This document shows, one piece after another, positions 1 to 64,000 of a stretch of 64,000 bases of DNA. The DNA lies in contig JBILFA010000004.1 of the NCBI GenBank assembly GCA_044351795.1, forward strand, positions 3 to 64,002, written 5' to 3'. The stretch comes from Bdellovibrionota bacterium. Lineage in GTDB: Bacteria > Bdellovibrionota_C > UBA2361 > OMII01. Position 1 is the first letter of the stretch. The number at the start of each line of letters is the position of its first letter. The translations under genes were made by a program, and so were the position numbers. Below the pieces are notes generated by a model that was given only the letters and a program-made list of their open reading frames with translations, was not told where the DNA came from and searched no databases.

Positions 1-239
1 CCCGAGCTCCGCCGCGCTTCGCTTCGCGGGGGCTTTTGATTGCCCCCCGCTCAGCGCGGCTCCTTACCAATTCCGGAATTTACAGAAAGGATGGTGCACT
101 ATCTATCGTGACGTATGAGCTGTTAAGATAACGAAGCAGGAGAGCACACGTCGCAGTGGAAACGTAACAGGAGCGAGCCCAGATCGGATTCTATCAATAA
201 AGAAGCCAAGAGTTTTAACTACAGTGACAGAGAGATGGT

Positions 240-767
240 ATGAGAGAGATGAAATTGTTTTTCGATCAAAACCAGCTTTTCGAAGTCATATTTACAGACC
301 GTGCTAGTGGCTTACATTGCCACTGCGTGAGAGGTAAAGGTGCTGGAGCATACCACTCCGCGGGCTCGTTTCAGTGGACGGCCGCGGTAAAGGGACTAGC
401 TCTACTGCTCGTGCGAGCGGTCAGTGGCCTGGACCCGCACGTCATACACGGATATGCAGGGTCGCTTGCTTCAAGCCTCGATTATGCTATCTCCAAGCAG
501 CCTGTATGGATCTCAGACATGTTCGGCTTTGACGCCGCTGGAACCTGCCTAGTCCGACGATTGGTGCGTCGAACCAACCCTGAGCGCAAGAGGCCAGGGC
601 CAGTGGTGCTCTCGTTGAATGAGCGATTTATGCCCTCTGGCGCGATTACCATCTTTGTGAATGGTATCCCATGCTCACGAGAGGAGTTAGTCGTATTGGC
701 TGCAGCTCTTTCTCGCGAGGACACGGAACTCCCGCGGAAATCTGTCACATTATCAGCAGCCGCGTAG
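240..767 (+). CDS. Hypothetical protein, family-A paralog 1 (unrecognised conserved domain)
   Basis: 175-aa ORF, probable start ATG 249 (MKLFF). Shares the ordered motifs GSFQWTAAVKGLALLLV / SLASSLDYAISKQPVWISDMFG / NPERKRPGPVVL / ITIFVNG with the ORFs at 3543, 6792 and 8701. Confidence 0.75.
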   Translation: MREMKLFFDQNQLFEVIFTDRASGLHCHCVRGKGAGAYHSAGSFQWTAAVKGLALLLVRAVSGLDPHVIHGYAGSLASSLDYAISKQPVWISDMFGFDAAGTCLVRRLVRRTNPERKRPGPVVLSLNERFMPSGAITIFVNGIPCSREELVVLAAALSREDTELPRKSVTLSAAA

Positions 768-935
768 CATGTTCACAGTGGTACACGAAGACAGGGGTAT
801 GCAGCCACCCAATCTATGGCTCTATTGAATTTCTAAATCAGGCCGAACGGCTGATGAGGCAGAGCTATCTCTAGAATAGCTGGCTACTACCCTGTCTTGG
901 TTCGACACCACTTTGTGCAGCAGAGGAGCGTCTTG

Positions 936-1124
936 TTAGTAATAGAGGTTTTGTACCTTTGGGCGGGGTAGTATCAAAGTAGTCATGCCGCGATCGATAT
1001 TGGCAACCGACACAGCTTGAGGAGCAACGTCACCAAGCAAACGAGCAGTTTCTCGTTGCAGATTGCCTGTTGTGCTAGCACAGCCTAGCAGTAGCGGTAT
1101 AGTAACGAGCGCGAATAGAACCAT
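936..1124 (-). CDS. Small putative lipoprotein
   Basis: Track ORF 936-1184. An internal ATG at 1124 gives MVLFALVTIPLLLGCAS, a signal peptide with lipobox LLGC. The 20 codons upstream run through the att-like repeat and are probably not coding. Confidence 0.4.
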   Translation of the reverse strand: MVLFALVTIPLLLGCASTTGNLQRETARLLGDVAPQAVSVANIDRGMTTLILPRPKVQNLYY

Positions 1125-1145
1125 CCATTTTGTTATCTTAACGTT

Positions 1146-1179
1146 CTCCCCTCTCCTTCTTCTCGAGGTATAAGCGCTG
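1146..1179. repeat. Direct repeat DR-c: 34-bp copy of the rep 3' core (candidate distal att site)
   Basis: ctcccctctccttcttctcgaggtataagcgctg matches 38640-38673 with one mismatch. It also matches 27298-27329 over the same core. All three copies are in the same orientation. Confidence 0.6.
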
Positions 1180-1511
1180 AGCAAATCAAGACTGGCCTCA
1201 ATTAGGCATAGGGGCTCCGTCTATTGCCCTTTGCCACACACGTTTCTGACGGCTGCGAGCGCCACTCTGCGGATCGCAACTGGAATATCAGTAGTTTATG
1301 GACTCACTGCGTCTTAGCGAGCTGTCCTAACCACAATTTACCATGCTGCATATTACTTACAGTTTAGTCAGACTCACTCTAGCTGAGCCTATGAGACGTA
1401 GGCCCCTGCTCCAGAAGGACCTAAGAGCTAAAAGAATCGCGCGGCTTCCTTGTCTACTGGTGAAACCACGGGTCAAAGCTCGTGGGTGGCTGAAAAAGTG
1501 TTTGACTTTGA

Positions 1512-2927
1512 TTGGTCAGCACTACTACATATAGCCGATTAGTTCTGCGTTATGAGGATAAGCAAGTGAAAGTGACTCAGCGCCAGCGATCAAACCCCGC
1601 AGAGAATCCTCGCTTTTGGTCAGCTAATGCCCATGGCCTTCATCCCTCGCTTGCCGCTGCATTTACCCGTGCGCACAAAACTGCAAACGTTTATGGCTCT
1701 GCTCCATATGCGCAAGATACCTACACAAAAGCTCTCGCCCATGCTGTTAGTGAACTCTTCGGGCCAACTGCGCAGGCTCACCTTGTTCCTTCGGGAACGA
1801 GCGCTAATGCTTTAGCGCTTTCTACCTTTGTTGATTCTACCTCGACTATCGTAACGCCGGCTTGCTCCCACATTGCGCACTTCGAAGTTGGGGCAATCGA
1901 GTATGCCACCCAGGGAGCGCGTATCGACCTTATTCCCGATTATATGGGGAAGATTGACGCCCGCTCGATAGATTGGAAGTTGAGGGCGCGGTCTTCCTTG
2001 TTGCCCGAACAGCTACCTCAGCCCAAGGTGCTAGTTGTGTCACAGCTCACTGAGCTTGGTACTTGCTACTCTGTCGCTGAAATGCAGGAACTCTCCGAAA
2101 TTGCTCATACTCGGGATATGAAATTGGTGGTAGACGGGGCGCGGTTATTCCAGGCGGCTCAGGCTTCCAACGTCGACCTACGACGTTTTGTTACAGACAC
2201 CGGAGTAGATGCACTTTCACTCGATCTTTCGAAATGCGGCGGGGACGGATGCCTGGTTATCTTCTTTTCGGATGAATCGATGAGCCTACAGCTGCGACGC
2301 CGTATGAAACAATGTGGTTTGGTGCGTCCCTCTGGGTTCGGTGCTGCCGCCGCGGCCGTAGAGCTCCTTGGGTCGAGCATGTGGAAGCAGCTCGCTTTGC
2401 AGGTCAATAGCCATGCATCTGCGCTAGCTCACGGCTTGGCGCGAATAGGAATCAGCACAGCATACCCCGTTCAGGGAAATTTAGTCTTTGTTCGGCTGCC
2501 ACAGGTTGTTCGAAGCCACCTTGAGACTTCACATCGTTTTTATACCTGGGACCGAGTCAAAGGGCTGGTACGTTTCGAAATAGGGCATGCAACTACACAC
2601 GAGTGGATAAAGTCGCTTCTGGATGACATCGAGGCCTGCTTGCCTTTACTTGAGGTGTTTGCATACGATGTAAAAACCTTTAGCGAAATGCCGCTCCGAA
2701 AACTTCGCATGCTCCACAACGATGGAAAAATATCAGATGAGATGTTCTTCGCTGCAGCGCAGCGATCAGTTTCGAATCTAACTGTGGGGCAGCTGCACCA
2801 GCTCCTTGAATCTGGAGTACTTACCCCTGCTGAGGTATCTGAGTTATGCATATCGGTTGCAGGAATAGAAGATGAGTTCGCTCAGTGCCACCGTAAGCTA
2901 AGGGCATGTGCCAATGGGGATTTGTAG
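1512..2927 (+). CDS. PLP-dependent threonine-aldolase-like enzyme (beta-eliminating lyase family) with a C-terminal extension
   Basis: VPSGTSANALAL, DGARL and LSLDLSKCGG (candidate PLP lysine) line up with low-specificity threonine aldolases. The start is uncertain (in-frame GTG at 1566). I cannot match roughly the last 110 aa to anything. Confidence 0.6.
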   Translation: MVSTTTYSRLVLRYEDKQVKVTQRQRSNPAENPRFWSANAHGLHPSLAAAFTRAHKTANVYGSAPYAQDTYTKALAHAVSELFGPTAQAHLVPSGTSANALALSTFVDSTSTIVTPACSHIAHFEVGAIEYATQGARIDLIPDYMGKIDARSIDWKLRARSSLLPEQLPQPKVLVVSQLTELGTCYSVAEMQELSEIAHTRDMKLVVDGARLFQAAQASNVDLRRFVTDTGVDALSLDLSKCGGDGCLVIFFSDESMSLQLRRRMKQCGLVRPSGFGAAAAAVELLGSSMWKQLALQVNSHASALAHGLARIGISTAYPVQGNLVFVRLPQVVRSHLETSHRFYTWDRVKGLVRFEIGHATTHEWIKSLLDDIEACLPLLEVFAYDVKTFSEMPLRKLRMLHNDGKISDEMFFAAAQRSVSNLTVGQLHQLLESGVLTPAEVSELCISVAGIEDEFAQCHRKLRACANGDL

Positions 2928-3036
2928 CCGCTGGGGACTTTTCTCTCCATTGGCTTGGTCGACACTAGGACCTGAATGTTGATTAGTTCGGAAGCGCTGC
3001 GAAGTACTCTGTCTTAATGTATCAAAGGAACAGGTT

Positions 3037-3381
3037 ATGATGAGTCCCTTTATTCAATTACGAAACGTCCCCAGCGCAGAACCCATGGAGGGGTTTTCTG
3101 GGAAGTTTGTCCATTCCGAATACATGACAATAGCGCGCTGGATTATTAGATCAGGCTCTATCCTTCCGGCTCATTCTCACTTGCATGAACAGGTAGCCGA
3201 AGTCCTTTCAGGGGAATTCGAGCTTACGATAGACGGGGACACCGAGGTCCTGACACCCGGAATCGTAGCCGTTATTCCGCCTAATGCTGTGCACTCGGGT
3301 CGAGCTATCACTGATTGCGAGATTATCGACGTGTTTTTCCCCGTGAGAGAGGATTATCGCTCGGCAGACACTCACACATAG
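3037..3381 (+). CDS. Cupin domain protein
   Basis: 114 aa. PAHSHLHEQVAEVLSGEFEL followed by IPPNAVHSGRA resembles the two cupin metal-binding motifs. SD-like aaaggaacagg lies upstream of the ATG. Confidence 0.65.
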   Translation: MMSPFIQLRNVPSAEPMEGFSGKFVHSEYMTIARWIIRSGSILPAHSHLHEQVAEVLSGEFELTIDGDTEVLTPGIVAVIPPNAVHSGRAITDCEIIDVFFPVREDYRSADTHT

Positions 3382-3542
3382 CAGACAGCTGGCTGGGTCA
3401 AGGATACCAGGCACTCAAATCACATTTGGGAGGGTAGCGCTAAGCTAGGAGCTTCATCACAGTTTTGTGTAGAACTCATAGCTATATTGTGGCATGAATT
3501 AAGTTGAGAGCATCTTGTTAAGGTCCAAAGTGCGGGAGGTCC

Positions 3543-4775
3543 ATGCACATTAACCTTGCGTTCCTCAGTTGCCCCGGGGGTCCCGAGCTCCTACACATCG
3601 TATTTACTTGCGACACTATCAGGCGCGAGTGCAGCAGAGGTTCGCCAGTAACAAGCAAAGACGGCCGCGGGGCATTCCGCTGGTCTGCGGCAGTCCAGGC
3701 CCTCGCTCTCTTACTAACGCACCACGCCGTTGCCGAGCTCGAGGGTAGGCCACGTGGGACGCTGGAAGGCGATAAGGGCTCTCACGCTGCTTCGCTAGAT
3801 TACGCCATCTCTAAGGAACCTGTCTGGCTCCTGGACATGTTCGGAACTACCGCGAGAGGAGACGCATTTATCAACCGGATTGTGGAGCGCGAAAACTCTG
3901 AGCGCCGTCGCCCCGGTCCAGTGGTCCTGAAAGTCCGATCAGAAGCCCTAGCCCCTACAGATGTAAAAATCCATCTGGACGGAGCTCCACTAGAGGGCAA
4001 ACAGCAGCTACTGGACTTTTGCGGGATCCTACGACGTGCGCTGTCTGTTAGCTCAGAGGGCGACGACCCGGGATACTTGAGTGGAATGCTCGAAAAATTA
4101 GTGATCGACGGAGATGCATTTCTGCGTACACTGAACCTTCAGTCCTATGTGCGGGATCTACGAGCGGATCTTAAGTTACTGGCTGATAGACCGGAGCAAG
4201 GCTGCATAATTGAGTACATAAAGAAGCAGATTAAAGAAGTCTGCATCATGAGTGAAGCGCACTACGCCTCCACCCTCGGTGGGCTGGCAGCTGACGAGCC
4301 CTTTTTATTTTCATGTTCATCGCTCATTGATGCTGGAGTCGAAGCATATGTTTCTGACCCTCATTGGCAATACTTGTTATTCCGCTTCGGTAGCGCCTTT
4401 AAGGTGCGCGGGAAGGTTCCCCCTCTTCGCATCTTTTTTGTAAATAGTGAAACCTTGTGGCAGACAAATCTTCATCATATCGATCACATCATTCGCCAAC
4501 ATCTCGCCTGCGGCATCAATGTAAAATTGGTGCCAGATGAGGCAGTGGTACAAGCAGCGCGTGATAAACGCAACATGGCCATTTTTGGCCATAAGGTGCT
4601 GCTGCATGCGACAGATCAAGTCTCGTGGGACTTAGATTTGACCGTTGAGATGAGTGCGCTGCGGGCTGCCAAGGACAAGCATTTTTATTTTCAAAGTCTT
4701 GACGGTTGTCATATAAAGGCCACGACTCGAGATCCACTTGCTCTGGTAGCGGAGTTTTCGCGCACCATGCTCTGA
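3543..4775 (+). CDS. Family-A paralog 2 fused to an uncharacterised C-terminal domain of about 230 aa
   Basis: The N-terminal part carries GAFRWSAAVQALALLLT / ASLDYAISKEPVWLLDMFG / NSERRRPGPVVL / VKIHLDG. I do not recognise the C-terminal half (PHWQYLLFRFGSAF...IFFVNSE...NMAIFGHKVLLH). Confidence 0.7.
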   Translation: MHINLAFLSCPGGPELLHIVFTCDTIRRECSRGSPVTSKDGRGAFRWSAAVQALALLLTHHAVAELEGRPRGTLEGDKGSHAASLDYAISKEPVWLLDMFGTTARGDAFINRIVERENSERRRPGPVVLKVRSEALAPTDVKIHLDGAPLEGKQQLLDFCGILRRALSVSSEGDDPGYLSGMLEKLVIDGDAFLRTLNLQSYVRDLRADLKLLADRPEQGCIIEYIKKQIKEVCIMSEAHYASTLGGLAADEPFLFSCSSLIDAGVEAYVSDPHWQYLLFRFGSAFKVRGKVPPLRIFFVNSETLWQTNLHHIDHIIRQHLACGINVKLVPDEAVVQAARDKRNMAIFGHKVLLHATDQVSWDLDLTVEMSALRAAKDKHFYFQSLDGCHIKATTRDPLALVAEFSRTML

Positions 4776-4792
4776 CGCTAAGGACCTACACT

Positions 4793-5725
4793 ATGGCAAA
4801 TAATCTTATCGTATCGGGCATTCGAAATACGGGAGAGAACTGCTCTTCGGACCCTAATATAGATGTCGAGTCCAGAGTCAACTGGAGCTCAGTAGCTGAA
4901 AGCTATGACTGGGGAAGGCCATTTCCGCCAGAGCATGTACAGAAGTTATTTGAACAAGCACCTGAGGTTCACAGGCTCCTCTTACAGGGGGCAGTGGTCG
5001 TGGATATTGGAGCGGGGACCGGCAGAATTACCGTTCCTCTGGCAAAGCAATATCCGAACAGCACATTTATAGCGGTTGATAATTCAGAGACACTGCTCCA
5101 AGTCTTATCCCGACGCTCACATGATCTATCGAAACAGCCGCAGTGTATTCACCAAGATCTCATAGCTTCTCAGCTCTTACCTTCGGGGGATGTTTATATC
5201 TTGAGTTCCGTACTGCATGCCCTTCCCGTCTGGAAGAATGTTTGCAGGGCTATTGCCGAAAGTATACGTCCAGGCGGTCTCGTAGCATTAATCGGCGAGG
5301 AGGGAGACATCTATAACCTTTCACTTGGAAGAGCTCCAGCTCAGCTGCCACCCATGCCAGCTAGCAATATCCTATCTAGCTTCTGGAAACAGTACCACGA
5401 ACTGCGCACCTCTGTAGGAGCGCCACCCGTAGAAGGAACGCAGATCGGCTGCAGCTGGGAGGCCACTAATGCTGAGGCAGTTGATTGCTTTCGTGCTCTA
5501 GGATTCAAGGAGTCAGGCAGTGCCAGTCTGCAGTGGACACGCACTGTCGAAGCTTCTGAACTTATGAGAATTGTCGATGAACGAGTTTTTTCGTCGCTTA
5601 TGGCACTTTCCCCACACCAGTTTTCGCAAATTCAAAATGGACTGCGGGCCCTCGTGTCATTACACAAAGATCTGTCCGATGAAGCTCGGTGTTTAGCGAC
5701 TCTTCGACTTATGACCAAAGAGTAA
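4793..5725 (+). CDS. Class I SAM-dependent methyltransferase
   Basis: Motif I VVDIGAGTGRITVPLA. Start refined to ATG 4793 (SD aagga 8-12 nt upstream). The track start at 4706 would overlap the upstream gene by 70 nt. Confidence 0.7.
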   Translation: MANNLIVSGIRNTGENCSSDPNIDVESRVNWSSVAESYDWGRPFPPEHVQKLFEQAPEVHRLLLQGAVVVDIGAGTGRITVPLAKQYPNSTFIAVDNSETLLQVLSRRSHDLSKQPQCIHQDLIASQLLPSGDVYILSSVLHALPVWKNVCRAIAESIRPGGLVALIGEEGDIYNLSLGRAPAQLPPMPASNILSSFWKQYHELRTSVGAPPVEGTQIGCSWEATNAEAVDCFRALGFKESGSASLQWTRTVEASELMRIVDERVFSSLMALSPHQFSQIQNGLRALVSLHKDLSDEARCLATLRLMTKE

Positions 5726-5773
5726 GACAGATATAAGCGGCTCAGGAGAAGTTAAGTATTCAGGAGATAAGGT

Positions 5774-6574
5774 ATGACTGAAGAAGCATTCGAGTCACAG
5801 TTCGCTGACGTTGAGCTCGAGGACTATAAGGACAACGCCGAGTTCTATGAGCTTGAAGAGCGAGCTCGCCCCGATGAAATGGCCATGATTCACGGTGCCG
5901 GCATGGAAGCGCTGGCTATTGCTCGATCGAGGGGAAAAGCTACCGTTCTTGATCTTTGTTGTGGTACAGGTCTCTCGCATGAGCTTTTGGTGAACGACCC
6001 GTCGATTTCGCGGATCGTAGGCGTTGACATCTCAGAGCCCTACCTGGAGTTCGCCCGGAGTGCATACGCCTCTGCTAAAACTGTCCCGTCTTATATCCTG
6101 GGTGATGTCGTCACTCATCCTCTGCCTGTTGTTGCATGGGACATAGTCATGATGTGCTCCGCTTACCATCACATCGAAGATAGTCGAAAAGTCGACTTCC
6201 TCAAGCGAGTGAGGGGATTGATCCAGCATGGAGGAAGAGGAATCTTTGCCGAGAATATTCTTCCTGCATACAGCCCTGGGGATACACAGCAGTACTCTCA
6301 ATCCGTTCGCCTGTTTTATGAGTCCGTTTTAGAGACAGCTCGCAAAGACAATCCCGCACTTCCAGAGGTTGTAGAACGCCTAATATGGCGTGTGGCCCAG
6401 TATGGGTTCGATGGTGAATATGAGTATAAGGTCAGTTATGACATCTTCCAGGCCCATTTGAATGAGGCTGGCTTAGAGGTCGTAAAGGAGCAAAAAGTTT
6501 GGCCTTCGATCTCCAACAACCTGCTCGGCACGGGTGGAAACTACGTTGTAGTGGTCAAAGCTCGAGACGCCTAG
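5774..6574 (+). CDS. Class I SAM-dependent methyltransferase
   Basis: Motif I VLDLCCGTGLS, with downstream DIVMMCSAYHH. SD aggaga lies upstream of ATG 5774. Confidence 0.75.
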   Translation: MTEEAFESQFADVELEDYKDNAEFYELEERARPDEMAMIHGAGMEALAIARSRGKATVLDLCCGTGLSHELLVNDPSISRIVGVDISEPYLEFARSAYASAKTVPSYILGDVVTHPLPVVAWDIVMMCSAYHHIEDSRKVDFLKRVRGLIQHGGRGIFAENILPAYSPGDTQQYSQSVRLFYESVLETARKDNPALPEVVERLIWRVAQYGFDGEYEYKVSYDIFQAHLNEAGLEVVKEQKVWPSISNNLLGTGGNYVVVVKARDA

Positions 6575-6596
6575 GGTAGGACTTTACACATAAAAT

Positions 6597-6624
6597 ACCA
6601 GCAGCTAGTTCCCTAGCTGCTGGT
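6597..6624 (+). terminator. Strong hairpin after the methyltransferase operon (terminator candidate, no clear U tract)
   Basis: accagcagctag-ttcc-ctagctgctggt forms a perfect 12-bp stem 23 nt after the stop at 6574. Confidence 0.45.
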
Positions 6625-6791
6625 CCTATGAAGCTTCCCACCTTATCTGAATTTGGCTCCAGAATAAGACTCTGACTTTTCCGTATACGATTTCCCCAGT
6701 TGCAGCGCCCTACGGGGGCCGGCAACAAATAAATGTGCGGCTTCTGCCGAGTCTTTATCGTTTCCGCTGTTGATGGGCACATTAAGGGGGG

Positions 6792-7355
6792 ATGATCATT
6801 ATGTACATGGCAATTGAGCTCCATTTCGCGTCGGGTAATGAGGTTCAGCTAACCCACACAAAGGTCAGAGATCAGAGGGGCATCTGGTATAGAACAGTCA
6901 GAGGACACACGGAGGGGGCTTATAAAGGTCACGGAACCTTCCAGTGGACTCGCGCTGTGAGAGCTCTTTCGCTCCTGCTCGTTGAATACTGCATGTCGGG
7001 AAGCGTGCGCCTCGAAGGTACGAACGGGTCTCTTGCGAGCTCTCTTGACTATGCCCTCAGCAAAAGACCGATTTGGCTCCTTGACGTATTCGGCGTCGAT
7101 AGCGCCGGAGTTCCCTCCGCACGCCGTCTCTTTAAAGTCACTAACCCCAACCGTAAACGCCCGGGGCCGGTAGCTATTCGAGTTGACGAACACGTTCTTC
7201 CAAGCGGCAACATTAGAATATTCCTGGACAGAGTTCCAATTGAGACAACTAGCGAACTTGAGCCCCTTGCGAGAACTCTCAAGGTAAATGAGAGTGGCGG
7301 CGGCAACGTTAGCCTCCGACCGGTGCCCGCAGCTGCTGTCACATGCGCAGCCTAA
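6792..7355 (+). CDS. Hypothetical protein, family-A paralog 3
   Basis: Probable start ATG 6807 (MAIELHF). Motifs GTFQWTRAVRALSLLLV / SLASSLDYALSKRPIWLLDVFG / NPNRKRPGPVAI / IRIFLDR. The antisense ORFs 6849-7391 and 7049-7342 are treated as shadows. Confidence 0.75.
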   Translation: MIIMYMAIELHFASGNEVQLTHTKVRDQRGIWYRTVRGHTEGAYKGHGTFQWTRAVRALSLLLVEYCMSGSVRLEGTNGSLASSLDYALSKRPIWLLDVFGVDSAGVPSARRLFKVTNPNRKRPGPVAIRVDEHVLPSGNIRIFLDRVPIETTSELEPLARTLKVNESGGGNVSLRPVPAAAVTCAA

Positions 7356-7410
7356 GCCAGCGGCGGTCTCCTCCTCTCTATCAAGCCGCACTAGGAGGAT
7401 TTCGGATACA

Positions 7411-7426
7411 TCGCCTCATTCACAGG
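7411..7426 (+). promoter_or_regulatory. Upstream box copy (tcGCCTCATTCAcagg)
   Basis: One of seven oriented copies of the GCCTCATTCAGG core. It lies about 60-75 nt upstream of the ATG at 7488. Confidence 0.4.
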
Positions 7427-7487
7427 ACCCCATAGATAGTAGGATAGACAGGCATCATCATAGTTCGCTAACAAAGGAGCACTGTGC

Positions 7488-8237
7488 ATGAAGAAGCATG
7501 ATTGGAAGCCTGATACGATCTTGAGCTATGATGCCTCTAGCGACATTTGTAAGTTAGCGCACGGTGAGCCTCGGATGTCGGTGGCCCTCGCCGTTCTGGA
7601 AGACGAAATCCTTACTACAGAACAGATTGTACAATTCAGATGTCTACTACGCCGAAAAGAAGCGCTTCTTCAGGTCGACACAATCACGCACCATCGACGT
7701 GCCGGTACACTCGATAAGATAGCCAGGAGCATCCTCGACTCGCTCGTTATTACGAAAGGGGGATACGTAGCTCTAACAATCCCGGCACAGACAAGCGACC
7801 TTGAGGCTCTCATAGCGTTGAATGCCTATTTTCGAACGCTGCACCCCGCCTTTAAAAGGGACGCTATCTACACTGGAGACCTTGAATGGTATGGAGCACT
7901 GGAGAGCGTTACTCAGCGCGACACAACTATGCCACGGCGTATTTCTATACAGACGCTCGTTCCAAGTACTCAGGGCAAGACGTACAAGCAGCAGGAAAGG
8001 GTACTCGAGCTTCGGCGCTTAGAGCCAGCGGACCCCTTGGAGCAGGCTCTCGTCGCAGCTGCATATGCGTGCGCGAACAAGGGAAAGGATATTTTTCAAG
8101 GGAAGTGGGTCCGTGGTGCTATCGAAGGCATAGTGATAGCGGCACCCGCGAGCGATGGCATCACAGTCGTTAAGTTAGGTGCTGCTGGCGACCCAAACAC
8201 CGCAATTTCTGGAACTCCGATTAAGACGAGGTCCTAA
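7488..8237 (+). CDS. Hypothetical protein, family-B member 1 (partner of family-A paralog 3)
   Basis: 249 aa with SD aaaggag upstream. The N-terminal SSDICKLAHGEPRMSVALAVLEDEILTTEQIVQFRCLL aligns with the N-terminus of ORF 9704. The rest is unrelated to it and unrecognised. Confidence 0.65.
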   Translation: MKKHDWKPDTILSYDASSDICKLAHGEPRMSVALAVLEDEILTTEQIVQFRCLLRRKEALLQVDTITHHRRAGTLDKIARSILDSLVITKGGYVALTIPAQTSDLEALIALNAYFRTLHPAFKRDAIYTGDLEWYGALESVTQRDTTMPRRISIQTLVPSTQGKTYKQQERVLELRRLEPADPLEQALVAAAYACANKGKDIFQGKWVRGAIEGIVIAAPASDGITVVKLGAAGDPNTAISGTPIKTRS

Positions 8238-8310
8238 CAGGAGGTTTCTTCTGATAGGCGAGAACAACTGTTAACTGGATGCCGTACAGGAGAAGTCAAA
8301 GATAGAGTTA

Positions 8311-8496
8311 CTATGCATCCTGAGAAGGACTGAGGCGTTTTGCCATCAGTTGTGCATTGAACTCCGCTCCGTCGTAGCCGTGATGAACCCGTCGATGACA
8401 GTTCGGGCATAGGGCAGTGACCCAGTCTGGATGGTTGCAGTTCCGTGATATCCCGCCACCGCCATCCACGCGTAGAAGCTCCCCTTGAGAGATTCC
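8311..8496 (-). pseudogene. HNH endonuclease C-terminal remnant
   Basis: A minus-strand frame different from track ORF 8234-8722 reads ...NCNHPDWVTALCPNCHRRVHHGYDGAEF...*. LCPNCHrrvH is the HNH zinc-finger end. There is no start codon and the frame opens right after a stop. Confidence 0.3.
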
Positions 8497-8665
8497 TTAC
8501 AAGGTAGGAAGGTTTATGCGCTAATCCCTGCTCTTTCTCTCTCGAGGGCGTACGTGCCCCATTTCTCCCCAGCATTGGGGAGAAGCTCCCCAGTAATGAA
8601 CACCCGCACCCGAATGATTTCAAGTGGTTGTGGTGGCTTCTTGAGTGGCACGTCGCTTGCGGAAG

Positions 8666-8708
8666 GTCCTCACATAAAACCACCGCACTAAGGTTAACAT
8701 GTGAGGAC
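8666..8708 (+). promoter_or_regulatory. 10-bp perfect inverted repeat that would occlude the SD of family-A paralog 4
   Basis: gtcctcacat (8666-8675) pairs with atgtgaggac (8699-8708). The right arm contains GAGGA 8-9 nt upstream of ATG 8716. Confidence 0.3.
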
Positions 8709-9312
8709 ACCATATATGGCAAAGACTAACACCCGACTTGAACTTTACTTCGGCAACACCTCTTCTCCTGGCCTCTACCGTACGGTGTTCGTACCGCCCT
8801 ACCAAACCCAACCAATTGTAGGCCTCCGAGGGACAACGCTTCACACTACGGCTCTTCCGTTTATCTGGGGCCCGGCTTCGCAAGCTCTTTCGCTTCTGTT
8901 CGTATCAGCAGTCGTGCGCAAGCTGTCAGGTGAGCCGATTGCGCTACCGCTCCTTGAAGGACCCAGCTTGAGTCCCGCAGGCGCGCTTGCCCGCCTATTA
9001 AAGAAGAGAACTACCTCGTGGCTACATGACCTCTTCGGTTCCGACGCTATGGGACGTTCTCTCCTTCACCGAATTATTATGTTGGGAAATGCTAGAGGTA
9101 AGCAGCAAGGACCTATCATCGCCACGCTCAACGAAGCCTACCTGTCTTCTCACGACATATCGATCCTCGTAGAGGGGCAGGACATTTCCAACGACTTTAA
9201 GGCTCTGGTGAAGCTACGTGATTCATTGCGCAGCTCTTTTATTCCGCGGAAAGACCCTCTCGCCAACAGTGTTCTCTCTCGCAACCGGAGCATTGAGCTC
9301 AAAGCAGCCTAG
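8701..9312 (+). CDS. Hypothetical protein, family-A paralog 4 (most diverged)
   Basis: Probable start ATG 8716 (MAKTN). It keeps the family skeleton: LELYF, PFIWGPASQALSLLFV, WLHDLFGSDAMG, GKQQGPIIATLNE, ISILVEG. Confidence 0.65.
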   Translation: MRTPYMAKTNTRLELYFGNTSSPGLYRTVFVPPYQTQPIVGLRGTTLHTTALPFIWGPASQALSLLFVSAVVRKLSGEPIALPLLEGPSLSPAGALARLLKKRTTSWLHDLFGSDAMGRSLLHRIIMLGNARGKQQGPIIATLNEAYLSSHDISILVEGQDISNDFKALVKLRDSLRSSFIPRKDPLANSVLSRNRSIELKAA

Positions 9313-9377
9313 CACAAGCTCTTAGATTGTACTTGAAAGGCGACAGTAAGATAAGAGCACGAGTGAGAGCCGGACAG

Positions 9378-9482
9378 ATGCCGGAGATCGACACCCAGGA
9401 ACTCGACGCGCTCACTAGGGAGCACGAGAAGAGGGAACAGCAACACAATCTTGGGCTATCGCGGTCACGATTTAAGCGGTGA
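9378..9482 (+). CDS. Small conserved charged peptide (paralog of 46187-46372)
   Basis: MPEIDTQELDALTREHEKREQQHNLGLSRSRFKR. The DNA at 9365-9483 is an inverted copy of 46187-46305, and several of the differences are synonymous. The frame is open upstream, with a possible TTG start at 9333. Confidence 0.4.
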   Translation: MPEIDTQELDALTREHEKREQQHNLGLSRSRFKR

Positions 9483-9581
9483 GTAATCGGAACAAAACCG
9501 ACAGGTTGCGACAGCAAGGTTGCTTAGCGCACGCGTTTTCTTACAATACCCATATCGCTGTTGTAATTCGAAGGAGAGCGC

Positions 9582-9701
9582 ATGAGCGATTCACTGTACG
9601 AACAATTTAGAGAGCTTTTAACAGGCGAGGTCCTTTCTCCCGAGGAAAAAGAAGTTCTCAGTCGTAAGATCCTTGCAATCATATTTGGAGAGGAGCAGTA
9701 G
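9582..9701 (+). CDS. 39-aa ORF translationally coupled to family-B member 2
   Basis: ATG 9582 with SD aaggag at 9571-9576. MSDSLYEQFRELLTGEVLSPEEKEVLSRKILAIIFGEEQ. The stop ends 2 nt before ATG 9704. Confidence 0.4.
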   Translation: MSDSLYEQFRELLTGEVLSPEEKEVLSRKILAIIFGEEQ

Positions 9702-9703
9702 TT

Positions 9704-10294
9704 ATGGAATCGGTTCAGATAACACCAAAAGCTAGTTTGGATATAGCAAAGCTTGCGCTGGGAGCTGATAGAGCTCAGGTTGCGCTTGATGCTCTTCAGG
9801 AATCCAACCTTAGCCCGGCTCAGGTCAAACAGCTTGAAGCTCTACTGAAAATGGTATCGCCAACTGAAGGCGCCGCTTCCGCCACTACATCCCCAGCTGT
9901 CGCCGAGCTAAAGTCAGTCGATGGCCACCAAGCTGTGGTAGGCAAAATAACAGTCAATGGCCAGCAATTAGATACCCTCCTGTCGGAAGGGGCTTTTAAC
10001 AAATCACGAGCGGATCAACACGAGTATGCCGCAAAATTAGATTGCCGGATGGCTACCCGCGCAGAGAGTCGAGCGTATGTAGATAGTTTGCTTACAAAAG
10101 AGGAAGATAAATCAATTAACGCAGCTGAAGCCAATGCCCTTAAAACCTACAGGAATTGGTTCGTACGGGATGATGAAGGCGGGCTTGTTGTTGATGGTCG
10201 GCGTGTTCGCGACGGCCGCGGCAACTACTGGCGCGAAGACGCCTATCCTGGCCTCGGTGCGTTGTTTGTGCGCGCTTCTGCGGAATCAAAATAA
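9704..10294 (+). CDS. Hypothetical protein, family-B member 2 (partner of family-A paralog 4)
   Basis: The N-terminal SLDIAKLALGADRAQVALDALQESNLSPAQVKQLEALL aligns with ORF 7488. The C-terminus (CRMATRAESRAYVDSLL...GNYWREDAYPGLGALFVRAS) only faintly recalls DUF1566/FGE-type folds. Confidence 0.65.
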   Translation: MESVQITPKASLDIAKLALGADRAQVALDALQESNLSPAQVKQLEALLKMVSPTEGAASATTSPAVAELKSVDGHQAVVGKITVNGQQLDTLLSEGAFNKSRADQHEYAAKLDCRMATRAESRAYVDSLLTKEEDKSINAAEANALKTYRNWFVRDDEGGLVVDGRRVRDGRGNYWREDAYPGLGALFVRASAESK

Positions 10295-10322
10295 TTTGAT
10301 CGTTGATCATTGGTTTCTTGGT

Positions 10323-10340
10323 CCCCTCCGGTAGGAGGGG
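10323..10340. terminator. Hairpin between convergent genes
   Basis: cccctcc-ggta-ggagggg forms a 7-bp GC-rich stem between the stop at 10294 (+) and the stop at 10399 (-). There is no clear U tract. Confidence 0.3.
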
Positions 10341-10398
10341 TTGGGTCCATTGATCCTTGGTACTTTGATCGAAAAATTTTCTACTTTAGCCGTGGTCG

Positions 10399-10998
10399 TT
10401 AATGGGCCACCAGCGAGTTATACGCATCGATGATCCTCTTAGTTCTCTCAGTAGCCACCTGCTGAAGATACGGATCTAGGCTGGCTACCTTATCTGGATG
10501 ATTCATTTGCACCAATTTAAGGTAGCGGGCTTTAAGCTCTGTTCTCGAGGTCCCCGGCGAGACGCCTAATATGTAGTGCGGATCGTCTGGATCCAGATCT
10601 TCGCCGCCACCACAAGGACCTGTATCATCAGATGGATTAGGTCCGCCGTTTCCTGACCCGTAATCATCCCCCGAGTGATAGCTTCCGCTGGAGTAGGTCT
10701 TAGCCTTCTCCTGAACTTTAAATCCCAACTTTGCGAGAGCCAGTCTTCCAAGTGCTCCAACACTTCCGATGCAGGCGCGCCAGAGATAAAGCACCGCGCG
10801 CGTCACAAGTCGAAGCAGCGGGGCAAAGACTGTCAGAACCCGAACAACCAGGTGCAAGGCGAACAAAAAAATACAGGCTGCCACCAGATAGGGAACGATA
10901 ACTACCAGAACCGGCCAGGCGTGGAAGACTATCCATGCAGGTATAGCAAGAACAAAAAAGAGCGCCTCGAAAGCATTTCCTACTAGAGTCCAACCCAT
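10399..10998 (-). CDS. Membrane-anchored J-domain (DnaJ-like) protein
   Basis: The C-terminal YILGVSPGTSRTELKARYLKLVQMNHPDKV carries the HPD motif. The N-terminal approx. 90 aa are hydrophobic (2-3 TM helices), followed by a Gly/Ser/Asp-rich linker. Confidence 0.75.
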   Translation of the reverse strand: MGWTLVGNAFEALFFVLAIPAWIVFHAWPVLVVIVPYLVAACIFLFALHLVVRVLTVFAPLLRLVTRAVLYLWRACIGSVGALGRLALAKLGFKVQEKAKTYSSGSYHSGDDYGSGNGGPNPSDDTGPCGGGEDLDPDDPHYILGVSPGTSRTELKARYLKLVQMNHPDKVASLDPYLQQVATERTKRIIDAYNSLVAH

Positions 10999-11080
10999 GC
11001 AAAGTTCCTATCGATACCTACATTACGATACGACAAAATGCTCCTGCATGATGTAACGTTTTTGTAAAAACCCCTCGAGA

Positions 11081-11096
11081 CACCTGAATGAGGCAC
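11081..11096 (-). promoter_or_regulatory. Upstream box copy (gtGCCTCATTCAGGtg on the minus strand)
   Basis: About 85 nt upstream of the J-domain gene start at 10998, in the same orientation as the gene. Confidence 0.4.
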
Positions 11097-11122
11097 TAGT
11101 AGGGGGCCAGTGCCGGCGAGCT

Positions 11123-12094
11123 CTATAGTCGCTCGAGATCTCTCCCGATACGGCTTAGGATTTCAGCTAGTGATGGGCGTCCCTTAAAATAGAGGCTCGC
11201 GCTTCGATCGTACTCCTTCTCAAACAGGGCTCGATCCAGTGAGTCGGTCAGCTTGAAGGCGTCACTATTTGCTATCTTGATGTCGTCGCCACCGAATCGC
11301 TCTTTCTTAAAATGCTCATACTCATCGGTACCGATGAAGCCTTGAACATCCGGCCGCTCAATCAGGTGGAAAAGATCGTAGTAGTGTCTAATGAAATTAG
11401 CTGGCAAGCTTCGTCCTGGATCCCCATCCTTGTAAAGGCGAAACTTTCGAACTACTGCCTGGAGCTTCTCCACAAAAGTGAACTTAGGCTCGTAGCAAAG
11501 AACTCCCAGAGCTCGGTTATCGATGATATCAATGCCAGGTGCGCTGGCAGCTCGCTCGTATGCCCATGAGGTAATGAGTCGCGGTTGGTTGGGTGCAGTT
11601 CGATCAAATCCCAATTCGAGCAGGATGCCATTTTTTAGGCCATGAATGGTAAAAAGAGAGCGATAAAAGAGCCTGACACCGCCACTCCTGAGCTTCGCGG
11701 TATCATCAAACGCTTGATCACGCTCGCTACCTATAATACCGGGAATCGCGTCCCTTAGATAATCGGCGATCCAATCGAAGTACCGTTTTCGCGACTCCCG
11801 ATGCTTCCGTTCATCGTGGTTTCTACTCGAATAAACTTTGAATCCGCATAGCTTCTCATCAGGCTCGATTTTAATGTCGATGTCCTCTGAAAAGCGGTGG
11901 ATGCAATCGTATCCCTTCGACAGAGAAGTGCCTCCTTTAAGTTGGAACTGCAGTCCCTGCTGCTGAAGCCCCCACAGCACATGCATCAACCAGTAATCTT
12001 TCTCTACAAGAAAGGGGTCCTTGATACCCATCGCGGTTGAGGTGATCTCAATGAGGTCTTTGAAGTCGTCTCGGTTGTGGAGGAAGTCGCTCAT
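11123..12094 (-). CDS. abiEii: Nucleotidyltransferase toxin, AbiEii/AbiGii family
   Basis: LKGGTSLSKGYDCIHRFSEDIDIKI is the family NTase motif. The start overlaps the upstream antitoxin stop by 1 nt (TAATG). Confidence 0.8.
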   Translation of the reverse strand: MSDFLHNRDDFKDLIEITSTAMGIKDPFLVEKDYWLMHVLWGLQQQGLQFQLKGGTSLSKGYDCIHRFSEDIDIKIEPDEKLCGFKVYSSRNHDERKHRESRKRYFDWIADYLRDAIPGIIGSERDQAFDDTAKLRSGGVRLFYRSLFTIHGLKNGILLELGFDRTAPNQPRLITSWAYERAASAPGIDIIDNRALGVLCYEPKFTFVEKLQAVVRKFRLYKDGDPGRSLPANFIRHYYDLFHLIERPDVQGFIGTDEYEHFKKERFGGDDIKIANSDAFKLTDSLDRALFEKEYDRSASLYFKGRPSLAEILSRIGRDLERL

Positions 12095-12705
12095 TAAACA
12101 CTATGCTCATGACTATCAGCGATTTCGAGTAGCCGCTTGAGTTTTTTTTGAGTACTGAGTGTGCCGTACTTAGAGGCCGCCAGTAAAAGCCGCCTACGAT
12201 TGAACTCTGGAAGCTTGTCCTTTAGACGATCAAGCACTTGTTCTCGATCTTCTGAGAGCTCCTCTAGGCGATTGAGCAGCTCAACAACAAGAAACTCTGG
12301 CGTGACCCTCTTGGGAGCTTCGCGCCAACGATGAAATGAATACGTGCGCTCTCCAAAAGTGAACTCTCCAACTCGCTTGCGGTTGAAAACTATCAGGCGA
12401 TCATAAAGCTGCGTGGTGCCCAGGCCTAACGAGTTGAACTGGCTTGGCCCATAGACTACAAAGTGATCGTCCTTAAGAAAGCTTTTCAGAAGCGACTCAA
12501 CATCTGGCGGAGCCTCCCCAAAATCAGTGATCTTTGGCGCCGCGTAGAGCCCCTGTGAGAGCTTTTTCAGAGTCCCCTCTGCAACGAGCTTAGCTAGGTG
12601 GCGGTCAACATTTGCGGAGTAGGGGGCAAGATCTGCGCGGCGGTACACCTGCCCAGGAACTAGCAGGTTCTTTAGTTTGCTGAGTGTTTCAGTCTGGCGC
12701 ATCAA
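12094..12705 (-). CDS. abiEi: AbiEi-like antitoxin / transcriptional regulator
   Basis: 203 aa. The wHTH-like HLAKLVAEGTLKKLSQGLYAAP fits the AbiEi pattern (L..Lv..G.l.r...GlY). It is coupled to the abiEii-family gene. Confidence 0.65.
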   Translation of the reverse strand: MMRQTETLSKLKNLLVPGQVYRRADLAPYSANVDRHLAKLVAEGTLKKLSQGLYAAPKITDFGEAPPDVESLLKSFLKDDHFVVYGPSQFNSLGLGTTQLYDRLIVFNRKRVGEFTFGERTYSFHRWREAPKRVTPEFLVVELLNRLEELSEDREQVLDRLKDKLPEFNRRRLLLAASKYGTLSTQKKLKRLLEIADSHEHSV

Positions 12706-12919
12706 TAAGTCCTTCCCTCTCGTTTAAGGATGCTGCTAGCGCGGTATTATGTCAATAAATTTAGTAATAGTTCATGTAAACACACCTAGACAATGAGTAT
12801 ATTCAATATGTTATGGTAGTCATTCAATAGTTATTGGCCTCTGCGTTAGCGATGGCGGAAATGTAATCCGAAGAACATGACCCTGCTATAAAGAAGGAGA
12901 TAAAGGTAGCGGAGCTCAA

Positions 12920-13918
12920 TTAACTAAGCTTAAAACGCAGCAGATAGCCCTCGACCCATGCGATCCAGGATTCATCTGCGCTTGGATCACGTTTGAGGGC
13001 TCGAAGATACCGCTCTAAGCGCCGCTGCATCTCCCACTGTTCCATAGCGTGGAGCAGGCGTCTCACGCGCTGCTCTTCTTCGTATCGCAGCCGATCACGT
13101 TCTCTGCGAAGTTCATCTTCCTTCCTTTGTTGAAGTGCGTGTCGCTCAGCCGCCTCGCCTATAAGGCAGACGGACTCTACGATCTGTCCCGCCATGTCTT
13201 CTAGGCGTTGCCGCTTTCCGTCGCGAAAGGAGGTATTCAGTCCAAACGCGCGGCCATCAAAAACAAAACTCAGGCGCCCTGTAGGGGTAAAGTCCCGCTC
13301 TGGTCGGTACCAGCGATCTGTTTTCGCTTTCTCGGGCTCCTCACGAAGCACAAGCTTGCTGTACTCGTGTATATGGAATGGAATCTTCTCCAGTCCAATG
13401 ACGGCGAAAGTCTTCTGATCCTCGAGGAGCACCGAGACTTTTCTATCCTCCAAAGCCCTGATAATCGTGTTAAAGATTCTGAGGGCGCGAGCACGGGAAG
13501 CATCGTGCACTCGAATATCGACCCGTTTGAGGTGTCTGCCCACATCCCACCGCGTTTTCTCAGGGAGTCTGTAGTACTCCAGGGTCGAAGCAATGAGCTC
13601 GTGAGGATTAGTCAGACGCTCGGGCACCCGTATCGTCGCGACGTTGGTAAGAGCAAGAGGTGTCTCTTGCCGTGGTCCCTGTATGGTTGCTTCGCGAGCC
13701 GTGTATGTCTCTGGGAGAGCCATCTTTGTAGGCTGGTGTCCGCACTCTAGTTGCCTCCAGTAGCCTCGAGGAGGCACAGGAACATTCAATCGCTGGCAAA
13801 GCTTAGCGAGACCGCGGTCGCTCAGTCCAAATTCCTTGCAGAGAGCAACCATTGGAGTCGCCCAGATTTTTGCATAGAGCTCTTCACGGGTGATTTTCTT
13901 CATCGTCTTGGCCTTCAA
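12920..13918 (-). CDS. Hypothetical protein with an HTH-like N-terminus and a coiled-coil C-terminus
   Basis: ELYAKIWATPMVALCKEFGLSDRGLAKLCQRLNVPVPPRGYW is a recurring N-terminal module of unknown function. The C-terminus is Arg/Glu-rich coiled coil. It lies 33 nt downstream of the PRTase gene on the same strand. Confidence 0.55.
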   Translation of the reverse strand: MKAKTMKKITREELYAKIWATPMVALCKEFGLSDRGLAKLCQRLNVPVPPRGYWRQLECGHQPTKMALPETYTAREATIQGPRQETPLALTNVATIRVPERLTNPHELIASTLEYYRLPEKTRWDVGRHLKRVDIRVHDASRARALRIFNTIIRALEDRKVSVLLEDQKTFAVIGLEKIPFHIHEYSKLVLREEPEKAKTDRWYRPERDFTPTGRLSFVFDGRAFGLNTSFRDGKRQRLEDMAGQIVESVCLIGEAAERHALQQRKEDELRRERDRLRYEEEQRVRRLLHAMEQWEMQRRLERYLRALKRDPSADESWIAWVEGYLLRFKLS

Positions 13919-13951
13919 AGGTGCTCCGACGTACTTGCTGGAGCTCGGAAC

Positions 13952-14626
13952 CTACGGGCTCCTCGAGAGTTTCCCGTTCTCGTAGGCAACTTCACTCTCC
14001 GCCGGATCAATAAATTGCCCACCATGGTCTGAGAAGAGAGCTCTAACGAGGGCGAAGCAGTGAATGGGTTTGTCGGGAAACTGCTCTCGTAATACTGCGT
14101 ACATTCCAACGAAGGTAGAACCGCGGGTTATAACATCATCGACGAGTGTAATGGCTTTTGCCGAGGAAGGGATCTTTGCGGCGTGGAGCTTGACCGATTC
14201 ATAGTGAGTCTGTGGATCTGGTCGCCCTCCTGGTGGTGCCGTAGCTGACTTCATCACAAGCGAAACTCGCTCGAGAGCTGGAACCACCTTAACGGGGACG
14301 GCACTAGCCATCTCCTGAGCAAAACGGAGAATGGGCCAAACGGCATCGGGGTCACGACGAGGCGCATGTCCTGGAACTGGAATAATAATGGTATCCTCGA
14401 AAAAGCACTGTCGGAGAAAAGCAAACTCGTTACACTTTGCGAGCACCGTTTTCGCCATTCGTAGGGTTACACGAACAGATTCCCCATTCAGGGGCACGAA
14501 CCCATCCTGCTTGAGGGCTTTAACGATATCGTTGGCGCTGTCTTTCTGACGCGGCAGATAGGAGTAGCAAGAAGAAACAGTAAGTTTAGAAGGAAAGGCT
14601 GGCATCTGAGCTAGTGAGTGCTGCAC
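13952..14626 (-). CDS. Phosphoribosyltransferase (ComF/GntX-like PRTase)
   Basis: PRPP-binding loop AITLVDDVITRGSTFVGM. It overlaps the upstream DprA-like gene by 41 nt. Confidence 0.75.
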   Translation of the reverse strand: MQHSLAQMPAFPSKLTVSSCYSYLPRQKDSANDIVKALKQDGFVPLNGESVRVTLRMAKTVLAKCNEFAFLRQCFFEDTIIIPVPGHAPRRDPDAVWPILRFAQEMASAVPVKVVPALERVSLVMKSATAPPGGRPDPQTHYESVKLHAAKIPSSAKAITLVDDVITRGSTFVGMYAVLREQFPDKPIHCFALVRALFSDHGGQFIDPAESEVAYENGKLSRSP

Positions 14627-15335
14627 TAGGCAGCGAGTCCTCTAAATCGTCGAAAGAGTCATCCGAGAGCACCTGTGCTCCATACCTTAAAAACTCCTGG
14701 GGCCACTTGAGGTCTGGATTGTTAGCTGCTGATTGAAGAATCCAAAGAGGTCTTGCAAGCCGTAACGCTTCCCAACCTTGATGAGTGGTGCCGCTGCCAT
14801 CCTGAGCCTCGACGATAACGGTGGCGTCAGAGAGAAGCGCCATAAGACGATTTCTAGTTGGGAAGTTTCCTTTACGAGCGGGAGTTCCGGGCGCAAACTG
14901 CGAGATCAGAAGGTGATTTATTGCGATTTCAGTCTGTAGTCTTTGATTTTCTTTTGGGTAGCAGACGTCGATCGGTGTGCCAATCACGCCTATCGTCCGG
15001 CCTCCGGCTTCAATCGCTGCTTTATGGGCTGCCGTATCGATTCCGCGAGCAAGACCACTCACAATACACACACCCCTTCGGACTAGTAGAGTGGACAGCT
15101 TCCGGGCCCGCGCAAGTCCTGACTCCGACGCATCCCTTGAGCCGATGATAGAGACTCGAGCTGCCGCAGATAGTAATGAAATGTCTCCTTCGAGGTAGAT
15201 ATGGAGTGGTGCGTACTTCTGCTCCGCCTCATTCAGAGGCCGAAAGACTTCGCTAAAGGTGTGTAATTCTGCTGCCATAATCGCCCTCGGGTCCTTCGAT
15301 ACTAATACCCCATAACGTCCTCGAATGACAGACAA
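14586..15335 (-). CDS. DprA/Smf-like Rossmann (SLOG) protein
   Basis: IGSRDASESG...IVSGLARGIDTAAHKAAIEAGGRTIGVIGTPIDVCYPKEN...FPTRNRLMALLSDATVIVEA matches the DprA core. I see no SAM or winged-helix extensions typical of competence DprA. Confidence 0.75.
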   Translation of the reverse strand: MSVIRGRYGVLVSKDPRAIMAAELHTFSEVFRPLNEAEQKYAPLHIYLEGDISLLSAAARVSIIGSRDASESGLARARKLSTLLVRRGVCIVSGLARGIDTAAHKAAIEAGGRTIGVIGTPIDVCYPKENQRLQTEIAINHLLISQFAPGTPARKGNFPTRNRLMALLSDATVIVEAQDGSGTTHQGWEALRLARPLWILQSAANNPDLKWPQEFLRYGAQVLSDDSFDDLEDSLPSAALTSSDASLSF

Positions 15336-15349
15336 ACCTCTCTACGGTA

Positions 15350-15615
15350 TTATCTCGTGCAAATATGCGAACATGCGGCTGTAATTTGCTGAGTGCGCTG
15401 AGCTGCGAACTCCGCCCTTAGGAGGGACTTAACCGCGCGTATTACCGAGTCGAGTACAGTTAAGAAGATTCCCAAGGCAGGGAGGAAAATGAGAAGCGCT
15501 GACAAGTAAGGGAGACTACCGAGACAACTGGCCAAAACTTGATGGTAAGCCAAATCGGCGCCGTTATGACCAGCAAAAGAACGTAGAGCGCGTAGCCTAC
15601 AAGAGTCCAACCCAT
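15350..15615 (-). pseudogene. Frameshifted, J-domain-less paralog of the 10399-10998 membrane protein
   Basis: ATG 15615 gives MGWTLVGYALYVLLLVITAPIWLTIKFWPVVSVVS (compare MGWTLVGNAFEALFFVLAIPAWIVFHAWPVLVVIV). Similarity continues in another frame (PYLSALLIFLPALGIF) after a shift near 15512. The 5' UTR is also duplicated. Confidence 0.4.
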
Positions 15616-15696
15616 ACCAAGCTCCCTATCGATACCTTCTGAGGTTACAACAAGAGGATCGCGTATTATGTGATCTATTTTCGATACCTCTCGAGG

Positions 15697-15712
15697 CCCC
15701 CGAATGAGACAC
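15697..15712 (-). promoter_or_regulatory. Upstream box copy, degenerate (gtGtCTCATTCgGGgg on the minus strand)
   Basis: About 85 nt upstream of ATG 15615. It is part of the duplicated upstream region also seen at 11020-11100. Confidence 0.3.
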
Positions 15713-15746
15713 CTATCAGTATGAGATACCGGTCCTTCACAGAGAG

Positions 15747-16055
15747 TTACCTGGGCCGTTTAGTAGGTTTGCGAGCTCGCGTGGTAGCTGAAGACAAGAC
15801 AAGCTCCTCGAGAGCATACGTAGGCGAGCCAGCCTTACCTCGCGCCATATAAAGAAGCTTCAAAGCCTCTATAACAAGACTCTGCTTCTCAATCCGCTGC
15901 GGATAAGATAGGTGTCGGTACTCATCGAGCCAAGCATTGAGCTCCGCAGGAATCCGTAAGGTGACAGTCATGGTAGGGCTCTTAGCCTTAAGCTCTGCAT
16001 CAGCAAGCCGCTCCTTCAAAAGAGCCTTCGATGGCAATCTCACGTCTGTTGTCAT
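15747..16055 (-). CDS. Ribbon-helix-helix (CopG/Arc-like) protein
   Basis: MTVTLRIPAELNAWLDEYRHLS...EKQSLVIEALKLLY has the beta-alpha-alpha RHH pattern. It is divergent from the recombinase gene at 16278. Confidence 0.45.
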   Translation of the reverse strand: MTTDVRLPSKALLKERLADAELKAKSPTMTVTLRIPAELNAWLDEYRHLSYPQRIEKQSLVIEALKLLYMARGKAGSPTYALEELVLSSATTRARKPTKRPR

Positions 16056-16131
16056 GCTCTAATCTCACCGAATTCAGATATTCTCCCCTCTAGGATAGCA
16101 AAGCCCCCTACCCTCAAGCCACGTAAATGTA

Positions 16132-16197
16132 TGTCATATTGTCATAATGGTATATTACCTGTCATAATAATGTCCGATAACCTTTTACTTATCGGAC
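16132..16197. promoter_or_regulatory. Repeat-rich divergent control region (3x TGTCATA plus a 9-bp palindrome)
   Basis: TGTCATA at 16132, 16140 and 16160. gtccgataa (16172-16180) pairs with ttatcggac (16189-16197). The region lies between the RHH gene and the recombinase gene. Confidence 0.3.
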
Positions 16198-16277
16198 GTT
16201 ATTTCCGCAGCATTTTCAGGGCTTCTCGCATCAAAAGGATGTAGTACATTTAAGTTGTAAAGTATGAGGTCTTCACT

Positions 16278-17252
16278 ATGCGAAGCGCGCACACCCCACA
16301 ACCATCGTCTCAAAATAGTGCAGTGTCTGAGATTGAAACTCTTCTGCACGAAGCTCGAGAGTATCTTGATGCGTCACTGTCGGCTAATACTCGACGCGCG
16401 TACGCTGCTGACCTAAAGGAGTTTCGCGCCTGGTGCGACGCTCACGGTGCGTGCTGGATGCCCGCGGAGCCAACGACTCTTGTCGCTTACCTTACATCTC
16501 TTGCTAAGACTCATAAGGTTTCAACTATCACGCGACGCCTCGCTGCTATCTCTGTTGCTCACCAATTTTCGCAGCAAGGAACAAACCCTGTTAAGGATTT
16601 TAAGGTGCGTCAGATCCTCGAAGGCATAAAGCGCAAAAAGAAGTGTGCCCCTACACAGAAGCAGCCTACCGTGACTCTACACATAAAAGAGATGGTCGGT
16701 GAGATCCCTCCTACCCTTCAAGGACTGCGTGATAGGGCACTCCTGCTCCTTGGTTTCTCTGGAGCTCTTCGAAGGAGCGAGCTTGTCGGGATAGATGTTG
16801 AGGATCTTGCACTCTGTAAAGAAGGGCTTGTCGTCACTGTGCAGAAAAGCAAGACCGACCAGTATTCGTACGGGCGTAAAGTCGGCGTGTGCTTTGGTGA
16901 TAACGAAGCCACTTGTCCTGTAAAGGCTGTGACCGCTTGGATGAGAGCGTCTGGGATTAGTACGGGGCCGTTGTTTAGGCCTGTCAAATGGGGGAGGGTT
17001 CAAGAGCAACGGCTATCCGATAAAGCTGTTGCGCGCATGGTAAAGCGGTATGGGGCTGACATTGGACTCGAGACCAGTAAATTCTCAGGACACTCTCTAC
17101 GAGCGGGGCTTGTGACATCGGCTATTCAAGCAGGTGTTGATCCGCTTGATGTTCAGCGGCATTCGGGGCATGCATCGCTTGATATGCTCAAGCGGTATAT
17201 TAGAGATGCGACGGTGTTTAGGGGTAACCCAACTAGTAAACTAGGGCTTTAA
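16278..17252 (+). CDS. Tyrosine recombinase (XerC/D-like phage integrase family)
   Basis: GALRRSELVGIDVEDL (Arg I), HSLRAGLVTSA (H-x-x-R) and GHASLDMLKRYI (catalytic Tyr region). Confidence 0.85.
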   Translation: MRSAHTPQPSSQNSAVSEIETLLHEAREYLDASLSANTRRAYAADLKEFRAWCDAHGACWMPAEPTTLVAYLTSLAKTHKVSTITRRLAAISVAHQFSQQGTNPVKDFKVRQILEGIKRKKKCAPTQKQPTVTLHIKEMVGEIPPTLQGLRDRALLLLGFSGALRRSELVGIDVEDLALCKEGLVVTVQKSKTDQYSYGRKVGVCFGDNEATCPVKAVTAWMRASGISTGPLFRPVKWGRVQEQRLSDKAVARMVKRYGADIGLETSKFSGHSLRAGLVTSAIQAGVDPLDVQRHSGHASLDMLKRYIRDATVFRGNPTSKLGL

Positions 17253-17601
17253 CAACAGCGTGTTTGTGCTTCTGCTCGCAGTAGAGTGCGAAATGTGCGC
17301 CTTCGTTTAGAGGACTGGCATCGGTTGTTGCGAACTTGGGGCTGTGTTATTCGGCGCTAACGGACTTTCCGAGTCTGATTAGTTGATGCCCCGCCCCCCA
17401 TGCATCATGTCGATACCTCTGCTTTGGTTTTGTTTCGCACTGACCTAGCTAGGGCAGACATACAGGAGTCTGGGAACGCCGCCACTTAAGGCACCTGCGG
17501 ACGTTCGCGCAAAAGCACGACTTGCCAGCTGGTCCGCATGCGTTGTTGGACTGCGGAACCACAGCATGATCGTCCTACAGGAGTTCCCATGTAGAGGGGA
17601 G

Positions 17602-18336
17602 CTAGGCGCATTCGAAGTACTCCCGTATCAGACGACGAATAGCATATTCATGCCCACGTACAATACCGAAAAATTCGCGAACTCCTGAAAGGTTCCTATT
17701 CTGGATATGTTCGGGGTCACTGTACACAACTCGTTGCTCTGAGGGCGCTGCTACCAGCCAATCATTCCTGGGGCTGTCCGAGAACATGTCTTCGTCGAGC
17801 CAACATCGCACTTTCAGCTCCCAGACATTTTCTGTAACAAATTCAACTTCGAACAGTCGCTCGCCAGCTTCGATACTCCAAGTTGAATACTTGGTGGCCA
17901 TGCTCTTTTCACGAGCAAGTCGATCTGTGGTCCTCAAGAAGTACCAAACGAACTCGGCCAATTGTTTAGTATTGTCATAAGAGGGTGGCGGTGAATCCTC
18001 GTGCTCCACGGCATTTCGAATGTCGTACAACTTTCCAAGCATTAGTTGGCGAACAATTCCGAATCGCTCCATGACGTCTAACTGTTCCTTCGGGAGGTCT
18101 TTAAGCGGAATCCCTTTGAAGCAATAGAGGTCGTTTAGGATCTTGAGGCGGTGATCGACAGCACGCTTCAAGTTCGAAATCACGTCTGCCCGTTGATTCC
18201 GGTCGGAACTCGGGGTCAACATTCGCTCTGCATGGTCGAGCAACTCATAGGCGCGCTGCGCTCCCCAATAGTCACCGGGAGTCCAACTAGACCGGGAACA
18301 CGGCCAGGTAAAGATTTTGCTTGATATCCAAATCAT
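17602..18336 (-). CDS. Hypothetical protein (possible HEPN-like Rx4H motif)
   Basis: 244 aa, predicted helical. YDIRNAVEHED contains R-x4-H. There is no other recognisable signature. Confidence 0.45.
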   Translation of the reverse strand: MIWISSKIFTWPCSRSSWTPGDYWGAQRAYELLDHAERMLTPSSDRNQRADVISNLKRAVDHRLKILNDLYCFKGIPLKDLPKEQLDVMERFGIVRQLMLGKLYDIRNAVEHEDSPPPSYDNTKQLAEFVWYFLRTTDRLAREKSMATKYSTWSIEAGERLFEVEFVTENVWELKVRCWLDEDMFSDSPRNDWLVAAPSEQRVVYSDPEHIQNRNLSGVREFFGIVRGHEYAIRRLIREYFECA

Positions 18337-18443
18337 TGGGGCTAGCCCACTGTCACTATTTATCCAGTGCCGGATCGCAGCTCATATCTGCTTATGACAT
18401 GCAGAAAAATCATCGACCATCTTGGCGGTAATACCTTTACCCG

Positions 18444-19661
18444 TTAGCTATCACGCACCACCTGCGCCGTGCCACGATCGTATCGATAGTTAGCAATGGC
18501 TCCGTCTTTGAGCTTCTCGATCGCCCTTTCAATCGCTGGCAACGGAACAAGGAACCACTCCCTAGGCTCAACCTCCACACCAAATCGGTCCTTTAATTCC
18601 AGATCTAAGCGCGCCTCGGAGAAGAACTTATGCAGAAGTGCCTCTAAACGCTTGCGATTGATGTTGGCCAGCTTGAAAGACGCGACCACTTCAACATCTG
18701 CTAGCAAGTACGTCGGGTCTTTCCTTGCATTCGCGATCCGGCTCTGAATATCGCCCCCGGTGACACCAATCTTGTGAACGACGCTTCTGTGCTCGGAAAT
18801 AAAGGGATGTTCTGACTTACTTCGCAGGACATAGATGTAGCCCGTCTCAGTATCCCCCTCCTCCTCCTTGTCCGAGAACAGGTGGTATTGCGTCCCTGAT
18901 ATGATACGACGACTTGCTTTATCTTTATTCAGTGCTCGCTGGAGAGAGCGGACAAGCAGTTCGCTTTCCGTGCCATTGTCGTAAATAACTCGTATACGAC
19001 GATCCTTACGGCCATGGTCTGGAACAAACCAATCCCCGAGCTCGGCCACAAGGACTTTTTGACCATCGAGCACGAACAGGTCTCTCTTCGCCACCTCGGC
19101 ATCATCCCGATACTTAATGGTAACTCTCTCGCCAGATCCTAGGTCGCGTTGAACAGCTTCAAACACCGGCTTGAATTTCTCAAAATCGACGCACGGATTA
19201 CGCTGAGCAATCTCCTCTGCCGCCCGAATGTCCTCCTGCGACCGCACATGAACTAGTTTGGTGATTGAGCCTCCAGGTGATTCCTCCCCACCTAGTGAGG
19301 CAAGTAGAGTCACATCATCGAGCTCTTCGTCTACAGCTTGTCCAGCATCGAGGAGTCCGTTGGTGTCGAAATGTTTCAGGACATCTCGGCACTCCGGAGA
19401 CTTTCGTATGCTATCGAGTCTCACGGCGTACAGCCGTTCGAAGATGTCTCGATTCTCACTCCGCTCTGGCAAGCGCCCATGCTCCGATACAAACCTGACG
19501 ATCTCCTCGAAACCCGCGATGATACGTTGCTCCCGTGGGGAAGTGGCATCATCTGCCTCAGAGGCAGTCTCAACCCCTAATTCATCCAAAAGCTCAATGT
19601 CTTCGTTGGTTACACCCTTAGGCATTCGTACTTTCCTTGACTTTCTTCTGAAGGAAGGCAA
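18444..19661 (-). CDS. T5orf172 / GIY-YIG-superfamily domain protein
   Basis: The C-terminal GYIYVLRSKS...HKIGVTGGDIQSRIANARKD...EWFLVPL is the T5orf172 pattern. The N-terminus has a GRLPERS helicase-associated-like module. An alternative start is ATG 19625 (8-nt overlap with the helicase stop). Confidence 0.7.
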   Translation of the reverse strand: MPSFRRKSRKVRMPKGVTNEDIELLDELGVETASEADDATSPREQRIIAGFEEIVRFVSEHGRLPERSENRDIFERLYAVRLDSIRKSPECRDVLKHFDTNGLLDAGQAVDEELDDVTLLASLGGEESPGGSITKLVHVRSQEDIRAAEEIAQRNPCVDFEKFKPVFEAVQRDLGSGERVTIKYRDDAEVAKRDLFVLDGQKVLVAELGDWFVPDHGRKDRRIRVIYDNGTESELLVRSLQRALNKDKASRRIISGTQYHLFSDKEEEGDTETGYIYVLRSKSEHPFISEHRSVVHKIGVTGGDIQSRIANARKDPTYLLADVEVVASFKLANINRKRLEALLHKFFSEARLDLELKDRFGVEVEPREWFLVPLPAIERAIEKLKDGAIANYRYDRGTAQVVRDS

Positions 19662-21678
19662 CGCCCTCGGCCATACGCTTCTCCCAAGGGTCCATCGCGG
19701 TTAGGGAAGGCAGCCTACCCTTCTCCTCCTTGAAGCGCTTTGCTCGCTTCGCGAGCTCACGAGCCTCCTCTATAGACATGCTGATTCGCTTTGCTGCAAT
19801 AACTTCGGCGACCATCCTAAGGCGCTCTTCACTCATGGACTTAGCGAGTATCGCGTATGCCTCACCAAACGGATTGACGCTATCAATAAGGTCGATATCA
19901 AGTTCTCTCACATGCAGAGCATATCGTCGAACACCATCGATGAGAGCCGTATTCCCGGTCTCGACTGAGCTCCCTTGATTCAAATCCGTCAGCGCCTTCT
20001 TGCCCTGCTGGACAAGATTTAGTGCAGCGACCGCGTGCTGGCGGATCGCTTCTTGATCCTCCTCTCCACATTCAGGGTATCGCTCCTTGATAATCTTACC
20101 CATTCTGACTTGTGTTAGCTCCTGCGGGACCACCTCACTGTCGAACAAGCCTCGCTCAATAGTCTGCTTGTCTTGGACAAATGCTGTAATCAATTCAGTC
20201 AGGTCTTCTCGACAGATCCGTTGGGCCTCCCTACTCTTCGGTGCCGCTAACCCCTTTATCTCAAGCTCAAGTTGACCGGTGTTTGGGTTCACACCGACAT
20301 TACACCTAGCTTGGTCGTACCCCCCGTCCCCGTAATCCATCCCAGGGGTCGGTCCGTTATTGGGATTCTTCGGGCGGAACTCGAACCTCGGAGCTAGAAC
20401 CTGCTCCATTAGAAGACTTGCGGCGATTGCCTTCAGAGTATCGTTCACCGCTTCATTGACCGCCGATTCGGCCGCGTCAGGCTCAGCAATTAGATTGGTG
20501 AATCGAGCTCTCGTCTTTCCAGGCGCATCTCGAGTGGCTCGTCCAATGATCTGGACTATTTCTGTGAGGCTCGCTCTGTATCCAATCGTCAGCGCATGCT
20601 CACACCAAATCCAATCAAAGCCCTCCTTAGCCATACCCAGGGCGATGATGATATCCACATGGTCTCGGTTGTTCTTTTGATTCGGATCTTTGAGAGAGGC
20701 GGAAACCCTATCGCGTTTAGCTTGTTCATCATCAACCAGATCCGCGATTCGAAGTACCTTTCCGCTCGCAACCTTGACGAGTTGAAATCCTGTCGTTGGG
20801 TCCGTTCCCTGCCACTGTCCTAGCTGTTCGAGAATGTGCTCGACTTCGCGGATCTTGTCCTTCGTGCTCTCTCGCGAGTTCACGTTGGGAATATGGACTA
20901 TAGTTTTCTCATCGTGGTCAAGAACCTTGAGAATCTCGTCCGTGTAGCTGCCAGCATAGAAGTAATATCCAATATCGAGCTGCTTTAAGTACTGATAGCC
21001 ATTAAGCTGCTCGTAGTAGGTGTAAGTGACCGTCTCAAACTTTGCCTCGTCTTCTGGGTGCAAGACCGCTTCGGCGTCACCACGGAAGTATGATCCCGTC
21101 ATAGCCACCAGGTGCGTTTTACCTCGAGCTATCAGCTGACGGACGTGATCCCCTAACCTGCTGTCAGGGTTTGCTGATACGTGATGGAACTCATCTACCG
21201 CTATAAGGCGATCGTCGAATACCTCGACACCGTATTTTTCAACCGCGAACCGGAAAGTTGCGTGCGTACAGACCAGCGCCTTATCTTCGGTCGCAAGAAA
21301 CGCCTTTAGACCATCCACTTTACCACCGTTGTCGCCACCCGGCGCATCGCATAAGTTCCACTTCGGTTCTACCTTCCAGTCAGCCCAAAATCCGTACTGG
21401 GTAAGCGGCTCGTCGTGAAAACTGGATCCTATGGATTTCTCGGGCACTACGATAATAGCCTGTTTGAGCCCTTGATTCTGGAGCTTATCGAGGGCGATAA
21501 ACATTAAGGCCCGACTTTTTCCTGACGCAGGTGGGGACTTTATCAAAAGGTACTGCTCGCCGCGTTTCTGATAAACGCGCTCTTGCATCGGCCGCATGCC
21601 GAGAGCGTTTGAGCGAGTGGAACTTCCGTCCTGAGCATAACTTACCGAAACTGACGGAACCGATATCCCGTTACTCAT
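19618..21678 (-). CDS. DEAD/DEAH-box (SF2) helicase
   Basis: Walker A SPPASGKSRAL, DEFHH box and motif VI QIIGRATRD. There is a C-terminal GRLPSL helicase-associated-like tail. The start overlaps the methyltransferase stop (ATGA). Confidence 0.85.
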   Translation of the reverse strand: MSNGISVPSVSVSYAQDGSSTRSNALGMRPMQERVYQKRGEQYLLIKSPPASGKSRALMFIALDKLQNQGLKQAIIVVPEKSIGSSFHDEPLTQYGFWADWKVEPKWNLCDAPGGDNGGKVDGLKAFLATEDKALVCTHATFRFAVEKYGVEVFDDRLIAVDEFHHVSANPDSRLGDHVRQLIARGKTHLVAMTGSYFRGDAEAVLHPEDEAKFETVTYTYYEQLNGYQYLKQLDIGYYFYAGSYTDEILKVLDHDEKTIVHIPNVNSRESTKDKIREVEHILEQLGQWQGTDPTTGFQLVKVASGKVLRIADLVDDEQAKRDRVSASLKDPNQKNNRDHVDIIIALGMAKEGFDWIWCEHALTIGYRASLTEIVQIIGRATRDAPGKTRARFTNLIAEPDAAESAVNEAVNDTLKAIAASLLMEQVLAPRFEFRPKNPNNGPTPGMDYGDGGYDQARCNVGVNPNTGQLELEIKGLAAPKSREAQRICREDLTELITAFVQDKQTIERGLFDSEVVPQELTQVRMGKIIKERYPECGEEDQEAIRQHAVAALNLVQQGKKALTDLNQGSSVETGNTALIDGVRRYALHVRELDIDLIDSVNPFGEAYAILAKSMSEERLRMVAEVIAAKRISMSIEEARELAKRAKRFKEEKGRLPSLTAMDPWEKRMAEGVAFLQKKVKESTNA

Positions 21679-24497
21679 ACCGGAGTCTCCTTGGCTTTAC
21701 GCTTGGTGCCTGGCTTTGCGGTCCTATGCGAACTGGTCATTTTTGTGTAGAGCTCGAACAGTTTTTCTAATCGCTCGGTGTCGTTCTTAAAACGGCGCCC
21801 TATGTAAATACGTTCCAGTATCTCATCATTCCGTTCATGCGCTTCACGGAGATCCGCAGGCATAGCTTCAGGATCGTAGAGATCGGCGATTGTCGCCGGG
21901 AAATGTACCTCGCGGGTTAGTAGAATACTCTCGGCGCATCGGGTGAGATCAGCTTTGTTTTTCTCAGTCAGGGGAGGAAGCGGGAACGTATTCCATCCAA
22001 GCGTATTGGAATACGAGAAATCAGTCCTCATTCTAACGCAGACTGTCCCGATCCACACCCAATGGAGACGCGAGGCGATAACAGCTAAGTTCCAAAGAGG
22101 TGCGTCATATAATACGAAGTTTCGCTCGCTAATGACGCTATGCCCGTCTGTTATCCCAACCGGAAGATACGCTCGGTTCTCGGATGATACCCTCGGGACC
22201 ACTATTGCTTGTCCGTTTCTATGAGGGGCGAACACGAATCTGTGCGGGGTGTCAGCGTTATCACGTGCCTGTTTTCCCCCTTTCAGCCGCGCCTCTCTGA
22301 CTTTGTCGATCCGTGCTTTTATCGGGGGGCACATCAATGCAAGTTCGAGCTCGCTGTCTTCAATCCAGAGGCAATATTTGAACGTGGAGTGAATAAACTC
22401 CCTAGAGCCAATAAAGTACTTTATGAACTGTCTGCTGCCTGGATGCGTCGAACGGAGTGCTTCTGCTTCGGCAACATCCAGTACCAGGTGCCCGCCGTCA
22501 TTAGCCATGTTACCGCGAAGCATCTTCGCTCGCTCATCCGATGCGCATGAAGCCGGGCCAACCGTGATATTTGGCCCAGGCACGAGGTAGGGTCCGATGT
22601 TCCCTACAACTCTAGACATGTCTGCTCCACTGTCGTCGACATCAACTAATTCTCGTTTAGAAGACCCCTGGACGGAGAGCCCAACGATTACCACGGTGAC
22701 ACCAGCCTTGTAGGATGCCAAGTTGGCCCACTTGAACGACCGGTAAGCAAACTGAATGTGGTGGCCCGTGGCAAAAATCAGAGGCCAAAGAATAGCGACC
22801 TGCTCACCTTGGCAAATGGAGTTCGTTGCCACGAAGGCCGAGGCGCATCGAGCTTTAAGACCATACAGAGCGGCCTTGAACAACCATCCGGCAACGTAAT
22901 CCAGCGACTTCCAGTCTTTGGTGTACTTTTCAAAAATGCTTTTAAGATCGGCCTTTTGAGTCGGTGATTGCATAACCGACCCCAAATACGGTGGATTACC
23001 GCAAATGTACGTCTCTCCTCCTTCGTTAGCGAAATTAATCTCGGCTTGTTCCAGAGGGGTGGAGAATAGATCGTCCGCGTGACGTTTGACCGCAGTCCCT
23101 TCTGGTGGACACAGGCTCAGCCACTCGAGATGAAGGGCATTGCCACAGGATATCCAATTAGCTGCCTCAAGAGGGAGGAATTCGGCTAGCGCTCTCTCTT
23201 GCCCTCGATAAAGAACGTCACATTGGTATTCGGCAATAATGAGCGCGAGTCTCGCTATCTCAGCCGAAAAGTGTCGTAACTCGATCCCGCGAAAATTCGT
23301 CAATGGAATATCAGAGCGGCGAGATCGGTCGTTTCTCTTGCGATTGATCTCGGCCTCGATTGCCCGCATCTCTTTGTATGCAATAACTAGGAAGTTCCCA
23401 GATCCACAGGCCGGGTCGAAAACCCGAATGTGTGCTATCCGGTTGCGGAGGTTGAGAAGCTTTCGAGGGTTGTCACCTGCCTCTTCTAGCTGCCGCCGCA
23501 GGTCATCTAGAAAAAGTGGATTAAGAACCTTCAAAATATTCGGCACACTAGTGTAGTGCATACCAAGTTCGCCGCGCTCTTCATCGTCGGCCACGGCCTG
23601 AATCATCGACCCGAAGATATCCGGATTAATCTTCGTCCAGTCTAGGTTCCCGACATGTAAAAGGTATGACCGCGCGATCTTACTGAAACGAGGAACCTCT
23701 AAACTATCGGAGAAGAGCCCTCCATTGACGTAGGGAAAGTTTCTAGCCCAAGCTCGTATGTTTGCTTCCTCGCGTTCCGCAAGCGGCGTGTTCATCGAGC
23801 GAAAGAGCTCGGCCAGCACCTCGTGAGTGTTCGAAGCGTCCGGGGAGCTCATCTGTTCAATGGTCCCTGTGAACCGCGCCTGTATACCGAAGATGTTCGT
23901 ATCCTCTGCGAAAAAGCAAAAAATGAGCCTCGCAAAAAAGTGATTCAACTCCTCGCGACGCGAGGCGTTATCCCAATCGGGATTTACTTTCAGCAATTCG
24001 ACATAGAGCCGATTGAGTCGTCCAGTAGCCTTTATGTCAAAGGCGTTCTCACGGATCTCTCTTACGGTTGTAATTCCGGCCAACGGCAGGAAGAAGCCAA
24101 AGTGATCCGAGAAGTCACTATAGGCGCAAGCCACCGTTTCACCATCAACGACGTTCTCGGCCTCAAAACTCTTCCCATCCGTCGCAAGAATGAATTTGGC
24201 CTTCTGACGTATTGTCGTGGAACTTTCTCGCAACGCGGTAAGGGTTGCTGTAACCTCTCCCTCGGAGCATGTCGCTATGTGGATGTTATTGCGCTGGAGG
24301 ACTCCACCCGCGATATCGGATTGATTGGTCTCTCCACTCTTCAGTCGCTTTATGGTCGTCTCTTTATTTCCGAATGCTTCGAGAAATGCATAGGGAAACG
24401 ACTCGGCGTCGAAGGGCAATGCTGCCAATGCAGAAACCGCCTCTTCTATTTCGACTGCATTCATTAAGACTCCCCTACTGTGCTGCCGGCAAGGCAT
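21675..24497 (-). CDS. MmeI-family (type IIL/IIG-like) N6-adenine DNA methyltransferase with an atypical N-terminus
   Basis: RLIFCFFAEDTNIF, GMHYTSVPNILKVLNPLFLDDL, FDPACGSGNFL (motif I) and CGNPPYLG (motif IV). The probable start is ATG 24464 (MNAVEIEE). I cannot find the MmeI D-x9-E-x-K nuclease motif in the first 150 aa. Confidence 0.8.
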   Translation of the reverse strand: MPCRQHSRGVLMNAVEIEEAVSALAALPFDAESFPYAFLEAFGNKETTIKRLKSGETNQSDIAGGVLQRNNIHIATCSEGEVTATLTALRESSTTIRQKAKFILATDGKSFEAENVVDGETVACAYSDFSDHFGFFLPLAGITTVREIRENAFDIKATGRLNRLYVELLKVNPDWDNASRREELNHFFARLIFCFFAEDTNIFGIQARFTGTIEQMSSPDASNTHEVLAELFRSMNTPLAEREEANIRAWARNFPYVNGGLFSDSLEVPRFSKIARSYLLHVGNLDWTKINPDIFGSMIQAVADDEERGELGMHYTSVPNILKVLNPLFLDDLRRQLEEAGDNPRKLLNLRNRIAHIRVFDPACGSGNFLVIAYKEMRAIEAEINRKRNDRSRRSDIPLTNFRGIELRHFSAEIARLALIIAEYQCDVLYRGQERALAEFLPLEAANWISCGNALHLEWLSLCPPEGTAVKRHADDLFSTPLEQAEINFANEGGETYICGNPPYLGSVMQSPTQKADLKSIFEKYTKDWKSLDYVAGWLFKAALYGLKARCASAFVATNSICQGEQVAILWPLIFATGHHIQFAYRSFKWANLASYKAGVTVVIVGLSVQGSSKRELVDVDDSGADMSRVVGNIGPYLVPGPNITVGPASCASDERAKMLRGNMANDGGHLVLDVAEAEALRSTHPGSRQFIKYFIGSREFIHSTFKYCLWIEDSELELALMCPPIKARIDKVREARLKGGKQARDNADTPHRFVFAPHRNGQAIVVPRVSSENRAYLPVGITDGHSVISERNFVLYDAPLWNLAVIASRLHWVWIGTVCVRMRTDFSYSNTLGWNTFPLPPLTEKNKADLTRCAESILLTREVHFPATIADLYDPEAMPADLREAHERNDEILERIYIGRRFKNDTERLEKLFELYTKMTSSHRTAKPGTKRKAKETPV

Positions 24498-24807
24498 GTG
24501 AAGCCCGCGCTCCTACGGCATACGGCGCAACAAGCTATCGATTAATTCGTTACGAACGAATGCTCGCCAAGCGCCAAAAATGTACCTAAAAACACCTACT
24601 TGTGAAAGGGTCGCGTTAGTATGTGTAGCTTTTTTGGAGGCCTACTACCCACACTTACCTCTCTGAGACCTTGTTACCCACAAATAGAGCTGCTTTATTC
24701 CAGTGAACGGTCAGCTAGGAGCCCATTCCTGGCAACCCCGGGCCAGGAATGTAAGCTTCCCCCAAGACATATCACTTGTAGTTGTAAATCGATTAAACTC
24801 CAGCATC

Positions 24808-25731
24808 ATGAGAAAAGACGATTTAGCAAAGATGGAAGAATGGTGGGCCCGGTTTGAGGATGACGGTGGATTTTCGTCGGTTTTCGTTGCTCTCTTCGTT
24901 TTTATTGTCTCTCTTCCGTTAGCGTATGGCTTTCTTTATTTCCTCGAAGTGGTCACTTCTTCAGTAGGCTACCTCCACTCCTTTGTGGGAACTACTCCCC
25001 TGCTTATCTGCGTTGCACTGTTTGGTGGTGTGCTCGCCTGGCGGCTGTGGTCCGCCCCCAAGAACGAACCTGATAGGCATCAACCCGGACCAGACCCCTA
25101 CTCGATTGATTTCTCTGATGACCCGGAAGACGACTTGAGTGACACCGATACTGGTGATTTTACGAACGTCTATCTTCAAGACGATGGCTCGATACTTGAA
25201 GTCGAACCCGTTCTCGAACAAGCTTTTTTCGGCACCCCGGCTCTTTCCATCGAACTTGTTCCTCAATCATGTTGGTATTCGAACCTTCGGTCGATCCTTC
25301 CGCCGCCCGAATGGGATAACATTAAGCAGAAAGTGCGTTATAGGTCTGGATCTCGTTGCGAGATATGCGGAGGACGAGGTCCTAAATGGCCCGTGGAAAC
25401 TCATGAAGAATGGAGTTACGATGATGCTACATGTATTCAACGTTTAAGCGCCATCCGGGCTCTGTGCCCGGACTGTCACATGGTGAAGCACTTCGGTCTT
25501 GCCAATGTGCGTGGTAAGACAGAAGAAGCTTTCCAGCATCTTCAAAAAGTTAACGATTGGGATCACACCTGCGCGCAGCATTACGTGAGCTACTGCTTTC
25601 GGAAGTGGGAGGAGCGCTCTCATTTCACCTGGAAAATCGAACTTTCACTCCTGAAGGAGTACGGATTCTCGGACTCCGCGATTAGTGATCTCGAGAAAAA
25701 GGAGATCGACGATTCATCACGCTCAAGCTAG
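24808..25731 (+). CDS. Membrane protein with a C-terminal HNH-like zinc-finger domain
   Basis: Start refined to ATG 24808. Two hydrophobic helices and an acidic linker are followed by CEICGG...THEEWSYDD...LCPDCHMVKHFG (CxxC...CxxCH..H). Confidence 0.5.
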   Translation: MRKDDLAKMEEWWARFEDDGGFSSVFVALFVFIVSLPLAYGFLYFLEVVTSSVGYLHSFVGTTPLLICVALFGGVLAWRLWSAPKNEPDRHQPGPDPYSIDFSDDPEDDLSDTDTGDFTNVYLQDDGSILEVEPVLEQAFFGTPALSIELVPQSCWYSNLRSILPPPEWDNIKQKVRYRSGSRCEICGGRGPKWPVETHEEWSYDDATCIQRLSAIRALCPDCHMVKHFGLANVRGKTEEAFQHLQKVNDWDHTCAQHYVSYCFRKWEERSHFTWKIELSLLKEYGFSDSAISDLEKKEIDDSSRSS

Positions 25732-25840
25732 CTCTTAGCCCAGGTAATCACGCTAGCGATAGGGCGTATTTCTCGGCAGGTCAAATGGTTGCTAACCTTA
25801 CGACTAAATCTCTAGCCTGCTGTGTGCGCTATTGCGCTCT

Positions 25841-26923
25841 TTACACATTCAGGAATCTCCGATTCATGCTCTCAACAGCGCCGCCTAAGTGGTCGTCACT
25901 AAGGTGAGCGTAGCGATGTACTGTCTGAAGCTGTTTGTGTCCCAGCACACCAGCAATCTCAATTAGCGATGCGCCATTCATAGCAAGGTAGCTAGCCGTG
26001 GTGTGCCGTAGATCGTGAAACCTGAAGTCGGTAATTTTTGCGGCCTTACGCGCCGCTGTCCAGGGAGCAGTAATATCGAAGTGGCGATCCGCCTCTGGCA
26101 CAGGTCGGCAGGGCTTTTTTGGTGAGGGCTTTTCTCCCGGAAACAGAAAGTCAGAATCTGCACGTCTCTGCAAGAGATGCTCTCTTATCAGCTCAAGTGC
26201 CCTGCCCTTCAATGGTACACTACGTCGCTGTCCATTTTTCGTATGGACCAGTATCAGGCGTTCCCGATCCAGATCAACTTGCTTCCACGTGAGAGATAAG
26301 ATCTCCTCTTTTCGCATTCCGGTTGAGAGGGCTAGAAGCACAATCAGATAAAGGGGAGCGTAGTTACTCTTTCTGCAAGCATCCAGGAGACGGGTTAGTT
26401 CGTCCTGATTGAGGTATCGTACCCTAACCGCACTCTGAGGGAATCTCTCTACGTCCTCTACCGGATTGTGATCGATCCATCCCAAGCGACGAGCAAGCTT
26501 GCACGCAATTGACAAGCTACAGAGATGAACCCTCATACTGGATGGAGATAGCCCACCATCTGAAGTACGTCCTGGCGCTGCCTTCAGCGTGCCCATCGCT
26601 TTTTTAATAGCAGCATAGTTAAGTTGCCTGAAAGGGATCGAACCAAGAGCTGCGCCCCAACGAAAGAAGTGCGCTCGGCGACTTAGATCGCAATGATTCT
26701 CTAAAATGTATCTGTCTATCGCATCCTGGACTGTGGGCAGTCTCTCTGCCCCTTTTACTGTGGTGCGCCCTCCGAGTATTTTTAAGTCATGCGCCTTTAT
26801 CCATTCCACTGCGTCGATCCTTCTCTTGAAAGTGGCTGTCAGATTCGGATGCCCCGCACGACGTACCCTCGCCATATAGGTTAGTTCGCCTTTGGAGTTC
26901 TCTCTCCTAAAAATACTACCCAT
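25841..26923 (-). CDS. Tyrosine-type site-specific integrase
   Basis: ALSTGMRKEEILSLTW (Arg I), HDLRHTTASYLAMNG and LGHKQLQTVHRYAHL (catalytic Tyr). It lies next to direct repeat DR-b. Confidence 0.9.
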   Translation of the reverse strand: MGSIFRRENSKGELTYMARVRRAGHPNLTATFKRRIDAVEWIKAHDLKILGGRTTVKGAERLPTVQDAIDRYILENHCDLSRRAHFFRWGAALGSIPFRQLNYAAIKKAMGTLKAAPGRTSDGGLSPSSMRVHLCSLSIACKLARRLGWIDHNPVEDVERFPQSAVRVRYLNQDELTRLLDACRKSNYAPLYLIVLLALSTGMRKEEILSLTWKQVDLDRERLILVHTKNGQRRSVPLKGRALELIREHLLQRRADSDFLFPGEKPSPKKPCRPVPEADRHFDITAPWTAARKAAKITDFRFHDLRHTTASYLAMNGASLIEIAGVLGHKQLQTVHRYAHLSDDHLGGAVESMNRRFLNV

Positions 26924-27232
26924 CGACCCTCCTACTCATAATAGCTGTTGTTATTAGCACAGCTATCTGAAACAGACTCGGCAATCCTGGTTTAGTTGGC
27001 ACTAACGGCGTCGATTTCAAGGAACGCGAAGACGTCCTCTCGCTCCATGAGCTTAATCGGACTTAAGCTTGATGTTGCCGCCTTCTTCGCCCCATCTGTA
27101 AAAGACGATGTGGTGATGAATATCCCTTCATGGGCGCCCTCCCTATTTTGCGGCACTGCGTCTCCTGCCCTTTTCCTTTGGCGTGAACTAGCGGCGAGAC
27201 AAGCGTGCGCATGGCGCTACTAACGGTCTCCC

Positions 27233-27439
27233 CTACTTCGATCTCACCTCAAAGTGATCAATCAACATCCTGCGCTGGATGGTAGCGAACAGAACCCCTC
27301 CCCTCTCCTTCTTCTCGAGGTATAAGAGCATGTTAATTACCAGCGCCTTATGAACGGCTTCTTTCGTCGCATAAGGAGCTACCACAGCGTGATGCGCGGT
27401 GTTTTCGAAGTAGCGCCTTTGGTAAGGCTGGGAAGCCAC
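27233..27439 (-). pseudogene. Displaced 3' fragment of a rep-like gene
   Basis: ...KEAVHKALVINMLLYLEKKERGGVLFATIQRRMLIDHFEVRSK compares with the Rep C-terminus REAFDNALSFNQRFYLEKKERGGVLFATIQRRMLIDHFEAKS. Only about the last 45 codons are homologous. Confidence 0.6.
27240..27329. repeat. Direct repeat DR-b: 90-bp near-identical copy of the rep 3' end
   Basis: Aligns base for base with 38582-38671 with about 7 mismatches by eye, in the same orientation. Confidence 0.75.
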
Positions 27440-27467
27440 GAAAATAGGTAGGCGCTGGATTTAGGCC

Positions 27468-27692
27468 CTAGCTAGAAAGCATTTTTAACAGACGCCTGGT
27501 GATGTGATGGGAAAGCTCGCTTCTCAGGTCGTTAACGTCTTGGGTCAGCTTGCTAAGCAGATCAGTTAACTGCCCCAAGGTACCCACTAACCTATCTGCT
27601 TTCACTTGGTAATCCGCAAAATTCCTTTCGCCGGCTTCAGAAGAGTCCAGGAAATAGGCCCCTACTCTGTGCACAGATCGGAACGCTATCAT
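27468..27692 (-). CDS. Hypothetical small protein
   Basis: 74-aa ORF with no recognisable motif. Confidence 0.3.
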   Translation of the reverse strand: MIAFRSVHRVGAYFLDSSEAGERNFADYQVKADRLVGTLGQLTDLLSKLTQDVNDLRSELSHHITRRLLKMLSS

Positions 27693-27782
27693 TAATTCGC
27701 GAGGGGAGAACGGTACTGGAATGATAAGTATTCCATCTGTTGATACTAAGCTTAAATTTTCGAATCTGCCCGAATGCGGTTG

Positions 27783-28439
27783 CTAGTCGTGTATTCTCTT
27801 AACTTGCTCTATACAACTATCGAGGTACTTTTCCCGTCCTTCCTCAAGCAAGACGCGAATCTCTTCTCTCTGGCTCTCTGGTAATTGATTGAACTGCGCA
27901 GTAAGTGCGATGTTGCAGGATCCACCGGCAATACGCGTCACTTCTCTGTCTAGATTCTCCCATTCCTCTGTCCTTTGATTCTTAAGACTTAAGTGCATTT
28001 GTGCTTCGATTAAGAGACCTGCAAGAGTCAAAGAAGGGAGAATTTCACTTCTTAGTACTTGATGAACCTGAACCCGAGTATGTTCTTCTATCGCCAGATT
28101 TTCGCGGCGTCTTCGAGCCAGCTCGTCTTTCAGTTGTTCCGACTGTCGCCCTAATTCCACCTGTCTGTGCGACTGTGCAGTAACTAGGTTGAGAAGCGTC
28201 TCAAATACCGAAGAAGGCTTAATAGAGCTGGGTATCGAATTTAACTTGGTCGACAAAAAATCCAGTTGAGAGTCGGGCGTATAGGGCCTAAAGGGTTCGG
28301 TGCAGTTATTTAACAGGCACTGTCCTGCAGGCGAGTCCCTCAGCCATCGATCAATTGCTTCGTCCAAGCTGGGGCATGATGAGTCAGCAGGGTTTATTGA
28401 AGGGAGCCTTTGCGGATTAAACTCTGGTTGCTGAAACAT
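27783..28439 (-). CDS. Hypothetical protein
   Basis: 218-aa ORF, helical/coiled-coil-like in its second half, with no recognisable motif. Confidence 0.45.
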   Translation of the reverse strand: MFQQPEFNPQRLPSINPADSSCPSLDEAIDRWLRDSPAGQCLLNNCTEPFRPYTPDSQLDFLSTKLNSIPSSIKPSSVFETLLNLVTAQSHRQVELGRQSEQLKDELARRRRENLAIEEHTRVQVHQVLRSEILPSLTLAGLLIEAQMHLSLKNQRTEEWENLDREVTRIAGGSCNIALTAQFNQLPESQREEIRVLLEEGREKYLDSCIEQVKRIHD

Positions 28440-28751
28440 TTTGCCTTATCCACCTTATTGTCCTGCTTTACGCGCCAATCGACAGCCGCTCCACAAATTG
28501 AAATGCAACAAAGCACGAACGATTCGATGAAGCTTTTATTGGCCAAAGACTTACAAGGACTGCTGCCTATGTCCGCAGTCTACTTTCTTTCTCGCCATTA
28601 GAGTTCCGTGTACGTCTAAGCTGGTCCATTGAGGGCATAGCCTTGCTCTCATACGCCTCATGTTTCAATTACCAATTTGGTTTTAGGAACGATATGGCGA
28701 CGAAGAAAGAATTCGCTGGCAGGCATGAGATTGCTAGCTCCACTTTGGACA

Positions 28752-29531
28752 CTATTTCAGCTGCCCTTTCCTCGGAATTAATGAGGCGGGTAAGGGCCCC
28801 ATGTCGAATCCAATGCCTCGGGAATGAAGGTATCTAAAGCCTTCCCGCTCGAAGTGCTGGCGAAGCTCTTTAAGAGACCACTCGTGGATATGTTCGCTAT
28901 GAACTTCCCTCGTTCGGCCCCACAGATGCCTTTCGATTTGAAACATCTGAGTCTGGTTGACTGTGGGGTAAGTCACCACCATTAATCCACCGGGCTTTAA
29001 CGCGTAAAAAAAATTTCGGATGACCGTTTGGGGATTTAAAACATGTTCCAGAGTCTCAACACTCACCACCTTATCAAATTGGCCTTCATGGACAGCGGCA
29101 GGGCGATCCTGAGCGCTTTCTGTGATCGACTCAAGATCGGATTCAATAAACTGAATTCCAGTGTGATTGTTAGCAGCGGCGGATTCGAAGGCTTTACTGG
29201 TGATGTCTATCGCTACCACCTGGGCCCCCATTTCGGCTACTTTCAAGGAAAGACGGCCATCTCCGCACGCAGCGTCCAAAATAACCTCCCCCGCTTTCGG
29301 GCACAGAAGCTTTAAAGCTGCTTTATGACGTGCCTCATGGTACGCGGCACTTACGTCAAAATTCCCAACGAGGTGAGACGGCTGATATCCTCCACCTTGA
29401 TACTTTTCCTGGTAATAAGCCCTAAGAGCCTCCGGAGAGCCAAAGGTTAGCTTTCCCTCACTCACTACAGATTCCGCGTCACGTTCAGGGCGAGTATTAC
29501 TCAGAGATGGTTCCACTTTTATAGCTCCCAA
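28752..29531 (-). CDS. Class I SAM-dependent methyltransferase
   Basis: Motif I VILDAACGDGRLSL, then DKVVSVETLEHV. It is divergent from the 29801-38001 operon. Confidence 0.75.
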   Translation of the reverse strand: MGAIKVEPSLSNTRPERDAESVVSEGKLTFGSPEALRAYYQEKYQGGGYQPSHLVGNFDVSAAYHEARHKAALKLLCPKAGEVILDAACGDGRLSLKVAEMGAQVVAIDITSKAFESAAANNHTGIQFIESDLESITESAQDRPAAVHEGQFDKVVSVETLEHVLNPQTVIRNFFYALKPGGLMVVTYPTVNQTQMFQIERHLWGRTREVHSEHIHEWSLKELRQHFEREGFRYLHSRGIGFDMGPLPASLIPRKGQLK

Positions 29532-29800
29532 GGAAGCAGACGCTTTAATTTAGCAGACCGCTATTTTAAACCCGCTCAGACTTATACCTGAGTTCTTGAG
29601 TTTGTATAGCGTTAATTGGCCGGGTGTGCTCGCCTCTCCGCGCTGCCTTCCTCACGTGGCAAACCTAGACGATCATGTACGTCGAACTTTACTTTCTATG
29701 AGACCTCATAGAACGATTTTAATTTACATTCAGGAGGATCTACGTTACGAGTGGGCCGCCTGACTTTCTCTATTCCTCTTAAGTACACGTGAGGGGGTTT

Positions 29801-30817
29801 ATGTTTTCATCTCAACACAGCTCGTCCTTTCCCTTTTTGCCGAGACAAAGGGAGTCTGGGGCCTCGGAAAGCACCCAGGGGCCGATGATTGCTCTCTCTG
29901 ATCGTTCACGGGATATTTTCTCTTCTATCCTTGCAGAAGTCGCGGGCGGTCCCTACTCTAACCAAGAGCTACCGCGTTACCTAACAGCTGCAACGAGACT
30001 TTGGGCGGAGAATCTTCCCGAGCTAGATAGAGCCCGTTCTCTATTGGTAGACCACGCCGTCCCTGCAGTTCTGTTAACGAACCTTCCCCAGGATGAGACG
30101 GTCCCACCGACCGGACCAGACGGCCGCATGATGAAGAAGACATCTGTTAGTGAAGCGGTGAGCGTCGCCTTGCTGCATCCCTTAGGGCGGCTGGCCACGC
30201 ATGCAGACAAACGAGACGGTGCTGTTGTTAGTGACCTGTATCCAAAAAAGTCTGATGCGGCAGCCCAGCTTGGCTCAAATTCAGTGTTTTTGGAGTGGCA
30301 TACAGACGAAGCTTTTCATGACGTCCCACCATCTTTTGTTTGCCTCTACGGTGTACGAGGAGAACCCTTAGCACAAACCCTTATCGCTGAGTTCAATTGC
30401 TCTGAGCTGCCACCGGAGATCGCGAGAGTCCTTTCCGAACCTCACTTCAGCATTCGATCGGACGGTTCCCATGCTGTGTTAGGGCAAAGAAAGAAAGCTG
30501 CTGTTCTTGACGGCGAAGGAGCCGATGCGCTGGTTAGATATGACCCGGTATTCACGGATTTCGACAACGCTGAGGCTGAGCTCGCCTTCGCTCAGTTTGA
30601 AGCATTTACGTTGAGAAAGTCGCTTAGCTTTACCATAGATACGGGGCAGGCACTTATCTTCAATAATAAAATCGGGATACATGCGAGAACAGAGTTTCCT
30701 CCCCGATTTGATGGCACTGATAGGTGGATCATCAAGTCGCAAGTAGTACCCGTAAGCACCCCCGAAGAGAAGTTTCACAATTCCAATCGATTTTGGCTAA
30801 ACCCAATTGGAGCTTGA
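29801..30817 (+). CDS. Fe(II)/2-oxoglutarate dioxygenase, clavaminate-synthase-like (VioC/AsnO/TauD superfamily)
   Basis: LEWHTDEAFHDVPPSFVCLYGVRGEPLAQT carries the HxD facial-triad start, followed by the FH..P....L.C.R....T pattern of CAS-like amino-acid hydroxylases. The distal IGIHARTEF follows. The start is ATG 29801 (the track GTG at 29789 is also possible). Confidence 0.7.
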   Translation: MFSSQHSSSFPFLPRQRESGASESTQGPMIALSDRSRDIFSSILAEVAGGPYSNQELPRYLTAATRLWAENLPELDRARSLLVDHAVPAVLLTNLPQDETVPPTGPDGRMMKKTSVSEAVSVALLHPLGRLATHADKRDGAVVSDLYPKKSDAAAQLGSNSVFLEWHTDEAFHDVPPSFVCLYGVRGEPLAQTLIAEFNCSELPPEIARVLSEPHFSIRSDGSHAVLGQRKKAAVLDGEGADALVRYDPVFTDFDNAEAELAFAQFEAFTLRKSLSFTIDTGQALIFNNKIGIHARTEFPPRFDGTDRWIIKSQVVPVSTPEEKFHNSNRFWLNPIGA

Positions 30818-30821
30818 GCTC

Positions 30822-31712
30822 ATGAACCAAGAAATACAAAAGCATACCGAACTCGGATTATCCGACCTACTAATAAAACCCTTCCTGTATGAATCTAGCG
30901 CTCAGTACAGCGTAGTCCTCCCCGAGTACCATTTCGCCGAAGGGACGGACATGGAGATGGCCGCGAGCAAGCTGAATAAGTTGGCGAGTCGACGAGAAAA
31001 GCCAGTCACGTTAGTGGACTGCGGGGCAGGCCCCGGTCGAGTGTGGGAATATCTAGGGGCGGATTTTGCCACAGTTGTCGCTGTCGAGCCGAGTCGAGGC
31101 ATGTGGAGAGCTGACCCGCCCTCTAACGTTAAATACGTGGAGTCAGGTGCTTTTGAATTTCTGAAAGCCAATCCAAGTACCGAAAGAATCGTTTCATTTC
31201 TTTGGTCAGTGAACTACCCACTACTGAGCTTTTTCGAGAAGTACGATCCAAAACAAGGAAAGGTCATTCAATTCGACGCACACAAGGGAGATGCTGATTG
31301 TAGAGCGGCAGTGCGCGAGGTGCTAGAGCGCAACTCTGGCTCCGACTATTTTATCATGGTGTTCGATGATGAGTCGCCCGAACAGCAATTTGTTACCTCT
31401 GTTTGGGAACGGGAAGCTCCATTTCCTTTCAATGACCGTTCCTATACTCGGCGACTCTTATTAGATGAAATGCAACGCTTCGCAGAGAAAAGTGGTGCCC
31501 TTTTCACGCAGGAGCATCACGCGGGTTTTGCGGACTATGGGCCCGGAGGTGTTGCCTTGAGTCGCATGCTCAATTTCCATCTGAGGGGACACTTCAACAA
31601 TGACCCAGAAGTTGTACAAGCCGCAGCGACTTTTCTTAGCTCCTACCGTGATGACAGCACTACTAAGGTGCCTGTGGGGATGCACATACTTCAGCTGCAG
31701 GCTGTTCCATGA
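30822..31712 (+). CDS. Class I SAM-dependent methyltransferase
   Basis: Motif I LVDCGAGPGRVWEYL. The ATG at 30822 lies 4 nt after the upstream stop. The track start at 30807 is a non-ATG codon inside the upstream gene. Confidence 0.65.
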   Translation: MNQEIQKHTELGLSDLLIKPFLYESSAQYSVVLPEYHFAEGTDMEMAASKLNKLASRREKPVTLVDCGAGPGRVWEYLGADFATVVAVEPSRGMWRADPPSNVKYVESGAFEFLKANPSTERIVSFLWSVNYPLLSFFEKYDPKQGKVIQFDAHKGDADCRAAVREVLERNSGSDYFIMVFDDESPEQQFVTSVWEREAPFPFNDRSYTRRLLLDEMQRFAEKSGALFTQEHHAGFADYGPGGVALSRMLNFHLRGHFNNDPEVVQAAATFLSSYRDDSTTKVPVGMHILQLQAVP

Positions 31713-32536
31713 GCACTCCTTGCGTTCTCATTACCGGGGCCTCGGGTACGTTCGGGCTAGCGCTTACAGATTTCTTTCTGAATACCGGTTGGTCTGTGAT
31801 TGCTGGGGTGCGTCGTGCTGCCGCGGAATCATATGTCAGAGAGCGCTTTGGAGCGGCGGTTTCGAACCAACGGCTCTCCATACTGTCCTTAAATGCGCTT
31901 GATTTATCACAGTGCCACGAAGTCCTGAAGGTGTATCTGCAATCGAATCCAGCCCCAAATGCGCTCATCAACAACGCTGCGACGGATTCATGGGAGGCAA
32001 TTGAGGACTTAACCCCGGAAGTTCTCATTGAAGTGCTACAGGTCAACTTGGTATTTCCCGCAATTCTAACGCGAGTTCTTATTAAACACTGGCGAGATGC
32101 CAAGCAGAGCGGCTCTATCCTTCACATTTCGTCTCTGCTTGCTAACTTTGGGGCTCTCGATAGCAGTGCCTATGCTGCTAGCAAGGGGGGTCTAGAGGCG
32201 TTCTCGAGAGCCGTTGCGGTTGAAGCAGGGCCTTATGGTATCCGCTCGAATGTTCTTCGTATTGCTGCGTGTCAACATGGTCTGACATCGCGTCACGAGC
32301 TACCGAGCCTAGATATTCGCTTCACAAGCGCTAACAACAACTCTACTAATATCGAGCTCATCCCCTTACAGCGACGAGGTGATATCGCCGACTTCTGTCG
32401 TGCTGCATCTTTTCTCGTTGGTCCAGAGGCGTCCTTTATTACAGGACAGGAGTTGACTGCTGATGGTGGACTCTCGGTTGTCTATCCTGGGTATTCTTCA
32501 CCGAGCTGCGGCCAGTTAGGAGCCGAAAATGTTTGA
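31709..32536 (+). CDS. Short-chain dehydrogenase/reductase (SDR)
   Basis: ITGASGTFG (TGxxxGxG), LINNAAT and YAASKGGLEAF (YxxxK). ATGA overlap with the upstream gene. Confidence 0.85.
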   Translation: MSTPCVLITGASGTFGLALTDFFLNTGWSVIAGVRRAAAESYVRERFGAAVSNQRLSILSLNALDLSQCHEVLKVYLQSNPAPNALINNAATDSWEAIEDLTPEVLIEVLQVNLVFPAILTRVLIKHWRDAKQSGSILHISSLLANFGALDSSAYAASKGGLEAFSRAVAVEAGPYGIRSNVLRIAACQHGLTSRHELPSLDIRFTSANNNSTNIELIPLQRRGDIADFCRAASFLVGPEASFITGQELTADGGLSVVYPGYSSPSCGQLGAENV

Positions 32537-33779
32537 ACGGGTTGTTAATCCATCTGCTTTTGCACTCCCCTCTGGGCTTGGTCAGCTCGAGAGGTCGACA
32601 GTGTCTATATCTGGAGATGACCATGAAGTAATGGCGGCATTTGCCCATCGGGCCGTAGTCGAAGGAGCGAACGTAGTACTTCTGCCAAGTTCGGGTGGAC
32701 AAGTTACGCTACCTTCTTTTAACGACAACATTATCGTCAACCTTCACTGCCCAAAAGATTCGCCTACCATTATTTCTACACAAAGCTCCGATGGGCGCCT
32801 GGGACCTCTTCATTCGGGAACCCTGACCTTGTACACTTCCGGAAGTACGGGGGAGCCAAGGCCTGTAACCTTGTCCCGACAGCAGCTGGATTTAACGGCG
32901 CGATGGTATCGTGACATATATGGTCTAACTCCCGACTCCGTCATAGTGAGTTCCCTTCCGCTTACTTACAACTTTTCCTTCATAGCAGGCGTATGGACTG
33001 CGCAGACTACTGGATGCGTTTATCAGCATGTGTCGCAAGAGCGCTTTGCCCTTGGCATCGAGGCAGCTCGATTGCATGCTGATAAGGTCATTGTGCTCGC
33101 GAATCCCGTGGTTATTGAGTCAATGATGAACGAGCACAGTCTCAGTGCTTTCAGTAATATCTTATTCGATACTGGCGGGGCTCCCTTGAGTACAACAGCA
33201 TTGCGCATGTTTAGGGATCGCATAGGAGATATTCGTGAAGGGTACGGGCTAACGGAAACCTGCTCGCTCACACACTTTGATACCGAGGGCACAGAGGACT
33301 CGTTAGGTACTGTAGGGCGGGCGCTGACCGGGGTAAATTTTGATATTCGTCACACACCTGCACGGCAGCCTGAGTTATGGATAGCATCACCTAATCTAGA
33401 ACAAGGGGGTTTTAGCGCGGATCGCTTAGTCGACGGGTATTACCGCACTGGCGATTTAGCACGCATAGATGCGGGCGGGCGCTTGCGACTTTTGGGCCGA
33501 TCTTCTGATCACTGTATTGGGGGGTATTATCCACGCGATACTCTCGACATTCTCGGCCCCCTCTTGGGTATGCGATGTGCATTGGTGCAACACGCTGGGC
33601 CGAATAGCGTGCTTATCAAGTTGAGACACATTGATGAGGAGCAACTGCCTGCACGTATGGCAGCGCTCGTATCCGAGACACACCAGATACCCTACAGTGG
33701 CGTTCGCGTGATGAGCCAGACCTCACCTCTTACCCACTCTCTTAAGTTAACTCGTGAGCTCGGGGGGCAGACCAACTGA
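32529..33779 (+). CDS. Adenylate-forming enzyme (AMP-dependent synthetase/ligase, short form)
   Basis: LYTSGSTGEPRPV, GYGLTET and YRTGDLA core motifs. At 416 aa it is shorter than typical acyl-CoA ligases. 8-nt overlap with the SDR gene. Confidence 0.75.
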   Translation: MFERVVNPSAFALPSGLGQLERSTVSISGDDHEVMAAFAHRAVVEGANVVLLPSSGGQVTLPSFNDNIIVNLHCPKDSPTIISTQSSDGRLGPLHSGTLTLYTSGSTGEPRPVTLSRQQLDLTARWYRDIYGLTPDSVIVSSLPLTYNFSFIAGVWTAQTTGCVYQHVSQERFALGIEAARLHADKVIVLANPVVIESMMNEHSLSAFSNILFDTGGAPLSTTALRMFRDRIGDIREGYGLTETCSLTHFDTEGTEDSLGTVGRALTGVNFDIRHTPARQPELWIASPNLEQGGFSADRLVDGYYRTGDLARIDAGGRLRLLGRSSDHCIGGYYPRDTLDILGPLLGMRCALVQHAGPNSVLIKLRHIDEEQLPARMAALVSETHQIPYSGVRVMSQTSPLTHSLKLTRELGGQTN

Positions 33780-35578
33780 TGTGTGGCCTTGTCGGAATAA
33801 TTCAACTTCGCGGTGAGATTACGTCCAATCAGGTGGACCAAGTACGCTGGGGTGTCGAGCGCCTAAAACACCGCGGCCCCGACGGTGCCCAGTACTGGGC
33901 TTCTGGGAACTTTTGTGTGGCGCACGCAAGGTTGTCAATATTCAACCATGAGTCCAGCGCTTCTCAGCCTTTTGTATCAGACCGAGCTGTCCTTGCGTGC
34001 AATGGCGAAATCTACAACTGTCGCGAACTCGCGGCTGAATTGGGTATAGACTACCACTCTCTCAGAAGCGACTGTGAAGTCGTGTTACGGGGATACGAAG
34101 TATGGGGCATATCTGTGGTGGCGCGTCTGAGGGGAGATTTCGCATTTGCCCTTTTTGATCGGATCTCTCACAAGGCTTACCTCGTTCGAGACCATATCGG
34201 GGTTAAGCAGCTAGTCTATACTCGTATCGGTGATGCCATAGCATTCGCTTCAGAAGCCAAAGCATTAGCAGGCCTCGGTGGTTTGGTGCTGGAGCCGTCT
34301 GTCGATAAGATTGCCGAAGACTGGGTGATGGGGTTTTGGGGCGATAAGGCGTCTACCTACTTCAAATCGGTAGACCACATCAAACAGGGGTGTTTTCTGG
34401 AGTGCTCAGTAGAGGGGCCCCCTAGGGAAGTCACTTATTGGTCTCCCCTGGACCTGCCGATCCGCTCGATGTCAAAAGATGTCTTTGTGAGTCAATTCGA
34501 TGACACGCTAAAGACAGCCACCGCAGTGCGGCTAATGGGTCAGGCTAAGATAGGTACCCTTCTTTCCGGCGGTGTAGATAGCAGTCTCACTACAGCAATG
34601 ACTGCCAAGGCACTACCGAGGGTGACCTCCTACACTACCACCTACTCTAAAAGTGCGACCAACGAAGATCTAGTTCACGCCGAATTAGTAGCCCAGAAGT
34701 ACCCAAATATTGAACACAGGAAGGTAGATAATGTCCCGGAAGACTTCTCATGGCAGAATCTCTCGACGACTTCCTATCACATGGAGGAAGTCGTATGGGA
34801 TAGGGTGTACTGGGCAATCCTCAACAACTATCGCGCTGCTTCTTCAGATGGGCATCGGGTTATCCTGAGTGGACAGGGTTCTGACGAGCTTTGGCTCGGT
34901 TACTTTTTCACGTTCCCTCACTACAGAGTGTGCGGTTCACAGTGGCAGAAGGATTATCTTATTAACGATTTTTCTCAGGATTCTTTAAGATTCATGGACG
35001 CGCTAGACCCGGCTTTCCTGAATAGCGAACGAGCCAAGGAAATAGTCGCGTCCAATATCGAGCGGAACTTGCTCCCTTATGGGGATCGGGACAAATTAAA
35101 TGGAATCGCTCACTGGGCATTTCGGACGCATCTTCAGAGTAATTTGATGCAAGAGGACCGGCTTTCTATGGCCAGTTCAGTTGAATGCAGAGTACCTCAT
35201 GTCGATATCGAGGTAGTAAAGCTCGCTTATGCTACTCCCAGCTATTTAAAGCTTTTAGATGGGCGCGAAAAGTATCCTGTTCGACAGGTAGCTGCGCGAT
35301 GGCTTCCGATTCAGGTCGCTAACCGCAGCAAGTTCGCCTTCCCTGAGAGTCCGGATTCATATAACAGTGAGATTCATGCAAGACTTCGGGATGGTACTAT
35401 CCCGTCGCTAAACGAGCCAATTCTAGGAGCGATATTCAAGGAAGAGGTTCTAAAGCTTGCGCGCACCAATCCTGCTTCACTTGCCCCTCAGCTTCTATGG
35501 CGCATCGTAGCCATAGCAAACTTCAGCGCTATTTTTACTTCGTCCTTGAAGACGCTCACTGTGCATGATACTCGGTAG
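33779..35578 (+). CDS. Asparagine synthetase B-type glutamine amidotransferase
   Basis: N-terminal MCGLVGI (Ntn Cys2 nucleophile present) and the PP-loop LLSGGVDSS. The start overlaps the upstream stop (TGATG). Confidence 0.85.
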   Translation: MCGLVGIIQLRGEITSNQVDQVRWGVERLKHRGPDGAQYWASGNFCVAHARLSIFNHESSASQPFVSDRAVLACNGEIYNCRELAAELGIDYHSLRSDCEVVLRGYEVWGISVVARLRGDFAFALFDRISHKAYLVRDHIGVKQLVYTRIGDAIAFASEAKALAGLGGLVLEPSVDKIAEDWVMGFWGDKASTYFKSVDHIKQGCFLECSVEGPPREVTYWSPLDLPIRSMSKDVFVSQFDDTLKTATAVRLMGQAKIGTLLSGGVDSSLTTAMTAKALPRVTSYTTTYSKSATNEDLVHAELVAQKYPNIEHRKVDNVPEDFSWQNLSTTSYHMEEVVWDRVYWAILNNYRAASSDGHRVILSGQGSDELWLGYFFTFPHYRVCGSQWQKDYLINDFSQDSLRFMDALDPAFLNSERAKEIVASNIERNLLPYGDRDKLNGIAHWAFRTHLQSNLMQEDRLSMASSVECRVPHVDIEVVKLAYATPSYLKLLDGREKYPVRQVAARWLPIQVANRSKFAFPESPDSYNSEIHARLRDGTIPSLNEPILGAIFKEEVLKLARTNPASLAPQLLWRIVAIANFSAIFTSSLKTLTVHDTR

Positions 35579-35581
35579 CCC

Positions 35582-36103
35582 ATGAGACGTTATTGTATTT
35601 TTCTTATCGCCGAATCGCCTGCCCTTGCGCTGATAGAGGATATCAGAATACTGCTCGATCCATTGAGCGGTGTTGTTCCTGCTCACCTTACGGTGGTGTT
35701 TCCTTTTTCTACAGAGATGTCTCCTAAGGTTATTATCGACCATGTGGCTGATCGCGCTGCTCACTTCTCTCCCATCGAGACGACCTTGGTAGGTTGTCAC
35801 CTTCAAAACGATGGATACATTCACATTTCAGTCCTGGATCAGCAGAAGCAACTATCCGCGCTACATGCGCAGCTGTATTCGGGTAGCCTCGAGTCGTTCT
35901 TGGATCCGAATTTTCCATTCCTGCCTCACATAACTATTGGGCGCTACACGGCTACGTCTCAAGACGGCGCAGAAAAACAGATACAGAGACTTTCCTTCCC
36001 AATTTGTTTGCGTTTAAGCAGGTTAGTCTTAGAGGAGATCCTTGAGGACGATAAATCGAGCCCTCTGCTGGAAGTGACGTTAGGAGGTAAGGTATCAACA
36101 TGA
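35582..36103 (+). CDS. 2H phosphoesterase (LigT / 2'-5' RNA ligase-like)
   Basis: Two H-x-T/S motifs at the expected spacing, AHLTVVFPF and LPHITIGR. 173 aa. Confidence 0.7.
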   Translation: MRRYCIFLIAESPALALIEDIRILLDPLSGVVPAHLTVVFPFSTEMSPKVIIDHVADRAAHFSPIETTLVGCHLQNDGYIHISVLDQQKQLSALHAQLYSGSLESFLDPNFPFLPHITIGRYTATSQDGAEKQIQRLSFPICLRLSRLVLEEILEDDKSSPLLEVTLGGKVST

Positions 36104-38001
36104 ATGTATCTATAAACTCATCAAATAACTCAAGCCCTCAGCCATCGGCAGAGAGTATCTCGGAAAAGATAGGCGGGGTGATCTCGACTTTTCAGGAGTT
36201 TGCCACTCTAGCCACTCATCTTAGGCTGGATAGGGAGAGCCGTGGTTACATTGCCCGATTGTCGTATCCCCTTTTGCGTGCCATCGCGACTCTAGAGTGT
36301 GCGGCGGCGGAGGTTACAAAGGCACCGCTATCTCCCGCTCGCCTCGGTGACGTGCCAGAGGGCGTCGTTGGAGATTTATCGGTTTCTTTCCCCCACTTGA
36401 TGAAGGAGGACCGCCGCCGATTTCCAGAGCTAGCCAGTGAGATCGCTGCGGTTGCAGTTCAGCAACGAGAGATAGGATTTTTAGAGGTGTATAATACCGG
36501 TCCTTATCTGAATGCCGTGCTCGATCGTCGAACCTTCATTCCTGCGGTGTTGTCTCAAGTGGCCGAGCTCGGAGCGCTTTATGGGCAGACCGATACACAT
36601 AGAGGAGAGGCTGCCTACATCGATTTTTCAAGTCCGAACATCGGAAAGAGCCTTCACGTTGGGCATGCAGGATCTACGATTGTTGGCCATGTACTTTCAA
36701 ATATCTTTGATGCGGCTGGCTACTCGGTGCTGCGGGTTAACTATATTGGAGATTGGGGGGTCGCTGCAGCCAAGCTCCTTCAAGGTGTTCGAACACAGGG
36801 AGACCCGCCAAGAAGTCTATCCCCTGAAGAAGCGCTAGACAGATACTCAACTATCTATTCCACCACTTCTCAGCGCTATAAGGAAGAGGAGGCTCTTCAA
36901 CAGAGCGTGAATCATGTATTGTTGCAATTACAATCCAGAGACAGTCAGACGCTTGATCTTTTGGACTCCATACGCCGCCGCTCCGTCGACGGTTTGAACG
37001 AAATTTATGCCAAGCTCGGTGTATACTTTCATGCCTATGTGGGAGAGAGCTTCTACGAGGAATCTCTTGCAGATACTATAAGCGAATGCCTCGCTCGTGG
37101 AATCGCTCAACAAGAGGCGACTGCGTGTCCTGTAGTCGTTGATTTGTGCGATAAAAGGCTGCCATCTTTTGTTCTCGCTAGGGAGGATGGCACCTCGACA
37201 TACTTGGCACGAGATGTTGCATCCTTGAGGGTACGAAAAGAATTAACCGCTGCTGATATCTCCCTATATGTTGTGGGAAGTGAGCAGAGGCTTCATCTGG
37301 CGCAGGTCATTGAAACGGCTACACGGATGGGATACATCGCGCCTGGAGAGGCACACCATGTAGTGATTGGCTTACTCACGAAGTACGGAGAAAAAGTATC
37401 GTCACGGGATGGCTCGTCTCTTGCTCTTGAAGGTTTTCTCGCATTTCTTGAGAAGGAAGCGGCAACTGTAATAGCAAGCCGACAGCCAGACATGGCAATT
37501 GAGGAGCAACGACGCTTGGCGAGCCAACTAGCGAGGGGCGCTCTATTCTTCACTTTCTCTCAGCGAAATCCCGACAAAGGATTTGAGTTTGATGTCCAGA
37601 AGATATTCGCGCTAGATGGGCGAAGCGCGTTATACCTTCAGTATGCGGCCACTCGAGCGGATAGCCTTCTGACGAAAGCAGGTACAGCCAATAAAGAAAT
37701 TTCAGCTCTCAACTGGGAGGAAGTTTGTCGTCTCATGCCTAAGGCTGCTGAGGAATTGGTGTTTGAAATATCACGACTACCGATAGCAATCGAAAATGCT
37801 CTTCAGCTTCGCTCTCCCCATCCGCTCGCAGATAGTGGTTTTCGCCTTGCCCAACGCTTCAACCGATTCTTCAATGAGGTGCAGGTTAAGGGCGCTGAGG
37901 GAGATGTTGGGCAGTTTTACCGGCATCTGGTTAAAGCATTCCGGCAGACACTAGGAAATATACTGACCATGATTAACATAGAAGTCCCTGAGCGGATTTA
38001 G
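36100..38001 (+). CDS. argS: Arginine--tRNA ligase paralog (class I aaRS, full length)
   Basis: SSPNIGKSLHVGHAGSTIVGHVLSNIFDAAGYSVLRVNYIGDWG carries the HIGH region and the ArgRS-specific GDWG. It also has KYGEKVSSRDG (degenerate KMSK), a DALR-type anticodon-binding end YLQYAATRADSLL, and an N-terminal additional domain (GPYLNAVLD). ATGA overlap with the 2H gene. Confidence 0.8.
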   Translation: MNVSINSSNNSSPQPSAESISEKIGGVISTFQEFATLATHLRLDRESRGYIARLSYPLLRAIATLECAAAEVTKAPLSPARLGDVPEGVVGDLSVSFPHLMKEDRRRFPELASEIAAVAVQQREIGFLEVYNTGPYLNAVLDRRTFIPAVLSQVAELGALYGQTDTHRGEAAYIDFSSPNIGKSLHVGHAGSTIVGHVLSNIFDAAGYSVLRVNYIGDWGVAAAKLLQGVRTQGDPPRSLSPEEALDRYSTIYSTTSQRYKEEEALQQSVNHVLLQLQSRDSQTLDLLDSIRRRSVDGLNEIYAKLGVYFHAYVGESFYEESLADTISECLARGIAQQEATACPVVVDLCDKRLPSFVLAREDGTSTYLARDVASLRVRKELTAADISLYVVGSEQRLHLAQVIETATRMGYIAPGEAHHVVIGLLTKYGEKVSSRDGSSLALEGFLAFLEKEAATVIASRQPDMAIEEQRRLASQLARGALFFTFSQRNPDKGFEFDVQKIFALDGRSALYLQYAATRADSLLTKAGTANKEISALNWEEVCRLMPKAAEELVFEISRLPIAIENALQLRSPHPLADSGFRLAQRFNRFFNEVQVKGAEGDVGQFYRHLVKAFRQTLGNILTMINIEVPERI

Positions 38002-38121
38002 TAGCCTTTTGTGACCCGCGACCTGGAGGTACCAGGCCATGCAAAGCAGTTAGGTTCCCCATCGCTACTATCAGTCCTAATGGTGAAACTGTCCTGCCAG
38101 GTAGCATGAGAACCTCTTTCT

Positions 38122-38490
38122 TTACGTTCGCTCATCCTGAGTTTTGCACTGGTCAATAGGTGGACTAAGCGTTGACAAGTCAGGCAAGGACCGCACCTCG
38201 CCGAAGAGATCAATTTGTTGACGGAAAGCGTCTAGAAGAGCTCTTCTACGTTGGCCGTCTAACATCACCCTCCCTTTGTTGTCATCAACACACCAAGAAA
38301 GCACATATTGATCTGGCGCTACTACCAGTTGGTATACTGGATAATGAGCTACAACAATAACGTGCGGCAGAATATTAACCGCAAATCCCGGACGTGCAGG
38401 AAGCTTTTCGTCCGCAAGATCTTCGATAATCCCCTCTCGGGGGCCTATGAATCTCTTAAGTGCATCTTTTACGGCCTGCTGGATGTTCAT
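38122..38490 (-). CDS. Hypothetical protein
   Basis: Probable start ATG 38490 (MNIQQAVKDAL). No recognisable motif. Confidence 0.4.
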   Translation of the reverse strand: MNIQQAVKDALKRFIGPREGIIEDLADEKLPARPGFAVNILPHVIVVAHYPVYQLVVAPDQYVLSWCVDDNKGRVMLDGQRRRALLDAFRQQIDLFGEVRSLPDLSTLSPPIDQCKTQDERT

Positions 38491-38577
38491 AATGGCACCC
38501 CGATACTTAAATCCCACTAGACCGTGAAAGACTATGATGGACAATTCACCGCGAGGGATTTACTTACCAGAACCCTA

Positions 38578-40080
38578 TCATGATTTCGCCTCAAAGTGAT
38601 CAATCAACATCCTGCGCTGGATAGTAGCAAACAGGACCCCTCCCCTCTCCTTCTTCTCGAGGTAAAAGCGCTGGTTAAACGACAGCGCATTATCAAAGGC
38701 CTCCCTCTCAAAGCTCACTTTCTCTTCCTCACTGAGAGCAGCCCAAAATGTATCGAACTCCTGCTCTAGTTCAGACGGCTTCTCAGGAGCCTTAGCTTCA
38801 GGCTGAACTGCTGGCTCCTGCTTGCGCGTAGGCTTTACAGCGAGTCCAGCTGAGACAACGCGAAGTTCAGACTTAGCCTCCTCTTTGCTCTTTAGAAAGC
38901 CGCTCGGTGGCGAGTAATCATCCTGGATAGCAGTCACAAGAAACCCTGCGGGGTTGCTCGAGCAGCGCTTATCCCCTCGCTGCATCATCCAATCGAAGAT
39001 AGCTATCTTGCTAGCGATGCGATTTGCCTCATAGCTCCTCACAAGCTTTGACGCTTTCGCTGGAGAGACCCCCCTGGCCTTTAGCTGCTCAAAGGCCGCG
39101 TCCTGCTCTGTAGACAACAGGAGCTTCGCTTCAGAGGCTCCCCTATCGAAAACCACTTTCCAGTTACCCTTGGTGACCTTTATGAAGCGCTCTTCCTTTG
39201 GAAGCGGCTTAATAAAGCCCATCCCTTCAAGCTCTAAGAGAGGCTTAGAGAACAAGCGCTTTACTTCAGCCACAGGCGTCGTGCGCGATATGCCGACGTG
39301 CTCATAGGCGAAGCGCAACAGGTCATACTCAAGGCGTGCCCTGCGATAGAAGTGCTTGTCGAGGAATCGGTACATACGCTTTGAGATAGCGCTCTTTAGT
39401 TGCTTGTAGATGTCTAAGTCGATCTCTTTAAGGTTACCGGCCTTAAAGCTTCTAAAGACGATATCGTTCCACACGAAGTGAGAGCGGCCAGCGTTTTCGT
39501 CTCCTGGGTTAAGGCTCTTTTTGTTCGCGCGGCGCTCCTTGTCGTACACCGTCACTGAGTCCAGTAAGTGAAAGCTCTCGTTGACCCAGCACTGCTCTTC
39601 CTTGGACCACCACGCCTTGTCGTAAAAGAGCGTAATGCTCACCCAGCGCTTGAGGGACTCATCGATGCGCCTGTAGCTCTTCGCTGAGTCGTTCCACCCC
39701 AAAAGCTTAATGAGCTCGTACGAAGAGAAGTACACGGTGCGACTTGCAAAGCGCTGCTTGTCGGTAAGCTGGATGAGCCCAAGGATAACCTCCTCGTCTA
39801 AGGCGGTAGGAAGCCCATACATGTCAGAGGCAGCGATGGTTAACTTGCGAGTGATGTGCTGGCCAATGCTCTGGTCGAAGATGGTGTCGTGAAACTCTAG
39901 CTTCTTCTGCCCATCGGGAACTCGGTCAGCAAGGCTCGCAAGAGGAAACTCCGCAAAGTTCAGTTCGTCCTTGAAGCGCTCAGCATGGTTCGACGGTGAG
40001 AACTCGTCACTGCCCTCGGGTAGAGAGGACACGATCTCAAAGAGAGGCTCGGTCTGTTTTGCATGGTTTGAGTTGGTCAT
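38578..40080 (-). CDS. Plasmid replication initiator (replication initiator protein A / RPA-like)
   Basis: ELNFAEFPLASLADR...YGLPTALDEEVILGLIQLT resembles the RPA N-terminal domain. The gene sits directly downstream of an iteron array. Confidence 0.7.
   Translation of the reverse strand: MTNSNHAKQTEPLFEIVSSLPEGSDEFSPSNHAERFKDELNFAEFPLASLADRVPDGQKKLEFHDTIFDQSIGQHITRKLTIAASDMYGLPTALDEEVILGLIQLTDKQRFASRTVYFSSYELIKLLGWNDSAKSYRRIDESLKRWVSITLFYDKAWWSKEEQCWVNESFHLLDSVTVYDKERRANKKSLNPGDENAGRSHFVWNDIVFRSFKAGNLKEIDLDIYKQLKSAISKRMYRFLDKHFYRRARLEYDLLRFAYEHVGISRTTPVAEVKRLFSKPLLELEGMGFIKPLPKEERFIKVTKGNWKVVFDRGASEAKLLLSTEQDAAFEQLKARGVSPAKASKLVRSYEANRIASKIAIFDWMMQRGDKRCSSNPAGFLVTAIQDDYSPPSGFLKSKEEAKSELRVVSAGLAVKPTRKQEPAVQPEAKAPEKPSELEQEFDTFWAALSEEEKVSFEREAFDNALSFNQRFYLEKKERGGVLFATIQRRMLIDHFEAKS
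38582..38673. repeat. Direct repeat DR-a: the resident rep 3' end (candidate attB-derived core)
   Basis: Counterpart of 27240-27329 and 1146-1179. Confidence 0.7.
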
Positions 40081-40226
40081 ACCCTGTGGCTCCTTGAAGA
40101 CACGCTCTGTCCTAAACCAAAAAGAGAAAACACCATCACGGCTGCTGATGTATTTTTAATATCAGTTTTAAGGACATCTTTTAGAGATGAGATTGTTTGT
40201 GTAATTGAGCACTTAGAAGACCTTTT

Positions 40227-40630
40227 TGTGGGCCAAAAGACGGTAGTTCTCGTTAATTCGATGGGTAGAGGCACGGTACCCCTGTGGGTCAAGGCACGGT
40301 AGCAACATGGGTCAAAGCACGGTAAAAATGTGGGTGGAAGTACGGTATGTGAGTTCAGAAGGTATGAACTTCTTAACTTCTGAAGTGATGAACCTCTGAA
40401 ATTCCTCATTACCGACCCAGTGAGAGGAGAAAACATGGGTGAAAGCACGGTAGAAACGTGGGTCAAAGCACGGTAGGTGCTCACCAAAACGTGGGCCAAG
40501 GGTCGGGGTGGAAGGGTAACCGTAGAGGAGTGCAGGGGGTTGCGTAAGTGCTCTAAATGCCTAGGTAAATAGGTGATTCGTGCCGGGAGAAAGGCACTCC
40601 ATGTAGCGCTTTTGTGGTTCAAAGCACGGT
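40227..40630. repeat. oriV-like iteron array
   Basis: At least 9 copies of a roughly 19-bp unit (approx. aTGGGTCAAAGCACGGTAg). TGGGT cores lie at 40229, 40262, 40285, 40308, 40331 (four phased at 23 bp), 40436, 40459, 40492 and 40615. The array lies directly upstream of rep. Confidence 0.85.
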
Positions 40631-40978
40631 AAATAGAGCTGAGAAGGCCTCTTTCGCCAAGGCCTCCGAACATGCGTGGCAGCACTGCATATATAGAGGA
40701 GTAAGGGGGTCTGTTACCCCGACACAAATCTCCTACCCGCTCCTGGCTGAAGCGGTATGTGGCTTCCCTCTGGCTCTGGAACACCACTGGTTACTCCTTC
40801 TCGTTTCCTCATCCACCCGCACTGAGTCGGATAGTCTTGGGGCACAAAACATCCGGTGCCACTCACATTCATACATTTCTCTAAACACAGAAGCTTCAAG
40901 TGCTCCTCTGCGTTCACCGCGCTCGATGAGACGTGAGGCCTCCCCTACTCTGCTTCTCGCTTCACTACTGCTTTACCC

Positions 40979-41728
40979 CTAGGTTCTGCGCTTCACCTTT
41001 GCCTTCGTAAGAGCGTAAAGCTCCTCTTCCGTGCGCGGTGCCTCAGTGTCTAAGGGTAAAAGCTCTTCGAGAAAAATCTTGATAGCGACGCGTGTAAGCG
41101 TATTGGCGGTAATACGCTCTGTGGGGTCGTTCTTTCTGCGCTGAAGATTAGCAGCGAGTTGGCTCATATGGTCGCGCATCTCTGGACTCATAATCGTGGT
41201 GACACGTTCCGTGTACATGTCACTCTTAGGAGCGCTGTGAGATGTGGGTGGCTTCTCCTGCGCCTCTGATGGCCGAGCAGTACGAGGCTCAGGAGTAATC
41301 CGTTGCTTAGCGATGGGTGACGGGGTGACTGGGCGAGATACGGGCTGTGGAGTGACAGCACTAGCCTGAGGCGCTCGGGGAGCAAGGTTGACCTCGGGTG
41401 CCTTGACCGGCGCTACAGTAGGAGCCGGTTGCTGCGGTGGTGTGACGACAGGCTGCGGCGCCGCTTGCGTGACTGGTGCAGCGGTAGCGATCGGCGTCTT
41501 TAGCTCTATCACCGTTTCTTGCTTCGGTGTTGGTAATGGAGGAGCTGCGATTGCCGCAGGTGTCACTGGTGCCGGCTGCGGCAGGTGCGCAGCCGGAGCT
41601 GTTTTGGCAAAGCTTGTCCCAAATGGACTGTCTCTCCGAGCGGTTCCCGCTCCCGTTAATCCACCAAAGCCGCCAAGAGATGACAGACCAGCCTTGAGCT
41701 CTTCTTCAGTAACGGTTGGTTTAGCCAT
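40979..41728 (-). CDS. Putative centromere-binding protein: long Pro/Ala-rich region plus a C-terminal RHH-like fold (ParG/omega-like role)
   Basis: It is immediately downstream of parA with an 8-nt overlap. The C-terminal ERVTTIMSPEMRDHMSQLAANLQ...ITANTLTRVAIKIFLEE fits beta-alpha-alpha. The middle roughly 130 aa are PAxV-rich low complexity. Confidence 0.5.
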   Translation of the reverse strand: MAKPTVTEEELKAGLSSLGGFGGLTGAGTARRDSPFGTSFAKTAPAAHLPQPAPVTPAAIAAPPLPTPKQETVIELKTPIATAAPVTQAAPQPVVTPPQQPAPTVAPVKAPEVNLAPRAPQASAVTPQPVSRPVTPSPIAKQRITPEPRTARPSEAQEKPPTSHSAPKSDMYTERVTTIMSPEMRDHMSQLAANLQRRKNDPTERITANTLTRVAIKIFLEELLPLDTEAPRTEEELYALTKAKVKRRT

Positions 41729-42569
41729 TTACTGCTACCTCCTCCTGTGTGGCCATCACAGCTTGAGTGGCGGGAGTGCTAGCGGACATACCCAAGCGCT
41801 CAAGGAACTCTCGTGCTAACTGAGAGTAGTCTTCAGTGCCCCTACCCTTTGGTGAGTCTTCGTAATCAAAGATCGTCTTTCGCAAGCTCGGTGCTGCTTT
41901 GGCCTTCGTGTTCACACGCACCTTGGTCTTAAAGAGCATGTTGCCGAGCTCCTTCTGAAGGGTCGACTCAACCGTACGGCAGATCTTCTCTGATTGAGAG
42001 TACATCGTGAGTACGACACCAAGTGGCTTTAGTAGAGGTGCTATCTTCTCCATGCGACCGATTGAGTTGCCAAGGAGCGTGAGCCCCACCATGGGAAGAT
42101 ACTCAGCGCTACAAGGGACGAGAAAATAGTCGCTTGCTACAAGTGAGTTCATCACGACTAAAGAGATCGACGGTGGATTATCAAGGAAGACGATGTCGTA
42201 TCCTTGAATCTCAGGGGTTCGCTCGATACATCCCTTGAGGATCGCTTCTCGCCCTACTGCGCTTACGAGGCTTATGTCCGCGCCGGCGAAATCCTCAGAG
42301 CACGGAATGATATCGAGATTCATCGTTGTTGTGGGAGTGATGAGATGTCCAAGAGTGGTCTCATCCATCAGGGCATCAAAGAGTGTCGCTACCCCGTCCA
42401 CGAGCGGCACAGGTCCAATGAGGCTGTGAGTCAGATTCTGCTGAGCATCAAGATCAATCACAAGTATGCGCTTCCCCACTCGCGCAAGCGCTGCAGCCAG
42501 GTTCACTGTGGTCGTTGTCTTAAGACAGCCGCCTTTGTGATTTACGACGCTAATAATAAGTGGGCTCAT
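41721..42569 (-). CDS. parA: ParA-family partition ATPase
   Basis: Deviant Walker A VVNHKGGCLKTTT, plus ILVIDLDAQ and VFLDNPPS. Confidence 0.9.
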   Translation of the reverse strand: MSPLIISVVNHKGGCLKTTTTVNLAAALARVGKRILVIDLDAQQNLTHSLIGPVPLVDGVATLFDALMDETTLGHLITPTTTMNLDIIPCSEDFAGADISLVSAVGREAILKGCIERTPEIQGYDIVFLDNPPSISLVVMNSLVASDYFLVPCSAEYLPMVGLTLLGNSIGRMEKIAPLLKPLGVVLTMYSQSEKICRTVESTLQKELGNMLFKTKVRVNTKAKAAPSLRKTIFDYEDSPKGRGTEDYSQLAREFLERLGMSASTPATQAVMATQEEVAVNG

Positions 42570-42814
42570 AGTCGCCTCCGTGCTTCTTGATCCTGGAGCC
42601 AGCTCTCGAGCTCAGTGCGACGAAACCTCCACCTTCCACCAGTAGTGAGACGAAAGGCTGGAATCTCAGCTGTCTCTAAAAGCTTGTAGAGGGTGTTCCT
42701 ATGAATACCCAAGATCTCGCAGGCCTCAGCAGCCGAGATAATATCGGAGCGGTTTGACGGTGCAGCTTGGACACTTGATAGGGGCGGCTCTGTTCGGAGA
42801 GCATTATTGGACAT
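42566..42814 (-). CDS. Excisionase-family helix-turn-helix DNA-binding protein
   Basis: ISAAEACEILGIHRNTLYKLLETAEIPAFRLTTGGRWRFRRTELESWL is the MerR-like HTH_17 pattern. ATGA-type overlap with parA. Confidence 0.75.
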   Translation of the reverse strand: MSNNALRTEPPLSSVQAAPSNRSDIISAAEACEILGIHRNTLYKLLETAEIPAFRLTTGGRWRFRRTELESWLQDQEARRRL

Positions 42815-42978
42815 AGTTGGTACCTAGCACTGACAATTTACTCGCGCAACGCATAAAACAGCAGCGAGTTGCACAGTATGGCCTCGGGCAGACCAGAGTT
42901 CATGTGTTCTGAATAGTGAAGACCTCGTTTTATCGCAAGAGGAAAAATCAACTCGTCCCCCAGTTTCGACTGAGAGAT

Positions 42979-43662
42979 CTCTGAAGTTCTGAAGGTATGA
43001 AGTTCCGAAGGTGTGAAGGGCTGAACATCGGAAGTTCATGCCGTCATAGTTCGTAGGCCGGCTTGAGGCGCTATTGGCGAAAGTTCTGAATATGCGAACT
43101 TCTGAAGGTATGAACTTCAGAAGTTTAGAACTTGAGGATTGTAGAAACGCTCTCGCGAGAACAGGCTGAGATTTCGGGCTTCTGAAGGTATGAAGTTCTG
43201 AATGTCTGAAGTTCATATCTTTGGTGCCTTTGATAGTTAACGAAAGATCGTTGCTCAAAGGTGTGAACTTATGAACATGCGAAGTTCTGAACTTCATATG
43301 TTCTGAACTGCCGACCTTTGGCGGCTTGTTTGTCAGTGGAGAGTGAAGTTCAGAATGTCTGAAGATATGAAGTTCATAAGTTTGGAACTTCATATCTTTG
43401 GACCATGGTTGAAGGGCGGAACTCGTGGCTACCAAAGTTCTGAATATATGAACATCTGAAGTTATGAACTTCGGAACTTCTGAACTCTGCGGGCGTGGGC
43501 CTGTTGTCTCAGGGCGCGGGTGAAGCTCTGAACTTCTGAACTTCATATGTTCGGAACTTCCTAAGTTCATAGCTTTGTCGGCCTGCTGCTCATTTCCAAG
43601 GACATCCCTTGAGGGGATACCTGCGGTAAAGTCTGAAGTTATGAAGTTCAGACCTTCTGATG
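42979..43662. repeat. Eight clusters of 8-bp-phased GAA(G/C)TTC repeats (candidate centromere / operator array)
   Basis: Clusters start near 42979, 43078, 43176, 43259, 43341, 43433, 43519 and 43629. An example is ctgaagtt|ctgaaggt|atgaagtt|ccgaaggt|gtgaaggg|ctgaacat|cggaagtt. Units occur in both orientations. One further cluster lies in the origin at 40353-40405. Confidence 0.75.
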
Positions 43663-43800
43663 TTTGGCTATATGTCTTTGGTATCACAACTTTTACCGTC
43701 TCGAATTCCACTTACCGTCAGCTTTGGCGAACTGTCCCTTAGCCCCGATCCGCGTAGCAGGCTCGAGCACTTTACCTTTGTCGCAAACAGGGTAGGGGGC

Positions 43801-43815
43801 GACTGAATGAGGCAC
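43801..43815 (-). promoter_or_regulatory. Upstream box copy (gtGCCTCATTCAGtc on the minus strand)
   Basis: It sits at the distal edge of the repeat array upstream of the HTH-parA operon, in the same orientation as the operon. Confidence 0.35.
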
Positions 43816-44259
43816 GCGAGGTTACTAACCCCTCATTTGGAGAGTAGCTCTTGAGCTAGAGGCCTCGCTCCTGGCTCTCCGTTACCTAAAGGGGGGTCGG
43901 ATGGACTTCTGAGACTACCGAGGGGTTTAGGAAACAAGTGGCAAGACGCAGAGAAAAGTGTTCCACGGTTTTTGACAGACGATTTTCGTAGTTAATTCTC
44001 GAGTTCGGTTTTACGCGTGATTTTGGTAGCTTGCTCGGATCCAAAAAGCGTTTCCTGTTGAAAACTGCAAGGTGTTCCACGGACAACTCTAACTATCCAA
44101 AGATCCACATAGGTTGGCAGGGAGGGTGCCTAGCGACTAGCAAAGTGACTAGCCGAAGGAGTGATGAAGTAGCTTCGCCCGCGAATCTCGGCGAAGTCAC
44201 GTCTACAAGGCCCATGGCCATTTCGAAGACTCTCTTGAGCAAAGTCTATCCGATGCCGG

Positions 44260-44700
44260 TTGCGGGCGCTCGAATTAACCACTGACCGAATCGACATGTC
44301 CGAGGGTGTCATAACCTTTGAGTCACTCAAAAAACGGAAGAGGGGAGTCTATCGCTCGGTGCCTGTTCCTCCAAAGCTTCTCGATGAACTAGAGCTCGTC
44401 CACTCGATTCGAGAGACGGAGCGGAACCGAAAGAAGGGAAAGAAGGTTTACTTGTGGGACTGGTCGCGGGCTACCGCGTGGCGTCGAGTCAAAGAAGTGC
44501 TCGATGCGGCGGGAGTAGGAGAGGGGCCGGCAGCATCACCCAAAGGGCTGCGCCACGGGTTCGGCGTTGCTGCCGTCTCCGCTGGTATCCCGCTTAATCT
44601 ACTGCAAAAGTGGTTAGGCCACGCGCAGCTATCTACTACCGCTATCTATGCCGATGCGGTTGGAGCAGAGGAAAAGAATATAGCTTCCAGGATGTGGTGA
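44260..44700 (+). pseudogene. Truncated tyrosine recombinase (catalytic domain only)
   Basis: RALELTTDRIDM (Arg I region), GLRHGFGVAAVSAG and LGHAQLSTTAIYA (Tyr) are present. The frame opens only at 44239 after a stop, has no ATG, and lacks an N-terminal core-binding domain. Confidence 0.55.
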
Positions 44701-44846
44701 CTCTTTAAGGGAGCTAAACGAGCGTTTAGGTTCTTAACAAGCCGCAAAATCGCTTCATCGGAAATACGCTTTTACGATTCTGCGTTTTTACGATTGCCTG
44801 GTAGGGCGATGTGGTAGCCTCAAAGAGGCCTAAGCGAGCTTCAGAT

Positions 44847-45212
44847 CTATTTGATACGCCTGCACTTAGTGCCGCAGGCTCTTCTGAGCCTGCGGACAAG
44901 AGATATTTGATCTTGAGCAACTATAAAAAAGTTATGAGCCAGGGTAATGAGCGAAGTGGTAAAAGTTCCATAAGCGTCAATTAACCCTTGGTCTGTTTCT
45001 GTTTGTGCGGCAAAGGCACTCCCCACAGTGCGTGCAGGGGTTACCCATTGGTAGGATCCGTCGCCTGTAACATAACACGTTGGTGGCTCTTGATATAAGC
45101 TTCTCTCTGCGTCTGTAACATAGCAGCCTGCAGGAACAGGTTCCGCGAATGTCGCGTTAGTGTGCACAACGCTCAGCACAAGTGACGCCATTATAATACG
45201 GAATTTACGCAT
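44847..45212 (-). CDS. Small secreted protein (hypothetical)
   Basis: Signal peptide MRKFRIIMASLVLSVVHTNATFA. Flanked by 29-bp direct repeats at 44814 and 45312. Confidence 0.5.
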   Translation of the reverse strand: MRKFRIIMASLVLSVVHTNATFAEPVPAGCYVTDAERSLYQEPPTCYVTGDGSYQWVTPARTVGSAFAAQTETDQGLIDAYGTFTTSLITLAHNFFIVAQDQISLVRRLRRACGTKCRRIK

Positions 45213-45463
45213 GGACGCCTCTTAAGATGGGTTTATGTTAGGCTAAGAGCCTAGCTAAAAAACACTACCCGATCTAGGGGTATCTGACCCATATATTAAG
45301 ATTAGGGTATAGTAGCCTCAAAGAGACCTAAGCGAGCTTCCTTGGGGAGGTCGTTGTATTTCCCGCCGGTCTCTTCAAGGTACGGTCTTATATCGGCGAT
45401 TCAAGACGTTTGTTGCGTGGGTCAGCGGCAGCTCTAGAAACTCGTTAGCCTATCCGTGTGCGC

Positions 45464-46015
45464 TCACTTGGCAGGTAAAGCGGAAACGCGAACCGGACAA
45501 TCCAGCTTAATAGTATCAAACCGACCGCCGTCGGTTGCTCGAAGAGGAACAAGCTGCCAAGCGACCACCTTCCCAAGTATATCGGAATCTTTTGAAACAG
45601 CTCCGGAAAAGTCAGTTAACGAGAAGGGGCCCAAATTACCGTATTCATCGAGATTATATGAGAATCGATAAGTTGACACCGTGCCCAAATATCGTTGCTC
45701 TAGAGTCATTGAATTTCTAGTTGCGCTAGTAACTTTGAGATCGCCCGAATTTGTGCTTGTAGTCTCCACTTTGATAAATCCGTAAGAGCCTAATCCAAAT
45801 CCTCCCAAGTCCCAGCACTGATTAAGGGTCACAGTTTGCAAACGGCAGTCACCCGCATAGCAGGCTAATTCGACTTCGTGATATCCCTTTCCAATCGCAC
45901 CATTTTCGGACTGACGATAAGTAACGCGGAGCGTGCCATTTGGGATTTGAGCCTCAGAAGTACCTAAGAAGGTAAACATAAATAGGTAGGTTAGTAGTAA
46001 GGTGATTAGTCTCAT
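45464..46015 (-). CDS. Secreted protein (hypothetical)
   Basis: Probable start ATG 46015. MRLITLLLTYLFMFTFLGTSEA is a signal peptide. No known motif. Confidence 0.5.
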   Translation of the reverse strand: MRLITLLLTYLFMFTFLGTSEAQIPNGTLRVTYRQSENGAIGKGYHEVELACYAGDCRLQTVTLNQCWDLGGFGLGSYGFIKVETTSTNSGDLKVTSATRNSMTLEQRYLGTVSTYRFSYNLDEYGNLGPFSLTDFSGAVSKDSDILGKVVAWQLVPLRATDGGRFDTIKLDCPVRVSALPAK

Positions 46016-46186
46016 GTCCTTGAACCTCCTATACACAAACGCAGTCTACGCACGTAGCTCAGTAATTCCATAATCGGTTACATTAGACGAACCGCATGGT
46101 CTCTGGTAGTGCGAAGAACTGTTTAATACCAGCAGCATCACCTAAAGGAGGGCTACGCCACGGGCTCGGCGTTTTTGTTACGTGGG

Positions 46187-46372
46187 TCAGCGCCTAAATC
46201 GTGAGCGCGATAGCCCGAGATTGTGTTGCTGTTCTTTCTTCTGCTCGTACTCTCTAGTGCGCGCGTCGAGTTCCTGGGTGTCGATCTCTGGCATCTGTCC
46301 GGCCTTCGCTCGAGTCCTCTCTAGCCGTCTTCTCGTCTGAAAGAATCGGTCTTCGCTCTGAAAAAGTGCCAT
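46187..46372 (-). CDS. Small conserved charged protein (paralog of 9378-9482)
   Basis: ...RTRAKAGQMPEIDTQELDARTREYEQKKEQQHNLGLSRSRFRR. The DNA is an inverted copy of 9365-9483. Confidence 0.45.
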   Translation of the reverse strand: MALFQSEDRFFQTRRRLERTRAKAGQMPEIDTQELDARTREYEQKKEQQHNLGLSRSRFRR

Positions 46373-46380
46373 CTAAAGTG

Positions 46381-46592
46381 CTTACTCAAAAGTTCTGCCA
46401 GGGGCCCGCGCCGGAGGAGCCGTCGCACCCTGTCATACCTTTTGACGCACTTTAGAAGTCACTTTCCGCTCAGGTACAGCTCTCTTCTTTGGTTAAGGTC
46501 TTCCGCTTCGCTCCAGGCAGACAAGGCCATTTTATCCTTTCGGAATGTGGCGGGGGGTCAGCGGGAGTGAACCCCCCGCCACCTCCCGAAAG
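46381..46592 (+). repeat. Structured intergenic element, copy 1 (upstream of the small ORF and radC)
   Basis: Homologous to 47501-47705. It ends in the hairpin ctttcggaatgtggcgggggg-tcagcgggagtgaa-ccccccgccacctcccgaaag (46537-46592). Confidence 0.7.
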
Positions 46593-46657
46593 CGATGTTT
46601 TTTACATCACTAACGGGACAAGGCGGCCTTAAACCAAAAGAAAGGAGCTTTGACACG

Positions 46658-46867
46658 ATGAGCATCACGAAGATCGAACAACAATCCTTAAACATTCCAG
46701 CTAAGGGAACGAGCGAGATCGATCTCTCGCTTCACACCTTTACCAGCTCAGACGAAAACCTCATGAGCCTTCTTGAGAGCTTCATGAAGCTGCAGGTTGA
46801 TCTTGAGTTCTTAGAGATTCGATTCCGAGAGCTTCAACAACAGATCACAAGCTTCATCCTTCGGTGA
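46658..46867 (+). CDS. Hypothetical small protein
   Basis: ATG 46658 with SD aaaggag at 46641. 69 aa with a coiled-coil-like C-terminus. Confidence 0.45.
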   Translation: MSITKIEQQSLNIPAKGTSEIDLSLHTFTSSDENLMSLLESFMKLQVDLEFLEIRFRELQQQITSFILR

Positions 46868-46930
46868 CGTGGCTCCTCTTGTGGCCTCCCCCCCTCAAGG
46901 AGGAGGCCATAAGGCCCTTGCACGAAACTA

Positions 46931-47404
46931 ATGCTCAAAAACCAAATTTCAATCGAAAGGCTACGCATCATGGAAACAACTATCGTAAGAGAAGTCACTG
47001 TTAACTATCGAAGCTCTGTAGCGATGTCGGAAACCCTCTCGGGGCCGGCAGCCGTGGCAGCGATTTTCCGTCAGATCCTTCCCGACAATTCACGTGAGCA
47101 TCTGATGGCGCTTTACCTAAATGGTGTCCACCAGCCGATCGCCTACTCGATAGTCTCTACGGGTACGGCAACCTCAAGCGCTGCGCACCCTCGAGAACTC
47201 TTTCAGCCAGCCTTGTTAGTGGGGGCAGTTGCTTTGCTCATCGGACATAATCATCCATCGGGGAGTCTCGAGCCGAGTAAAGAGGATCGGACCGTCACGC
47301 GCCGCATCAAGGAGGTGTCAGAGCTTATCGGGATCAAACTGCTCGACCACGTTATCGTGACCGATGAAGGCTACATGTCATTTAGTGACAGGGGCGAGCT
47401 GTAG
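46931..47404 (+). CDS. radC: RadC-like JAB/MPN domain protein
   Basis: GHNHPSGSLEPSKEDRTVTRRI is the JAMM motif H-x-H-P-x-G...S..D. Confidence 0.85.
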   Translation: MLKNQISIERLRIMETTIVREVTVNYRSSVAMSETLSGPAAVAAIFRQILPDNSREHLMALYLNGVHQPIAYSIVSTGTATSSAAHPRELFQPALLVGAVALLIGHNHPSGSLEPSKEDRTVTRRIKEVSELIGIKLLDHVIVTDEGYMSFSDRGEL

Positions 47405-47500
47405 GAAAGAAACAGGTTAGGGGACCCCGTGTGAGGTCCTCTACTACAGATAGGGAGAAGGCAGAAACTGTCCTCGCTCTATGAAGTGCCCACTACAGCG

Positions 47501-47705
47501 CTTACTCAAAAGTTCTGCCAGGGGCCCGCGCCGGTGAAACCGTCGCACCCTGTCATACCTTTTGACGCGCTGTAGCAGGCACTTCCCGCTCGGGGCTCCT
47601 TGTTTGGCAGCGGTCTTTCGCTGCGCTCCAGTCGTAGCAGCCTTTTATCTCCACTTGGAAAGTGGCGGGGGGTCAGCGGGAGTGAACCCCCCGCCACCTT
47701 CCAAG
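47501..47705 (+). repeat. Structured intergenic element, copy 2 (upstream of ardC)
   Basis: The first roughly 75 nt are nearly identical to copy 1. It ends in the hairpin cttggaaagtggcgggggg-tcagcgggagtgaa-ccccccgccaccttccaag (47654-47705), with an identical 14-nt loop. Confidence 0.7.
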
Positions 47706-47789
47706 TTCGTTGGTTTTGTTTTCTTCGGTGGGTTAGAGACGGTTTGCTTGAGGGTGGCGGGGCTTTTTCTTTTAACAGGAGGGCTCCCT

Positions 47790-48671
47790 ATGAACGTCTT
47801 TCAGAGTGTAACTCAAACCATCGTCGAGAAACTAAGTGAGGGTGTGATCCCTTGGCGTAAAACCTGGGCGGGAGGTCTTCCCGCTAGCTACCGCTCGAGA
47901 AAGGAGTACCGAGGGATAAACATCATCCTGTTAGGCCTTCAGGATTTTACCTCTCGGTACTGGGTAACGTTCAAGGAAGCGCAGCGCCTAGGCGGCTTTG
48001 TGTCCAAGGGCTCAAAGAGTGCAAAGGTCATCTACTGGCACTGGAGGACAGAGGAGGAGCGCGCGCAGTTAAAGGCTTCCGGTAAGTGTGAGGCTCCAGC
48101 ACCCTGTTTCCCCTTCATCTCATCGGTGTTTAACCTCGAGCAGACTGAAGGGTTAGAGATTCCAGAGGATGACATTCACGTGGAGCGGAAGGTAAAACTG
48201 GCCGCTGCTGAGGAGTTCTTAAGCCACCTGAAAGGGGGGCCGCAGGTGACCCACGGACTTTCGTTTGCTCCGTGCTACCAGCCGCTTGTGGACGTCATCC
48301 AGATGCCGCACCTCTCCCAGTTCTGTAGCGCTGAGCACTACTACTCAACGCTTTTTCATGAGCTTGTGCACAGCACAGGGCACTCCTCACGGCTTAACCG
48401 CGAGCTGGCCTCAAGTCGTAACGTGCTCGCCTATAGCTACGAAGAGCTTGTGGCAGAGCTTGGAGCAGCTTTCCTGTGTGCCATCACAGGCATTGAGAAT
48501 CAAAGAACCGTAGCCGACCACGCTGCATACATCGACGGGTGGAAGCGCTTTCTGTCGAGTGACTCAAGCGCCTTTCTTCGTGCTGCAGGTGACGCACAGC
48601 GCGCTGTAGACCTCTTGCGAGGGGGAGCGCTCGAGCACAAGGAGAAGGAGGAGGAGGCAGAGGCGGCCTAG
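47790..48671 (+). CDS. ardC: ArdC-like antirestriction protein (ssDNA-binding N-domain plus zincin metallopeptidase)
   Basis: Start refined to ATG 47790 (SD aggagg). N-terminus: IPWRKTW...YRGINIILL. C-terminus: the HExxH motif FHELVHSTGH. The track start at 47562 would translate the repeat element. Confidence 0.8.
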   Translation: MNVFQSVTQTIVEKLSEGVIPWRKTWAGGLPASYRSRKEYRGINIILLGLQDFTSRYWVTFKEAQRLGGFVSKGSKSAKVIYWHWRTEEERAQLKASGKCEAPAPCFPFISSVFNLEQTEGLEIPEDDIHVERKVKLAAAEEFLSHLKGGPQVTHGLSFAPCYQPLVDVIQMPHLSQFCSAEHYYSTLFHELVHSTGHSSRLNRELASSRNVLAYSYEELVAELGAAFLCAITGIENQRTVADHAAYIDGWKRFLSSDSSAFLRAAGDAQRAVDLLRGGALEHKEKEEEAEAA

Positions 48672-48976
48672 GGGGGCCGTTTGTAAAAGGTGGGGAGAGC
48701 GGACTCTCCCCGCTGGGTTTTCCAGCTAGTGAAGTCAGATTCGGGAGAGGCTACGGAAGCGAGCGAGGCAGATACGGGAGAACTTAGCGGAACAGGTAGC
48801 GTAGGCGATCACAAGGCTTCTATAGAGAGAGAATGTCCAACAAAGGCGTATGCGCTGGATATTATTATTAATATTTGTCTAAACAAGTAAGGCGCATGTG
48901 GTAGGGGGATTTATACAGGTTTTAGCAGAAAAGATTTTAATTGACCCATAGGTACGTAATAGCGTACGCTTTTGTT

Positions 48977-49219
48977 ATGGATAGCACTTCTGCCACCAAG
49001 GCCCGGGCCTCCTTGTACAAACTCATAGATGAAGTTGGGGAGTCTGAGCGTCCTGTGCTCATCACGGGAAAGAGAAAGAACGCGGTGCTCATCTCTGAAG
49101 AGTCATGGAATGCAATTCAGGAAACTCTTTACCTTGTGTCTATTCCGGGGATGAGAGACTCGATACGGGAAGGTCTAGCGACTCCTGTGGAAGATTGCAG
49201 TGATGAGGTCGAGTGGTAG
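48977..49219 (+). CDS. yefM: Phd/YefM-family antitoxin
   Basis: MDSTSATKARASLYKLIDEV...PVLITGKRKNAVLISEESWNAIQETLYL. Start refined to ATG 48977. Confidence 0.85.
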   Translation: MDSTSATKARASLYKLIDEVGESERPVLITGKRKNAVLISEESWNAIQETLYLVSIPGMRDSIREGLATPVEDCSDEVEW

Positions 49220-49485
49220 AGGCCCAGTGGAAGCTGGTATTTACCAAACAGGCTCAGAAGGACGCTAAGAAACTTTCCTCTTCAGGCCTCCAAGACAAGG
49301 CGCAAAAGTTACTAGCAATCCTCAAAGCCAATCCGTATCAGAATCCTCCCCCATACGAAAAATTGGTTGGAGATCTGGAAGGTGCCTATTCAAGGCGCAT
49401 CAACATTCAGCACCGGTTAGTGTACGAAGTGGTCTTAGAAGGCAAGCTCGTGAAGGTGATTCGTATGTGGACGCATTACGAGTAG
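49213..49485 (+). CDS. yoeB: Txe/YoeB-family toxin (mRNA interferase)
   Basis: KLVFTKQAQKDAKKL...YSRRINIQHRLVYEV...VKVIRMWTHYE. 7-nt overlap with the antitoxin gene. Confidence 0.85.
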   Translation: MVEAQWKLVFTKQAQKDAKKLSSSGLQDKAQKLLAILKANPYQNPPPYEKLVGDLEGAYSRRINIQHRLVYEVVLEGKLVKVIRMWTHYE

Positions 49486-49547
49486 TTCACTTCGTCTACC
49501 TTCTTTGCTGCCCGCTCCTTAGCAGAGAATAGCGGCGCAAGAACCGC

Positions 49548-49643
49548 GAGGGGTAAAACGCGGATTATCTCAGCTAGGAAAGCCAAGCGTAAGGAGAGGA
49601 GGGGTTACTATGAGCGTCTCAAAGAAACGATTGAAGGAGCTTA
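49548..49643 (+). pseudogene. Possible BrnT toxin C-terminal remnant
   Basis: The frame reads ...RGKTRIISARKAKRKERRGYYE..., resembling the conserved BrnT tail (RIISARkAtk.Er..Y). It overlaps the brnA start in the usual brnT-brnA layout. There is no start codon, and the upstream part is replaced by yefM-yoeB. Confidence 0.3.
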
Positions 49644-49864
49644 GAGCGATTAAGGGCTCTGCTATCGACACCTCAGATATACCGGAGCTCGATGAAAGCT
49701 TCTGGAAGAAGGCAAAGGTTCACGTACCCAAGGCTAAGATAGCGATCTCGATTAGGCTCGATGCGGAGGTGCTCGACTGGTTTCGCTCCCAGGGAAAGGG
49801 GTACCAATCCATCATGAACGCAGTCTTGAAATCCTTTGTAGAGGCACGCAAAGGACGTTCCTAA
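49610..49864 (+). CDS. brnA: BrnA-family antitoxin
   Basis: IDTSDIPELDESFWKKAKV...ISIRLDAEVLDWFRSQGKGYQSIMNAVLKSFVEA. Confidence 0.8.
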   Translation: MSVSKKRLKELRAIKGSAIDTSDIPELDESFWKKAKVHVPKAKIAISIRLDAEVLDWFRSQGKGYQSIMNAVLKSFVEARKGRS

Positions 49865-49900
49865 GAGGCGTCCCTATCTAGACAGCCGCGCGCTCTCTTT

Positions 49901-50128
49901 TCAATTTCGTAAGCCCCTGGATGGGTCCGCCAGGATGAGCGAGGAAACGAGCTCCATGAGCGCTGTATTTGAAGCCTTTAGGTAGTGGATCTCTGCCTGC
50001 TGCTCCTCGAGTCTAGTTGCTTGCTCGGCCATGACCTCTTCATAGAGCGTGATGACATCGGCTGCCGTTGTCAGGGTCTCATTGAGGATGTCTCCTCCGC
50101 ATCGGGGCAGTGGCCGTTGTCTTCTCAT
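49901..50128 (-). CDS. Hypothetical small protein
   Basis: 75-aa ORF, helical, with no recognisable motif. Confidence 0.25.
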   Translation of the reverse strand: MRRQRPLPRCGGDILNETLTTAADVITLYEEVMAEQATRLEEQQAEIHYLKASNTALMELVSSLILADPSRGLRN

Positions 50129-50243
50129 ACTCTCTCTCTCCTTGCATAGCGGTTACTGGATAATCGCCACTTACAGAGAAATGTTGCGTCCTAGAGTGGT
50201 TTCTTTTCACGTAAGACCCTTGCTGGGGCTTACGTTCTTGGAA

Positions 50244-50258
50244 TGCCTCATTCAGGAG
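50244..50258 (+). promoter_or_regulatory. Upstream box copy (tGCCTCATTCAGGag)
   Basis: About 330 nt upstream of the S8 protease gene. The box plus roughly 55 nt downstream is homologous to 54791-54860. Confidence 0.35.
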
Positions 50259-50587
50259 CCCCTGGGAGGGTCTCTTTGAAAAGCTATGAAGCCTTGATGC
50301 AAGAATCCAGAACCGGCGTATGGTTTTACCAGGGAGAAAGGCAACCCTTCGAAACGCTAAGCAATTCAGCAGGTCAGGGCACCTTTTAAGGGTACTTCTC
50401 AAGACAAATGAAATGGTACGCCGTGCATGGTCGTGTTTTCTTGATGAATTGTATGGGTCAATAAGCTACATTGCTCGACGATAAGCTTTGCGCTGGTGTT
50501 TCTTTTAGTGTCGCGCACGGAATCTTAGGTCAATCAATCGTTAGCGTGGTTTTTGAAACGTTTTGATTCAGCTAAGGGAGTGTAGAG

Positions 50588-52663
50588 ATGCAAAACGGGA
50601 AAAACCGACTCGTTGTCTTAGTTGCTTGTGCAGCATTTTTGGTGACTACTCTGGGCGGCGAGACCCCGACAGCTGCAGCGCAAACTGAGCCTGTGAAGGT
50701 AGTTACCGGGCGTTACATCATAACGCGCAAATCCACGAGCACCGCTCGCGCCGCCACTGCCACACGCAACTATGTCACCCAACGTTCGACGGGGTACTTC
50801 GATGTGGTCGTCCCGAAATCAAGTCGGGTGAGTGTGCAATCTGTAGCCAATCAGACCGAGACGCTCAATTGGTCCAAGGTCGCTCAAGATTGTCGGGCGA
50901 TCGAGCAGGATCCGACCGTTGCCTCGTGTGAGCCGGATGTGCTCGTTCCGCTTCAAGCGATTCCTAACGACGCAAGCTTTGGAGAGTTGTGGGGGTTCCA
51001 TGATCCCGTAAACGATGTCGACGTGGACGCCCCTCGAGCATGGGATCGAGGCACGGGATCAGCATCAGTACTGGTTGGAGTGATCGACTCAGGTATTTAC
51101 TATGAGCATCCGGATTTATCTCCAAACATTTGGAATCATCCGGCAGAGCCAGTGGACGGTGTCGATAACGACGGCAATGGGTACGTCGATGATGTCCGGG
51201 GCATCAACGGTCACTTTGGAGACAACGATCCTATCGATTGTAGCGGACACGGTACGCACGTAGCGGGGATTATCGGTGCCAAGGGAAATAACGGGATAGG
51301 TGTCACGGGCGTCAACTGGAGCTCGAGTATTGTCAGCGTCTCAGCTCGCTACGACTGTAGCGGTTATTTATCCTCGGCAGGGATCATAGCCGGATACGAC
51401 TATTTCTACGATCTGAAGGTGCGAGGGTATAATGTTCGTGTGGTCAACGCATCCTTCGGAGGAGTGGTGTACTCGCAAGCCGCATACGATGCAATCGCAC
51501 GATTACATGCGGTAGGAGTGCTCCTGGTAGCAGCAGCAGGTAATGAAGAGAATAACAACTCGGCTAATCCTTCATATCCGGCGTCTTATGACCTTCCAAA
51601 CGTGATCGCAGTAGCGGCGACGAACAAGAATTTAGCACTGGCGAGTTACTCTAACTACGGCGCAAATGTGCATATCGCTGCGCCGGGTGGAGAGCCTGCT
51701 GATCCACAGGGCAAAATACTAAGTACCTATTCGCCACTGGCGGAGGGGGAAAAGTGGTATAAAGGTTTAGCAGGAACCTCTATGGCTGCTCCAATAGTGG
51801 CGGGGGCGATTGCACTTGTGGCATCTCAGGCGCCGCAGCTCTCAGGCGTGCAGCTCAAGGAGATCATGTTTACTTCGGCCTTTAAACTCTCGCACCTTGA
51901 AGGGGTGGTTGCGGGGGGGCGATTCCTCAATTTAGGGAGTATGGCGGAGTTGGCAGCTCAACCGAGTGATCAGTGTCCCAGTGATCCCGACAAGACTACA
52001 CCTGGGGAGTGTGGCTGCGGCGTAGCCGATACCGACTCAGATGGGGATGGGGTAGCCAATTGTAAGGACTCTTGCCCAAGTGATCTAGGCAAAACATCCC
52101 CGGGAGCATGCGGTTGTGGCGTAACCGATACCGATTCAGATGGGGATGGGGTAGCCAATTGTAAGGACTCTTGTCCAAATGATAGTGGCAAGACATCGCT
52201 TGGGGCATGCGGTTGTGGAGTCGCCGATACGGACTCAGACGGAGATGGGACCCCTAATTGCCAGGACTCTTGTCCAAGTGATGGAGGTAAGACAACTCCT
52301 GGGGCGTGCGGGTGCGGAATCGCGGATACCGATGTTAACGGTAATGGGAAGATCGACTGCCTCGACACGGGTCTTACGTCTATCGTACCTCAGAAGCCCC
52401 AACTTACTGTCCGTGGGAGAAATGTGTTCATCTCCATGGCGCCCAGCACAGGGGTCAACTATTACTTGCAGATTAGCTTGATCCCCACATGGGAAACCGG
52501 GAAGAAGCGACAGACGAAAATTTATGTGGTGAGCTCTCCGGTAGTGAAAATGCCCAAGCCACCGCGAAGGTGGGGCGTACGAGTGCGCTATGCGTACCTG
52601 GCTAAAGGAAGTGACAGAGACTTCTCATACTGGAGCCACTTTACCAATCAAACTATGCGCTGA
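50588..52663 (+). CDS. Secreted S8 (subtilisin-like) serine peptidase with Cys-rich TSP3-like repeats
   Basis: Signal peptide. Catalytic triad contexts GVIDSGI (D), HGTHVAGIIGA (H) and GTSMAAPIVAG (S). Followed by four 33-aa modules CPSD.GKT.PGACGCGV.DTDSDGDG..NC.DS. Confidence 0.9.
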   Translation: MQNGKNRLVVLVACAAFLVTTLGGETPTAAAQTEPVKVVTGRYIITRKSTSTARAATATRNYVTQRSTGYFDVVVPKSSRVSVQSVANQTETLNWSKVAQDCRAIEQDPTVASCEPDVLVPLQAIPNDASFGELWGFHDPVNDVDVDAPRAWDRGTGSASVLVGVIDSGIYYEHPDLSPNIWNHPAEPVDGVDNDGNGYVDDVRGINGHFGDNDPIDCSGHGTHVAGIIGAKGNNGIGVTGVNWSSSIVSVSARYDCSGYLSSAGIIAGYDYFYDLKVRGYNVRVVNASFGGVVYSQAAYDAIARLHAVGVLLVAAAGNEENNNSANPSYPASYDLPNVIAVAATNKNLALASYSNYGANVHIAAPGGEPADPQGKILSTYSPLAEGEKWYKGLAGTSMAAPIVAGAIALVASQAPQLSGVQLKEIMFTSAFKLSHLEGVVAGGRFLNLGSMAELAAQPSDQCPSDPDKTTPGECGCGVADTDSDGDGVANCKDSCPSDLGKTSPGACGCGVTDTDSDGDGVANCKDSCPNDSGKTSLGACGCGVADTDSDGDGTPNCQDSCPSDGGKTTPGACGCGIADTDVNGNGKIDCLDTGLTSIVPQKPQLTVRGRNVFISMAPSTGVNYYLQISLIPTWETGKKRQTKIYVVSSPVVKMPKPPRRWGVRVRYAYLAKGSDRDFSYWSHFTNQTMR
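51974..52369 (+). repeat. 4 x 99-bp in-frame tandem repeat inside the S8 peptidase gene
   Basis: Modules 2 and 3 share long identical DNA stretches (gatggggatggggtagccaattgtaaggactcttg). Confidence 0.85.
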
Positions 52664-52996
52664 TGTGGTTGGGGGAGTAGCTCGACTTGCGTAGACGTCG
52701 TTCTCGAAAATAATGGAGTGCTTGAACGCTGCTCGAGCCGTAAGGAGGGCCGCCGAAAGTGCTCCTCTGAGTATGCCACGGAGTGGCAGAGGTAGCCTAA
52801 GGCACGACTTTTGGAAGCTTAGCAAAGCGGCAAAAATACCGGCAATAACTTCGGTGTTTAATGGACTAACATATTGATGTCACCTATCAAGTAGGAGTTT
52901 CTGAAGCGGCACAAGCCAGCACCCCACTACAGATCCCCTTCGCAGCCGACAAGAGCGGTGACCCATGTGGGTATTTATTGATACCTTTATTGCCAA

Positions 52997-53628
52997 ATGT
53001 CATATGTTACCCACATGGTAAAATCCCCTAAATCCTCAACCAATCAGCAAGCTGCCATACGCAAGCTATCCCAGATAGCAACCTTTACCCTTAAGGATGC
53101 AGCCCTTGCCGGGATTCCGAGAACAACCGTTGCCCGGTTGGTAGACAGGGGCGTCTTCACGAAATTTGCTCTGGTCTCTACTCTGTTGCTGAGTCTGAGC
53201 CGCTCGGAGAGGCTGCTGATTTTCCCGTGGCCTGCAAACGGTTTGGGCCTCGCAGTGTAATCGGCGGACACACTGCCTTGTTTCAGTACGGGCTTGTCGA
53301 GGAGGTCCCAACGCAAATTTGGGTGCTCGTACCCCCGACAGTCCGGACCTCAAGTCCTCGCTACCGTCTTATTAGAACCAAGCGCAATCTGGCCGAAGGG
53401 GGGCTCTCAAAGGAGGGGTATCGAATTACCTCGATCGAGCGAACACTACTCGACGCTCTCGTATTCGCCTCTAAACTCGGTGAGCGAATCGCAATAACCG
53501 CCACCATTAAAGCCCTTAGACAGAAGGACACCTCGGAGAAGAAGCTCTATAACCTGGCGAAACAGATGGGGGAGCTTTCGATACTGGATCGATACTGGCA
53601 GTCGGTTCTTGCAGGGGTGTCTCAGTGA
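52997..53628 (+). pseudogene. abiEi: AbiEi-family antitoxin gene interrupted by a frameshift (or sequencing error)
   Basis: Frame 1 (52997-53260) gives the wHTH ...GIPRTTVARLVDRGV. The expected continuation HEICSGLYSVAESEP...SVIGGHTALFQYGL is in the frame of ORF 53227-53628. The shift is at the G run near 53145-53152. Confidence 0.6.
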
Positions 53629-54413
53629 CAACAGACCCAAAGCAGCGTTCAATTATGAAGCGCTTGAGCAACGTCAGTAAGGAACGTGGTGCGGCGTACC
53701 AGTTCGTTCTGACCGAGTTTCTCATCGAGCGGATGGTTGTTCGATTGGCGAGCTCCGCAAGCCTCGCGAAAGTCTTTGTATTCAAAGGCGGATACGTGGG
53801 GCAGCGGGCCTATGGTTCCCCTCGATACACCGTCGATCTCGACGCCCTCCTCCGACGGGGCAACCCGATAGCGATAGAGCAGGAGGTCATCTCGACACTT
53901 GAAATGGATTCCCAAGATGGAACTTGGTACCGTTTCGAGAAGAAAGTTGATCTGACAACGCAAGGCGAGTACCCCGGTATCCGGTACGCCTTTCGGGCTG
54001 GAATAGGCACACCCCTGCAAGATCTTCGCCGAGCACAGCTTCTTAACTTCGATATCGGGGTCGGTGACGCCGTTGATCCGATCGAGAGTACCCTACAACC
54101 CATCCTCGATAGGGAGTCGGTGAGCTGGCTTGTGTACCCGCGAGAAGTAATTATCGCAGAGAAGCTCCATTCCTTCCTTTCACGACCGTTAGAAAACTCC
54201 CGGTCAAAGGATCTTTTCGACCTGCAGTTTCATCTTCCAAAGGCTGACGCTTCCGGCGTTGTCGAGTCCACACGCCGGACGTTCAAAGCACGAGGCGACG
54301 ACGTCCCCCAGAACGTGGCCGAGGCTTTTTCTGAGCTCCGAACAGACACCCTGAGAAGGGGATGGGTCTCGGCCGTCTTCGGATTACCCAACGCTCCATC
54401 ATTGGATGAATAG
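53625..54413 (+). CDS. abiEii: Nucleotidyltransferase toxin, AbiEii/AbiGii family
   Basis: FKGGYVGQRAYGSPRYTVDLDAL is the NTase motif. 4-nt overlap with the abiEi reading frame. Confidence 0.8.
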   Translation: MTTDPKQRSIMKRLSNVSKERGAAYQFVLTEFLIERMVVRLASSASLAKVFVFKGGYVGQRAYGSPRYTVDLDALLRRGNPIAIEQEVISTLEMDSQDGTWYRFEKKVDLTTQGEYPGIRYAFRAGIGTPLQDLRRAQLLNFDIGVGDAVDPIESTLQPILDRESVSWLVYPREVIIAEKLHSFLSRPLENSRSKDLFDLQFHLPKADASGVVESTRRTFKARGDDVPQNVAEAFSELRTDTLRRGWVSAVFGLPNAPSLDE

Positions 54414-54790
54414 TTCGAAGCGGTCGTAGAGGAGCTCCGCCGGATATTCACATAGCTGAGAGGGTTCGACCGGCTCCCTCCCTGCTTGAGAGGTCTTCGT
54501 CTTTTTCGAAATCACGAATTCTGCCCTGTTTTACAGCGAGTCGTTTTGGATTCGCAGCTGCCTTATGAACCATGCGGTACGTTTGCCTAGGGACCGAATT
54601 CCCGCCTCATAGATCTCGATGGTCTCGCTAGCCATCTTCAAGGTATCGCATGGTTCACCGGTATTCGGTTCATGGGCCATGGAGGACGCCTGCTTCATGT
54701 AAGCAAGAGAGGATCTGCAATCACCGCCAAAAGTTGCCTCCTGGATCGAAAAAACTCCCTAAGCCCCAGATTGGGGCCTCCCGTGGAAGG

Positions 54791-54805
54791 CGCCTCATTC
54801 ATGTG
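54791..54805 (+). promoter_or_regulatory. Upstream box copy (cGCCTCATTCAtGtg)
   Basis: About 90 nt upstream of ATG 54894, at the head of the relaxase operon. Confidence 0.4.
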
Positions 54806-54893
54806 CCCCTAGGAGGGTCTCTTAAAAGAGCTAAGAAGACTCTACGCAAGCATTCAGAAAAGTAGCGTGCTTTACGGGATAAAGAGGGTCCTC

Positions 54894-55190
54894 ATGGAAA
54901 ACCAAGTGGTTCAAGAGCAACAGCGGGAGAGAGAAAAGGTAGAGGGCATGGAGGTTCAGTGTTCATCGGGACTCAAAGCCAAGAGGACTAAGGTCATCCG
55001 AATTGTACTCTCAGCACCTAAGGACCTCTTTTCTCTCACAGAGGCTCTCTCACGGCGGGGAAACTATCCACACCTTGAAGAGTTTCTTGCACGACGAGCA
55101 CGAGAGAGCCTTGAAGAGTACTTAAGCCAGGCAGATGAGATGGTGAGTCGCGCCTCCTCCCTTGCTAAGAGCGCCCCCCGGAAAGGCTAG
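54894..55190 (+). CDS. Hypothetical protein, possible RHH relaxosome accessory factor
   Basis: Start refined to ATG 54894. VIRIVLSAPKDLFSLTEALSRRGNYPHLEEFLARRARESLEEY could form beta-alpha-alpha. The position upstream of the relaxase supports the call. Confidence 0.35.
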   Translation: MENQVVQEQQREREKVEGMEVQCSSGLKAKRTKVIRIVLSAPKDLFSLTEALSRRGNYPHLEEFLARRARESLEEYLSQADEMVSRASSLAKSAPRKG

Positions 55191-55424
55191 CCAGACTTTC
55201 ATCCCACTCACCGTCTTTGTAGCTCTCGGTCGAACAGGAAAACAGGAACAAGAGGAGGAAGAAAGAGAAAGAGAGAGGAGAAGTACAGTTAAAAGTCACG
55301 TAGCAAGATAAAGGCATAGGGTCTATGGCTGATGTATGTGTCCGAAGAGACTCGTAAAAGGTGAGACCCATGGACGAAAAAAGAGCCCCAGAAGAGACCC
55401 ACCTAGAGGTAGCGAGCAACAGAG

Positions 55425-57473
55425 ATGAGATCAACCCGCAAACCGCTGGAACCCCACATCGATCGGTCCGAGGATTTCGAGCCGCGTTTGCCCTCAAGCA
55501 TGCGTCGTGAACGCTCCGGGGTCATCGGGCGCCTTAAGTTCCTTCGACAGCGAGCACTCGGTGCCACTGGTGCAGGGAAGACAAAAGCCAGCCGCGGGGC
55601 CAAAGCCGGGCGCGGAAGGCTACGAGCCCCTAAGACCTTCAAGCAGCGGGTGGTCTTCAAAGCGCGAGTAGTGAAGGGAAAAGGTAAAGCAGCGATTCAC
55701 AAAATGCGCGATCACCTCAGTTACCTCTCTCGCTCCGGTACCGCCTTAAACGGTGAGCGGCCCGAGTTTTTCGGCAAAGAGGGGGCGCTTACTCGCGAGG
55801 AACTCTCGCAGCAAGCGCGCACCTGGGAGAACGATGGGCACCACTTTCGGTTCATTATCTCTCCCGAAAGAGGAGCAGAAATTGAGCTCGAGCAGTACAT
55901 AAGGGACGTTCTAAAAACGATGGAAGGTGATTTAAAGACGCGTCTTGAGTGGTACGCAGTGTGTCATTACAACACCGATAACCCGCATGCTCACGTTGTG
56001 CTTCGAGGAGTTGATGATAAGGGGCAGCTTCTCATTTTAGACCGAGACTACTTAAGTCACGGCATTCGCCACATCTTAGAACACGAAGCTACGTTACGGC
56101 TTGGGGACCGAACCCTTGGGGCTGTTGAGCAAGGTATAGAGCGCTGTCTCTCAGAAGAGCGCTTTACCTTCCTCGACAAGCAGCTTCTTCGCGAGCAAGA
56201 GAGGTCTCCGGCGCGCTGCGTAGAGGTGAAAGCTTTAGGCATAAGAGCTCGAGAGTGGGAGAAGAAAGGACGGCTCAATCATCTTAAGCGCCTCGCCTTC
56301 CTTGAATCAAAGGGACTAGCTCACGAGGTTAAGGCAGGTGTCTGGAAGCTTAACGACAACCTTGAAGAGGTTCTTAGAGATCTCGCGCACACGCGGCGCG
56401 TGGAAAAACTCGTTGCCCCTCACCTTCGCGGTACTGAGGCCAGAAAACAACAACTCGTCATTCACCGAGAGAAGCACCCGCTAGCAGCAGAGGTTTTAGG
56501 GCTCGTTATAGCCAAGGAGCTAGTGGATGAGTTGCACGATAAACGCTTTGTTCTTCTGGACGGAAGTGATGGGAGGACCCACTTTATTCCGCTTGGAAAT
56601 TTCTCAGAGCCGCTTGGTTTTGAGTGCCGTCCGGGTCAGCTCGTTACGGTAGCACCACCCAAGGCGTCTCCAGTGCGGGCTGAGGAGGTCATCGTAGCGT
56701 TCCTTAATAACCAGCCTGGAGAGTTTTCGCTCACGCGCTTCTCGCAGCACGTAACTCAAGCTGAGAAAGCAAAGACCTGGAAGCTTCCTGAGGGTCTTAC
56801 CGTAGAGCACTACGTTCAGATGTTTGCCACTCGCTGCGAAACACTTTCGCGCGCAGGGATCCTACGAGAGCTTGGCCCTGATCGGTGGGAGGTTCCTCTG
56901 GACGTCGTAGAGAGAGCCAGAGAGTACGATGAAGGGCGCCCCAAAAACCTCCGTACGACCATAAAGACGCACACCTTTCGGCCTCTATCGGAGGAGGTCT
57001 CTACCGTGGGTGCCTCATGGCTAGACCTTATTCTAGGCGAGGCGAGGGAGAAGCCTTCTCTACGAGGCTCGCTTGCTCTTCAGGTGGAGCGAGCGATAGC
57101 TCGGCGAGCAGAGGTTCTGCAAGAGAGGCGGGTCGATATCAGTTCTGGGACCTTTAAGCAGCTCCTGTCGCGTGAGGAGCAGCGCCTGGTAAGAAAATTA
57201 GAGCACCGACTCGGTCAACAACGAAGCCTTAAGGTCGGCGAGGAGGTATCGGGAAAGGTCGTTGGCTACGAGCTCATGGGAGATGGCCACCGGATGATAG
57301 TCAGGGTGGAAAACGGCTTTGTCATTCGGAAGGTTTCAGGGAAAGAGCCACAACTGGCCTACGGGACCGAGGTGACCCTGCAGCGCGTAGCAGTGGCTAG
57401 TCGTGGTCGAGAGCGGAATTTCATCAGCATGAAACGTCAAGACACAGGGTCAAATCGAGGACGTTCGCGGTAG
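55425..57473 (+). CDS. Conjugative relaxase (VirD2/MobP-like N-domain with a DUF3363-type C-terminal region)
   Basis: HYNTDNPHAHVVLRG is the 3-His relaxase motif. YLSRSG lies upstream. At 682 aa its architecture matches the relaxases found next to TraG in Tn4371-type ICEs and plasmids. Confidence 0.75.
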   Translation: MRSTRKPLEPHIDRSEDFEPRLPSSMRRERSGVIGRLKFLRQRALGATGAGKTKASRGAKAGRGRLRAPKTFKQRVVFKARVVKGKGKAAIHKMRDHLSYLSRSGTALNGERPEFFGKEGALTREELSQQARTWENDGHHFRFIISPERGAEIELEQYIRDVLKTMEGDLKTRLEWYAVCHYNTDNPHAHVVLRGVDDKGQLLILDRDYLSHGIRHILEHEATLRLGDRTLGAVEQGIERCLSEERFTFLDKQLLREQERSPARCVEVKALGIRAREWEKKGRLNHLKRLAFLESKGLAHEVKAGVWKLNDNLEEVLRDLAHTRRVEKLVAPHLRGTEARKQQLVIHREKHPLAAEVLGLVIAKELVDELHDKRFVLLDGSDGRTHFIPLGNFSEPLGFECRPGQLVTVAPPKASPVRAEEVIVAFLNNQPGEFSLTRFSQHVTQAEKAKTWKLPEGLTVEHYVQMFATRCETLSRAGILRELGPDRWEVPLDVVERAREYDEGRPKNLRTTIKTHTFRPLSEEVSTVGASWLDLILGEAREKPSLRGSLALQVERAIARRAEVLQERRVDISSGTFKQLLSREEQRLVRKLEHRLGQQRSLKVGEEVSGKVVGYELMGDGHRMIVRVENGFVIRKVSGKEPQLAYGTEVTLQRVAVASRGRERNFISMKRQDTGSNRGRSR

Positions 57474-57499
57474 CGGAACTAACGAAGAGGTAGCTCGGT

Positions 57500-59575
57500 A
57501 TGAGTAAGCAACAACAGGTATTAGGGAAGCTTCTATCGCTTGTGCTCTTTGTAGGGTGTGCTTTAGGGGGCATGTTCGCGGGAACTCAAACAGTCGCAGC
57601 ACACCACGCCTACAATAGTAGGCTACTTGGAGCGCCACTCTTCTGGCTCCAGGATACAGCAATCTATGCCCCCTGGAGGGGCCTTCAGTGGGGGAGCTCG
57701 CTTAGCATACATAAAGAGAGCGCTCAGTTTGGATACATGCTGACCCTTATAGGTGTGGGCCTTGGCTTAGTGCTTGGACTTGCAGCACGCTACTTCGTGG
57801 GAGGCTCGGCCACCCCAGCCAGAAGCAACATTTACGGTGATGCCGCTTTCGCCACGCAGAAGGAGATTAAACAGATGGGGCTCCTCGGTCAGGGTAGGGG
57901 CGTATTTCTAGGGAAGACAGCCAAGGGCGAGTACCTCCGTCACAACGGTCCAGAGCACTATGCCATTATTGCTCCAACCCGAAGTGGTAAGGGAGCCGGT
58001 ATCGTCGTACCGACGCTACTTACCTGGAGGGATTCGTGCATCGTTTACGATCTGAAAGAAGAGAACTTTCAGCGGACCGCCGGCGAGCGAAGTCAATTCA
58101 GCGATATCCTCTATTTTAATCCAAATAGCCGAGCCACTACGCGCTTTAATCCGCTCTTGGAGATTCGTCGCGGAGACTTTGAGGTCCGAGATGCTCAGAA
58201 TATCGCCAACATGATCATTGAGCCCGACCGACCTGGTTCTCACGACCACTGGATTAGAACAGGTAACTCACTCCTAACGGCAGCTATTTTGCACGTACTC
58301 TATGCAGCCCCTGAGAAGGAGAAAAACTTAGCTGGAGTGGCTGCACTCCTTTCCCGACCAGACAAAACCCTCACACAAACCCTTGAGGAGATGCTCCACA
58401 CGAAGCACATGAAGGATGAAAGCGGCAGGCCTACGAAACCACACCCAGGAGTTGTTCAGGCAGTGCGAGATGTCTTAAACAAATCAGGAGATGATAGATC
58501 AAGCGTTGTCTCCACCGTGATGGGGTACTTAGCTCTCTACCGAGACCCGCTCCTTGCCAAGGCCACTGAAGCAAGTGACTTCTCGGTACAGGACCTTGTA
58601 AACGGCGATCGTCCTAAGTCGCTCTACATGGTGATTCCTGCAGGAGACATCGATCGCTTACGTCCTGTGATTCGTCTGATAGTGAATCTCATCTGCCGAC
58701 GCCTTACGGAGCAGGCGGTAAAGGGTGAGAAAAGAGACCAAGAACACAAACATAAGCTCCTTCTTATGCTCGATGAGTTTCCAGCGCTTGGACGGCTTGA
58801 GTTCTTCGAGAGCGCTCTTGGATTTCTGGCAGGATACGGACTCAAAGCGATGCTCGTCGCCCAGTCACTTGCTCAACTGAAGCAGGTCTATGGGGAGAGG
58901 TCCTCAATATTGGACAACACCCATGTGCGAGTGTTCTTCCGCCCCGAAACCATCGAGACTGCCGAGTACATCTCAAAGACCCTCGGCCAGACAACGATCT
59001 CCTATAAGACCCGCAGTGAGAGCGGAAAGAAGGGTAGCCCGTGGTTTTCAAGTATCAATGACTCGGTTCATTACAGCTCACGCCAGCTCCTCACACCACG
59101 GGAGGTGATGGAGCTCCCTGATGATGAGGCTTTCGTCTTAGTTGGAGGCGGGAGACCCATTAGGGCAAAGAAGATTAGGTATTTCGATGACGGCTCCTTT
59201 ATTCCGCTACTTACTAAAGCACACTACCCAGGGAGCAAACAGCACGGGCGCTACACTTCACCGTGGGCCGGAGAGACTTGTTCTCCCGAAAGTAACAAGC
59301 AACCGACCTTTACCGCGAAAGCCCTGGATGAGGACCCTTTTACTGCGCCCGGCTGGAGCCCCGACGCCCCAGTCTATGATGAGCCTACTCAAGGAGCTGC
59401 TCCTCGAGGACCAGGGGAGACTAGAGGTGGTGGTTACGGTTCAAACCGCTCGACTCGTAAGGTAGTGCTCATGCACCCCTACCGACGTATGCGGGAGGAA
59501 GAGAAACAAAAGGAGAAACGAACGTTTTCGTACACAGATGATGCCCAAAGTGAGCTTGAGGAGGAACTAGCATGA
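57500..59575 (+). CDS. traG: Type IV coupling protein (TraG/VirD4 family)
   Basis: Two N-terminal TM helices, Walker A IAPTRSGKGAGIVVPTLL and Walker B LLLMLDEFPALG. Confidence 0.9.
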   Translation: MSKQQQVLGKLLSLVLFVGCALGGMFAGTQTVAAHHAYNSRLLGAPLFWLQDTAIYAPWRGLQWGSSLSIHKESAQFGYMLTLIGVGLGLVLGLAARYFVGGSATPARSNIYGDAAFATQKEIKQMGLLGQGRGVFLGKTAKGEYLRHNGPEHYAIIAPTRSGKGAGIVVPTLLTWRDSCIVYDLKEENFQRTAGERSQFSDILYFNPNSRATTRFNPLLEIRRGDFEVRDAQNIANMIIEPDRPGSHDHWIRTGNSLLTAAILHVLYAAPEKEKNLAGVAALLSRPDKTLTQTLEEMLHTKHMKDESGRPTKPHPGVVQAVRDVLNKSGDDRSSVVSTVMGYLALYRDPLLAKATEASDFSVQDLVNGDRPKSLYMVIPAGDIDRLRPVIRLIVNLICRRLTEQAVKGEKRDQEHKHKLLLMLDEFPALGRLEFFESALGFLAGYGLKAMLVAQSLAQLKQVYGERSSILDNTHVRVFFRPETIETAEYISKTLGQTTISYKTRSESGKKGSPWFSSINDSVHYSSRQLLTPREVMELPDDEAFVLVGGGRPIRAKKIRYFDDGSFIPLLTKAHYPGSKQHGRYTSPWAGETCSPESNKQPTFTAKALDEDPFTAPGWSPDAPVYDEPTQGAAPRGPGETRGGGYGSNRSTRKVVLMHPYRRMREEEKQKEKRTFSYTDDAQSELEEELA

Positions 59576-60072
59576 GTGGCCACAAGGATTTTCATATTCG
59601 AATCCCTACAGAGGTTCACAACCGATTAAAACTCATCGCCGCTGAGCGAGGAATCGCCCAGAGGTCGATTATGGTTTCGGCCATCAAGGAGTTTATCGGT
59701 CTCGATGACGACAAAGAGCAGGAGAAGCAATTAGCCGAGCAGTCACGTCGCGATATCTATGAACTTAAGCTTCAAGTGTCGTCTCTTCGAGAGGATATAG
59801 AAATCATCGGAGAGCTCTTATCGTTCTATATCTACCACTGGATAGGCTACACCCCGCGACTCTCTAAGGAGGAGCGGGCAGGGCTTGCAGTAGAGGCAAA
59901 GGAGCGCCACGAGCGATTCATGACCCTCTTCGCCAGAAAGCTAAGCGGTGGAGAACTGTCGTTGGGAGCACTCCTTGCCAAGGGGGTAAGTCGGGATGAT
60001 TCAGACCCACAAATTCAGGAATCAGACCACCGAAGTGACACTGTCCGGCATCCAGTAGGAGGAGCACCGTAG
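59572..60072 (+). CDS. Ribbon-helix-helix (CopG-like) protein
   Basis: FHIRIPTEVHNRLKLIAAERGIAQRSIMVSAIKEFI. ATGA overlap with traG. Confidence 0.65.
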   Translation: MSGHKDFHIRIPTEVHNRLKLIAAERGIAQRSIMVSAIKEFIGLDDDKEQEKQLAEQSRRDIYELKLQVSSLREDIEIIGELLSFYIYHWIGYTPRLSKEERAGLAVEAKERHERFMTLFARKLSGGELSLGALLAKGVSRDDSDPQIQESDHRSDTVRHPVGGAP

Positions 60073-60145
60073 CCACACTCCGAGGTAGGCGAGGAGAGCA
60101 GTAAGAGATAATGAGGCGATTTTAACGATGAAAGGAGACAAACCT

Positions 60146-60367
60146 ATGGAAGACAAACTTGGATGGAAAGCTATTCAGAACTCTATGGCCATTTCCGGGT
60201 ACGAGATCAGTGATGAGGACCTCGCGCTCATGACAGCTCACTATGAGGCTAAGAACATGGATGAACTGGCCCTTAAGATAGTCCAGATAACTCAGGAGAC
60301 CGGTCGCCCGATGCTTGATGTTGCCAAGGAAGTTTTAGGCGGAGTCGTGGAGGGATACCAAAAATGA
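60146..60367 (+). CDS. VbhA/FicA-like small partner of the Fic protein (inhibitory Glu apparently replaced)
   Basis: ATG 60146 with SD aaaggag. AIQNSMAISGYEISDEDLALM aligns with the VbhA inhibition helix ([ST]xxxE[GN]) but reads S-M-A-I-S-G. 4-nt overlap with the fic gene. Confidence 0.45.
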   Translation: MEDKLGWKAIQNSMAISGYEISDEDLALMTAHYEAKNMDELALKIVQITQETGRPMLDVAKEVLGGVVEGYQK

Positions 60368-61071
60368 GTGAGCTAGGAGAGCGAAGTTTTCACGACTGGC
60401 CTCACGTTAAAAGCTTAGGGGTGTTCCCCGATGTGGATAAGAGGGCCTACGTGTTCCGCACATGCCTTGGCGTTAAAATGGCAGAAAGTGCGCTCACTAA
60501 TTCAAAGCAAATCATTCCAACTGAGGATACCATAAAGGGTTTGCACTACATGGCCTTTGGTACGGTTCATCCGTGGGCAGGTCAGTACCGAAAGCTCGGA
60601 CAGGAGGTACCGGCTCACGGTCTTGAGTTCTCACGATCAAAGGAGGTTGCAGGAGCTATGGTCGCCCTGCGCAAGGAGATGTTAAGGAGCCCGCTCGAGG
60701 GAACAAAGCAGTACATGGCAGAGGCGCTTGGCTTCTACCACGCAACAGCCCTAGCTATTCATCCCTTCGTGGATGGTAACGGACGAACCTTTAGAGCGAT
60801 CCTCGATCAACAAGCTAAAGCACTACTGGGACATACCGTGACTCACAATTTGTCGAGGCAAGAGTACACTCAAGCGCTTCAGGAAGCGCAGCTTTATGGG
60901 CACCTTAAGCCACTGGCGAATATAATCCAGCGCGGTTCTCATAACCATTGGCTCGGTGTGCATCCAGACACGCTTAAGCTACCGATGAATGAGGCTTCGC
61001 GCTCCTATGCCTTAGACAGAGCCGAGCGCGAGAGAGCAGTCGATGGGCCATCGCGGGGACGGAAACGGTAG
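60364..61071 (+). CDS. Fic domain protein (AMPylation-competent motif)
   Basis: The canonical HPFVDGNGRTFR motif (HxFx[DE]GNGRxxR). 235 aa with a basic C-terminal tail, GPSRGRKR. Confidence 0.85.
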   Translation: MSELGERSFHDWPHVKSLGVFPDVDKRAYVFRTCLGVKMAESALTNSKQIIPTEDTIKGLHYMAFGTVHPWAGQYRKLGQEVPAHGLEFSRSKEVAGAMVALRKEMLRSPLEGTKQYMAEALGFYHATALAIHPFVDGNGRTFRAILDQQAKALLGHTVTHNLSRQEYTQALQEAQLYGHLKPLANIIQRGSHNHWLGVHPDTLKLPMNEASRSYALDRAERERAVDGPSRGRKR

Positions 61072-61226
61072 TGTGCTAGGTAAAGCTTCCATCGCCACAC
61101 ACATTTCCCAAGAACACGAAGAGGGGACGTGTGTGGCCTAGAGAGGTAGGCCTCGAACAGCGAGAGGCCTTCATGATCACCTCTCCTTATACATGCCGTG
61201 AGTCCAAGACAGAGAGCCTTCTCGCC

Positions 61227-61241
61227 TGCCTCATTCAGGTG
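61227..61241 (+). promoter_or_regulatory. Upstream box copy (tGCCTCATTCAGGtg)
   Basis: About 65-80 nt upstream of ATG 61307, at the head of the trbB-containing gene set. Confidence 0.4.
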
Positions 61242-61306
61242 TCCATTCCCACCTCAGTTCTTTAGGTCATAGTTGAACCACATACCACCAGTTTTGCGGG
61301 GGAACT

Positions 61307-61522
61307 ATGTCCACATACGAGGTTACACTTATTCTAGAGGCTCTAGCGAAGGTTTACTCATGCCACGAATTAGCGTCGGGTCTTCCCGTCATACGATCCC
61401 TTGTTAAGCACTTGAAGCTTGACCCAGAGCAAGCAGAGGCAGTTGTTGAAGGGGCGCTCCAACTAAAGCAAGCCAGGGCGCACATGAGAGAGCTCTCACC
61501 CTGTGAAATCTATGTTCAATAG
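61307..61522 (+). CDS. Hypothetical small protein
   Basis: 71 aa, helical, with no recognisable motif. It is the first gene after the upstream box. Confidence 0.4.
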   Translation: MSTYEVTLILEALAKVYSCHELASGLPVIRSLVKHLKLDPEQAEAVVEGALQLKQARAHMRELSPCEIYVQ

Positions 61523-61537
61523 GAGCGCGAAAGTATC

Positions 61538-62473
61538 GTGACTGCTACAACACGCCTCTCGGAACTCCTCATTAGCGCTCTTGGCTCCGGCATAGCGGCG
61601 CTCCTCCAAGACGAAGGAATTAGCGAAATCAGGCTAAACTCAGACGGATCGGTCTGGGCTAATCGGCTCGGACAGGGGAAATCAAAGACCTCTGTGACGA
61701 TATCTCAGGAGAATGCACGAAGAGCCATCTACGCCGTAGCGTACGGAGTGGGAGAGGTGTGTAACGATAACAAGCCCTCAATCTCGGCAGAGCTCCCCGG
61801 TACCGGCGAGCGCTTCCAGGGAGTACTCCCGCCGCTAGCGCAGGCACCTCTGTTCGTCATCAGAAAGAAGGCGGTGAAGATATTCTCGCTCGAAGAGCTC
61901 AATGAACAGGGAATCCTTCCGGTAGGAGGGCTAGAGTTACTGAGAGACGCCGTACTGGCTCGAAAAAATATCCTCGTCGTAGGTGGTACCGACTCTGGGA
62001 AAACCACCTTCACTAACGCCTTACTCCGAGTTATCGAGGATACAAACGACCGTCTCATCATTTTGGAAGACACACAGGAGCTCCAATGCCGGGCCAATGA
62101 TGTGGAGTACCTGCACACCAAAGACGCCGTTGCCTCATTGAGAGACCTCATTCGATATACCATGCGTATGAGCCCAGATCGGATAGTAATAGGCGAAGTA
62201 CGAGGGCCCGAAGCGCTGGATCTCTTGAAGGCTTGGAATACAGGTCACCCAGGAGGCGTGAGCACTGTGCATGCAAATTCCGCAGAGCGTGGGCTCCTAC
62301 GAATCGAACAGCTCGTACAGGAGGCCGGTGTTCAGCCGTGCAGGGAGATGATCGCGGAAGCAGTGAACGTGATCGTGTACATGCAAAAAGAGGGCACGAA
62401 ACGAAAGGTGAAAAACATTATGAACGTGCGCGGCGTAAGTGGTGGACAGTACGACCTTACGCCCCTTATCTAG
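61538..62473 (+). CDS. trbB: VirB11/TrbB-family T4SS ATPase
   Basis: Walker A VVGGTDSGKTTF, Asp box IILEDTQEL, RMSPDRIVIGEVRG and the His box GHPGGVSTVHA. Confidence 0.9.
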   Translation: MTATTRLSELLISALGSGIAALLQDEGISEIRLNSDGSVWANRLGQGKSKTSVTISQENARRAIYAVAYGVGEVCNDNKPSISAELPGTGERFQGVLPPLAQAPLFVIRKKAVKIFSLEELNEQGILPVGGLELLRDAVLARKNILVVGGTDSGKTTFTNALLRVIEDTNDRLIILEDTQELQCRANDVEYLHTKDAVASLRDLIRYTMRMSPDRIVIGEVRGPEALDLLKAWNTGHPGGVSTVHANSAERGLLRIEQLVQEAGVQPCREMIAEAVNVIVYMQKEGTKRKVKNIMNVRGVSGGQYDLTPLI

Positions 62474-62486
62474 AGGGTCCTTTATC

Positions 62487-63146
62487 ATGACTAATTTCTC
62501 CCATCCTTCCTACTCAAGAGTGCTCAATGAGATACTCACTGATGAGTACAAGCGATACCTACAGCCGCCTCGAGTAAGCGAAGAGCCCAGAGAACATCTT
62601 TCCGTCTCTCGTGACACGTCCTGGAAGAGGAAACCTTCCGGGTTCGAGCCATCCCCTTTTGCATACGGAACACTTTTAGGCGGAGCCGCTGTGCTATGCA
62701 CGTGGCTTCTCTTGAGTGTAGGTAGAGGCCAGCCAACAACTGCAGAGGTTAGGCCCCTCGCAGCGCCAGTCGAAAGTGTAGAGAGCGGCAACCACAGGAC
62801 ACAGCGCCTTGAAACAGAGATGGAGCTCGTAAAGAAGATCGTAGTAGGGCTCGTTGACAGTGTCGGCGAGCTTTCAAGCGCTGACCATAGCGTGGCGCGA
62901 GCAGGCTCAGAGGTAATAAGTCCTATGGTTAGTGACGGAGCTAGCCTGCCGTTTCCCGTGCAGGTGATAAGCGAAAAAGCAAACCTCAGGCGCTCTCCGG
63001 ACCTTAAAGCTCAAACAGTGGCAGAGGTACCCAAGAAGACTGTGCTCTTGGCTCTAGACCAACAGGATAAGTGGCTTAAGGTAACCACCCCAAAGGGTGA
63101 AGAAGCATGGGTTCATCGCACCGTGGTGAGTGAGACCGGGGAGTAG
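62487..63146 (+). CDS. Membrane protein with a C-terminal bacterial SH3 domain
   Basis: Start refined to ATG 62487. One TM helix (GTLLGGAAVLCTWLLL). The C-terminal ANLRRSPDLKAQTVAEVPKKTVLLALDQQDKWLKVTTPKGEEAWVHRTVV fits SH3_3. Confidence 0.6.
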   Translation: MTNFSHPSYSRVLNEILTDEYKRYLQPPRVSEEPREHLSVSRDTSWKRKPSGFEPSPFAYGTLLGGAAVLCTWLLLSVGRGQPTTAEVRPLAAPVESVESGNHRTQRLETEMELVKKIVVGLVDSVGELSSADHSVARAGSEVISPMVSDGASLPFPVQVISEKANLRRSPDLKAQTVAEVPKKTVLLALDQQDKWLKVTTPKGEEAWVHRTVVSETGE

Positions 63147-63151
63147 GAGAT

Positions 63152-63616
63152 ATGCTCTCGCTGTCAGCCATCGTTTTAGTTGGAGCCGTTAACCTTATGG
63201 CTCCCACAACACAAAAACTAGCTCAAGCATCAAGAGAGCTCCCTGTCGAGAGTGGCCGCGTCACAAGCAGCTACGGACGTCGTATAGATCCGTTCAATAA
63301 AAAAAGCCGCTTCCACGAAGGACTCGATATCGCCGCTCCCTACGGAAGTGTGATTCGCCCAGTTGCTCCAGGTATCGTTGTGTTCACCGGTCGCTATGAG
63401 GGATTCGGAAACCTGGTGGTGGTGAAGCATGGGAATGACCTGACTTCTCACTACGCACACTGCTGGGGAGTCAAAGTGAAAGTCGGCCAGCTCGTAACGA
63501 AAGCGACTCCTCTTGGCTTCGTAGGGTCTTCTGGAAGAGCTACGGGACCACACCTACATCTAGAGGTCCGATTTAAGGGAGCTTCGGTAGATCCTTTATG
63601 GATCCTCTCGAAATGA
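63152..63616 (+). CDS. M23-family metallopeptidase (peptidoglycan hydrolase)
   Basis: HEGLDIAAPYGS, VVVKHGNDLTSHYAHC and GRATGPHLHLEV (HxxxD and HxH zinc motifs). Confidence 0.9.
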   Translation: MLSLSAIVLVGAVNLMAPTTQKLAQASRELPVESGRVTSSYGRRIDPFNKKSRFHEGLDIAAPYGSVIRPVAPGIVVFTGRYEGFGNLVVVKHGNDLTSHYAHCWGVKVKVGQLVTKATPLGFVGSSGRATGPHLHLEVRFKGASVDPLWILSK

Positions 63617-63626
63617 GAAAATCACG

Positions 63627-64000
63627 ATGACAGACAAGAAAAGCACCGTTGAAGAGCTTGATCGTGAGCGCACCCTGAAAGGAGTAGGAGAAGGCTCTGT
63701 TGGCCCAATCGTGGAGCTGGCTAAGGTGAAAGGCTGGGCCAGCATCTCGGTGGAGGGCAACTGGGAACTGTGTCGAGCTGCATGGTTCGAGGGGAAGATG
63801 GTAGGGCTTGAAGTTCGTGGCTACCGCCCAACGAGGCGAGACGACGATCTCCTGCAGAGAATGCAAGAGTTCAGTCGCAGTATACCGCCAGACACTGTCT
63901 CCATGAGAGGGGTAGACGTCGTCCGAGATTACGATCATCGAGTGCTACCGTATTTACGAAAGGAGTTTCACGAGCTCGAACGGGAAAGACGAAAACTGGG
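63627..64000 (+). CDS. Partial ORF running off the window, LPD7-like domain
   Basis: ATG 63627, open to position 64000 and absent from the ORF track because it has no stop. KGWASISVEGNWELCRAAWFEGKMVGLEVRGYRP resembles the LPD7 module seen in conjugative polyvalent proteins. Confidence 0.45.
   Translation, partial: MTDKKSTVEELDRERTLKGVGEGSVGPIVELAKVKGWASISVEGNWELCRAAWFEGKMVGLEVRGYRPTRRDDDLLQRMQEFSRSIPPDTVSMRGVDVVRDYDHRVLPYLRKEFHELERERRKL

Follow-up and report, generated by a model that had tools for sequence, protein, structure and literature searches.

A previously undescribed N-terminal domain, probably the DNA-binding module of a regulator family, in uncultured freshwater Bdellovibrio-like bacteria

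The window, which is the whole stretch of 64,000 nucleotides analysed, contained four genes encoding a shared protein domain (family A, copies A1–A4; Table 1). All four were found on the forward strand, at the positions given in a preliminary description of this DNA, and a family HMM searched against the window matched exactly these four ORFs. Their homology was confirmed by BLASTP, with pairwise E values ranging from 2e-14 (copies 2 and 4) through 2e-16 (copies 1 and 4) to 3e-41 (copies 1 and 3). The alignment spanned approximately 170 residues, 27 columns being invariant, and the other copies were 32–46% identical to copy 1. The motifs G.F.W[TS].AV..L[AS]LLL, SLDYA[IL]SK.P[VI]W..D[MV]FG and N[PS].R[KR]RPGPV, read earlier from the sequence, were each recovered, in degenerate versions in copy 4. 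In a nucleotide comparison only the conserved motifs could be aligned (62–78% identity), and the closest relatives of A1–A4 fell in different subfamilies; the copies are thus old paralogues and not recent duplications, as had been proposed. A variable C-terminal context had also been described, and one of the four copies carried a variable C-terminal extension. The true start of A4 is most likely the ATG at 8716, where a GAGGA ribosome-binding site is present; this start agrees with P0002 and gives a protein of 198 aa, and the A4 subfamily comprised P0002 and P0004–P0012. For A3, starts at 6801 or 6807 are possible. No Rfam family or tRNA was detected in the window, and a megablast search of positions 1–12,000 against plasmids gave no match.

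Table 1. Positions of the family-A genes and neighbouring genes in the window
Feature	Position	Strand	Description
A1	240..767	+	Stand-alone family-A protein, 175 aa, core subfamily; heads the enzyme cassette
PLP lyase	1512..2927	+	PLP-dependent beta-eliminating lyase, threonine aldolase/GntG-like (Pfam PF01212, 1.2e-32; NCBIfam GntG-like)
Cupin	3037..3381	+	Pfam Cupin_2, 8.9e-12
A2	3543..4775	+	Fusion protein, 410 aa
A2, family-A domain	~3543-4050	+	N-terminal ~170 aa
A2, rare C-terminal domain	~4140-4694	+	
MT1	4793..5725	+	SAM-dependent methyltransferase 1 (Pfam Methyltransf_12/25/11)
Methyltransferase 2	5774..6574	+	SAM-dependent methyltransferase 2 (Pfam Methyltransf_25/11)
A3	6792..7355	+	Stand-alone family-A protein, 187 aa; upstream of B1
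B1	7488..8237	+	249-aa protein
A4	8701..9312	+	Stand-alone family-A protein, divergent subfamily
B2	9704..10294	+	196-aa protein in variable slot

The domain had been called unrecognised, and the profile and structure searches that were proposed to check this bore it out. The four copies had zero matches in Pfam, NCBIfam, PADLOC and PHROGs, and a profile search against PDB sequences returned none at E ≤ 10. When 123 members were scanned singly against Pfam at E ≤ 10, no recurrent weak family emerged; the LysR HTH (PF00126), GntR and other Pfam HTH families were absent even at this threshold. A confident AF2 model (pLDDT 90 for A1) gave no significant Foldseek match in PDB or BFVD. Known DNA-binding domains were not significantly matched in sequence or structure, the best PDB Foldseek match having an E value of 0.068 and TM at most 0.28. 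Literature searches turned up no earlier account of family A, which is a previously undescribed domain.

The contexts of the four copies, described earlier as different, were not independent, since A1 and A2 belonged to one conserved cassette (240–6574) together with a PLP lyase, a cupin and two methyltransferases. The C-terminal domain of A2 had only two relatives among 5.8 billion proteins, and it accompanied the same enzyme set in three contigs (the window, L095 and L094). The L095 and L094 orthologues were, respectively, 33% and 26% identical to the lyase, 44% and 34% to MT1, and 64% and 50% to methyltransferase 2; the cupin was 61% identical to an L095 cupin in the same position. MT1 probably starts at its ATG at 4793, where a ribosome-binding site was seen. 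This start lies 17 nt after the A2 stop codon, so the two genes are likely co-transcribed.

The A2-type fused protein had a family-A N-terminus in the window and in L095, and the family-A fusion P0267 was 48% identical to A2. In L094, a contig of a different lineage (GC 58%), the corresponding protein P0268 shared with A2 the C-terminal domain (36% identity, E 1e-26) and the associated PLP lyase and two methyltransferases, but a 60-aa Xre HTH_3 N-terminus replaced the 160-aa family-A domain in the same position. The isolated N-terminus of P0268 scored 23.1 bits with Pfam HTH_3, for which the cut-off is 23 (E 7.7e-5), with further matches to HTH_31 and HTH_26; the family-A HMM did not match P0268. 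The Pfam result decided the assignment of this segment, which a PDB sequence search with the P0268 N-terminus had not done. This swap was seen in a single protein; a search with the PBP2-type C-terminal profile (see below) for further HTH swaps returned only the query sequences. Comparison of the cassette promoter in the window with its L095 orthologue showed no shared operator-like motif, and no operator or promoter motif was common to the four family-A upstream regions in the window. We propose A2 as a candidate cassette regulator, which would sense a cassette-related ligand and control transcription of the cassette.

AbiE, an MmeI-type restriction–modification system and Fic are encoded on the same conjugative element as the four copies. 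On a sister element, P0003 (90% identical to A1) was encoded directly after a TrbC–TrbI T4SS operon, and on sister element L089 a B1-like gene directly followed an A1-like gene. L090 was 98% identical to window positions 8261–9514 and matched again at 10,281–10,390, with a different 254-aa gene in the B2 slot. A3 and A4 may head two further accessory modules, B1 and B2, on the conjugative element. Family B was rejected as an obligate partner of family A: B1 and B2 had only a 40-aa N-terminal motif in common, and B-like genes were absent from the surroundings of family A in 88 other loci.

Family A comprised 1,112 clusters at 50% identity. The loci found in the genome scan came from metagenome-assembled genomes in every case, mostly labelled Bdellovibrionota, and the family is restricted to uncultured freshwater Bdellovibrio-like bacteria. 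Most members were chromosomal, and a genome carried several of them (from 1 to at least 6 paralogues). Most were also monocistronic, with a median upstream gap of 256 bp. No obligate partner gene was conserved, the commonest neighbour being another family member. Paralogue number, monocistronic genes, upstream gap and the lack of an obligate partner are together typical of a transcription-factor family. Locus L057 held a family-A tandem array. Flagellin or flgK genes lay near two of the first three contexts inspected, which reflected synteny of an orthologue group and not a family-wide link. An inverted pair, GTGTCAAA...TTTGACA, found upstream of chromosomal core genes was likewise set aside as subfamily-specific; it was absent from the window.

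The preliminary description had read the paralogues as a polymorphic conflict, immunity or adaptor family, in which mobile elements would carry a constant N-terminal module together with variable cargo, either effectors or immunity proteins. Four diverged paralogues on a conjugative element with AbiE, an MmeI-type system and Fic would suit this reading, as would the variable C-terminal extensions (including one weak NACHT/AAA fusion, P0260), the tandem arrays elsewhere, as in L057, and a B slot that varies between sister plasmids. The wider survey did not support it. The sampled members were chromosomal and surrounded by housekeeping genes, e.g. ATP synthase, argG, hisS and flagellar genes, and no conserved partner or immunity-like neighbour was found. 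Neither enrichment on mobile elements nor a recurring family-B-like gene was observed. PLSDB and INPHARED contained zero family-A matches and IMG/VR only three among 2.9 million contigs, this uncultured lineage being scarcely or not at all represented in these collections. The lack of PADLOC and PHROGs matches also speaks against a conflict role, the identified fusion partners were sensor-like (PBP2, TPR, a NACHT-like NTPase and enzyme-like domains) and not toxins, and the core subfamily was conserved across species (50–65% identity) and hence not diversifying. We regard a conflict or immunity function as very unlikely.

In each of the 150 representatives listed, the domain lay at or near the N-terminus. 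It was basic (median pI 9.4), with about nine conserved Arg/Lys residues, those of an RKRPGP loop among them. Secondary structure in the AF2 model comprised helix 48–62, strand 68–71, helices 76–86 and 89–95, strand 109–112, a loop and strand 122–126. This order of helices and strands matches a winged-helix topology, which is only suggestive. As in the winged-helix domains of MarR, forkhead, MukE and RepL, the predicted succession is helix–strand–helix–helix–strand–loop–strand, with a basic 'wing' (NPERKRPGP); family A differs in that its third helix is hydrophobic and is separated from the wing by an insertion. Approximately 20 of the top 50 entries in the weak Foldseek list were winged-helix proteins (FOXK1, MarR-type regulators, MukE, ROQ, RepL), all non-significant (E ≥ 0.17, probability at most 0.33, TM ≤ 0.32). 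The putative recognition helix, PVWLxxMF, is atypical in being short and hydrophobic.

With a hydrophobic central helix, weak matches to the RNA-binding ROQ and no significant similarity to any DNA-binding fold, the domain could instead serve in regulation without binding DNA, either as an RNA-binding domain or as a protein–protein interaction or adaptor module that contacts, for example, RNA polymerase, a sigma factor, a protease adaptor or another regulator. The '-AA' tail described below would suit a titratable, unstable partner-switching factor of this kind. However, the domain is basic with conserved Arg/Lys, a bona fide HTH takes its place in the corresponding cassette protein of L094, and a position N-terminal to sensor domains is typical of DNA-binding outputs. 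An adaptor or RNA-binding role therefore seems rather unlikely, and a DNA-binding output, to which the HTH_3 displacement, the basic pI and the winged-helix-like topology point, is preferred.

The dominant class of fusions (45 members among the proteins clustered) carried a C-terminal domain with a type-2 periplasmic-binding-protein (PBP2) fold. The AF2 model of this class (pLDDT 86) had 248 Foldseek matches in PDB at E ≤ 1e-3, among them SsuA, TauA, Thi5 and a regulator, YhfZ; Pfam LysR_substrate (PF03466) did not match the C-terminal domain. The PBP2 fold also occurs in enzymes, e.g. Thi5, so this partner is not necessarily a sensor. Some members of the class had a divergently transcribed neighbour. 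Further fusion partners were TPR, a weak NACHT/AAA match (P0260) and GTP-cyclohydrolase-II-like domains with or without HAD. A1–A4 lacked the PBP2 domain. No HisKA or receiver domains were found in fused members, and of the sequences inspected by eye none showed an evident signal peptide or transmembrane segment. The fused members have the layout of one-component regulators, in which a single cytoplasmic protein combines input and output domains. To A2, whose C-terminal domain has no assigned fold, this layout is extended only by analogy.

The nearest comparison for the fused members is with LysR and YhfZ regulators, in which a small basic N-terminal module likewise precedes a cytoplasmic PBP2-fold domain, several paralogues occur per genome, and genes adjoin or are co-transcribed with metabolic genes. 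In contrast to these regulators, family A has an N-terminus of approximately 160 aa with a three-stranded sheet at its start and no detectable relation to the LysR HTH, GntR or other Pfam HTH domains. The C-terminus of its fusions is SsuA/Thi5-like and missed by the Pfam LysR_substrate model, and most members are stand-alone N-terminal domains.

The apparent co-transcription of A2 with the methyltransferases, and fusion partners such as GTP-cyclohydrolase-II-like, HAD and Thi5-like PBP2 folds, would also fit an enzyme or small-molecule-binding domain that acts in adjacent pathways without regulating them. We consider this very improbable: the invariant residues (Arg, Lys, Asn, Gly, Trp and Phe) form no conserved catalytic-type constellation of Asp, Glu, His, Cys or Ser, stand-alone genes with unrelated surroundings make up most of the family, and Foldseek showed no enzyme fold match. 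A nucleoid-associated or global silencer-type DNA-binding protein, with the plasmid copies as 'stealth' homologues like those of H-NS, MvaT and HU, is an unlikely explanation for the family. The small size and basic character of the protein agree with such a role, as do the highly conserved chromosomal core subfamily of about 1–2 copies per genome with its long conserved 5' region, the 64% identity of plasmid-borne A1 to its chromosomal orthologues in this subfamily, and the sister-element copy located right after the T4SS operon. Specific regulators are nevertheless a better fit for the PBP2 and TPR ligand-sensor fusions and the many divergent paralogues per genome, and the cassette-linked A2 and its HTH_3 swap point to a local regulator.

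Stand-alone members frequently ended in two alanines: a C-terminal -AA was present in 103 of 196 (53%), compared with 1.4% of background ORFs (binomial p about 1e-133) and with 5 of 54 fusions. Three of the four window copies had it (A1, ...LSAAA; A3, ...TCAA; A4, ...LKAA). The preceding tail, as in A1, was predicted to be disordered, with a pLDDT below 50. ClpX recognizes a C-terminal ssrA-like AA, and the substrates of ClpXP with this C-motif 1 include the ssrA tag and Caulobacter CtrA. The -AA tails of stand-alone members, which share with these substrates an accessible, disordered C-terminus ending in Ala-Ala, suggest ssrA-like turnover by ClpXP. They differ in that the -AA of family A is a sequence signature only, missing from almost half of the stand-alone proteins and from almost every fusion.

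Taken together, family A is probably an N-terminal, dimerizing output module of approximately 160 aa that binds nucleic acid, most plausibly DNA, in one-component-type transcription regulators of an uncultured freshwater Bdellovibrionota-like clade. DNA binding, control of adjacent genes and proteolysis are the inferred features of this model. Fused members would join the domain to a C-terminal sensor, most commonly PBP2 and otherwise TPR, NTPase or enzyme-like domains, and stand-alone members, consisting of the domain and a disordered tail often ending in ssrA-like -AA, would be short-lived ClpXP substrates. More tentatively, and with some doubt, family A might represent a new nucleic-acid-binding fold and a major lineage-specific transcription-factor family. 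Here, stand-alone members timed by ClpXP, in the manner of CtrA or SciP, would compete or heterodimerize with ligand-sensing fusions, and plasmid copies, e.g. A1 next to T4SS genes, would link cassettes to the host network.

These results remove family A from the list of candidate new defence or conflict systems. If the regulator interpretation is correct, a sizeable regulator family would have a DNA-binding module invisible to current domain libraries and to fold searches of the PDB, and regulators of an uncultured predator-related lineage would be annotated as 'hypothetical' across the board. A small plasmid region with four paralogues, one of them controlling a defined enzyme cassette, would then offer a handle on a new DNA-binding fold and its operators, and a possible proteolytic timing via the -AA tails could be examined there as well.

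The preliminary description of four diverged family-A open reading frames was confirmed: all were present on the + strand, and each of the motifs listed was found in an alignment of the copies. They aligned over the first ~170 residues (32–46% identity to copy A1; 27 invariant columns; pairwise BLASTP E-values of 2e-14 to 3e-41), and the family HMM matched exactly these four reading frames in the window. Alignment of the nucleotide sequences was limited to the conserved motifs (62–78% identity), and the nearest relatives of each copy belonged to a different subfamily. The copies are therefore ancient paralogues and not local duplications, as had been proposed from their divergence.

The domain had been reported as unrecognized, and this was upheld. 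Pfam, NCBIfam, PADLOC and PHROGs gave zero matches, a PDB profile search gave none, and no weak family recurred when 123 aligned members were scanned against Pfam at E ≤ 10. A word-indexed profile search retrieved at least 208 homologues, none with a functional name; those named by their source were "hypothetical protein". NCBI, JGI and ENA records likewise held no functional name. When 1.84 billion representative proteins were searched exhaustively with a profile, 1,112 clusters matched at E ≤ 1e-3, of which 635 reached E ≤ 1e-30. Scanning 185,579 species-representative genomes gave 85 loci, of which 80, from 42 genomes, were fetched. All were from metagenome-assembled genomes (MAGs), mostly labelled Bdellovibrionota, Bdellovibrionales or "delta proteobacterium", with 1 to at least 6 copies per genome; many sample names indicate lakes and rivers. 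The family was absent from PLSDB and INPHARED; in IMG/VR, just 3 of 2.9 million contigs carried it. Family A is a large, lineage-restricted family unseen by sequence libraries.

The AF2 model of copy A1, built on a 123-sequence alignment, was confident (pLDDT 90, pTM 0.85). A three-stranded N-terminal sheet precedes a core of helix, strand, helix, helix, strand, basic loop (NPERKRPGP) and strand, followed by a final helix and a disordered tail. Foldseek searches with this model against the PDB (best E 0.068) and BFVD returned nothing significant. The sole recurring theme among the weak matches was winged-helix proteins (FOXK1, several MarR-type regulators, MukE, ROQ, RepL). This fits the predicted order of secondary structure elements without proving such a fold. 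The domain is basic (median pI 9.4), with about nine conserved Arg/Lys residues; such a domain could also be that of a nucleoid-associated or "stealth" protein, which we judge rather unlikely. The hydrophobic central helix and the lack of a significant match to any DNA-binding fold in the fold search count against DNA binding. They would suit a regulatory or adaptor module that does not bind DNA, a reading we consider unlikely in view of the domain swap described below.

All 150 listed representatives carried the domain at the N-terminus or close to it, and the few in which it begins later probably have miscalled start codons. It was either stand-alone (170–210 aa) or followed by a further 200–900 aa. 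The dominant C-terminal extension (45 members among the proteins clustered in the analysis) was unrecognized by Pfam. Its AF2 model (pLDDT 86) had a type-2 periplasmic-binding-protein (PBP2) fold, with 248 PDB matches in Foldseek at E ≤ 1e-3, including SsuA, TauA, Thi5 and YhfZ, the last being a regulator with a GntR-type HTH and a PBP fold. Further extensions were TPR, a weak NACHT/AAA match, and a GTP-cyclohydrolase-II-like domain with or without HAD. In one-component transcription regulators of the LysR and YhfZ types, a small basic N-terminal module precedes a cytoplasmic sensor. The fused family-A proteins are alike in layout, with an N-terminal basic module and PBP2 or TPR. That family A, next to such extensions, is itself an enzyme or ligand-binding domain seems highly improbable.

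The cassette at the start of the window is ordered A1, PLP lyase, cupin, A2, and the methyltransferases MT1 and MT2. The C-terminal domain of A2 (Cdom) is a near-orphan: a search of 5.8 billion proteins gave just two relatives, both of which sit in the same enzyme cassette. On contig L095 the order is A (187 aa, ending LAA), cupin (61% identity), A::Cdom (48%), MT1 (44%), PLP lyase (33%) and MT2 (64%). On contig L094, from another lineage (58% GC), it is X::Cdom (36%, E 1e-26), PLP lyase (26%), MT1 (34%) and MT2 (50%). The N-terminus of X did not match the family-A HMM; in isolation it was an Xre-type HTH (HTH_3, 23.1 bits against a cut-off of 23, E 7.7e-5), with HTH_31 and HTH_26 also matching. 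In this cassette protein, the family-A domain thus takes the place of a classical DNA-binding domain, a swap based on one protein; a search for further HTH swaps with the PBP2-type C-terminal profile gave back only its query sequences. MT1 starts 17 nt past the A2 stop, which suggests that the two are co-transcribed. No operator common to the upstream regions examined was found, which counts against a regulator. The L094 cassette adjoins a gene for a protein of >1,100 aa with WD40 repeats; this neighbour and the GC content indicate that the hosts of L094 and of the window belong to quite different lineages. At the end of the window cassette lies a hairpin, which may mark the border of a module or serve as a site of recombination.

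Stand-alone members ended in Ala-Ala in 103 of 196 cases, compared with 5 of 54 fusions and 1.4% of background ORFs of the same loci (p about 1e-133). The same ending, preceded by a tail predicted with low confidence, is found in A1, A3, A4 and the stand-alone copy on L095. C-motif-1 recognition by ClpX is known from the ssrA tag and CtrA and, by analogy, suggests that the stand-alone forms may be unstable ClpXP substrates.

The window copies had been read as a conflict or immunity family, and tandem arrays like theirs exist elsewhere (on L057, genes for a cytosine/purine permease and a methyltransferase lie in between four copies). Judged by the refuting conditions that the preliminary description had set for it, this reading did not hold. 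On long contigs, homologues lay among housekeeping genes (ATP synthase operon, argG, hisS, flagellar genes), and a survey of 88 non-redundant family-A genes revealed no universal partner gene. The commonest neighbour was another family-A member, the median upstream gap was 256 bp, and the downstream neighbour was on the same strand in only 34 of 82 cases. Family B did not recur beside family A in other loci, and B1 and B2 have only one 40-residue N-terminal motif in common. A conflict or immunity role is very unlikely; family A is not a new conflict system but a regulator-like family.

Six MAGs (L069, L085, L076, L078, L079, L083) had a common four-gene chromosomal cluster of two adjacent family-A genes between genes for two paralogous ~135–150-aa proteins, ending ...YFGW and ...LFNW, without Pfam matches. 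In at least four loci (L059, L068, L070, L097), a ~550–600-aa gene whose product has an N-terminal Cys-rich, zinc-ribbon-like segment was divergent from PBP2-fused family-A genes and could be their regulatory target. A conserved non-coding block ~170–215 bp upstream of core-subfamily genes (L009–L014, L018, L001/L010) contained the inverted pair GTGTCAAA-N~31-TTTGACAC (second half given as TTTGACA(C)), then ATTATTCAGTAATTGTTTC. It was confined to chromosomal core-subfamily genes, was absent from the window, and could be a promoter/operator or 5'-UTR element.

The window is a conjugative element with an RPA-type replication initiator, a relaxase with DUF3363, VirD4, a VirB11-like ATPase, an SH3/M23 lytic enzyme, ArdC, an integrase, two AbiEii genes, an MmeI-type RM system and Fic. 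In a sister element, an A1 homologue (90% identical) directly follows TrbC-TrbI. On the short contig L089, the same A1-like protein is immediately followed by a B1-like gene, an insertion/deletion difference to the window; L090 matches the window at 98% identity across A4, yet has another gene in the B2 slot. These differences point to a modular accessory zone with an A gene heading each module. Sister plasmids differ in the family-B slot between conserved flanks, which indicates that the cargo in this position, downstream of stand-alone A genes, can be replaced. Three internal repeats of 120–250 bp are scattered over the element. It is unusual to find an arginyl-tRNA-synthetase paralogue in a cluster of biosynthetic appearance.

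Features of the window and of related loci
Feature	Locus	Position (strand)	Remark
A1	window	240-767 (+)	
A2	window	3543-4775 (+)	
A3	window	6792-7355 (+)	start may be 6801 or 6807
A4	window	8701-9312 (+)	true start likely ATG 8716
Enzyme cassette	window	240-6574	
Difference to L089	window	~768-7445	PLP lyase to A3
Hairpin	window	6597-6624	perfect 12-bp stem, ACCAGCAGCTAG-TTCC-CTAGCTGCTGGT; 23 nt past MT2 stop; no T-run after it on + strand
B1	window	7488-8237	family-B slot
B2	window	9704-10294	family-B slot
Slot gene	L090	1465-2229	family-B slot
Slot gene	L089	1735-1896	family-B slot
51-aa ORF	window	9327-9482	next after A4; overlaps repeat 1; conserved in L090
Repeat 1	window	9360-9500, 46170-46312	inverted, 85%
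Repeat 2	window	46342-46587, 47463-47702	81%
Repeat 3	window	27240-27361, 38582-38703	86%
Membrane protein	window	10399-10998 (-)	C-terminal J-domain, DjlA-like; converges on A/B array end
AbiEii genes	window	11123-12094, 53625-54413	separate
Defence-like block	window	18444-24497 (-)	
T5orf172/MUG113 protein	window	18444-19661 (-)	defence-like block
DEAD/ResIII helicase	window	19618-21678 (-)	defence-like block
MmeI-type fused RM enzyme	window	21675-24497 (-)	defence-like block
Accessory cluster	window	29789-38001	co-directional
AMP-binding enzyme	window	32529-33779	accessory cluster
Asparagine-synthase-like amidotransferase	window	33779-35578	accessory cluster
Arginyl-tRNA-synthetase paralogue	window	36100-38001	accessory cluster; full-length
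Fic	window	60364-61071	
WD40 protein	L094	1-3345 (-)	
Four-gene cluster	L085	5241-6450 and flanks	
Divergent gene	L059	4110-5744	
Divergent gene	L097	6143-7816	
Inverted-pair block	L010	5785-5831	

Taken together, we consider it fairly probable that one-component-type regulators have in family A a new, lineage-specific output domain, for which DNA binding is probable and a winged-helix-like fold possible. Stand-alone, degron-tagged paralogues would then occur alongside the fused regulator forms. A literature search found no earlier description of the domain; it is undescribed as a family, and its inferred role is that of a well-known kind of system. Family A is a sizeable regulator-like family that is invisible to current annotation resources, and the window offers a compact, testable locus.

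Follow-up and report, generated by a model that had tools for sequence, protein, structure and literature searches.

The window, i.e. the whole 64,000-nucleotide stretch of DNA that was analysed, belongs to a lake-water plasmid and contains two accessory blocks of 11 kb and 26 kb, arranged in tandem at the 3' end of the replication-initiator gene rep. Each block is bounded by a copy of the rep tail, the outermost of which (DR-c) consists of the core only. The features of the region are as follows:

1146-1188, minus strand: DR-c, core-only remnant, sequence TTTGCTCAGCGCTTATACCTCGAGAAGAAGGAGAGGGGAG
1189-27230: island 1, about 26 kb, including the tyrosine integrase
1512-6574: methyltransferases, cupin and beta-eliminating lyase (island 1)
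11123-12705: AbiEi/AbiEii (island 1)
13952-15335: Shosta (island 1)
16278-17252: second XerC-like recombinase (island 1)
18444-21678: DEAD helicase and T5orf172 protein (island 1)
21675-24497: type IIG restriction-modification enzyme (island 1)
24703-25731: HNH endonuclease (island 1)
25841-26923, minus strand: tyrosine integrase, 360 aa, intact (PF00589, 7e-35)
27231-27361, minus strand: DR-b, proposed hybrid att between the islands, with a decayed rep-like arm (27332-27372), the core (27298-27331) and an intact, putatively former Rep tail
27362-38572: island 2, about 11.2 kb, between DR-b and DR-a
28752-29531, minus strand: methyltransferase (island 2)
29789-38001: operon of TauD-like, methyltransferase-like, SDR, AMP-binding, AsnB-like and LigT-like genes and an ArgRS paralogue (island 2)
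Island 2, further: a 218-aa ORF, and a 140-aa ORF that adjoins rep
38573-38703, minus strand: DR-a, proposed attL, with the arm of rep proper, the core (38640-38673) and the tail that now completes Rep
38578-40080, minus strand: rep, intact, 500-aa replication initiator (Pfam RPA, 7e-14; Rep3_N)
40229-40631, plus strand: origin region upstream of rep with eight TGGGTCAAAGCACGGTA-like iterons, mostly at 23-bp spacing
41721-42569: ParA

The last 29 codons of rep (YLEKKERGG...HFEAKS*) fall in the repeated segment. Homologues of rep number 583 at E<=1e-20, and the C-terminal tail is kept even below 50% identity; a second rep allele, 87% identical (P0002), occurs in the same sample. The iteron scan of the window returned eight matches (0.1 expected), all at 40229-40631, and no second iteron set anywhere in the window, which is also devoid of tRNA genes and Rfam families. 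Islands and backbone do not differ in GC content, and scans for promoters and terminators at both junctions found nothing. Island 2 possesses no recombinase or excisionase among the genes scanned; one further short ORF (74 aa, 27468-27692) is too small for a recombinase. Island 1 contains, at 9360-9482, a copy of a backbone repeat located at 46187-46312.

A core of the rep tail in three copies

DR-a and DR-b are homologous without gaps over 131 nt (84% identity). For the direct repeat 38582-38671 / 27240-27329 inside this segment, the first-pass annotation had given about seven mismatches, and the recount yields exactly 7 in 90 nt. The 34-nt core that it placed at 1146-1179 is likewise present, differing by one base from 38640-38673 and by three from 27298-27331. 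On the rep sense strand the core reads TACCTCGAGAAGAAGGAGAGGGGAG and codes for Y-L-E-K-K-E-R-G. All three copies (starting at 38640, 27298 and 1146) lie on the same strand in direct orientation, and a degenerate 23-nt pattern of the core, allowed at most two mismatches, matches the window exactly three times, with 0.01 matches expected from shuffles. A generic dispersed repeat, which would have refuted the first-pass annotation, was rejected: 596 Gb contain 13 single core matches, in unrelated taxa and none of them near a Rep. None of the three copies shows an attC-like or other single-strand structure (fold z-scores of -0.82 to +0.39 for DR-a, DR-b and DR-c).

Compared with the L040 rep (76% identical DNA overall), the core is also the best conserved DNA of the gene: no other stretch free of mismatches is as long (41 nt, followed by one of 17), and local identity between both genes peaks at 95-97% at the core.

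The middle repeat and the outer copy

The reading frame at the 27240 copy does encode the Rep C-terminus claimed for it, ending in ...KEAVHKALVINMLLYLEKKERGGVLFATIQRRMLIDHFEVRSK followed by TAG, i.e. by a stop codon of its own at 27233-27235. Between DR-b and DR-a the 25 codons of the tail differ by three synonymous and no nonsynonymous changes, and thus bear a signature of purifying selection. The 13 codons just upstream, the family-invariant FNQRF motif among them, have by comparison accumulated eight nonsynonymous changes. The switch from selected to unselected codons is sharp and coincides with the left edge of the core (TTA|TAC). DR-b ends in EVRSK*, similar to the real allele P0002, which ends in EVQSK*. 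Judged from this coding pattern, DR-b was in all probability once the working end of another rep allele, and the suggestion that a displaced rep-allele 3' end lies at 27240 is borne out by the pattern together with the separate stop. In a word-indexed protein search, the 68-aa ORF of DR-b had no match other than itself.

Two rep alleles in one sample, and Logan unitigs that break at the 34-nt identical stretch, could also be the signs of a metagenomic mis-assembly in which two co-occurring plasmid strains were joined at the shared core. This is very improbable: run X1 covers integrase, island 2 and rep at a uniform depth of about 7x, X2 and X3 contain these pieces too, and the reads are much longer than the identical stretches of 29-34 nt. 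Furthermore, the decayed arm and core at 27298-27372 are physically joined to island 2, which two true rep genes cannot yield, and a like structure occurs in independent assemblies of other plasmids (L005, L012, L002-L004).

The outer copy differs from both others. Besides the core, DR-c has only about 11 nt on the upstream side of the TTA|TAC anchor (FAQRLYLEKKERGER*); it lacks a Rep tail, and its homology to rep ends abruptly on both sides. The three-repeat layout stands as far as the presence of the core at 1146 is concerned, but DR-c is a core-only remnant and not a displaced rep 3' end. As a consequence, it is uncertain where the "26-kb island" ends on its outer side and whether it arose by a single integration, and a repeated gene end supplied by the element is only partly found in island 1.

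The rep 3' end and the integrase in related plasmids

Related plasmids with the same repeats in fixed form would likewise have refuted the first-pass annotation, but the relatives hold different inserts at the same site. In L005 and L012, rep is followed by a 286-aa gene and then by a displaced tail; in L002-L004 it is followed by SnoaL and a 114-aa gene, then by a diverged tail of 68 codons. The tail copies of these five loci are all direct and all located downstream of rep. The 38-aa tail, used as query of an exhaustive HMMER scan, matched short proteins only, at least four of which (P0242, P0244, P0246 and P0247, on separate contigs) consist of a non-Rep N-terminus fused to a Rep tail. The upstream limits of rep homology in the orphan tails vary (about -11, -30, -45 and -110 nt).

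The third tail copy of L005 has a different origin. An arrangement of three tandem tails was rejected for this plasmid, as copies 2 and 3 (3085-3209 and 4869-4993) are a perfect 125-bp duplication (100% identical) flanking a 1659-bp IS1634-family element. The family is reported to make target duplications of 8-514 bp (PMC2266710), and a long target-site duplication of this type is the right explanation for the pair. That a transposon likewise produced the repeats of the window is, despite this example, scarcely credible. No transposase lies at the edges of island 1 or island 2, and the 16% divergence between DR-a and DR-b resembles that of alleles, with synonymous changes in the tail and different C-terminal endings, and not that of an identical duplicate in decay; copies 1 and 2 of L005 are allele-like as well.

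Alternatively, the remnants may be scars of cointegrates, i.e. of related plasmids that fused by homologous recombination in the conserved 3' region of rep and later lost the second rep, origin and par except for short remnants. Coexistence of the 87%-identical allele P0002 in the sample, the unequal upstream limits of the remnants (-11 to -110 nt), the copy (9360-9482) of backbone repeat 46187-46312 held by island 1 and the missing tail at DR-c, as a deletion scar might show, would all agree with such a history. We nevertheless consider it unlikely, since the remnants (at least seven) all belong to the final ~210 nt of the 1500-nt gene, most of them to the final ~135 nt, extra iterons, parA or rep 5' fragments are found nowhere, and in some cases (L005, L002) the insert is no more than a single gene of 1.3 kb. 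The codon switch exactly at the core edge and the integrase and excisionase context speak against it, too.

The tyrosine integrase reported just inside the middle repeat is indeed there, 310 nt downstream of the DR-b stop and in rep orientation. Its PF00589 match spans profile positions 2-171/172, and it is full length in comparison with orthologues of 78% identity. Orthologues are found downstream of rep on two other plasmids, L001 (78% identity) and L005 (84%). The L001 integrase starts 1.2 kb behind the rep stop and is directly preceded by an excisionase-like 68-aa gene (phrog_66, 2.7e-10). More distant relatives (55-58% identity; L008, L009, L011) are located 127-145 nt behind tRNA-Met, counted from its 3' end, and share its orientation, a geometry that matches the succession of DR-b, 310 nt and integrase in the window. 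In L005 the integrase contains a frameshift and is separated from the tail by 4.7 kb, and L045-47 have no Rep tail within 1.3 kb upstream of the integrase. No excisionase or other recombination directionality factor was recognised near the integrase of the window. A search for arm-type sites common to the four island arms gave 40 shared 9-mers (7-74 in controls, not significant), and a 12-mer candidate occurring twice was equalled in 2 of 100 shuffles (not significant).

With the integrase a bystander, or serving another site, circular modules with a rep tail of ~130 bp could also integrate and excise by RecA-dependent homologous recombination, where one crossover in 130 bp of homology produces an identical layout. 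The lack of a recombinase in island 2 and in the small modules of L005 and L002, the distance between integrase and tail in L005 and L045-47, and the undetected arm-type sites are compatible with this route. It leaves unexplained, however, why a block of 25-41 nt is conserved far above the rest of rep and why DR-c retains just the core block with abrupt edges; moreover, 131 nt at 84% identity make a poor RecA substrate, and integrase orthologues are repeatedly linked to this rep clade. Capture by RecA is hence quite unlikely in our view.

No empty site and no near-identical island-free plasmid was found for comparison in PLSDB, the JGI metagenomes or IMG/VR. The near-identity search of PLSDB returned no close relative, the JGI metagenome scan 11 loci with only one in the close clade, and IMG/VR no relatives. 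Four lake metagenome runs contain the integrated form only, and neither a circular excision junction nor an empty-site junction, in low-depth Logan contigs that cannot show rare forms.

Proposed accretion behind rep and comparable systems

The arrangement of the two blocks looks like ordinary integrase-type island stacking at an unusual target. The explanation we prefer, and regard as fairly probable, is tandem accretion by site-specific recombination: rep would contain an att site, and every module inserted there would bring a replacement for the Rep tail. It draws on the coding pattern of DR-b, the hyper-conservation of the core DNA, the displaced tails behind different inserts and the orphan-tail ORFs, further on the geometry of the integrase family at tRNA-Met and on the module of excisionase-like gene and integrase beside rep in L001. 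The lack of a tRNA gene and of a second iteron set in the window supports it as well.

According to this scheme, the attachment site would lie within the last ~90 nt of rep, and the attP of a mobile module would imitate rep over a stretch that begins ~30-45 nt before the core and includes the stop codon. Recombination of attP with the rep site would be carried out by a tyrosine integrase, most likely that encoded at 25841-26923. The module would land directly behind the core and complete Rep with its own last 25-30 codons, and the previous tail would end up orphaned at the far side of the module. Repeated insertion would stack modules, with the newest adjoining rep. Island 1, with integrase and defence genes, would have been the first to arrive. 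Island 2, the integrase-less biosynthetic operon, would have followed, its insertion being aided in trans, as for a cis-mobilizable element, or due to an integrase of its own that was lost afterwards. DR-c may represent a decayed or secondary-site outer junction, and any of the modules may still be mobile.

Of the accretion at the rep 3' end proposed in the first-pass annotation, the hotspot with replacement tails is thus retained. Several observations do not fit: DR-c lacks a Rep tail, which sets the outermost junction at odds with a simple accretion model, island 2 lacks a recombinase, and the integrase is apart from the tail in L005 and L045-47. The unequal upstream limits of the orphan tails, the arm-type search without a significant result, and the missing empty site, excision junction and island-free relative also count against accretion.

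Integrative islands normally anchor in genes that their hosts must keep, such as tRNA, tmRNA and housekeeping genes, and the one indispensable gene of a plasmid is its initiator. An att site in the rep 3' end would offer mobile modules a target that accompanies the whole plasmid family, and would explain why many members have defence systems and other cargo (restriction-modification, Shosta, AbiE, cas genes and a reverse transcriptase) piled directly behind rep. Orphan Rep tails would then be a simple marker delimiting cargo modules in metagenomic plasmids, and cargo capture might rewrite the C-terminus of the initiator. A wider reading, which we think rather doubtful, makes the rep 3' end a dedicated, family-wide landing pad of this plasmid clade, the counterpart of a tRNA gene, open both to defence islands with an integrase and to a guild of cassettes (1-11 kb) without one. 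As each capture would swap the last 25-30 residues of the initiator, a gain of cargo could alter the behaviour of Rep, e.g. copy number or incompatibility. No description of a rep 3' end used as such a target was found in the literature, whose coverage here is partial and no proof of novelty.

Tandem accretion is known from ICESt1/ICESt3 and CIMEs at the 3' end of fda in Streptococcus thermophilus (review PMC5704250; term in ICEberg 2.0, PMC6323972). Both systems have three direct att copies at the 3' end of one protein-coding gene, with a hybrid internal site, and one element with an integrase beside an att-flanked neighbour without recombination genes. In contrast, the target here is the replication-initiator gene of a plasmid and not a chromosomal housekeeping gene, the islands have no conjugation module of their own and only a putative mobility, and the outermost site is truncated. 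The genomic islands of Dehalococcoides, stacked at the tmRNA gene ssrA (PMC3146451), are similarly tandem, bounded by direct repeats of the target 3' end and variable in cargo between strains at a conserved site. They occupy a chromosomal RNA gene, however, whereas the repeat described here belongs to a protein-coding gene of a plasmid and must also encode a working C-terminus. SGI1 at trmE carries a substitute 3' end and leaves the target gene intact, and dusA-targeting islands use the 5' end (PMC8409611). The substitute 3' end brought by the element is shared with SGI1, whereas the targets of SGI1 and the dusA islands are chromosomal and their integrases, as far as tested, unrelated.

The elements at tRNA-Met (L008, L009, L011), i.e. 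tRNA-targeting tyrosine-integrase islands and phage satellites, share integrase family and geometry with the window but have another target sequence, the rep core showing no convincing similarity by eye to the 3' half of tRNA-Met. Small recombinase-less modules between repeated recombination sites on a plasmid are also a feature of integrons and of Acinetobacter pdif modules, and resemble the recombinase-less modules of 1.3-11 kb between repeated sites described here. These sites, however, are neither attC-like hairpins nor alternating 28-bp XerC/D sites, and, unlike in integrons, the integrase appears to be pushed away from the insertion point and parted from rep by the newest insert.

The rep gene and copies of its 3' end

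The gene behind which the islands lie, called rep-like in the first-pass annotation, is a bona fide replication initiator (Pfam RPA, Rep3_N) with iterons and ParA nearby. The features of this region are:

1146-1179: DR-c, outer copy of the 34-nt core
1189-27230: island 1 (~26 kb), between DR-b and DR-c
25841-26923(-): intact tyrosine integrase
27231-27361: DR-b, copy of the rep 3' end between the islands
27362-38572: island 2 (~11.2 kb), between DR-a and DR-b
38573-38703: DR-a, copy at rep
38578-40080(-): rep
40229-40631: eight iterons
41721-42569: ParA
42980-43660: centromere-like repeat array

DR-a and DR-b are homologous over 131 nt without gaps (84%), and the 90-nt stretches 38582-38671 and 27240-27329 differ by 7 mismatches. 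The 34-nt core is common to all three copies; in DR-c it differs from the rep copy at 1 position and from the middle copy at 3. The repeat positions and mismatch counts of the 90-nt pair and the core agree with the first-pass annotation, and the observation is confirmed. A degenerate core (≤2 mismatches) has 3 matches in the 64-kb window, against 0.01 expected. Mis-assembly is unlikely because depth is uniform, the same pieces are present in three runs and analogous structures occur in independent assemblies.

The window rep shares 86% amino-acid and 76% nucleotide identity with the rep of the related locus L040. Across the whole gene the two are identical without a break for at most 41 nt (CTCGAGAAGAAGGAGAGGGGAGGGGTCCTGTTTGCTACTAT), followed by runs of 17 nt, and sliding identity peaks at 95-97% exactly at the 41-nt run. 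In species-representative genomes (596 Gb) the degenerate core has 13 single matches in unrelated taxa, none of the 13 with Rep homology nearby and none with similar flanks, about as many as chance would give with a purine-rich 23-mer. A generic dispersed repeat, the possibility that the earlier annotation had set against its own reading, is ruled out by these lone matches; the core is special at the DNA level. In lake metagenome run X4, a rep variant corresponding to 38630-39049 of the window carries 7 differences clustered just 5' of the core (38680-38719); its contig terminates within the region of the core, a hint that another allele has the same core.

All copies were aligned in the rep sense orientation, with the Tyr codon of YLEKKERGG as anchor. 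DR-a is the working rep end. The homology of DR-b extends from ~40 nt 5' of the core through just beyond the stop codon; across 25 codons (YLEKKERGGVLFATIQRRMLIDHFE) the two copies show 3 synonymous changes and no replacements, and the DR-b C-terminus, EVRSK followed by TAG, is similar to those of the real Rep alleles P0002 (EVQSK*), from the same sample, and P0004 (EVSRK*). The 13 codons directly 5' of this tail contain replacements in eight, destroying the FNQRF motif that is invariant in all relatives above ~65% identity. Because of the synonymous-only tail, the allele-like ending and the replacements upstream, DR-b is a former functional rep tail. It evolved within a functional rep, and the left core edge (TTA|TAC) is where it meets sequence without Rep coding constraint, so that it looks like a hybrid att site, unlike a decaying in-place duplication. 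The synonymous-only tail with its own TAG stop also bears out the displaced 3' end of a rep allele proposed earlier at 27240.

The homology of DR-c comprises ~11 nt 5' of the anchor and the core, then stops abruptly (…ERGER*), and no Rep tail is found in its alignment with the rep copies. From the three-repeat layout first described, the three core copies and the integrase behind the middle copy stand, whereas the outer copy is core-only. RecA-dependent capture via the 130-nt homology would yield the identical architecture, but it leaves the over-conserved core and the abrupt, core-only DR-c unexplained and is unlikely.

Displaced tails and integrases in related plasmids

Recurrence was surveyed within the Rep clade of ≥70% identity. 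Displaced tails, copies of the rep 3' end cut off from a full rep, recur here and are always located downstream of rep in direct orientation, with differing cargo. L005 and L012 (Rep 71%) possess one 286-aa gene between rep and the displaced tail; the displaced tail has a perfect 41-nt block in common with the working tail, but it ends differently (…LEVREK*). In L002-L004 (Rep 74%) the cargo behind rep is a SnoaL gene plus a 114-aa gene, and beyond it comes a 68-codon Rep C-terminus that has diverged strongly and ends in a stop of its own. When the 38-residue tail was compared exhaustively by HMMER with 1.84 billion cluster representatives, seven proteins matched, each 70-139 aa long. The L005 orphan is among them, and at least four others (P0242, P0244, P0246 and P0247) combine a non-Rep N-terminus with a Rep tail; these four are encoded on different contigs, 1-38 kb in length, that of P0244 measuring 38 kb. 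In more distant Rep subclades (62-64% and 45-48%) no further tail was seen over stretches of up to 10 kb, and defence genes lie directly behind rep.

Scars of plasmid cointegrates are disfavoured, and in our view unlikely, because every remnant falls within the final ~210 nt of the 1.5-kb gene, second iterons, par or rep 5' pieces are lacking, and some inserts are single genes. Three tail copies in L005 are ruled out, as copies two and three represent a perfect 125-bp direct repeat (3085-3209 and 4869-4993) around a 1659-bp IS with an IS1634-family transposase. This pair is likely a long target-site duplication that copied a displaced Rep tail; because the IS1634 family is documented to make target duplications of 8-514 bp (PMC2266710), both copies count as one displaced tail. 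Long target duplication by a transposon explains this one L005 pair, not the window.

In many relatives the region right behind rep is packed with defence genes, even where no displaced tail is seen:

L036: 11558-17716
L038: 12792-20774
L002: 18346-21491
L005: 11870-19680

The defence genes behind rep in relatives include type IIG/Eco57I-like restriction-modification (RM), type ISP RM with reverse transcriptase and helicase, and type I-E and I-F cas genes.

The tyrosine integrase that the first reading placed just inside the middle repeat is indeed there, starting 310 nt behind the DR-b stop in the same direction as rep. Relatives sharing 55-58% identity with it are found 127-145 nt past a tRNA-Met 3' end in the same orientation, in chromosomal elements with a DUF3987 protein (in L008 and L009 also with HNH and terminase genes). 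This layout is canonical for such integrases, and the DR-b layout copies it. Two more plasmids from this Rep clade carry orthologues (78-84%) downstream of rep. In L001, a 52-kb contig, two small ORFs come after rep, then an excisionase-like gene of 68 aa and int, whose start is 1.2 kb from the rep stop; the L005 int is frameshifted and located 4.7 kb past the displaced tail, downstream of a Shosta-like gene pair also present in island 1 (55% and 32% identity). Adjacency of int and tail is not universal, since L045-47 possess a 77% orthologue without a tail within 1.3 kb upstream. No excisionase was found in the window, and a search for arm-type sites shared between the island arms gave no significant result.

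Proposed repeated integration at an att core

Most likely, modules integrate site-specifically at an att core within rep, one after another, and so become stacked. The attP of each module would mimic rep from a few tens of nt 5' of the core as far as the stop codon; once recombined, the module would complete Rep with its own tail and the earlier tail would shift to its far side, with exchange in the model confined to TACCTCGAGAAGAAGGAGAGGGGAG. In the window, island 1 would have arrived first and island 2 later; the latter, which contains no recombinase, would act like a cis-mobilizable element or have lost its int. Integration at an att core explains why rep is intact, why orphan tails look like alleles and why the switch point coincides with the core edge, as well as the over-conserved core, the differing cargo at one site across plasmids and the integrase context. 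DR-c does not fit, as the oldest Rep tail is expected there and none is present; it may reflect a later deletion, integration or excision via a secondary site, or a relic of a module with a tail-less attP. Orphan tails differ in how far upstream they match rep (about -11, -30, -45 and -110 nt). Four runs, as low-depth Logan contigs, contain no alternative junctions, and no near-identical plasmid was found as an empty site. The interpretation as islands stacked at the rep 3' end is partly supported; catalyst, order of events and present-day mobility are what we infer.

Comparable systems are the tandem accretion of integrative and cis-mobilizable elements in streptococcal ICE/CIME arrays at fda (PMC5704250, PMC6323972), the stacked islands at ssrA in Dehalococcoides (PMC3146451) and islands restoring the 3' end of a protein-coding target, e.g. 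SGI1 at trmE (PMC8409611). An integron is ruled out: unlike integron sites, the DRs have no attC-like hairpin folds, and the integrase is displaced by new inserts. The unusual feature is the target, the plasmid's own initiator gene, and the literature searched, of partial coverage, holds no description of such use. Interest would grow with demonstrated site activity and family-wide use.

Island cargo and plasmid backbone

Besides int and metabolic genes, island 1 contains genes for HNH, type IIG restriction-modification, a helicase and a T5orf172 protein, together with Shosta, AbiE and a second recombinase. The latter, at 16278-17252(+), is a XerC-like tyrosine recombinase. Island 2 is a compact operon (29789-38001(+), with 28752-29531(-)) encoding a TauD-like dioxygenase, a methyltransferase-like protein, an SDR, an AMP-binding enzyme, an AsnB-type amidotransferase, a LigT/2'-5' RNA ligase-like protein and a full-length ArgRS paralogue; this content resembles a cluster for making a small molecule that includes a tRNA-synthetase-type enzyme or self-resistance copy. 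Two extra two-copy direct repeats, 51 and 68 nt long and 73-81% identical, flank the AbiE-Shosta block of island 1 (10958-11008 and 15575-15625) and a backbone region with subtilase and a second AbiEii (50245-50312 and 54792-54859).

The remaining backbone comprises a relaxase, a coupling protein, a VirB11-like ATPase, ArdC and RadC. The replicon derives from lake-water metagenomes (longest contig ~66 kb), and the closest cultured relatives of its Rep are on Planctomycetota plasmids (40-48% amino-acid identity); MAG labels of other relatives are mixed as to the host. The centromere-like array has ~30 overlapping matches in ~seven clusters to a TGAAGTTC-like unit in 8-bp phase, lies within a predicted ORF (42824-43711) beside HTH_17 and ParA, and is probably the partition centromere; a short second cluster (40350-40410) adjoins the iterons. 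A predicted 236-aa ORF (40077-40787(-)) overlaps the rep start and contains all eight iterons. ORFs of 156-237 aa without Pfam hit occupy the same place in relatives whose upstream gene is seen; the 236-aa frame may encode a real protein or may simply read through the origin. Near the partition region, 44260-44700(+) encodes a 134-146-aa tyrosine-integrase fragment. Repeats of ~240 bp (46364-46602 and 47484-47717, 76-88% identical), upstream of the 90-aa/RadC and ArdC genes, are kept in L001, L002 and L012 at 75-78% and may be leading-region regulatory elements; a partial inverted copy pairs 9360-9482, inside island 1, with 46187-46312. Four tandem 99-nt repeats (51974-52369, 64-82% identical to the first) encode Cys/Asp-rich thrombospondin-type-3-like units in the 691-aa subtilase gene 50588-52663.

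Follow-up and report, generated by a model that had tools for sequence, protein, structure and literature searches.

The two larger ORFs between positions 6792 and 10294, B1 (7488-8237, plus strand) and B2 (9704-10294, plus strand), are very probably targets of diversity-generating retroelements (DGRs), and their shared N-terminal domain, the handle, is swapped together with a small upstream ORF; the A genes that precede them make up a separate family and are adjacent by chance. The interval thus defined holds two unrelated things, forming a mosaic in the accessory part of a conjugative element, either a plasmid or an ICE, probably from an uncultured freshwater member of the Bdellovibrionota. 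The window, meaning the whole 64-kb stretch of Bdellovibrionota DNA that was analyzed, carries the genes for a conjugative element (replication initiator, ParA, relaxase, coupling protein, VirB11, and ArdC). This element bears one intact B copy (B2) and one decayed copy (B1), without the mutagenesis machinery. A sequence-only reading had seen in the same interval two A to B cassettes with the architecture of polymorphic effector or specificity modules. All the features it described are there, at its coordinates or close to them, but the apparently toxin-like pair is here re-filed under DGR biology.

How would a DGR diversify such genes? RNA of the template repeat (TR) is reverse-transcribed, with random misincorporation opposite adenines, and the mutated cDNA overwrites the variable region (VR), which forms the 3' end of the target. 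In this way, about 14 codons that read AAC or GAC in the TR are randomized, all within a binding surface at the C terminus. Known examples of DGR variable proteins are Mtd of Bordetella phage BPP-1, TvpA of Treponema, and LdtA of Legionella (PMC5758913), and B1 and B2 are further members of this known class of target.

The variable region of B2

B2 consists of the handle (amino acids 1 to 49, 9704-9850), an S/T/A/P linker, a conserved core, and a C-terminal VR (10177-10285, plus strand) that includes a mutable block (10208-10255) and a constant, IMH-like end that begins at 10256. Its homologues, at least 146 in number and 52 to 82% identical, likewise have a hypervariable block followed by a constant C-terminal tail, and their loci carry genes for the accessory protein Avd and a reverse transcriptase (RT). 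The VR aligns to the TR of one such locus, L095 (9200-9305). Between this TR and its own VR, 17 of 26 adenines differ, as against 0 of 79 other positions (p 2e-13). When the window VR is compared to the L095 TR, which comes from another metagenome and differs by one codon in length from the TR that last wrote the window VR, 17 of the 26 TR adenines are mismatched, as against 4 of the 79 remaining bases (Fisher p 7.5e-10).

The codons tell the same story. In the mutable block, 15 of 16 end in C or T (14 variable codons plus a CCT), so that nearly all are NNC or NNT; the others are an invariant TGG and one GAA. Among the 102 homologues with a recognizable VR, 98 have distinct VR strings, and 93% of the VR residues come from the NNY-encodable set, plus the fixed W. 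Could the block instead be the product of recombination between alleles or of diversifying selection of the ordinary kind, with the Avd and RT neighbors a coincidence? Such an account could draw on the fact that most examined B2 loci have no cognate TR and that several of their RTs are damaged, but it is scarcely credible. Third codon positions stay C or T while positions 1 and 2 vary, the constant flanks of the VR are 97 to 100% identical across loci (100% over 10256-10294) when the gene bodies are only 72 to 89% identical, Avd and RT recur beside both B types, and the L095 pair, with no difference outside adenines, contradicts it directly. From these patterns, adenine mutagenesis by a DGR explains the C-terminal variability of B.

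The 3' flank is also what would be expected of a target. A GC-rich inverted repeat, CCCCTCC-GGTA-GGAGGGG (10323-10340, plus strand), lies 3' of the VR; a centroid hairpin is predicted for it, and across all 7 aligned B2 loci the loop varies but the stem does not. Such a repeat downstream of the IMH is known for DGR targets (PMC5758913). B2 resembles them as well in carrying its VR where the gene ends, at the 3' side, in its constant IMH-like end followed by the repeat, in the conversion of AAC-rich TR codons to NNC codons in the VR, and in having homologue loci with an adenine-specific TR, Avd, and RT.

The protein itself is less typical. In contrast to known DGR variable proteins, the B proteins have no Pfam match, signal peptide, lipobox, or membrane anchor, and no PDB sequence match; most cellular DGR targets do have a signal peptide or membrane anchor (PMC8144416). 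The AF2 model of B2 has a pLDDT of 67 overall, with the core at 82 to 89 and the VR below 50, and folds the handle into three helices. DGR variable domains are expected to have a C-type lectin fold. A Foldseek search of PDB with the B2 model returned nothing at E<=0.001; several of its weak matches are to C-type lectin domains of surfactant protein D (E 0.6-2).

The handle, its small partner, and decayed B1

B1 and B2 align at their N termini only (45% over 40 amino acids, E 2e-6), and when the two family profiles were compared by hhalign, the match (91% probability, E 1e-6) was confined to 61 columns at the N terminus. This profile comparison had been named in advance as a check that could refute the proposed similarity, and the similarity withstands it. 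The shared domain measures about 50 amino acids. That the proteins are unrelated past this point holds for the sequences themselves; the homologues show, though, that both C-terminal families end in a DGR VR. The exchange of C-terminal modules proves to be general. When 1.84 billion representative proteins were searched with a profile of the handle, 37 clusters emerged, in which it is joined to no fewer than 8 types of C terminus. Each of the two handle subtypes is found with C termini of the B1 type as well as the B2 type (P0275, for example).

What travels with the handle? A small helical ORF of 39 amino acids, s39 (9582-9701, plus strand), had been noted directly ahead of B2, and its stop is indeed 2 nucleotides from the B2 ATG. 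Small ORFs homologous to s39, of 39, 50, 51, or 53 amino acids, precede every examined B1-type or B2-type gene, and the type of small ORF covaries with the handle subtype, the swap boundaries of the two together being 9534-9862. The handle is a three-helix N-terminal module that is exchanged with the upstream small ORF as one unit. The steady partner of B is this small ORF and not A.

A small helical ORF ahead of a helical N-terminal domain recalls how LXG toxins of type VII systems are arranged with their Lap partner proteins, an analogy only, and it is one reason to consider that A and B form polymorphic effector or toxin cassettes, with the handle for trafficking, toxins as C termini, and A or the small ORFs as partner, chaperone, or immunity protein. 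The conserved N terminus with variable C termini is genuine, as in CDI, Rhs, and LXG systems, where an N-terminal module is joined to exchangeable C termini, and the order A to B is kept in one related T4SS contig. Against this, no toxin or immunity family was matched in Pfam, NCBIfam, PADLOC, or PDB, and what lies downstream of the B homologues is Avd and RT, without immunity genes. The B loci differ from those of polymorphic toxins in having neither toxin domain nor immunity gene; they differ, too, in that their variability has two sources, the swapping of modules and the mutagenesis of a few codons by a retroelement, the hypervariability of the C termini obeying the DGR adenine rule. Type VII secretion, moreover, is not expected in Gram-negative Bdellovibrionota, which sets B apart from LXG systems. 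With A and the handle or B also unlinked in 79 plus 10 other loci (see below), toxin cassettes are a highly improbable reading. Of the earlier description as effector or specificity modules, "specificity" survives in a loose sense and "effector" finds no support.

B1, as a DGR target, has fared worse than B2. It is a decayed paralogue within the variable-protein family, with a handle at about 7506-7652 and a former VR equivalent at about 8121-8222 (both plus strand). Its homologues P0123 and P0125 are found in complete DGR cassettes with adenine-specific differences between TR and VR. In the window copy, the codons of the VR equivalent are not NNC and the adenine pattern is absent, as are the conserved 3' flank, a TR, and the upstream small ORF; neither an IMH-like end nor a GC-rich inverted repeat is present 3' of the gene. 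B1 is an older orphan in which the VR, the 3' recognition flank, and the small partner ORF have all decayed.

Missing machinery and a target that may be served in trans

Complete cassettes at the homologue loci run in the order small ORF, B, TR, Avd, RT, with Avd encoded on the strand opposite to the target and RT. At the B1-type loci L093, L094, and L092, a 50- or 51-amino-acid ORF is followed by the target, TR, Avd, and a 345-amino-acid RT, and the TR/VR differences (L093 and L092) are at adenines, with one exception. At the B2-type loci, a 39- or 53-amino-acid ORF abuts or overlaps the B2 start; next come a minus-strand bAvd gene (PF22296) and an RVT_1 reverse transcriptase or RT remnants. 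The opposite orientation of Avd, like the three-helix handle and its covarying small ORF, distinguishes these loci from the DGR systems named above. Several homologue loci carry damaged or noncognate DGR parts (L089, whose RT has an internal deletion; L088; and L091, with a TR of another class), and because of this, much of the B2 family may be decaying rather than active.

The window copy lies in a conserved target module (9495-10392, plus strand) comprising leader, small ORF, B2, VR, constant 3' end, and hairpin, which is 83 to 85% identical at the nucleotide level to L095 7794-8653 and L091 2572-3461. The homology stops at about 10392, where other loci run on into the spacer, TR, and Avd. 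Unlike a DGR cassette, the window has no TR, Avd, or RT anywhere in its 64 kb: neither VR is matched, whether adenine mismatches are tolerated or BLAST is used, AAC-rich tracts are absent, the RT and Avd proteins of L093, L095, L089, and L088 have no tblastn match, and neither RVT_1 nor bAvd was found among the window ORFs scanned. B2 is therefore an orphan or a target acted upon in trans. The module, although severed from TR, Avd, and RT at about 10392, retains everything needed by a recipient, namely, an intact ORF, a freshly adenine-mutagenized VR, the IMH-like end, and the GC hairpin. Which of the two is it? The odds seem roughly even between a remote target on which a DGR elsewhere in the host acts in trans and a very recently orphaned copy. 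Remote DGR targets of Treponema, Legionella, and others (PMC5758913) resemble B2 in having a VR and recognition elements with no adjacent TR or RT, and may be diversified in trans. B2 differs from them in that it sits on a conjugative element with decayed B1 alongside, and in that it may equally be recently orphaned.

Covariation and gene order suggest that the handle and small ORF may build a helical complex, for docking or assembly, by which the variable domain is fixed to some cellular structure. One could go further and imagine a docking or export module that mounts a DGR-randomized binding domain on a structure exposed at the surface or used for transfer, whether of the conjugative element or of the predatory cell, with B2 as a "plug-in" rewritten in trans. 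This extension is unlikely, but if true, the plasmid-borne B2 would be rewritten by whichever compatible DGR its present host has. A retroelement would then do for B2 what a shufflon does for the PilV adhesin of IncI plasmids, and B2 would tune the recognition of recipients or prey.

Short of that, the loci add two families of variable proteins, both unannotated, from a predatory phylum known here from uncultured members, and among the papers searched in full text, none mentions DGRs together with Bdellovibrionota. Three stages in the life of a DGR target can be seen in a few loci: the complete cassette, the orphan with intact signals, and the decayed copy. The shuffled handle and its covarying small protein would be the constant "mount" to which one or another hypervariable domain is attached; no protein of this group has a signal peptide. 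Should the orphan B2 be serviced in trans, mobile elements could bear targets that exploit the DGR of the host.

Family A and the remaining neighbors

Four A-family members lie on the plus strand of the window. A1 (6792-7355) and A2 (8701-9312), the latter a divergent member of a subfamily of about 200 amino acids, stand alone and are paralogues, as had been proposed (BLASTP, 35% identity over 105 amino acids, E 4e-11). A1 is also homologous to A0 (240-767; tblastn E 8e-36) and to the N terminus of a 410-amino-acid protein (3543-4775) in which the A domain is fused to an unannotated C-terminal domain. Family A, with at least 187 members, all unannotated, is lineage specific and heavily expanded in Bdellovibrionota MAGs. 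The AF2 model of A1 is confident (pLDDT 90) and has no match in PDB or BFVD.

Do A genes belong with the genes that follow them? The claim of an A to B cassette did not hold up, failing the second check named beforehand as able to refute it, the adjacency of A and B homologues in other genomes. None of 79 A-family loci, taken from genome representatives, has a handle-bearing ORF, and none of 10 B-homologue loci outside the present element lineage has an A gene. In most cases A is monocistronic and the next gene converges on it, and outside the window A and B are adjacent only in the one closely related T4SS contig, where the order is TrbC…TrbI, A, B1. A genes stand beside B in the present element lineage only, and their placement looks fortuitous.

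Within the plasmid lineage, A might still be a functional partner of the adjacent cargo, for example, a nucleic-acid-binding regulator or adaptor heading each cassette. The four same-strand paralogues fall in the first 9.3 kb, each ahead of different cargo (A0 before a lyase, the A fusion before methyltransferases, A1 before B1, and A2 before small ORFs and B2), the A-B1 order is retained in the related contig, a basic motif, RKRPGP, is conserved in the family, and A serves as the N-terminal module of multidomain proteins. This partnership is nonetheless unlikely, for A has no general link to any downstream gene family, its usual neighbor is convergent, its fold lacks a significant structural match, and the homology of the DGR module starts at 9495, past A2 and the charged-peptide ORF. 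Chance adjacency remains the preferred reading.

Among the larger A proteins, those of two loci only, L033 and L009, join A to an nSTAND1 NTPase (PF20703, E 8e-95) and an FGE-sulfatase domain, and at both a stand-alone A gene is divergently adjacent. These proteins resemble the STAND NTPase conflict systems whose FGE-sulfatase sensors are diversified by DGRs (PMC10907252; nSTAND of the Aravind lab, PF20703), and A occupies the position of the effector or effector-associated domain in STAND conflict systems. They differ from STAND/DGR systems in that no TR or RT was found at the A-nSTAND1 loci; in the window, A is stand-alone or fused to other unannotated domains, with no STAND NTPase beside it. 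Family A is a separate lead: its members number in the hundreds, its confident model has no structural relatives, and it is fused to the N terminus of a STAND NTPase.

Two smaller features noted earlier were also found. Between B1 and A2 lies a C-terminal fragment of an HNH endonuclease (8311-8469, minus strand), within a junk-like ORF of 162 amino acids, with weak but consistent matches to a PHROG HNH endonuclease (E 5.5e-4), phrog_15103 (E 1.8e-7), and PADLOC mREase_IV (E 0.0015). The duplicated charged peptide is encoded at 9327-9482 (plus strand), outside the conserved target module. Its repeat unit (about 9363-9485) recurs on the minus strand, at about 46187-46310, in a copy that is about 85 to 90% identical by blastn, and the peptide matches this copy at 81% over 43 amino acids by tblastn.

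B2 as a probable DGR variable protein

Judged by their sequences, the two B genes between 6792 and 10294 are an intact but orphaned (B2) and a decayed (B1) variable-protein gene of a diversity-generating retroelement (DGR), and both add new members, so far unannotated, to a kind of system that is already known. The case is clearest for B2 (9704-10294). Its homologues, more than 146 in number, are 52-82% identical to it over full length, and their alignment is strongly conserved save for a block of 14-16 residues right before an invariant C-terminal GALFVRASAESK. The block is recognizable in 102 homologues and distinct in 98 of them; amino acids encodable by NNC or NNT, together with a fixed Trp, account for 93% of its residues in these 102. 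The neighborhood of the homologues also recurs. On the 5' side, a 39- or 53-aa ORF abuts or overlaps the B2 start, and on the 3' side the opposite strand carries a gene for the accessory protein bAvd (PF22296); there is also an RVT_1 reverse transcriptase (RT) or what remains of one. At one such locus from another assembly, L095, a template repeat (TR; 9200-9305) lies immediately ahead of the Avd gene. Its 17 differences from the variable region (VR) of the adjacent B2 homologue fall on 17 of 26 adenines and on none of the 79 other bases (p 2e-13). This is the defining signature of a DGR, in which TR/VR differences are limited to adenines (definitions in PMC5758913), and it marks B2 as a DGR variable protein. 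Neither B2 relatives nor the constant motif of VR and TR turned up in scans of viral contigs.

Some of these cassettes show signs of rearrangement or damage. The spacer of L091 is 95% identical to that of L095, but the template at its TR position (4040-4140) does not belong to the VR class of the adjacent B2 gene; it is of another class and resembles the C termini of P0273 and P0280. The mismatch suggests that cassettes have exchanged TRs and targets. The RTs adjoining B2 homologues have often suffered internal deletion of the catalytic core, N-terminal truncation, or a frameshift (L089:9528-10013, L088:5667-6164, and L091:4522-5527), suggesting that many of these DGRs are decaying.

What about the copy in the window itself? 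Positions 10177-10285 align with the L095 TR, with mismatches at 17 of 26 adenines and 4 of 79 other bases (p 7.5e-10). Within the mutable block (10208-10255), C or T is the third base in 15 of 16 codons; TGG, which is invariant, and one GAA make up the rest. Across loci, the constant parts of the VR keep 97-100% identity, compared with 72-89% for the gene bodies. The 3' flank is conserved in all seven aligned loci, as is a GC hairpin (CCCCTCC-GGTA-GGAGGGG, 10323-10340) whose stem is invariant and whose loop varies; it corresponds to the GC-rich inverted repeat found downstream of the IMH, the constant 3' end of the VR (PMC5758913). DNA homology with complete cassettes spans 9495-10392 and ends there, while the other loci go on into the spacer, TR, and Avd gene. 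No TR, AAC-rich tract, RT, or Avd was found in the 64-kb window by BLAST, an adenine-tolerant sliding scan, or AAC density. On this evidence, B2 appears to be an intact DGR target module that has been severed from its diversifier.

Remote DGR targets are known (PMC5758913). B2 may be diversified in trans by a remote DGR, or it may be a recent orphan; since its NNC pattern is near-pristine and its recognition elements are intact, it was probably last mutagenized recently. The pattern expected of a donor TR reads GGTCGGCGTGTT, about seven A-rich codons, TGG, about five A-rich codons, CCT, two AAY codons, and GGTGCGTTGTTTGTGCGCGCTTCTGCGGAA, with neither TCAAAATAATTTGATCG nor the hairpin coming next. 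Such a TR would adjoin Avd and RT genes.

B1 and the shared N-terminal handle

B1 (7488-8237) has only eight detectable relatives, and its database gene call starts at Met30. Two of the relatives, P0123 and P0125, are found on plasmid-like contigs with Mob and ParA genes, in the order 50/51-aa ORF, B1-type gene, TR, Avd gene (minus strand), and 345-aa RT. The TRs at these loci (L093 and L092) are AAC-rich. The L093 pair (TR, 7021-7131; VR, 6474-6584) differs at TR adenines with one position excepted, and the L092 pair differs at TR adenines save for a 3-nt gap in the alignment. Between P0125 and P0126, two near-identical proteins, most differences lie in the C-terminal VR stretch. The window's B1 has ordinary codons at the VR-equivalent positions; it lacks the conserved 3' flank, a TR, and a homologous upstream small ORF. 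B1 is a decayed paralogue within a DGR variable-protein family. Over the VR stretch it matches P0122, an 82%-identical protein, exactly.

All ORFs that the sequence-only reading had described in 6792-10294 are present. Its proposal that B1 and B2 share an N-terminal handle and carry exchanged C-terminal modules proved correct and, moreover, general. Direct alignment of the two proteins is confined to about 40 N-terminal residues (45% identity, E 2e-6). Comparison of the two family profiles places the similarity above chance (91% probability, E 1e-6), covering 61 N-terminal columns and nothing beyond. The handle, the N-terminal 50 or so residues, is predicted with low confidence to form three helices, and two homologous subtypes of it occur inside the B2 family. 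A search of 1.84 billion representative proteins with the handle profile retrieved 37 clusters with at least eight C-terminal types, none with a Pfam match. The handle lies at the N terminus in all of them except a few repetitive long proteins, and many of the proteins end with a conserved tail preceded by a D/N/Y/G-rich stretch. P0275 joins a type-2 handle to a B1-type C terminus, and P0266 (340 aa), also a handle protein, carries a tandem pair of B2-type domains, both of which end in a VR-like tail of their own. In P0130 and P0149, the DIAKLAQG unit of the handle is internally duplicated.

The small ORFs upstream of the B genes (39, 50, 51, or 53 aa) are homologous to one another and include s39 (9582-9701), a 39-aa ORF just 5' of B2. 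Their type follows the handle type in 11 of 11 loci examined, and the DNA for small ORF and handle (window 9534-9862) has been exchanged as a single block between loci that are otherwise 92% identical. From the covariation of types and the tight gene spacing, we infer that small protein and handle could interact and serve as a fixed module, for docking or assembly, to which hypervariable domains are joined interchangeably. Most cellular DGR targets have a signal peptide or membrane anchor (PMC8144416); the B proteins have neither. This small-ORF/handle mount merits follow-up, as do the possible plasmid-borne target in trans and the A domain.

Family A and the proposed A-B pairing

Do the A genes work with the B genes, as the proposed A-to-B effector cassette would require? 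A1 (6792-7355) and A2 (8701-9312) are paralogues (35% identity over 105 aa, E 4e-11), and further family-A copies lie at 240-767 and, as the N terminus of a 410-aa protein, at 3543-4775. The effector cassette is unsupported: none of 79 A loci contains a handle-bearing ORF, and none of 10 B loci outside this element lineage contains an A gene. On these counts, A and B are not a conserved pair, even though the same MAGs carry both families, e.g., JAIXQT (L005 and L033). Locally, a 12-kb contig with an 82%-identical B1 homologue has the order TrbC-VirB3-VirB4-…-TrbI, A (173 aa), B1, minus-strand ORF, A2-like gene, small ORF, and B2-like gene; the arrangement therefore belongs to one element lineage.

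The A genes beside B1 and B2 are instead unrelated members of an expanded, lineage-specific family. The A profile matches at least 187 unannotated proteins, and a genome scan gave 121 relatives, nearly all in MAGs of freshwater Bdellovibrionota, some of which are labeled Pseudomonadota, Deltaproteobacteria, or Melainabacteria; the relatives retained amount to four to eight or more loci per MAG. Among 105 A ORFs, the majority stand alone (170-230 aa) and are followed by a convergent gene, and about a fifth (~20) fuse an N-terminal A domain to C-terminal regions that are unrelated and for the most part lack annotation. Among these fusions are two proteins of about 1,270 aa (L033:1349-5194 and L009:2133-5948, both minus strand) that combine A, an nSTAND1 NTPase, repeats, and a C-terminal FGE-sulfatase domain. 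Each has a divergent stand-alone A gene as its neighbor, and no TR or RT was found near these loci.

Pfam, NCBIfam, PADLOC, and PHROGs scans assigned A, B, and the small ORFs to no family, apart from weak HNH matches for the remnant at 8311-8469 and, for B2, a phrog whose function is unknown. PDB sequence-profile searches with A, B1, and B2 alignments gave nothing meaningful. The high-confidence AF2 model of A (pLDDT 90) has no Foldseek match in PDB or BFVD at E≤0.001. Below that threshold, DEDD exonucleases and the exonuclease domains of family-B polymerases recur; these hint at an RNase H-like topology, which we do not claim because TM is at most 0.25. One might speculate that A is an adaptor, effector-associated, or nucleic-acid-binding protein.

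The element and its other cargo

The window is a conjugative plasmid or ICE. It encodes an RPA-type replication initiator, ParA, and integrases, along with a MobA/VirD2-type relaxase, a VirD4-type coupling protein, VirB11, and an M23 peptidase. Searching PLSDB plasmids with A1 and B2 (tblastn) gave no match. Between B1 and A2 lies a junk-like 162-aa ORF (8234-8722, minus strand) containing an HNH-like fragment (8311-8469, minus strand); it was considered as an Avd remnant and rejected, having no Avd similarity and no Pfam match.

A charged 51-aa ORF (9327-9482) precedes s39. A repeat of about 120 bp overlaps it, with copies at 9363-9485 and 46187-46310 (minus strand) that are 85-90% identical and encode in frame the same charged peptide (…GQMPEIDTQELDA.TRE.E.K.EQQHNLGLSRSRF.R). 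Downstream of the second copy, a 190-aa protein is encoded (45464-46036, minus strand); its N terminus includes a hydrophobic stretch, possibly a secretion signal.

Also encoded are an MmeI-type restriction-modification enzyme, adjoining a helicase-like gene (21675-24497), and two AbiE pairs. The AbiEii toxin genes fall within 11123-12705 and 53227-54413, one preceded by an AbiEi-like gene (12094-12705) and the other by an unannotated 133-aa ORF. ArdC and RadC anti-restriction-type genes (46931-48671) are on the same element. After the first A paralogue comes a PLP-dependent threonine-aldolase/GntG-like enzyme (1512-2927) with a helical C-terminal extension of about 100 aa that gives a subthreshold SHOCT match. 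Finally, a same-strand cluster at 29789-38001 encodes a TauD-like dioxygenase, a methyltransferase, an SDR, an AMP-binding enzyme, an asparagine synthase, a LigT-like 2',5'-ligase, and an arginyl-tRNA-synthetase-like protein, and looks like a small-molecule or peptide-modification pathway carried by a mobile element.
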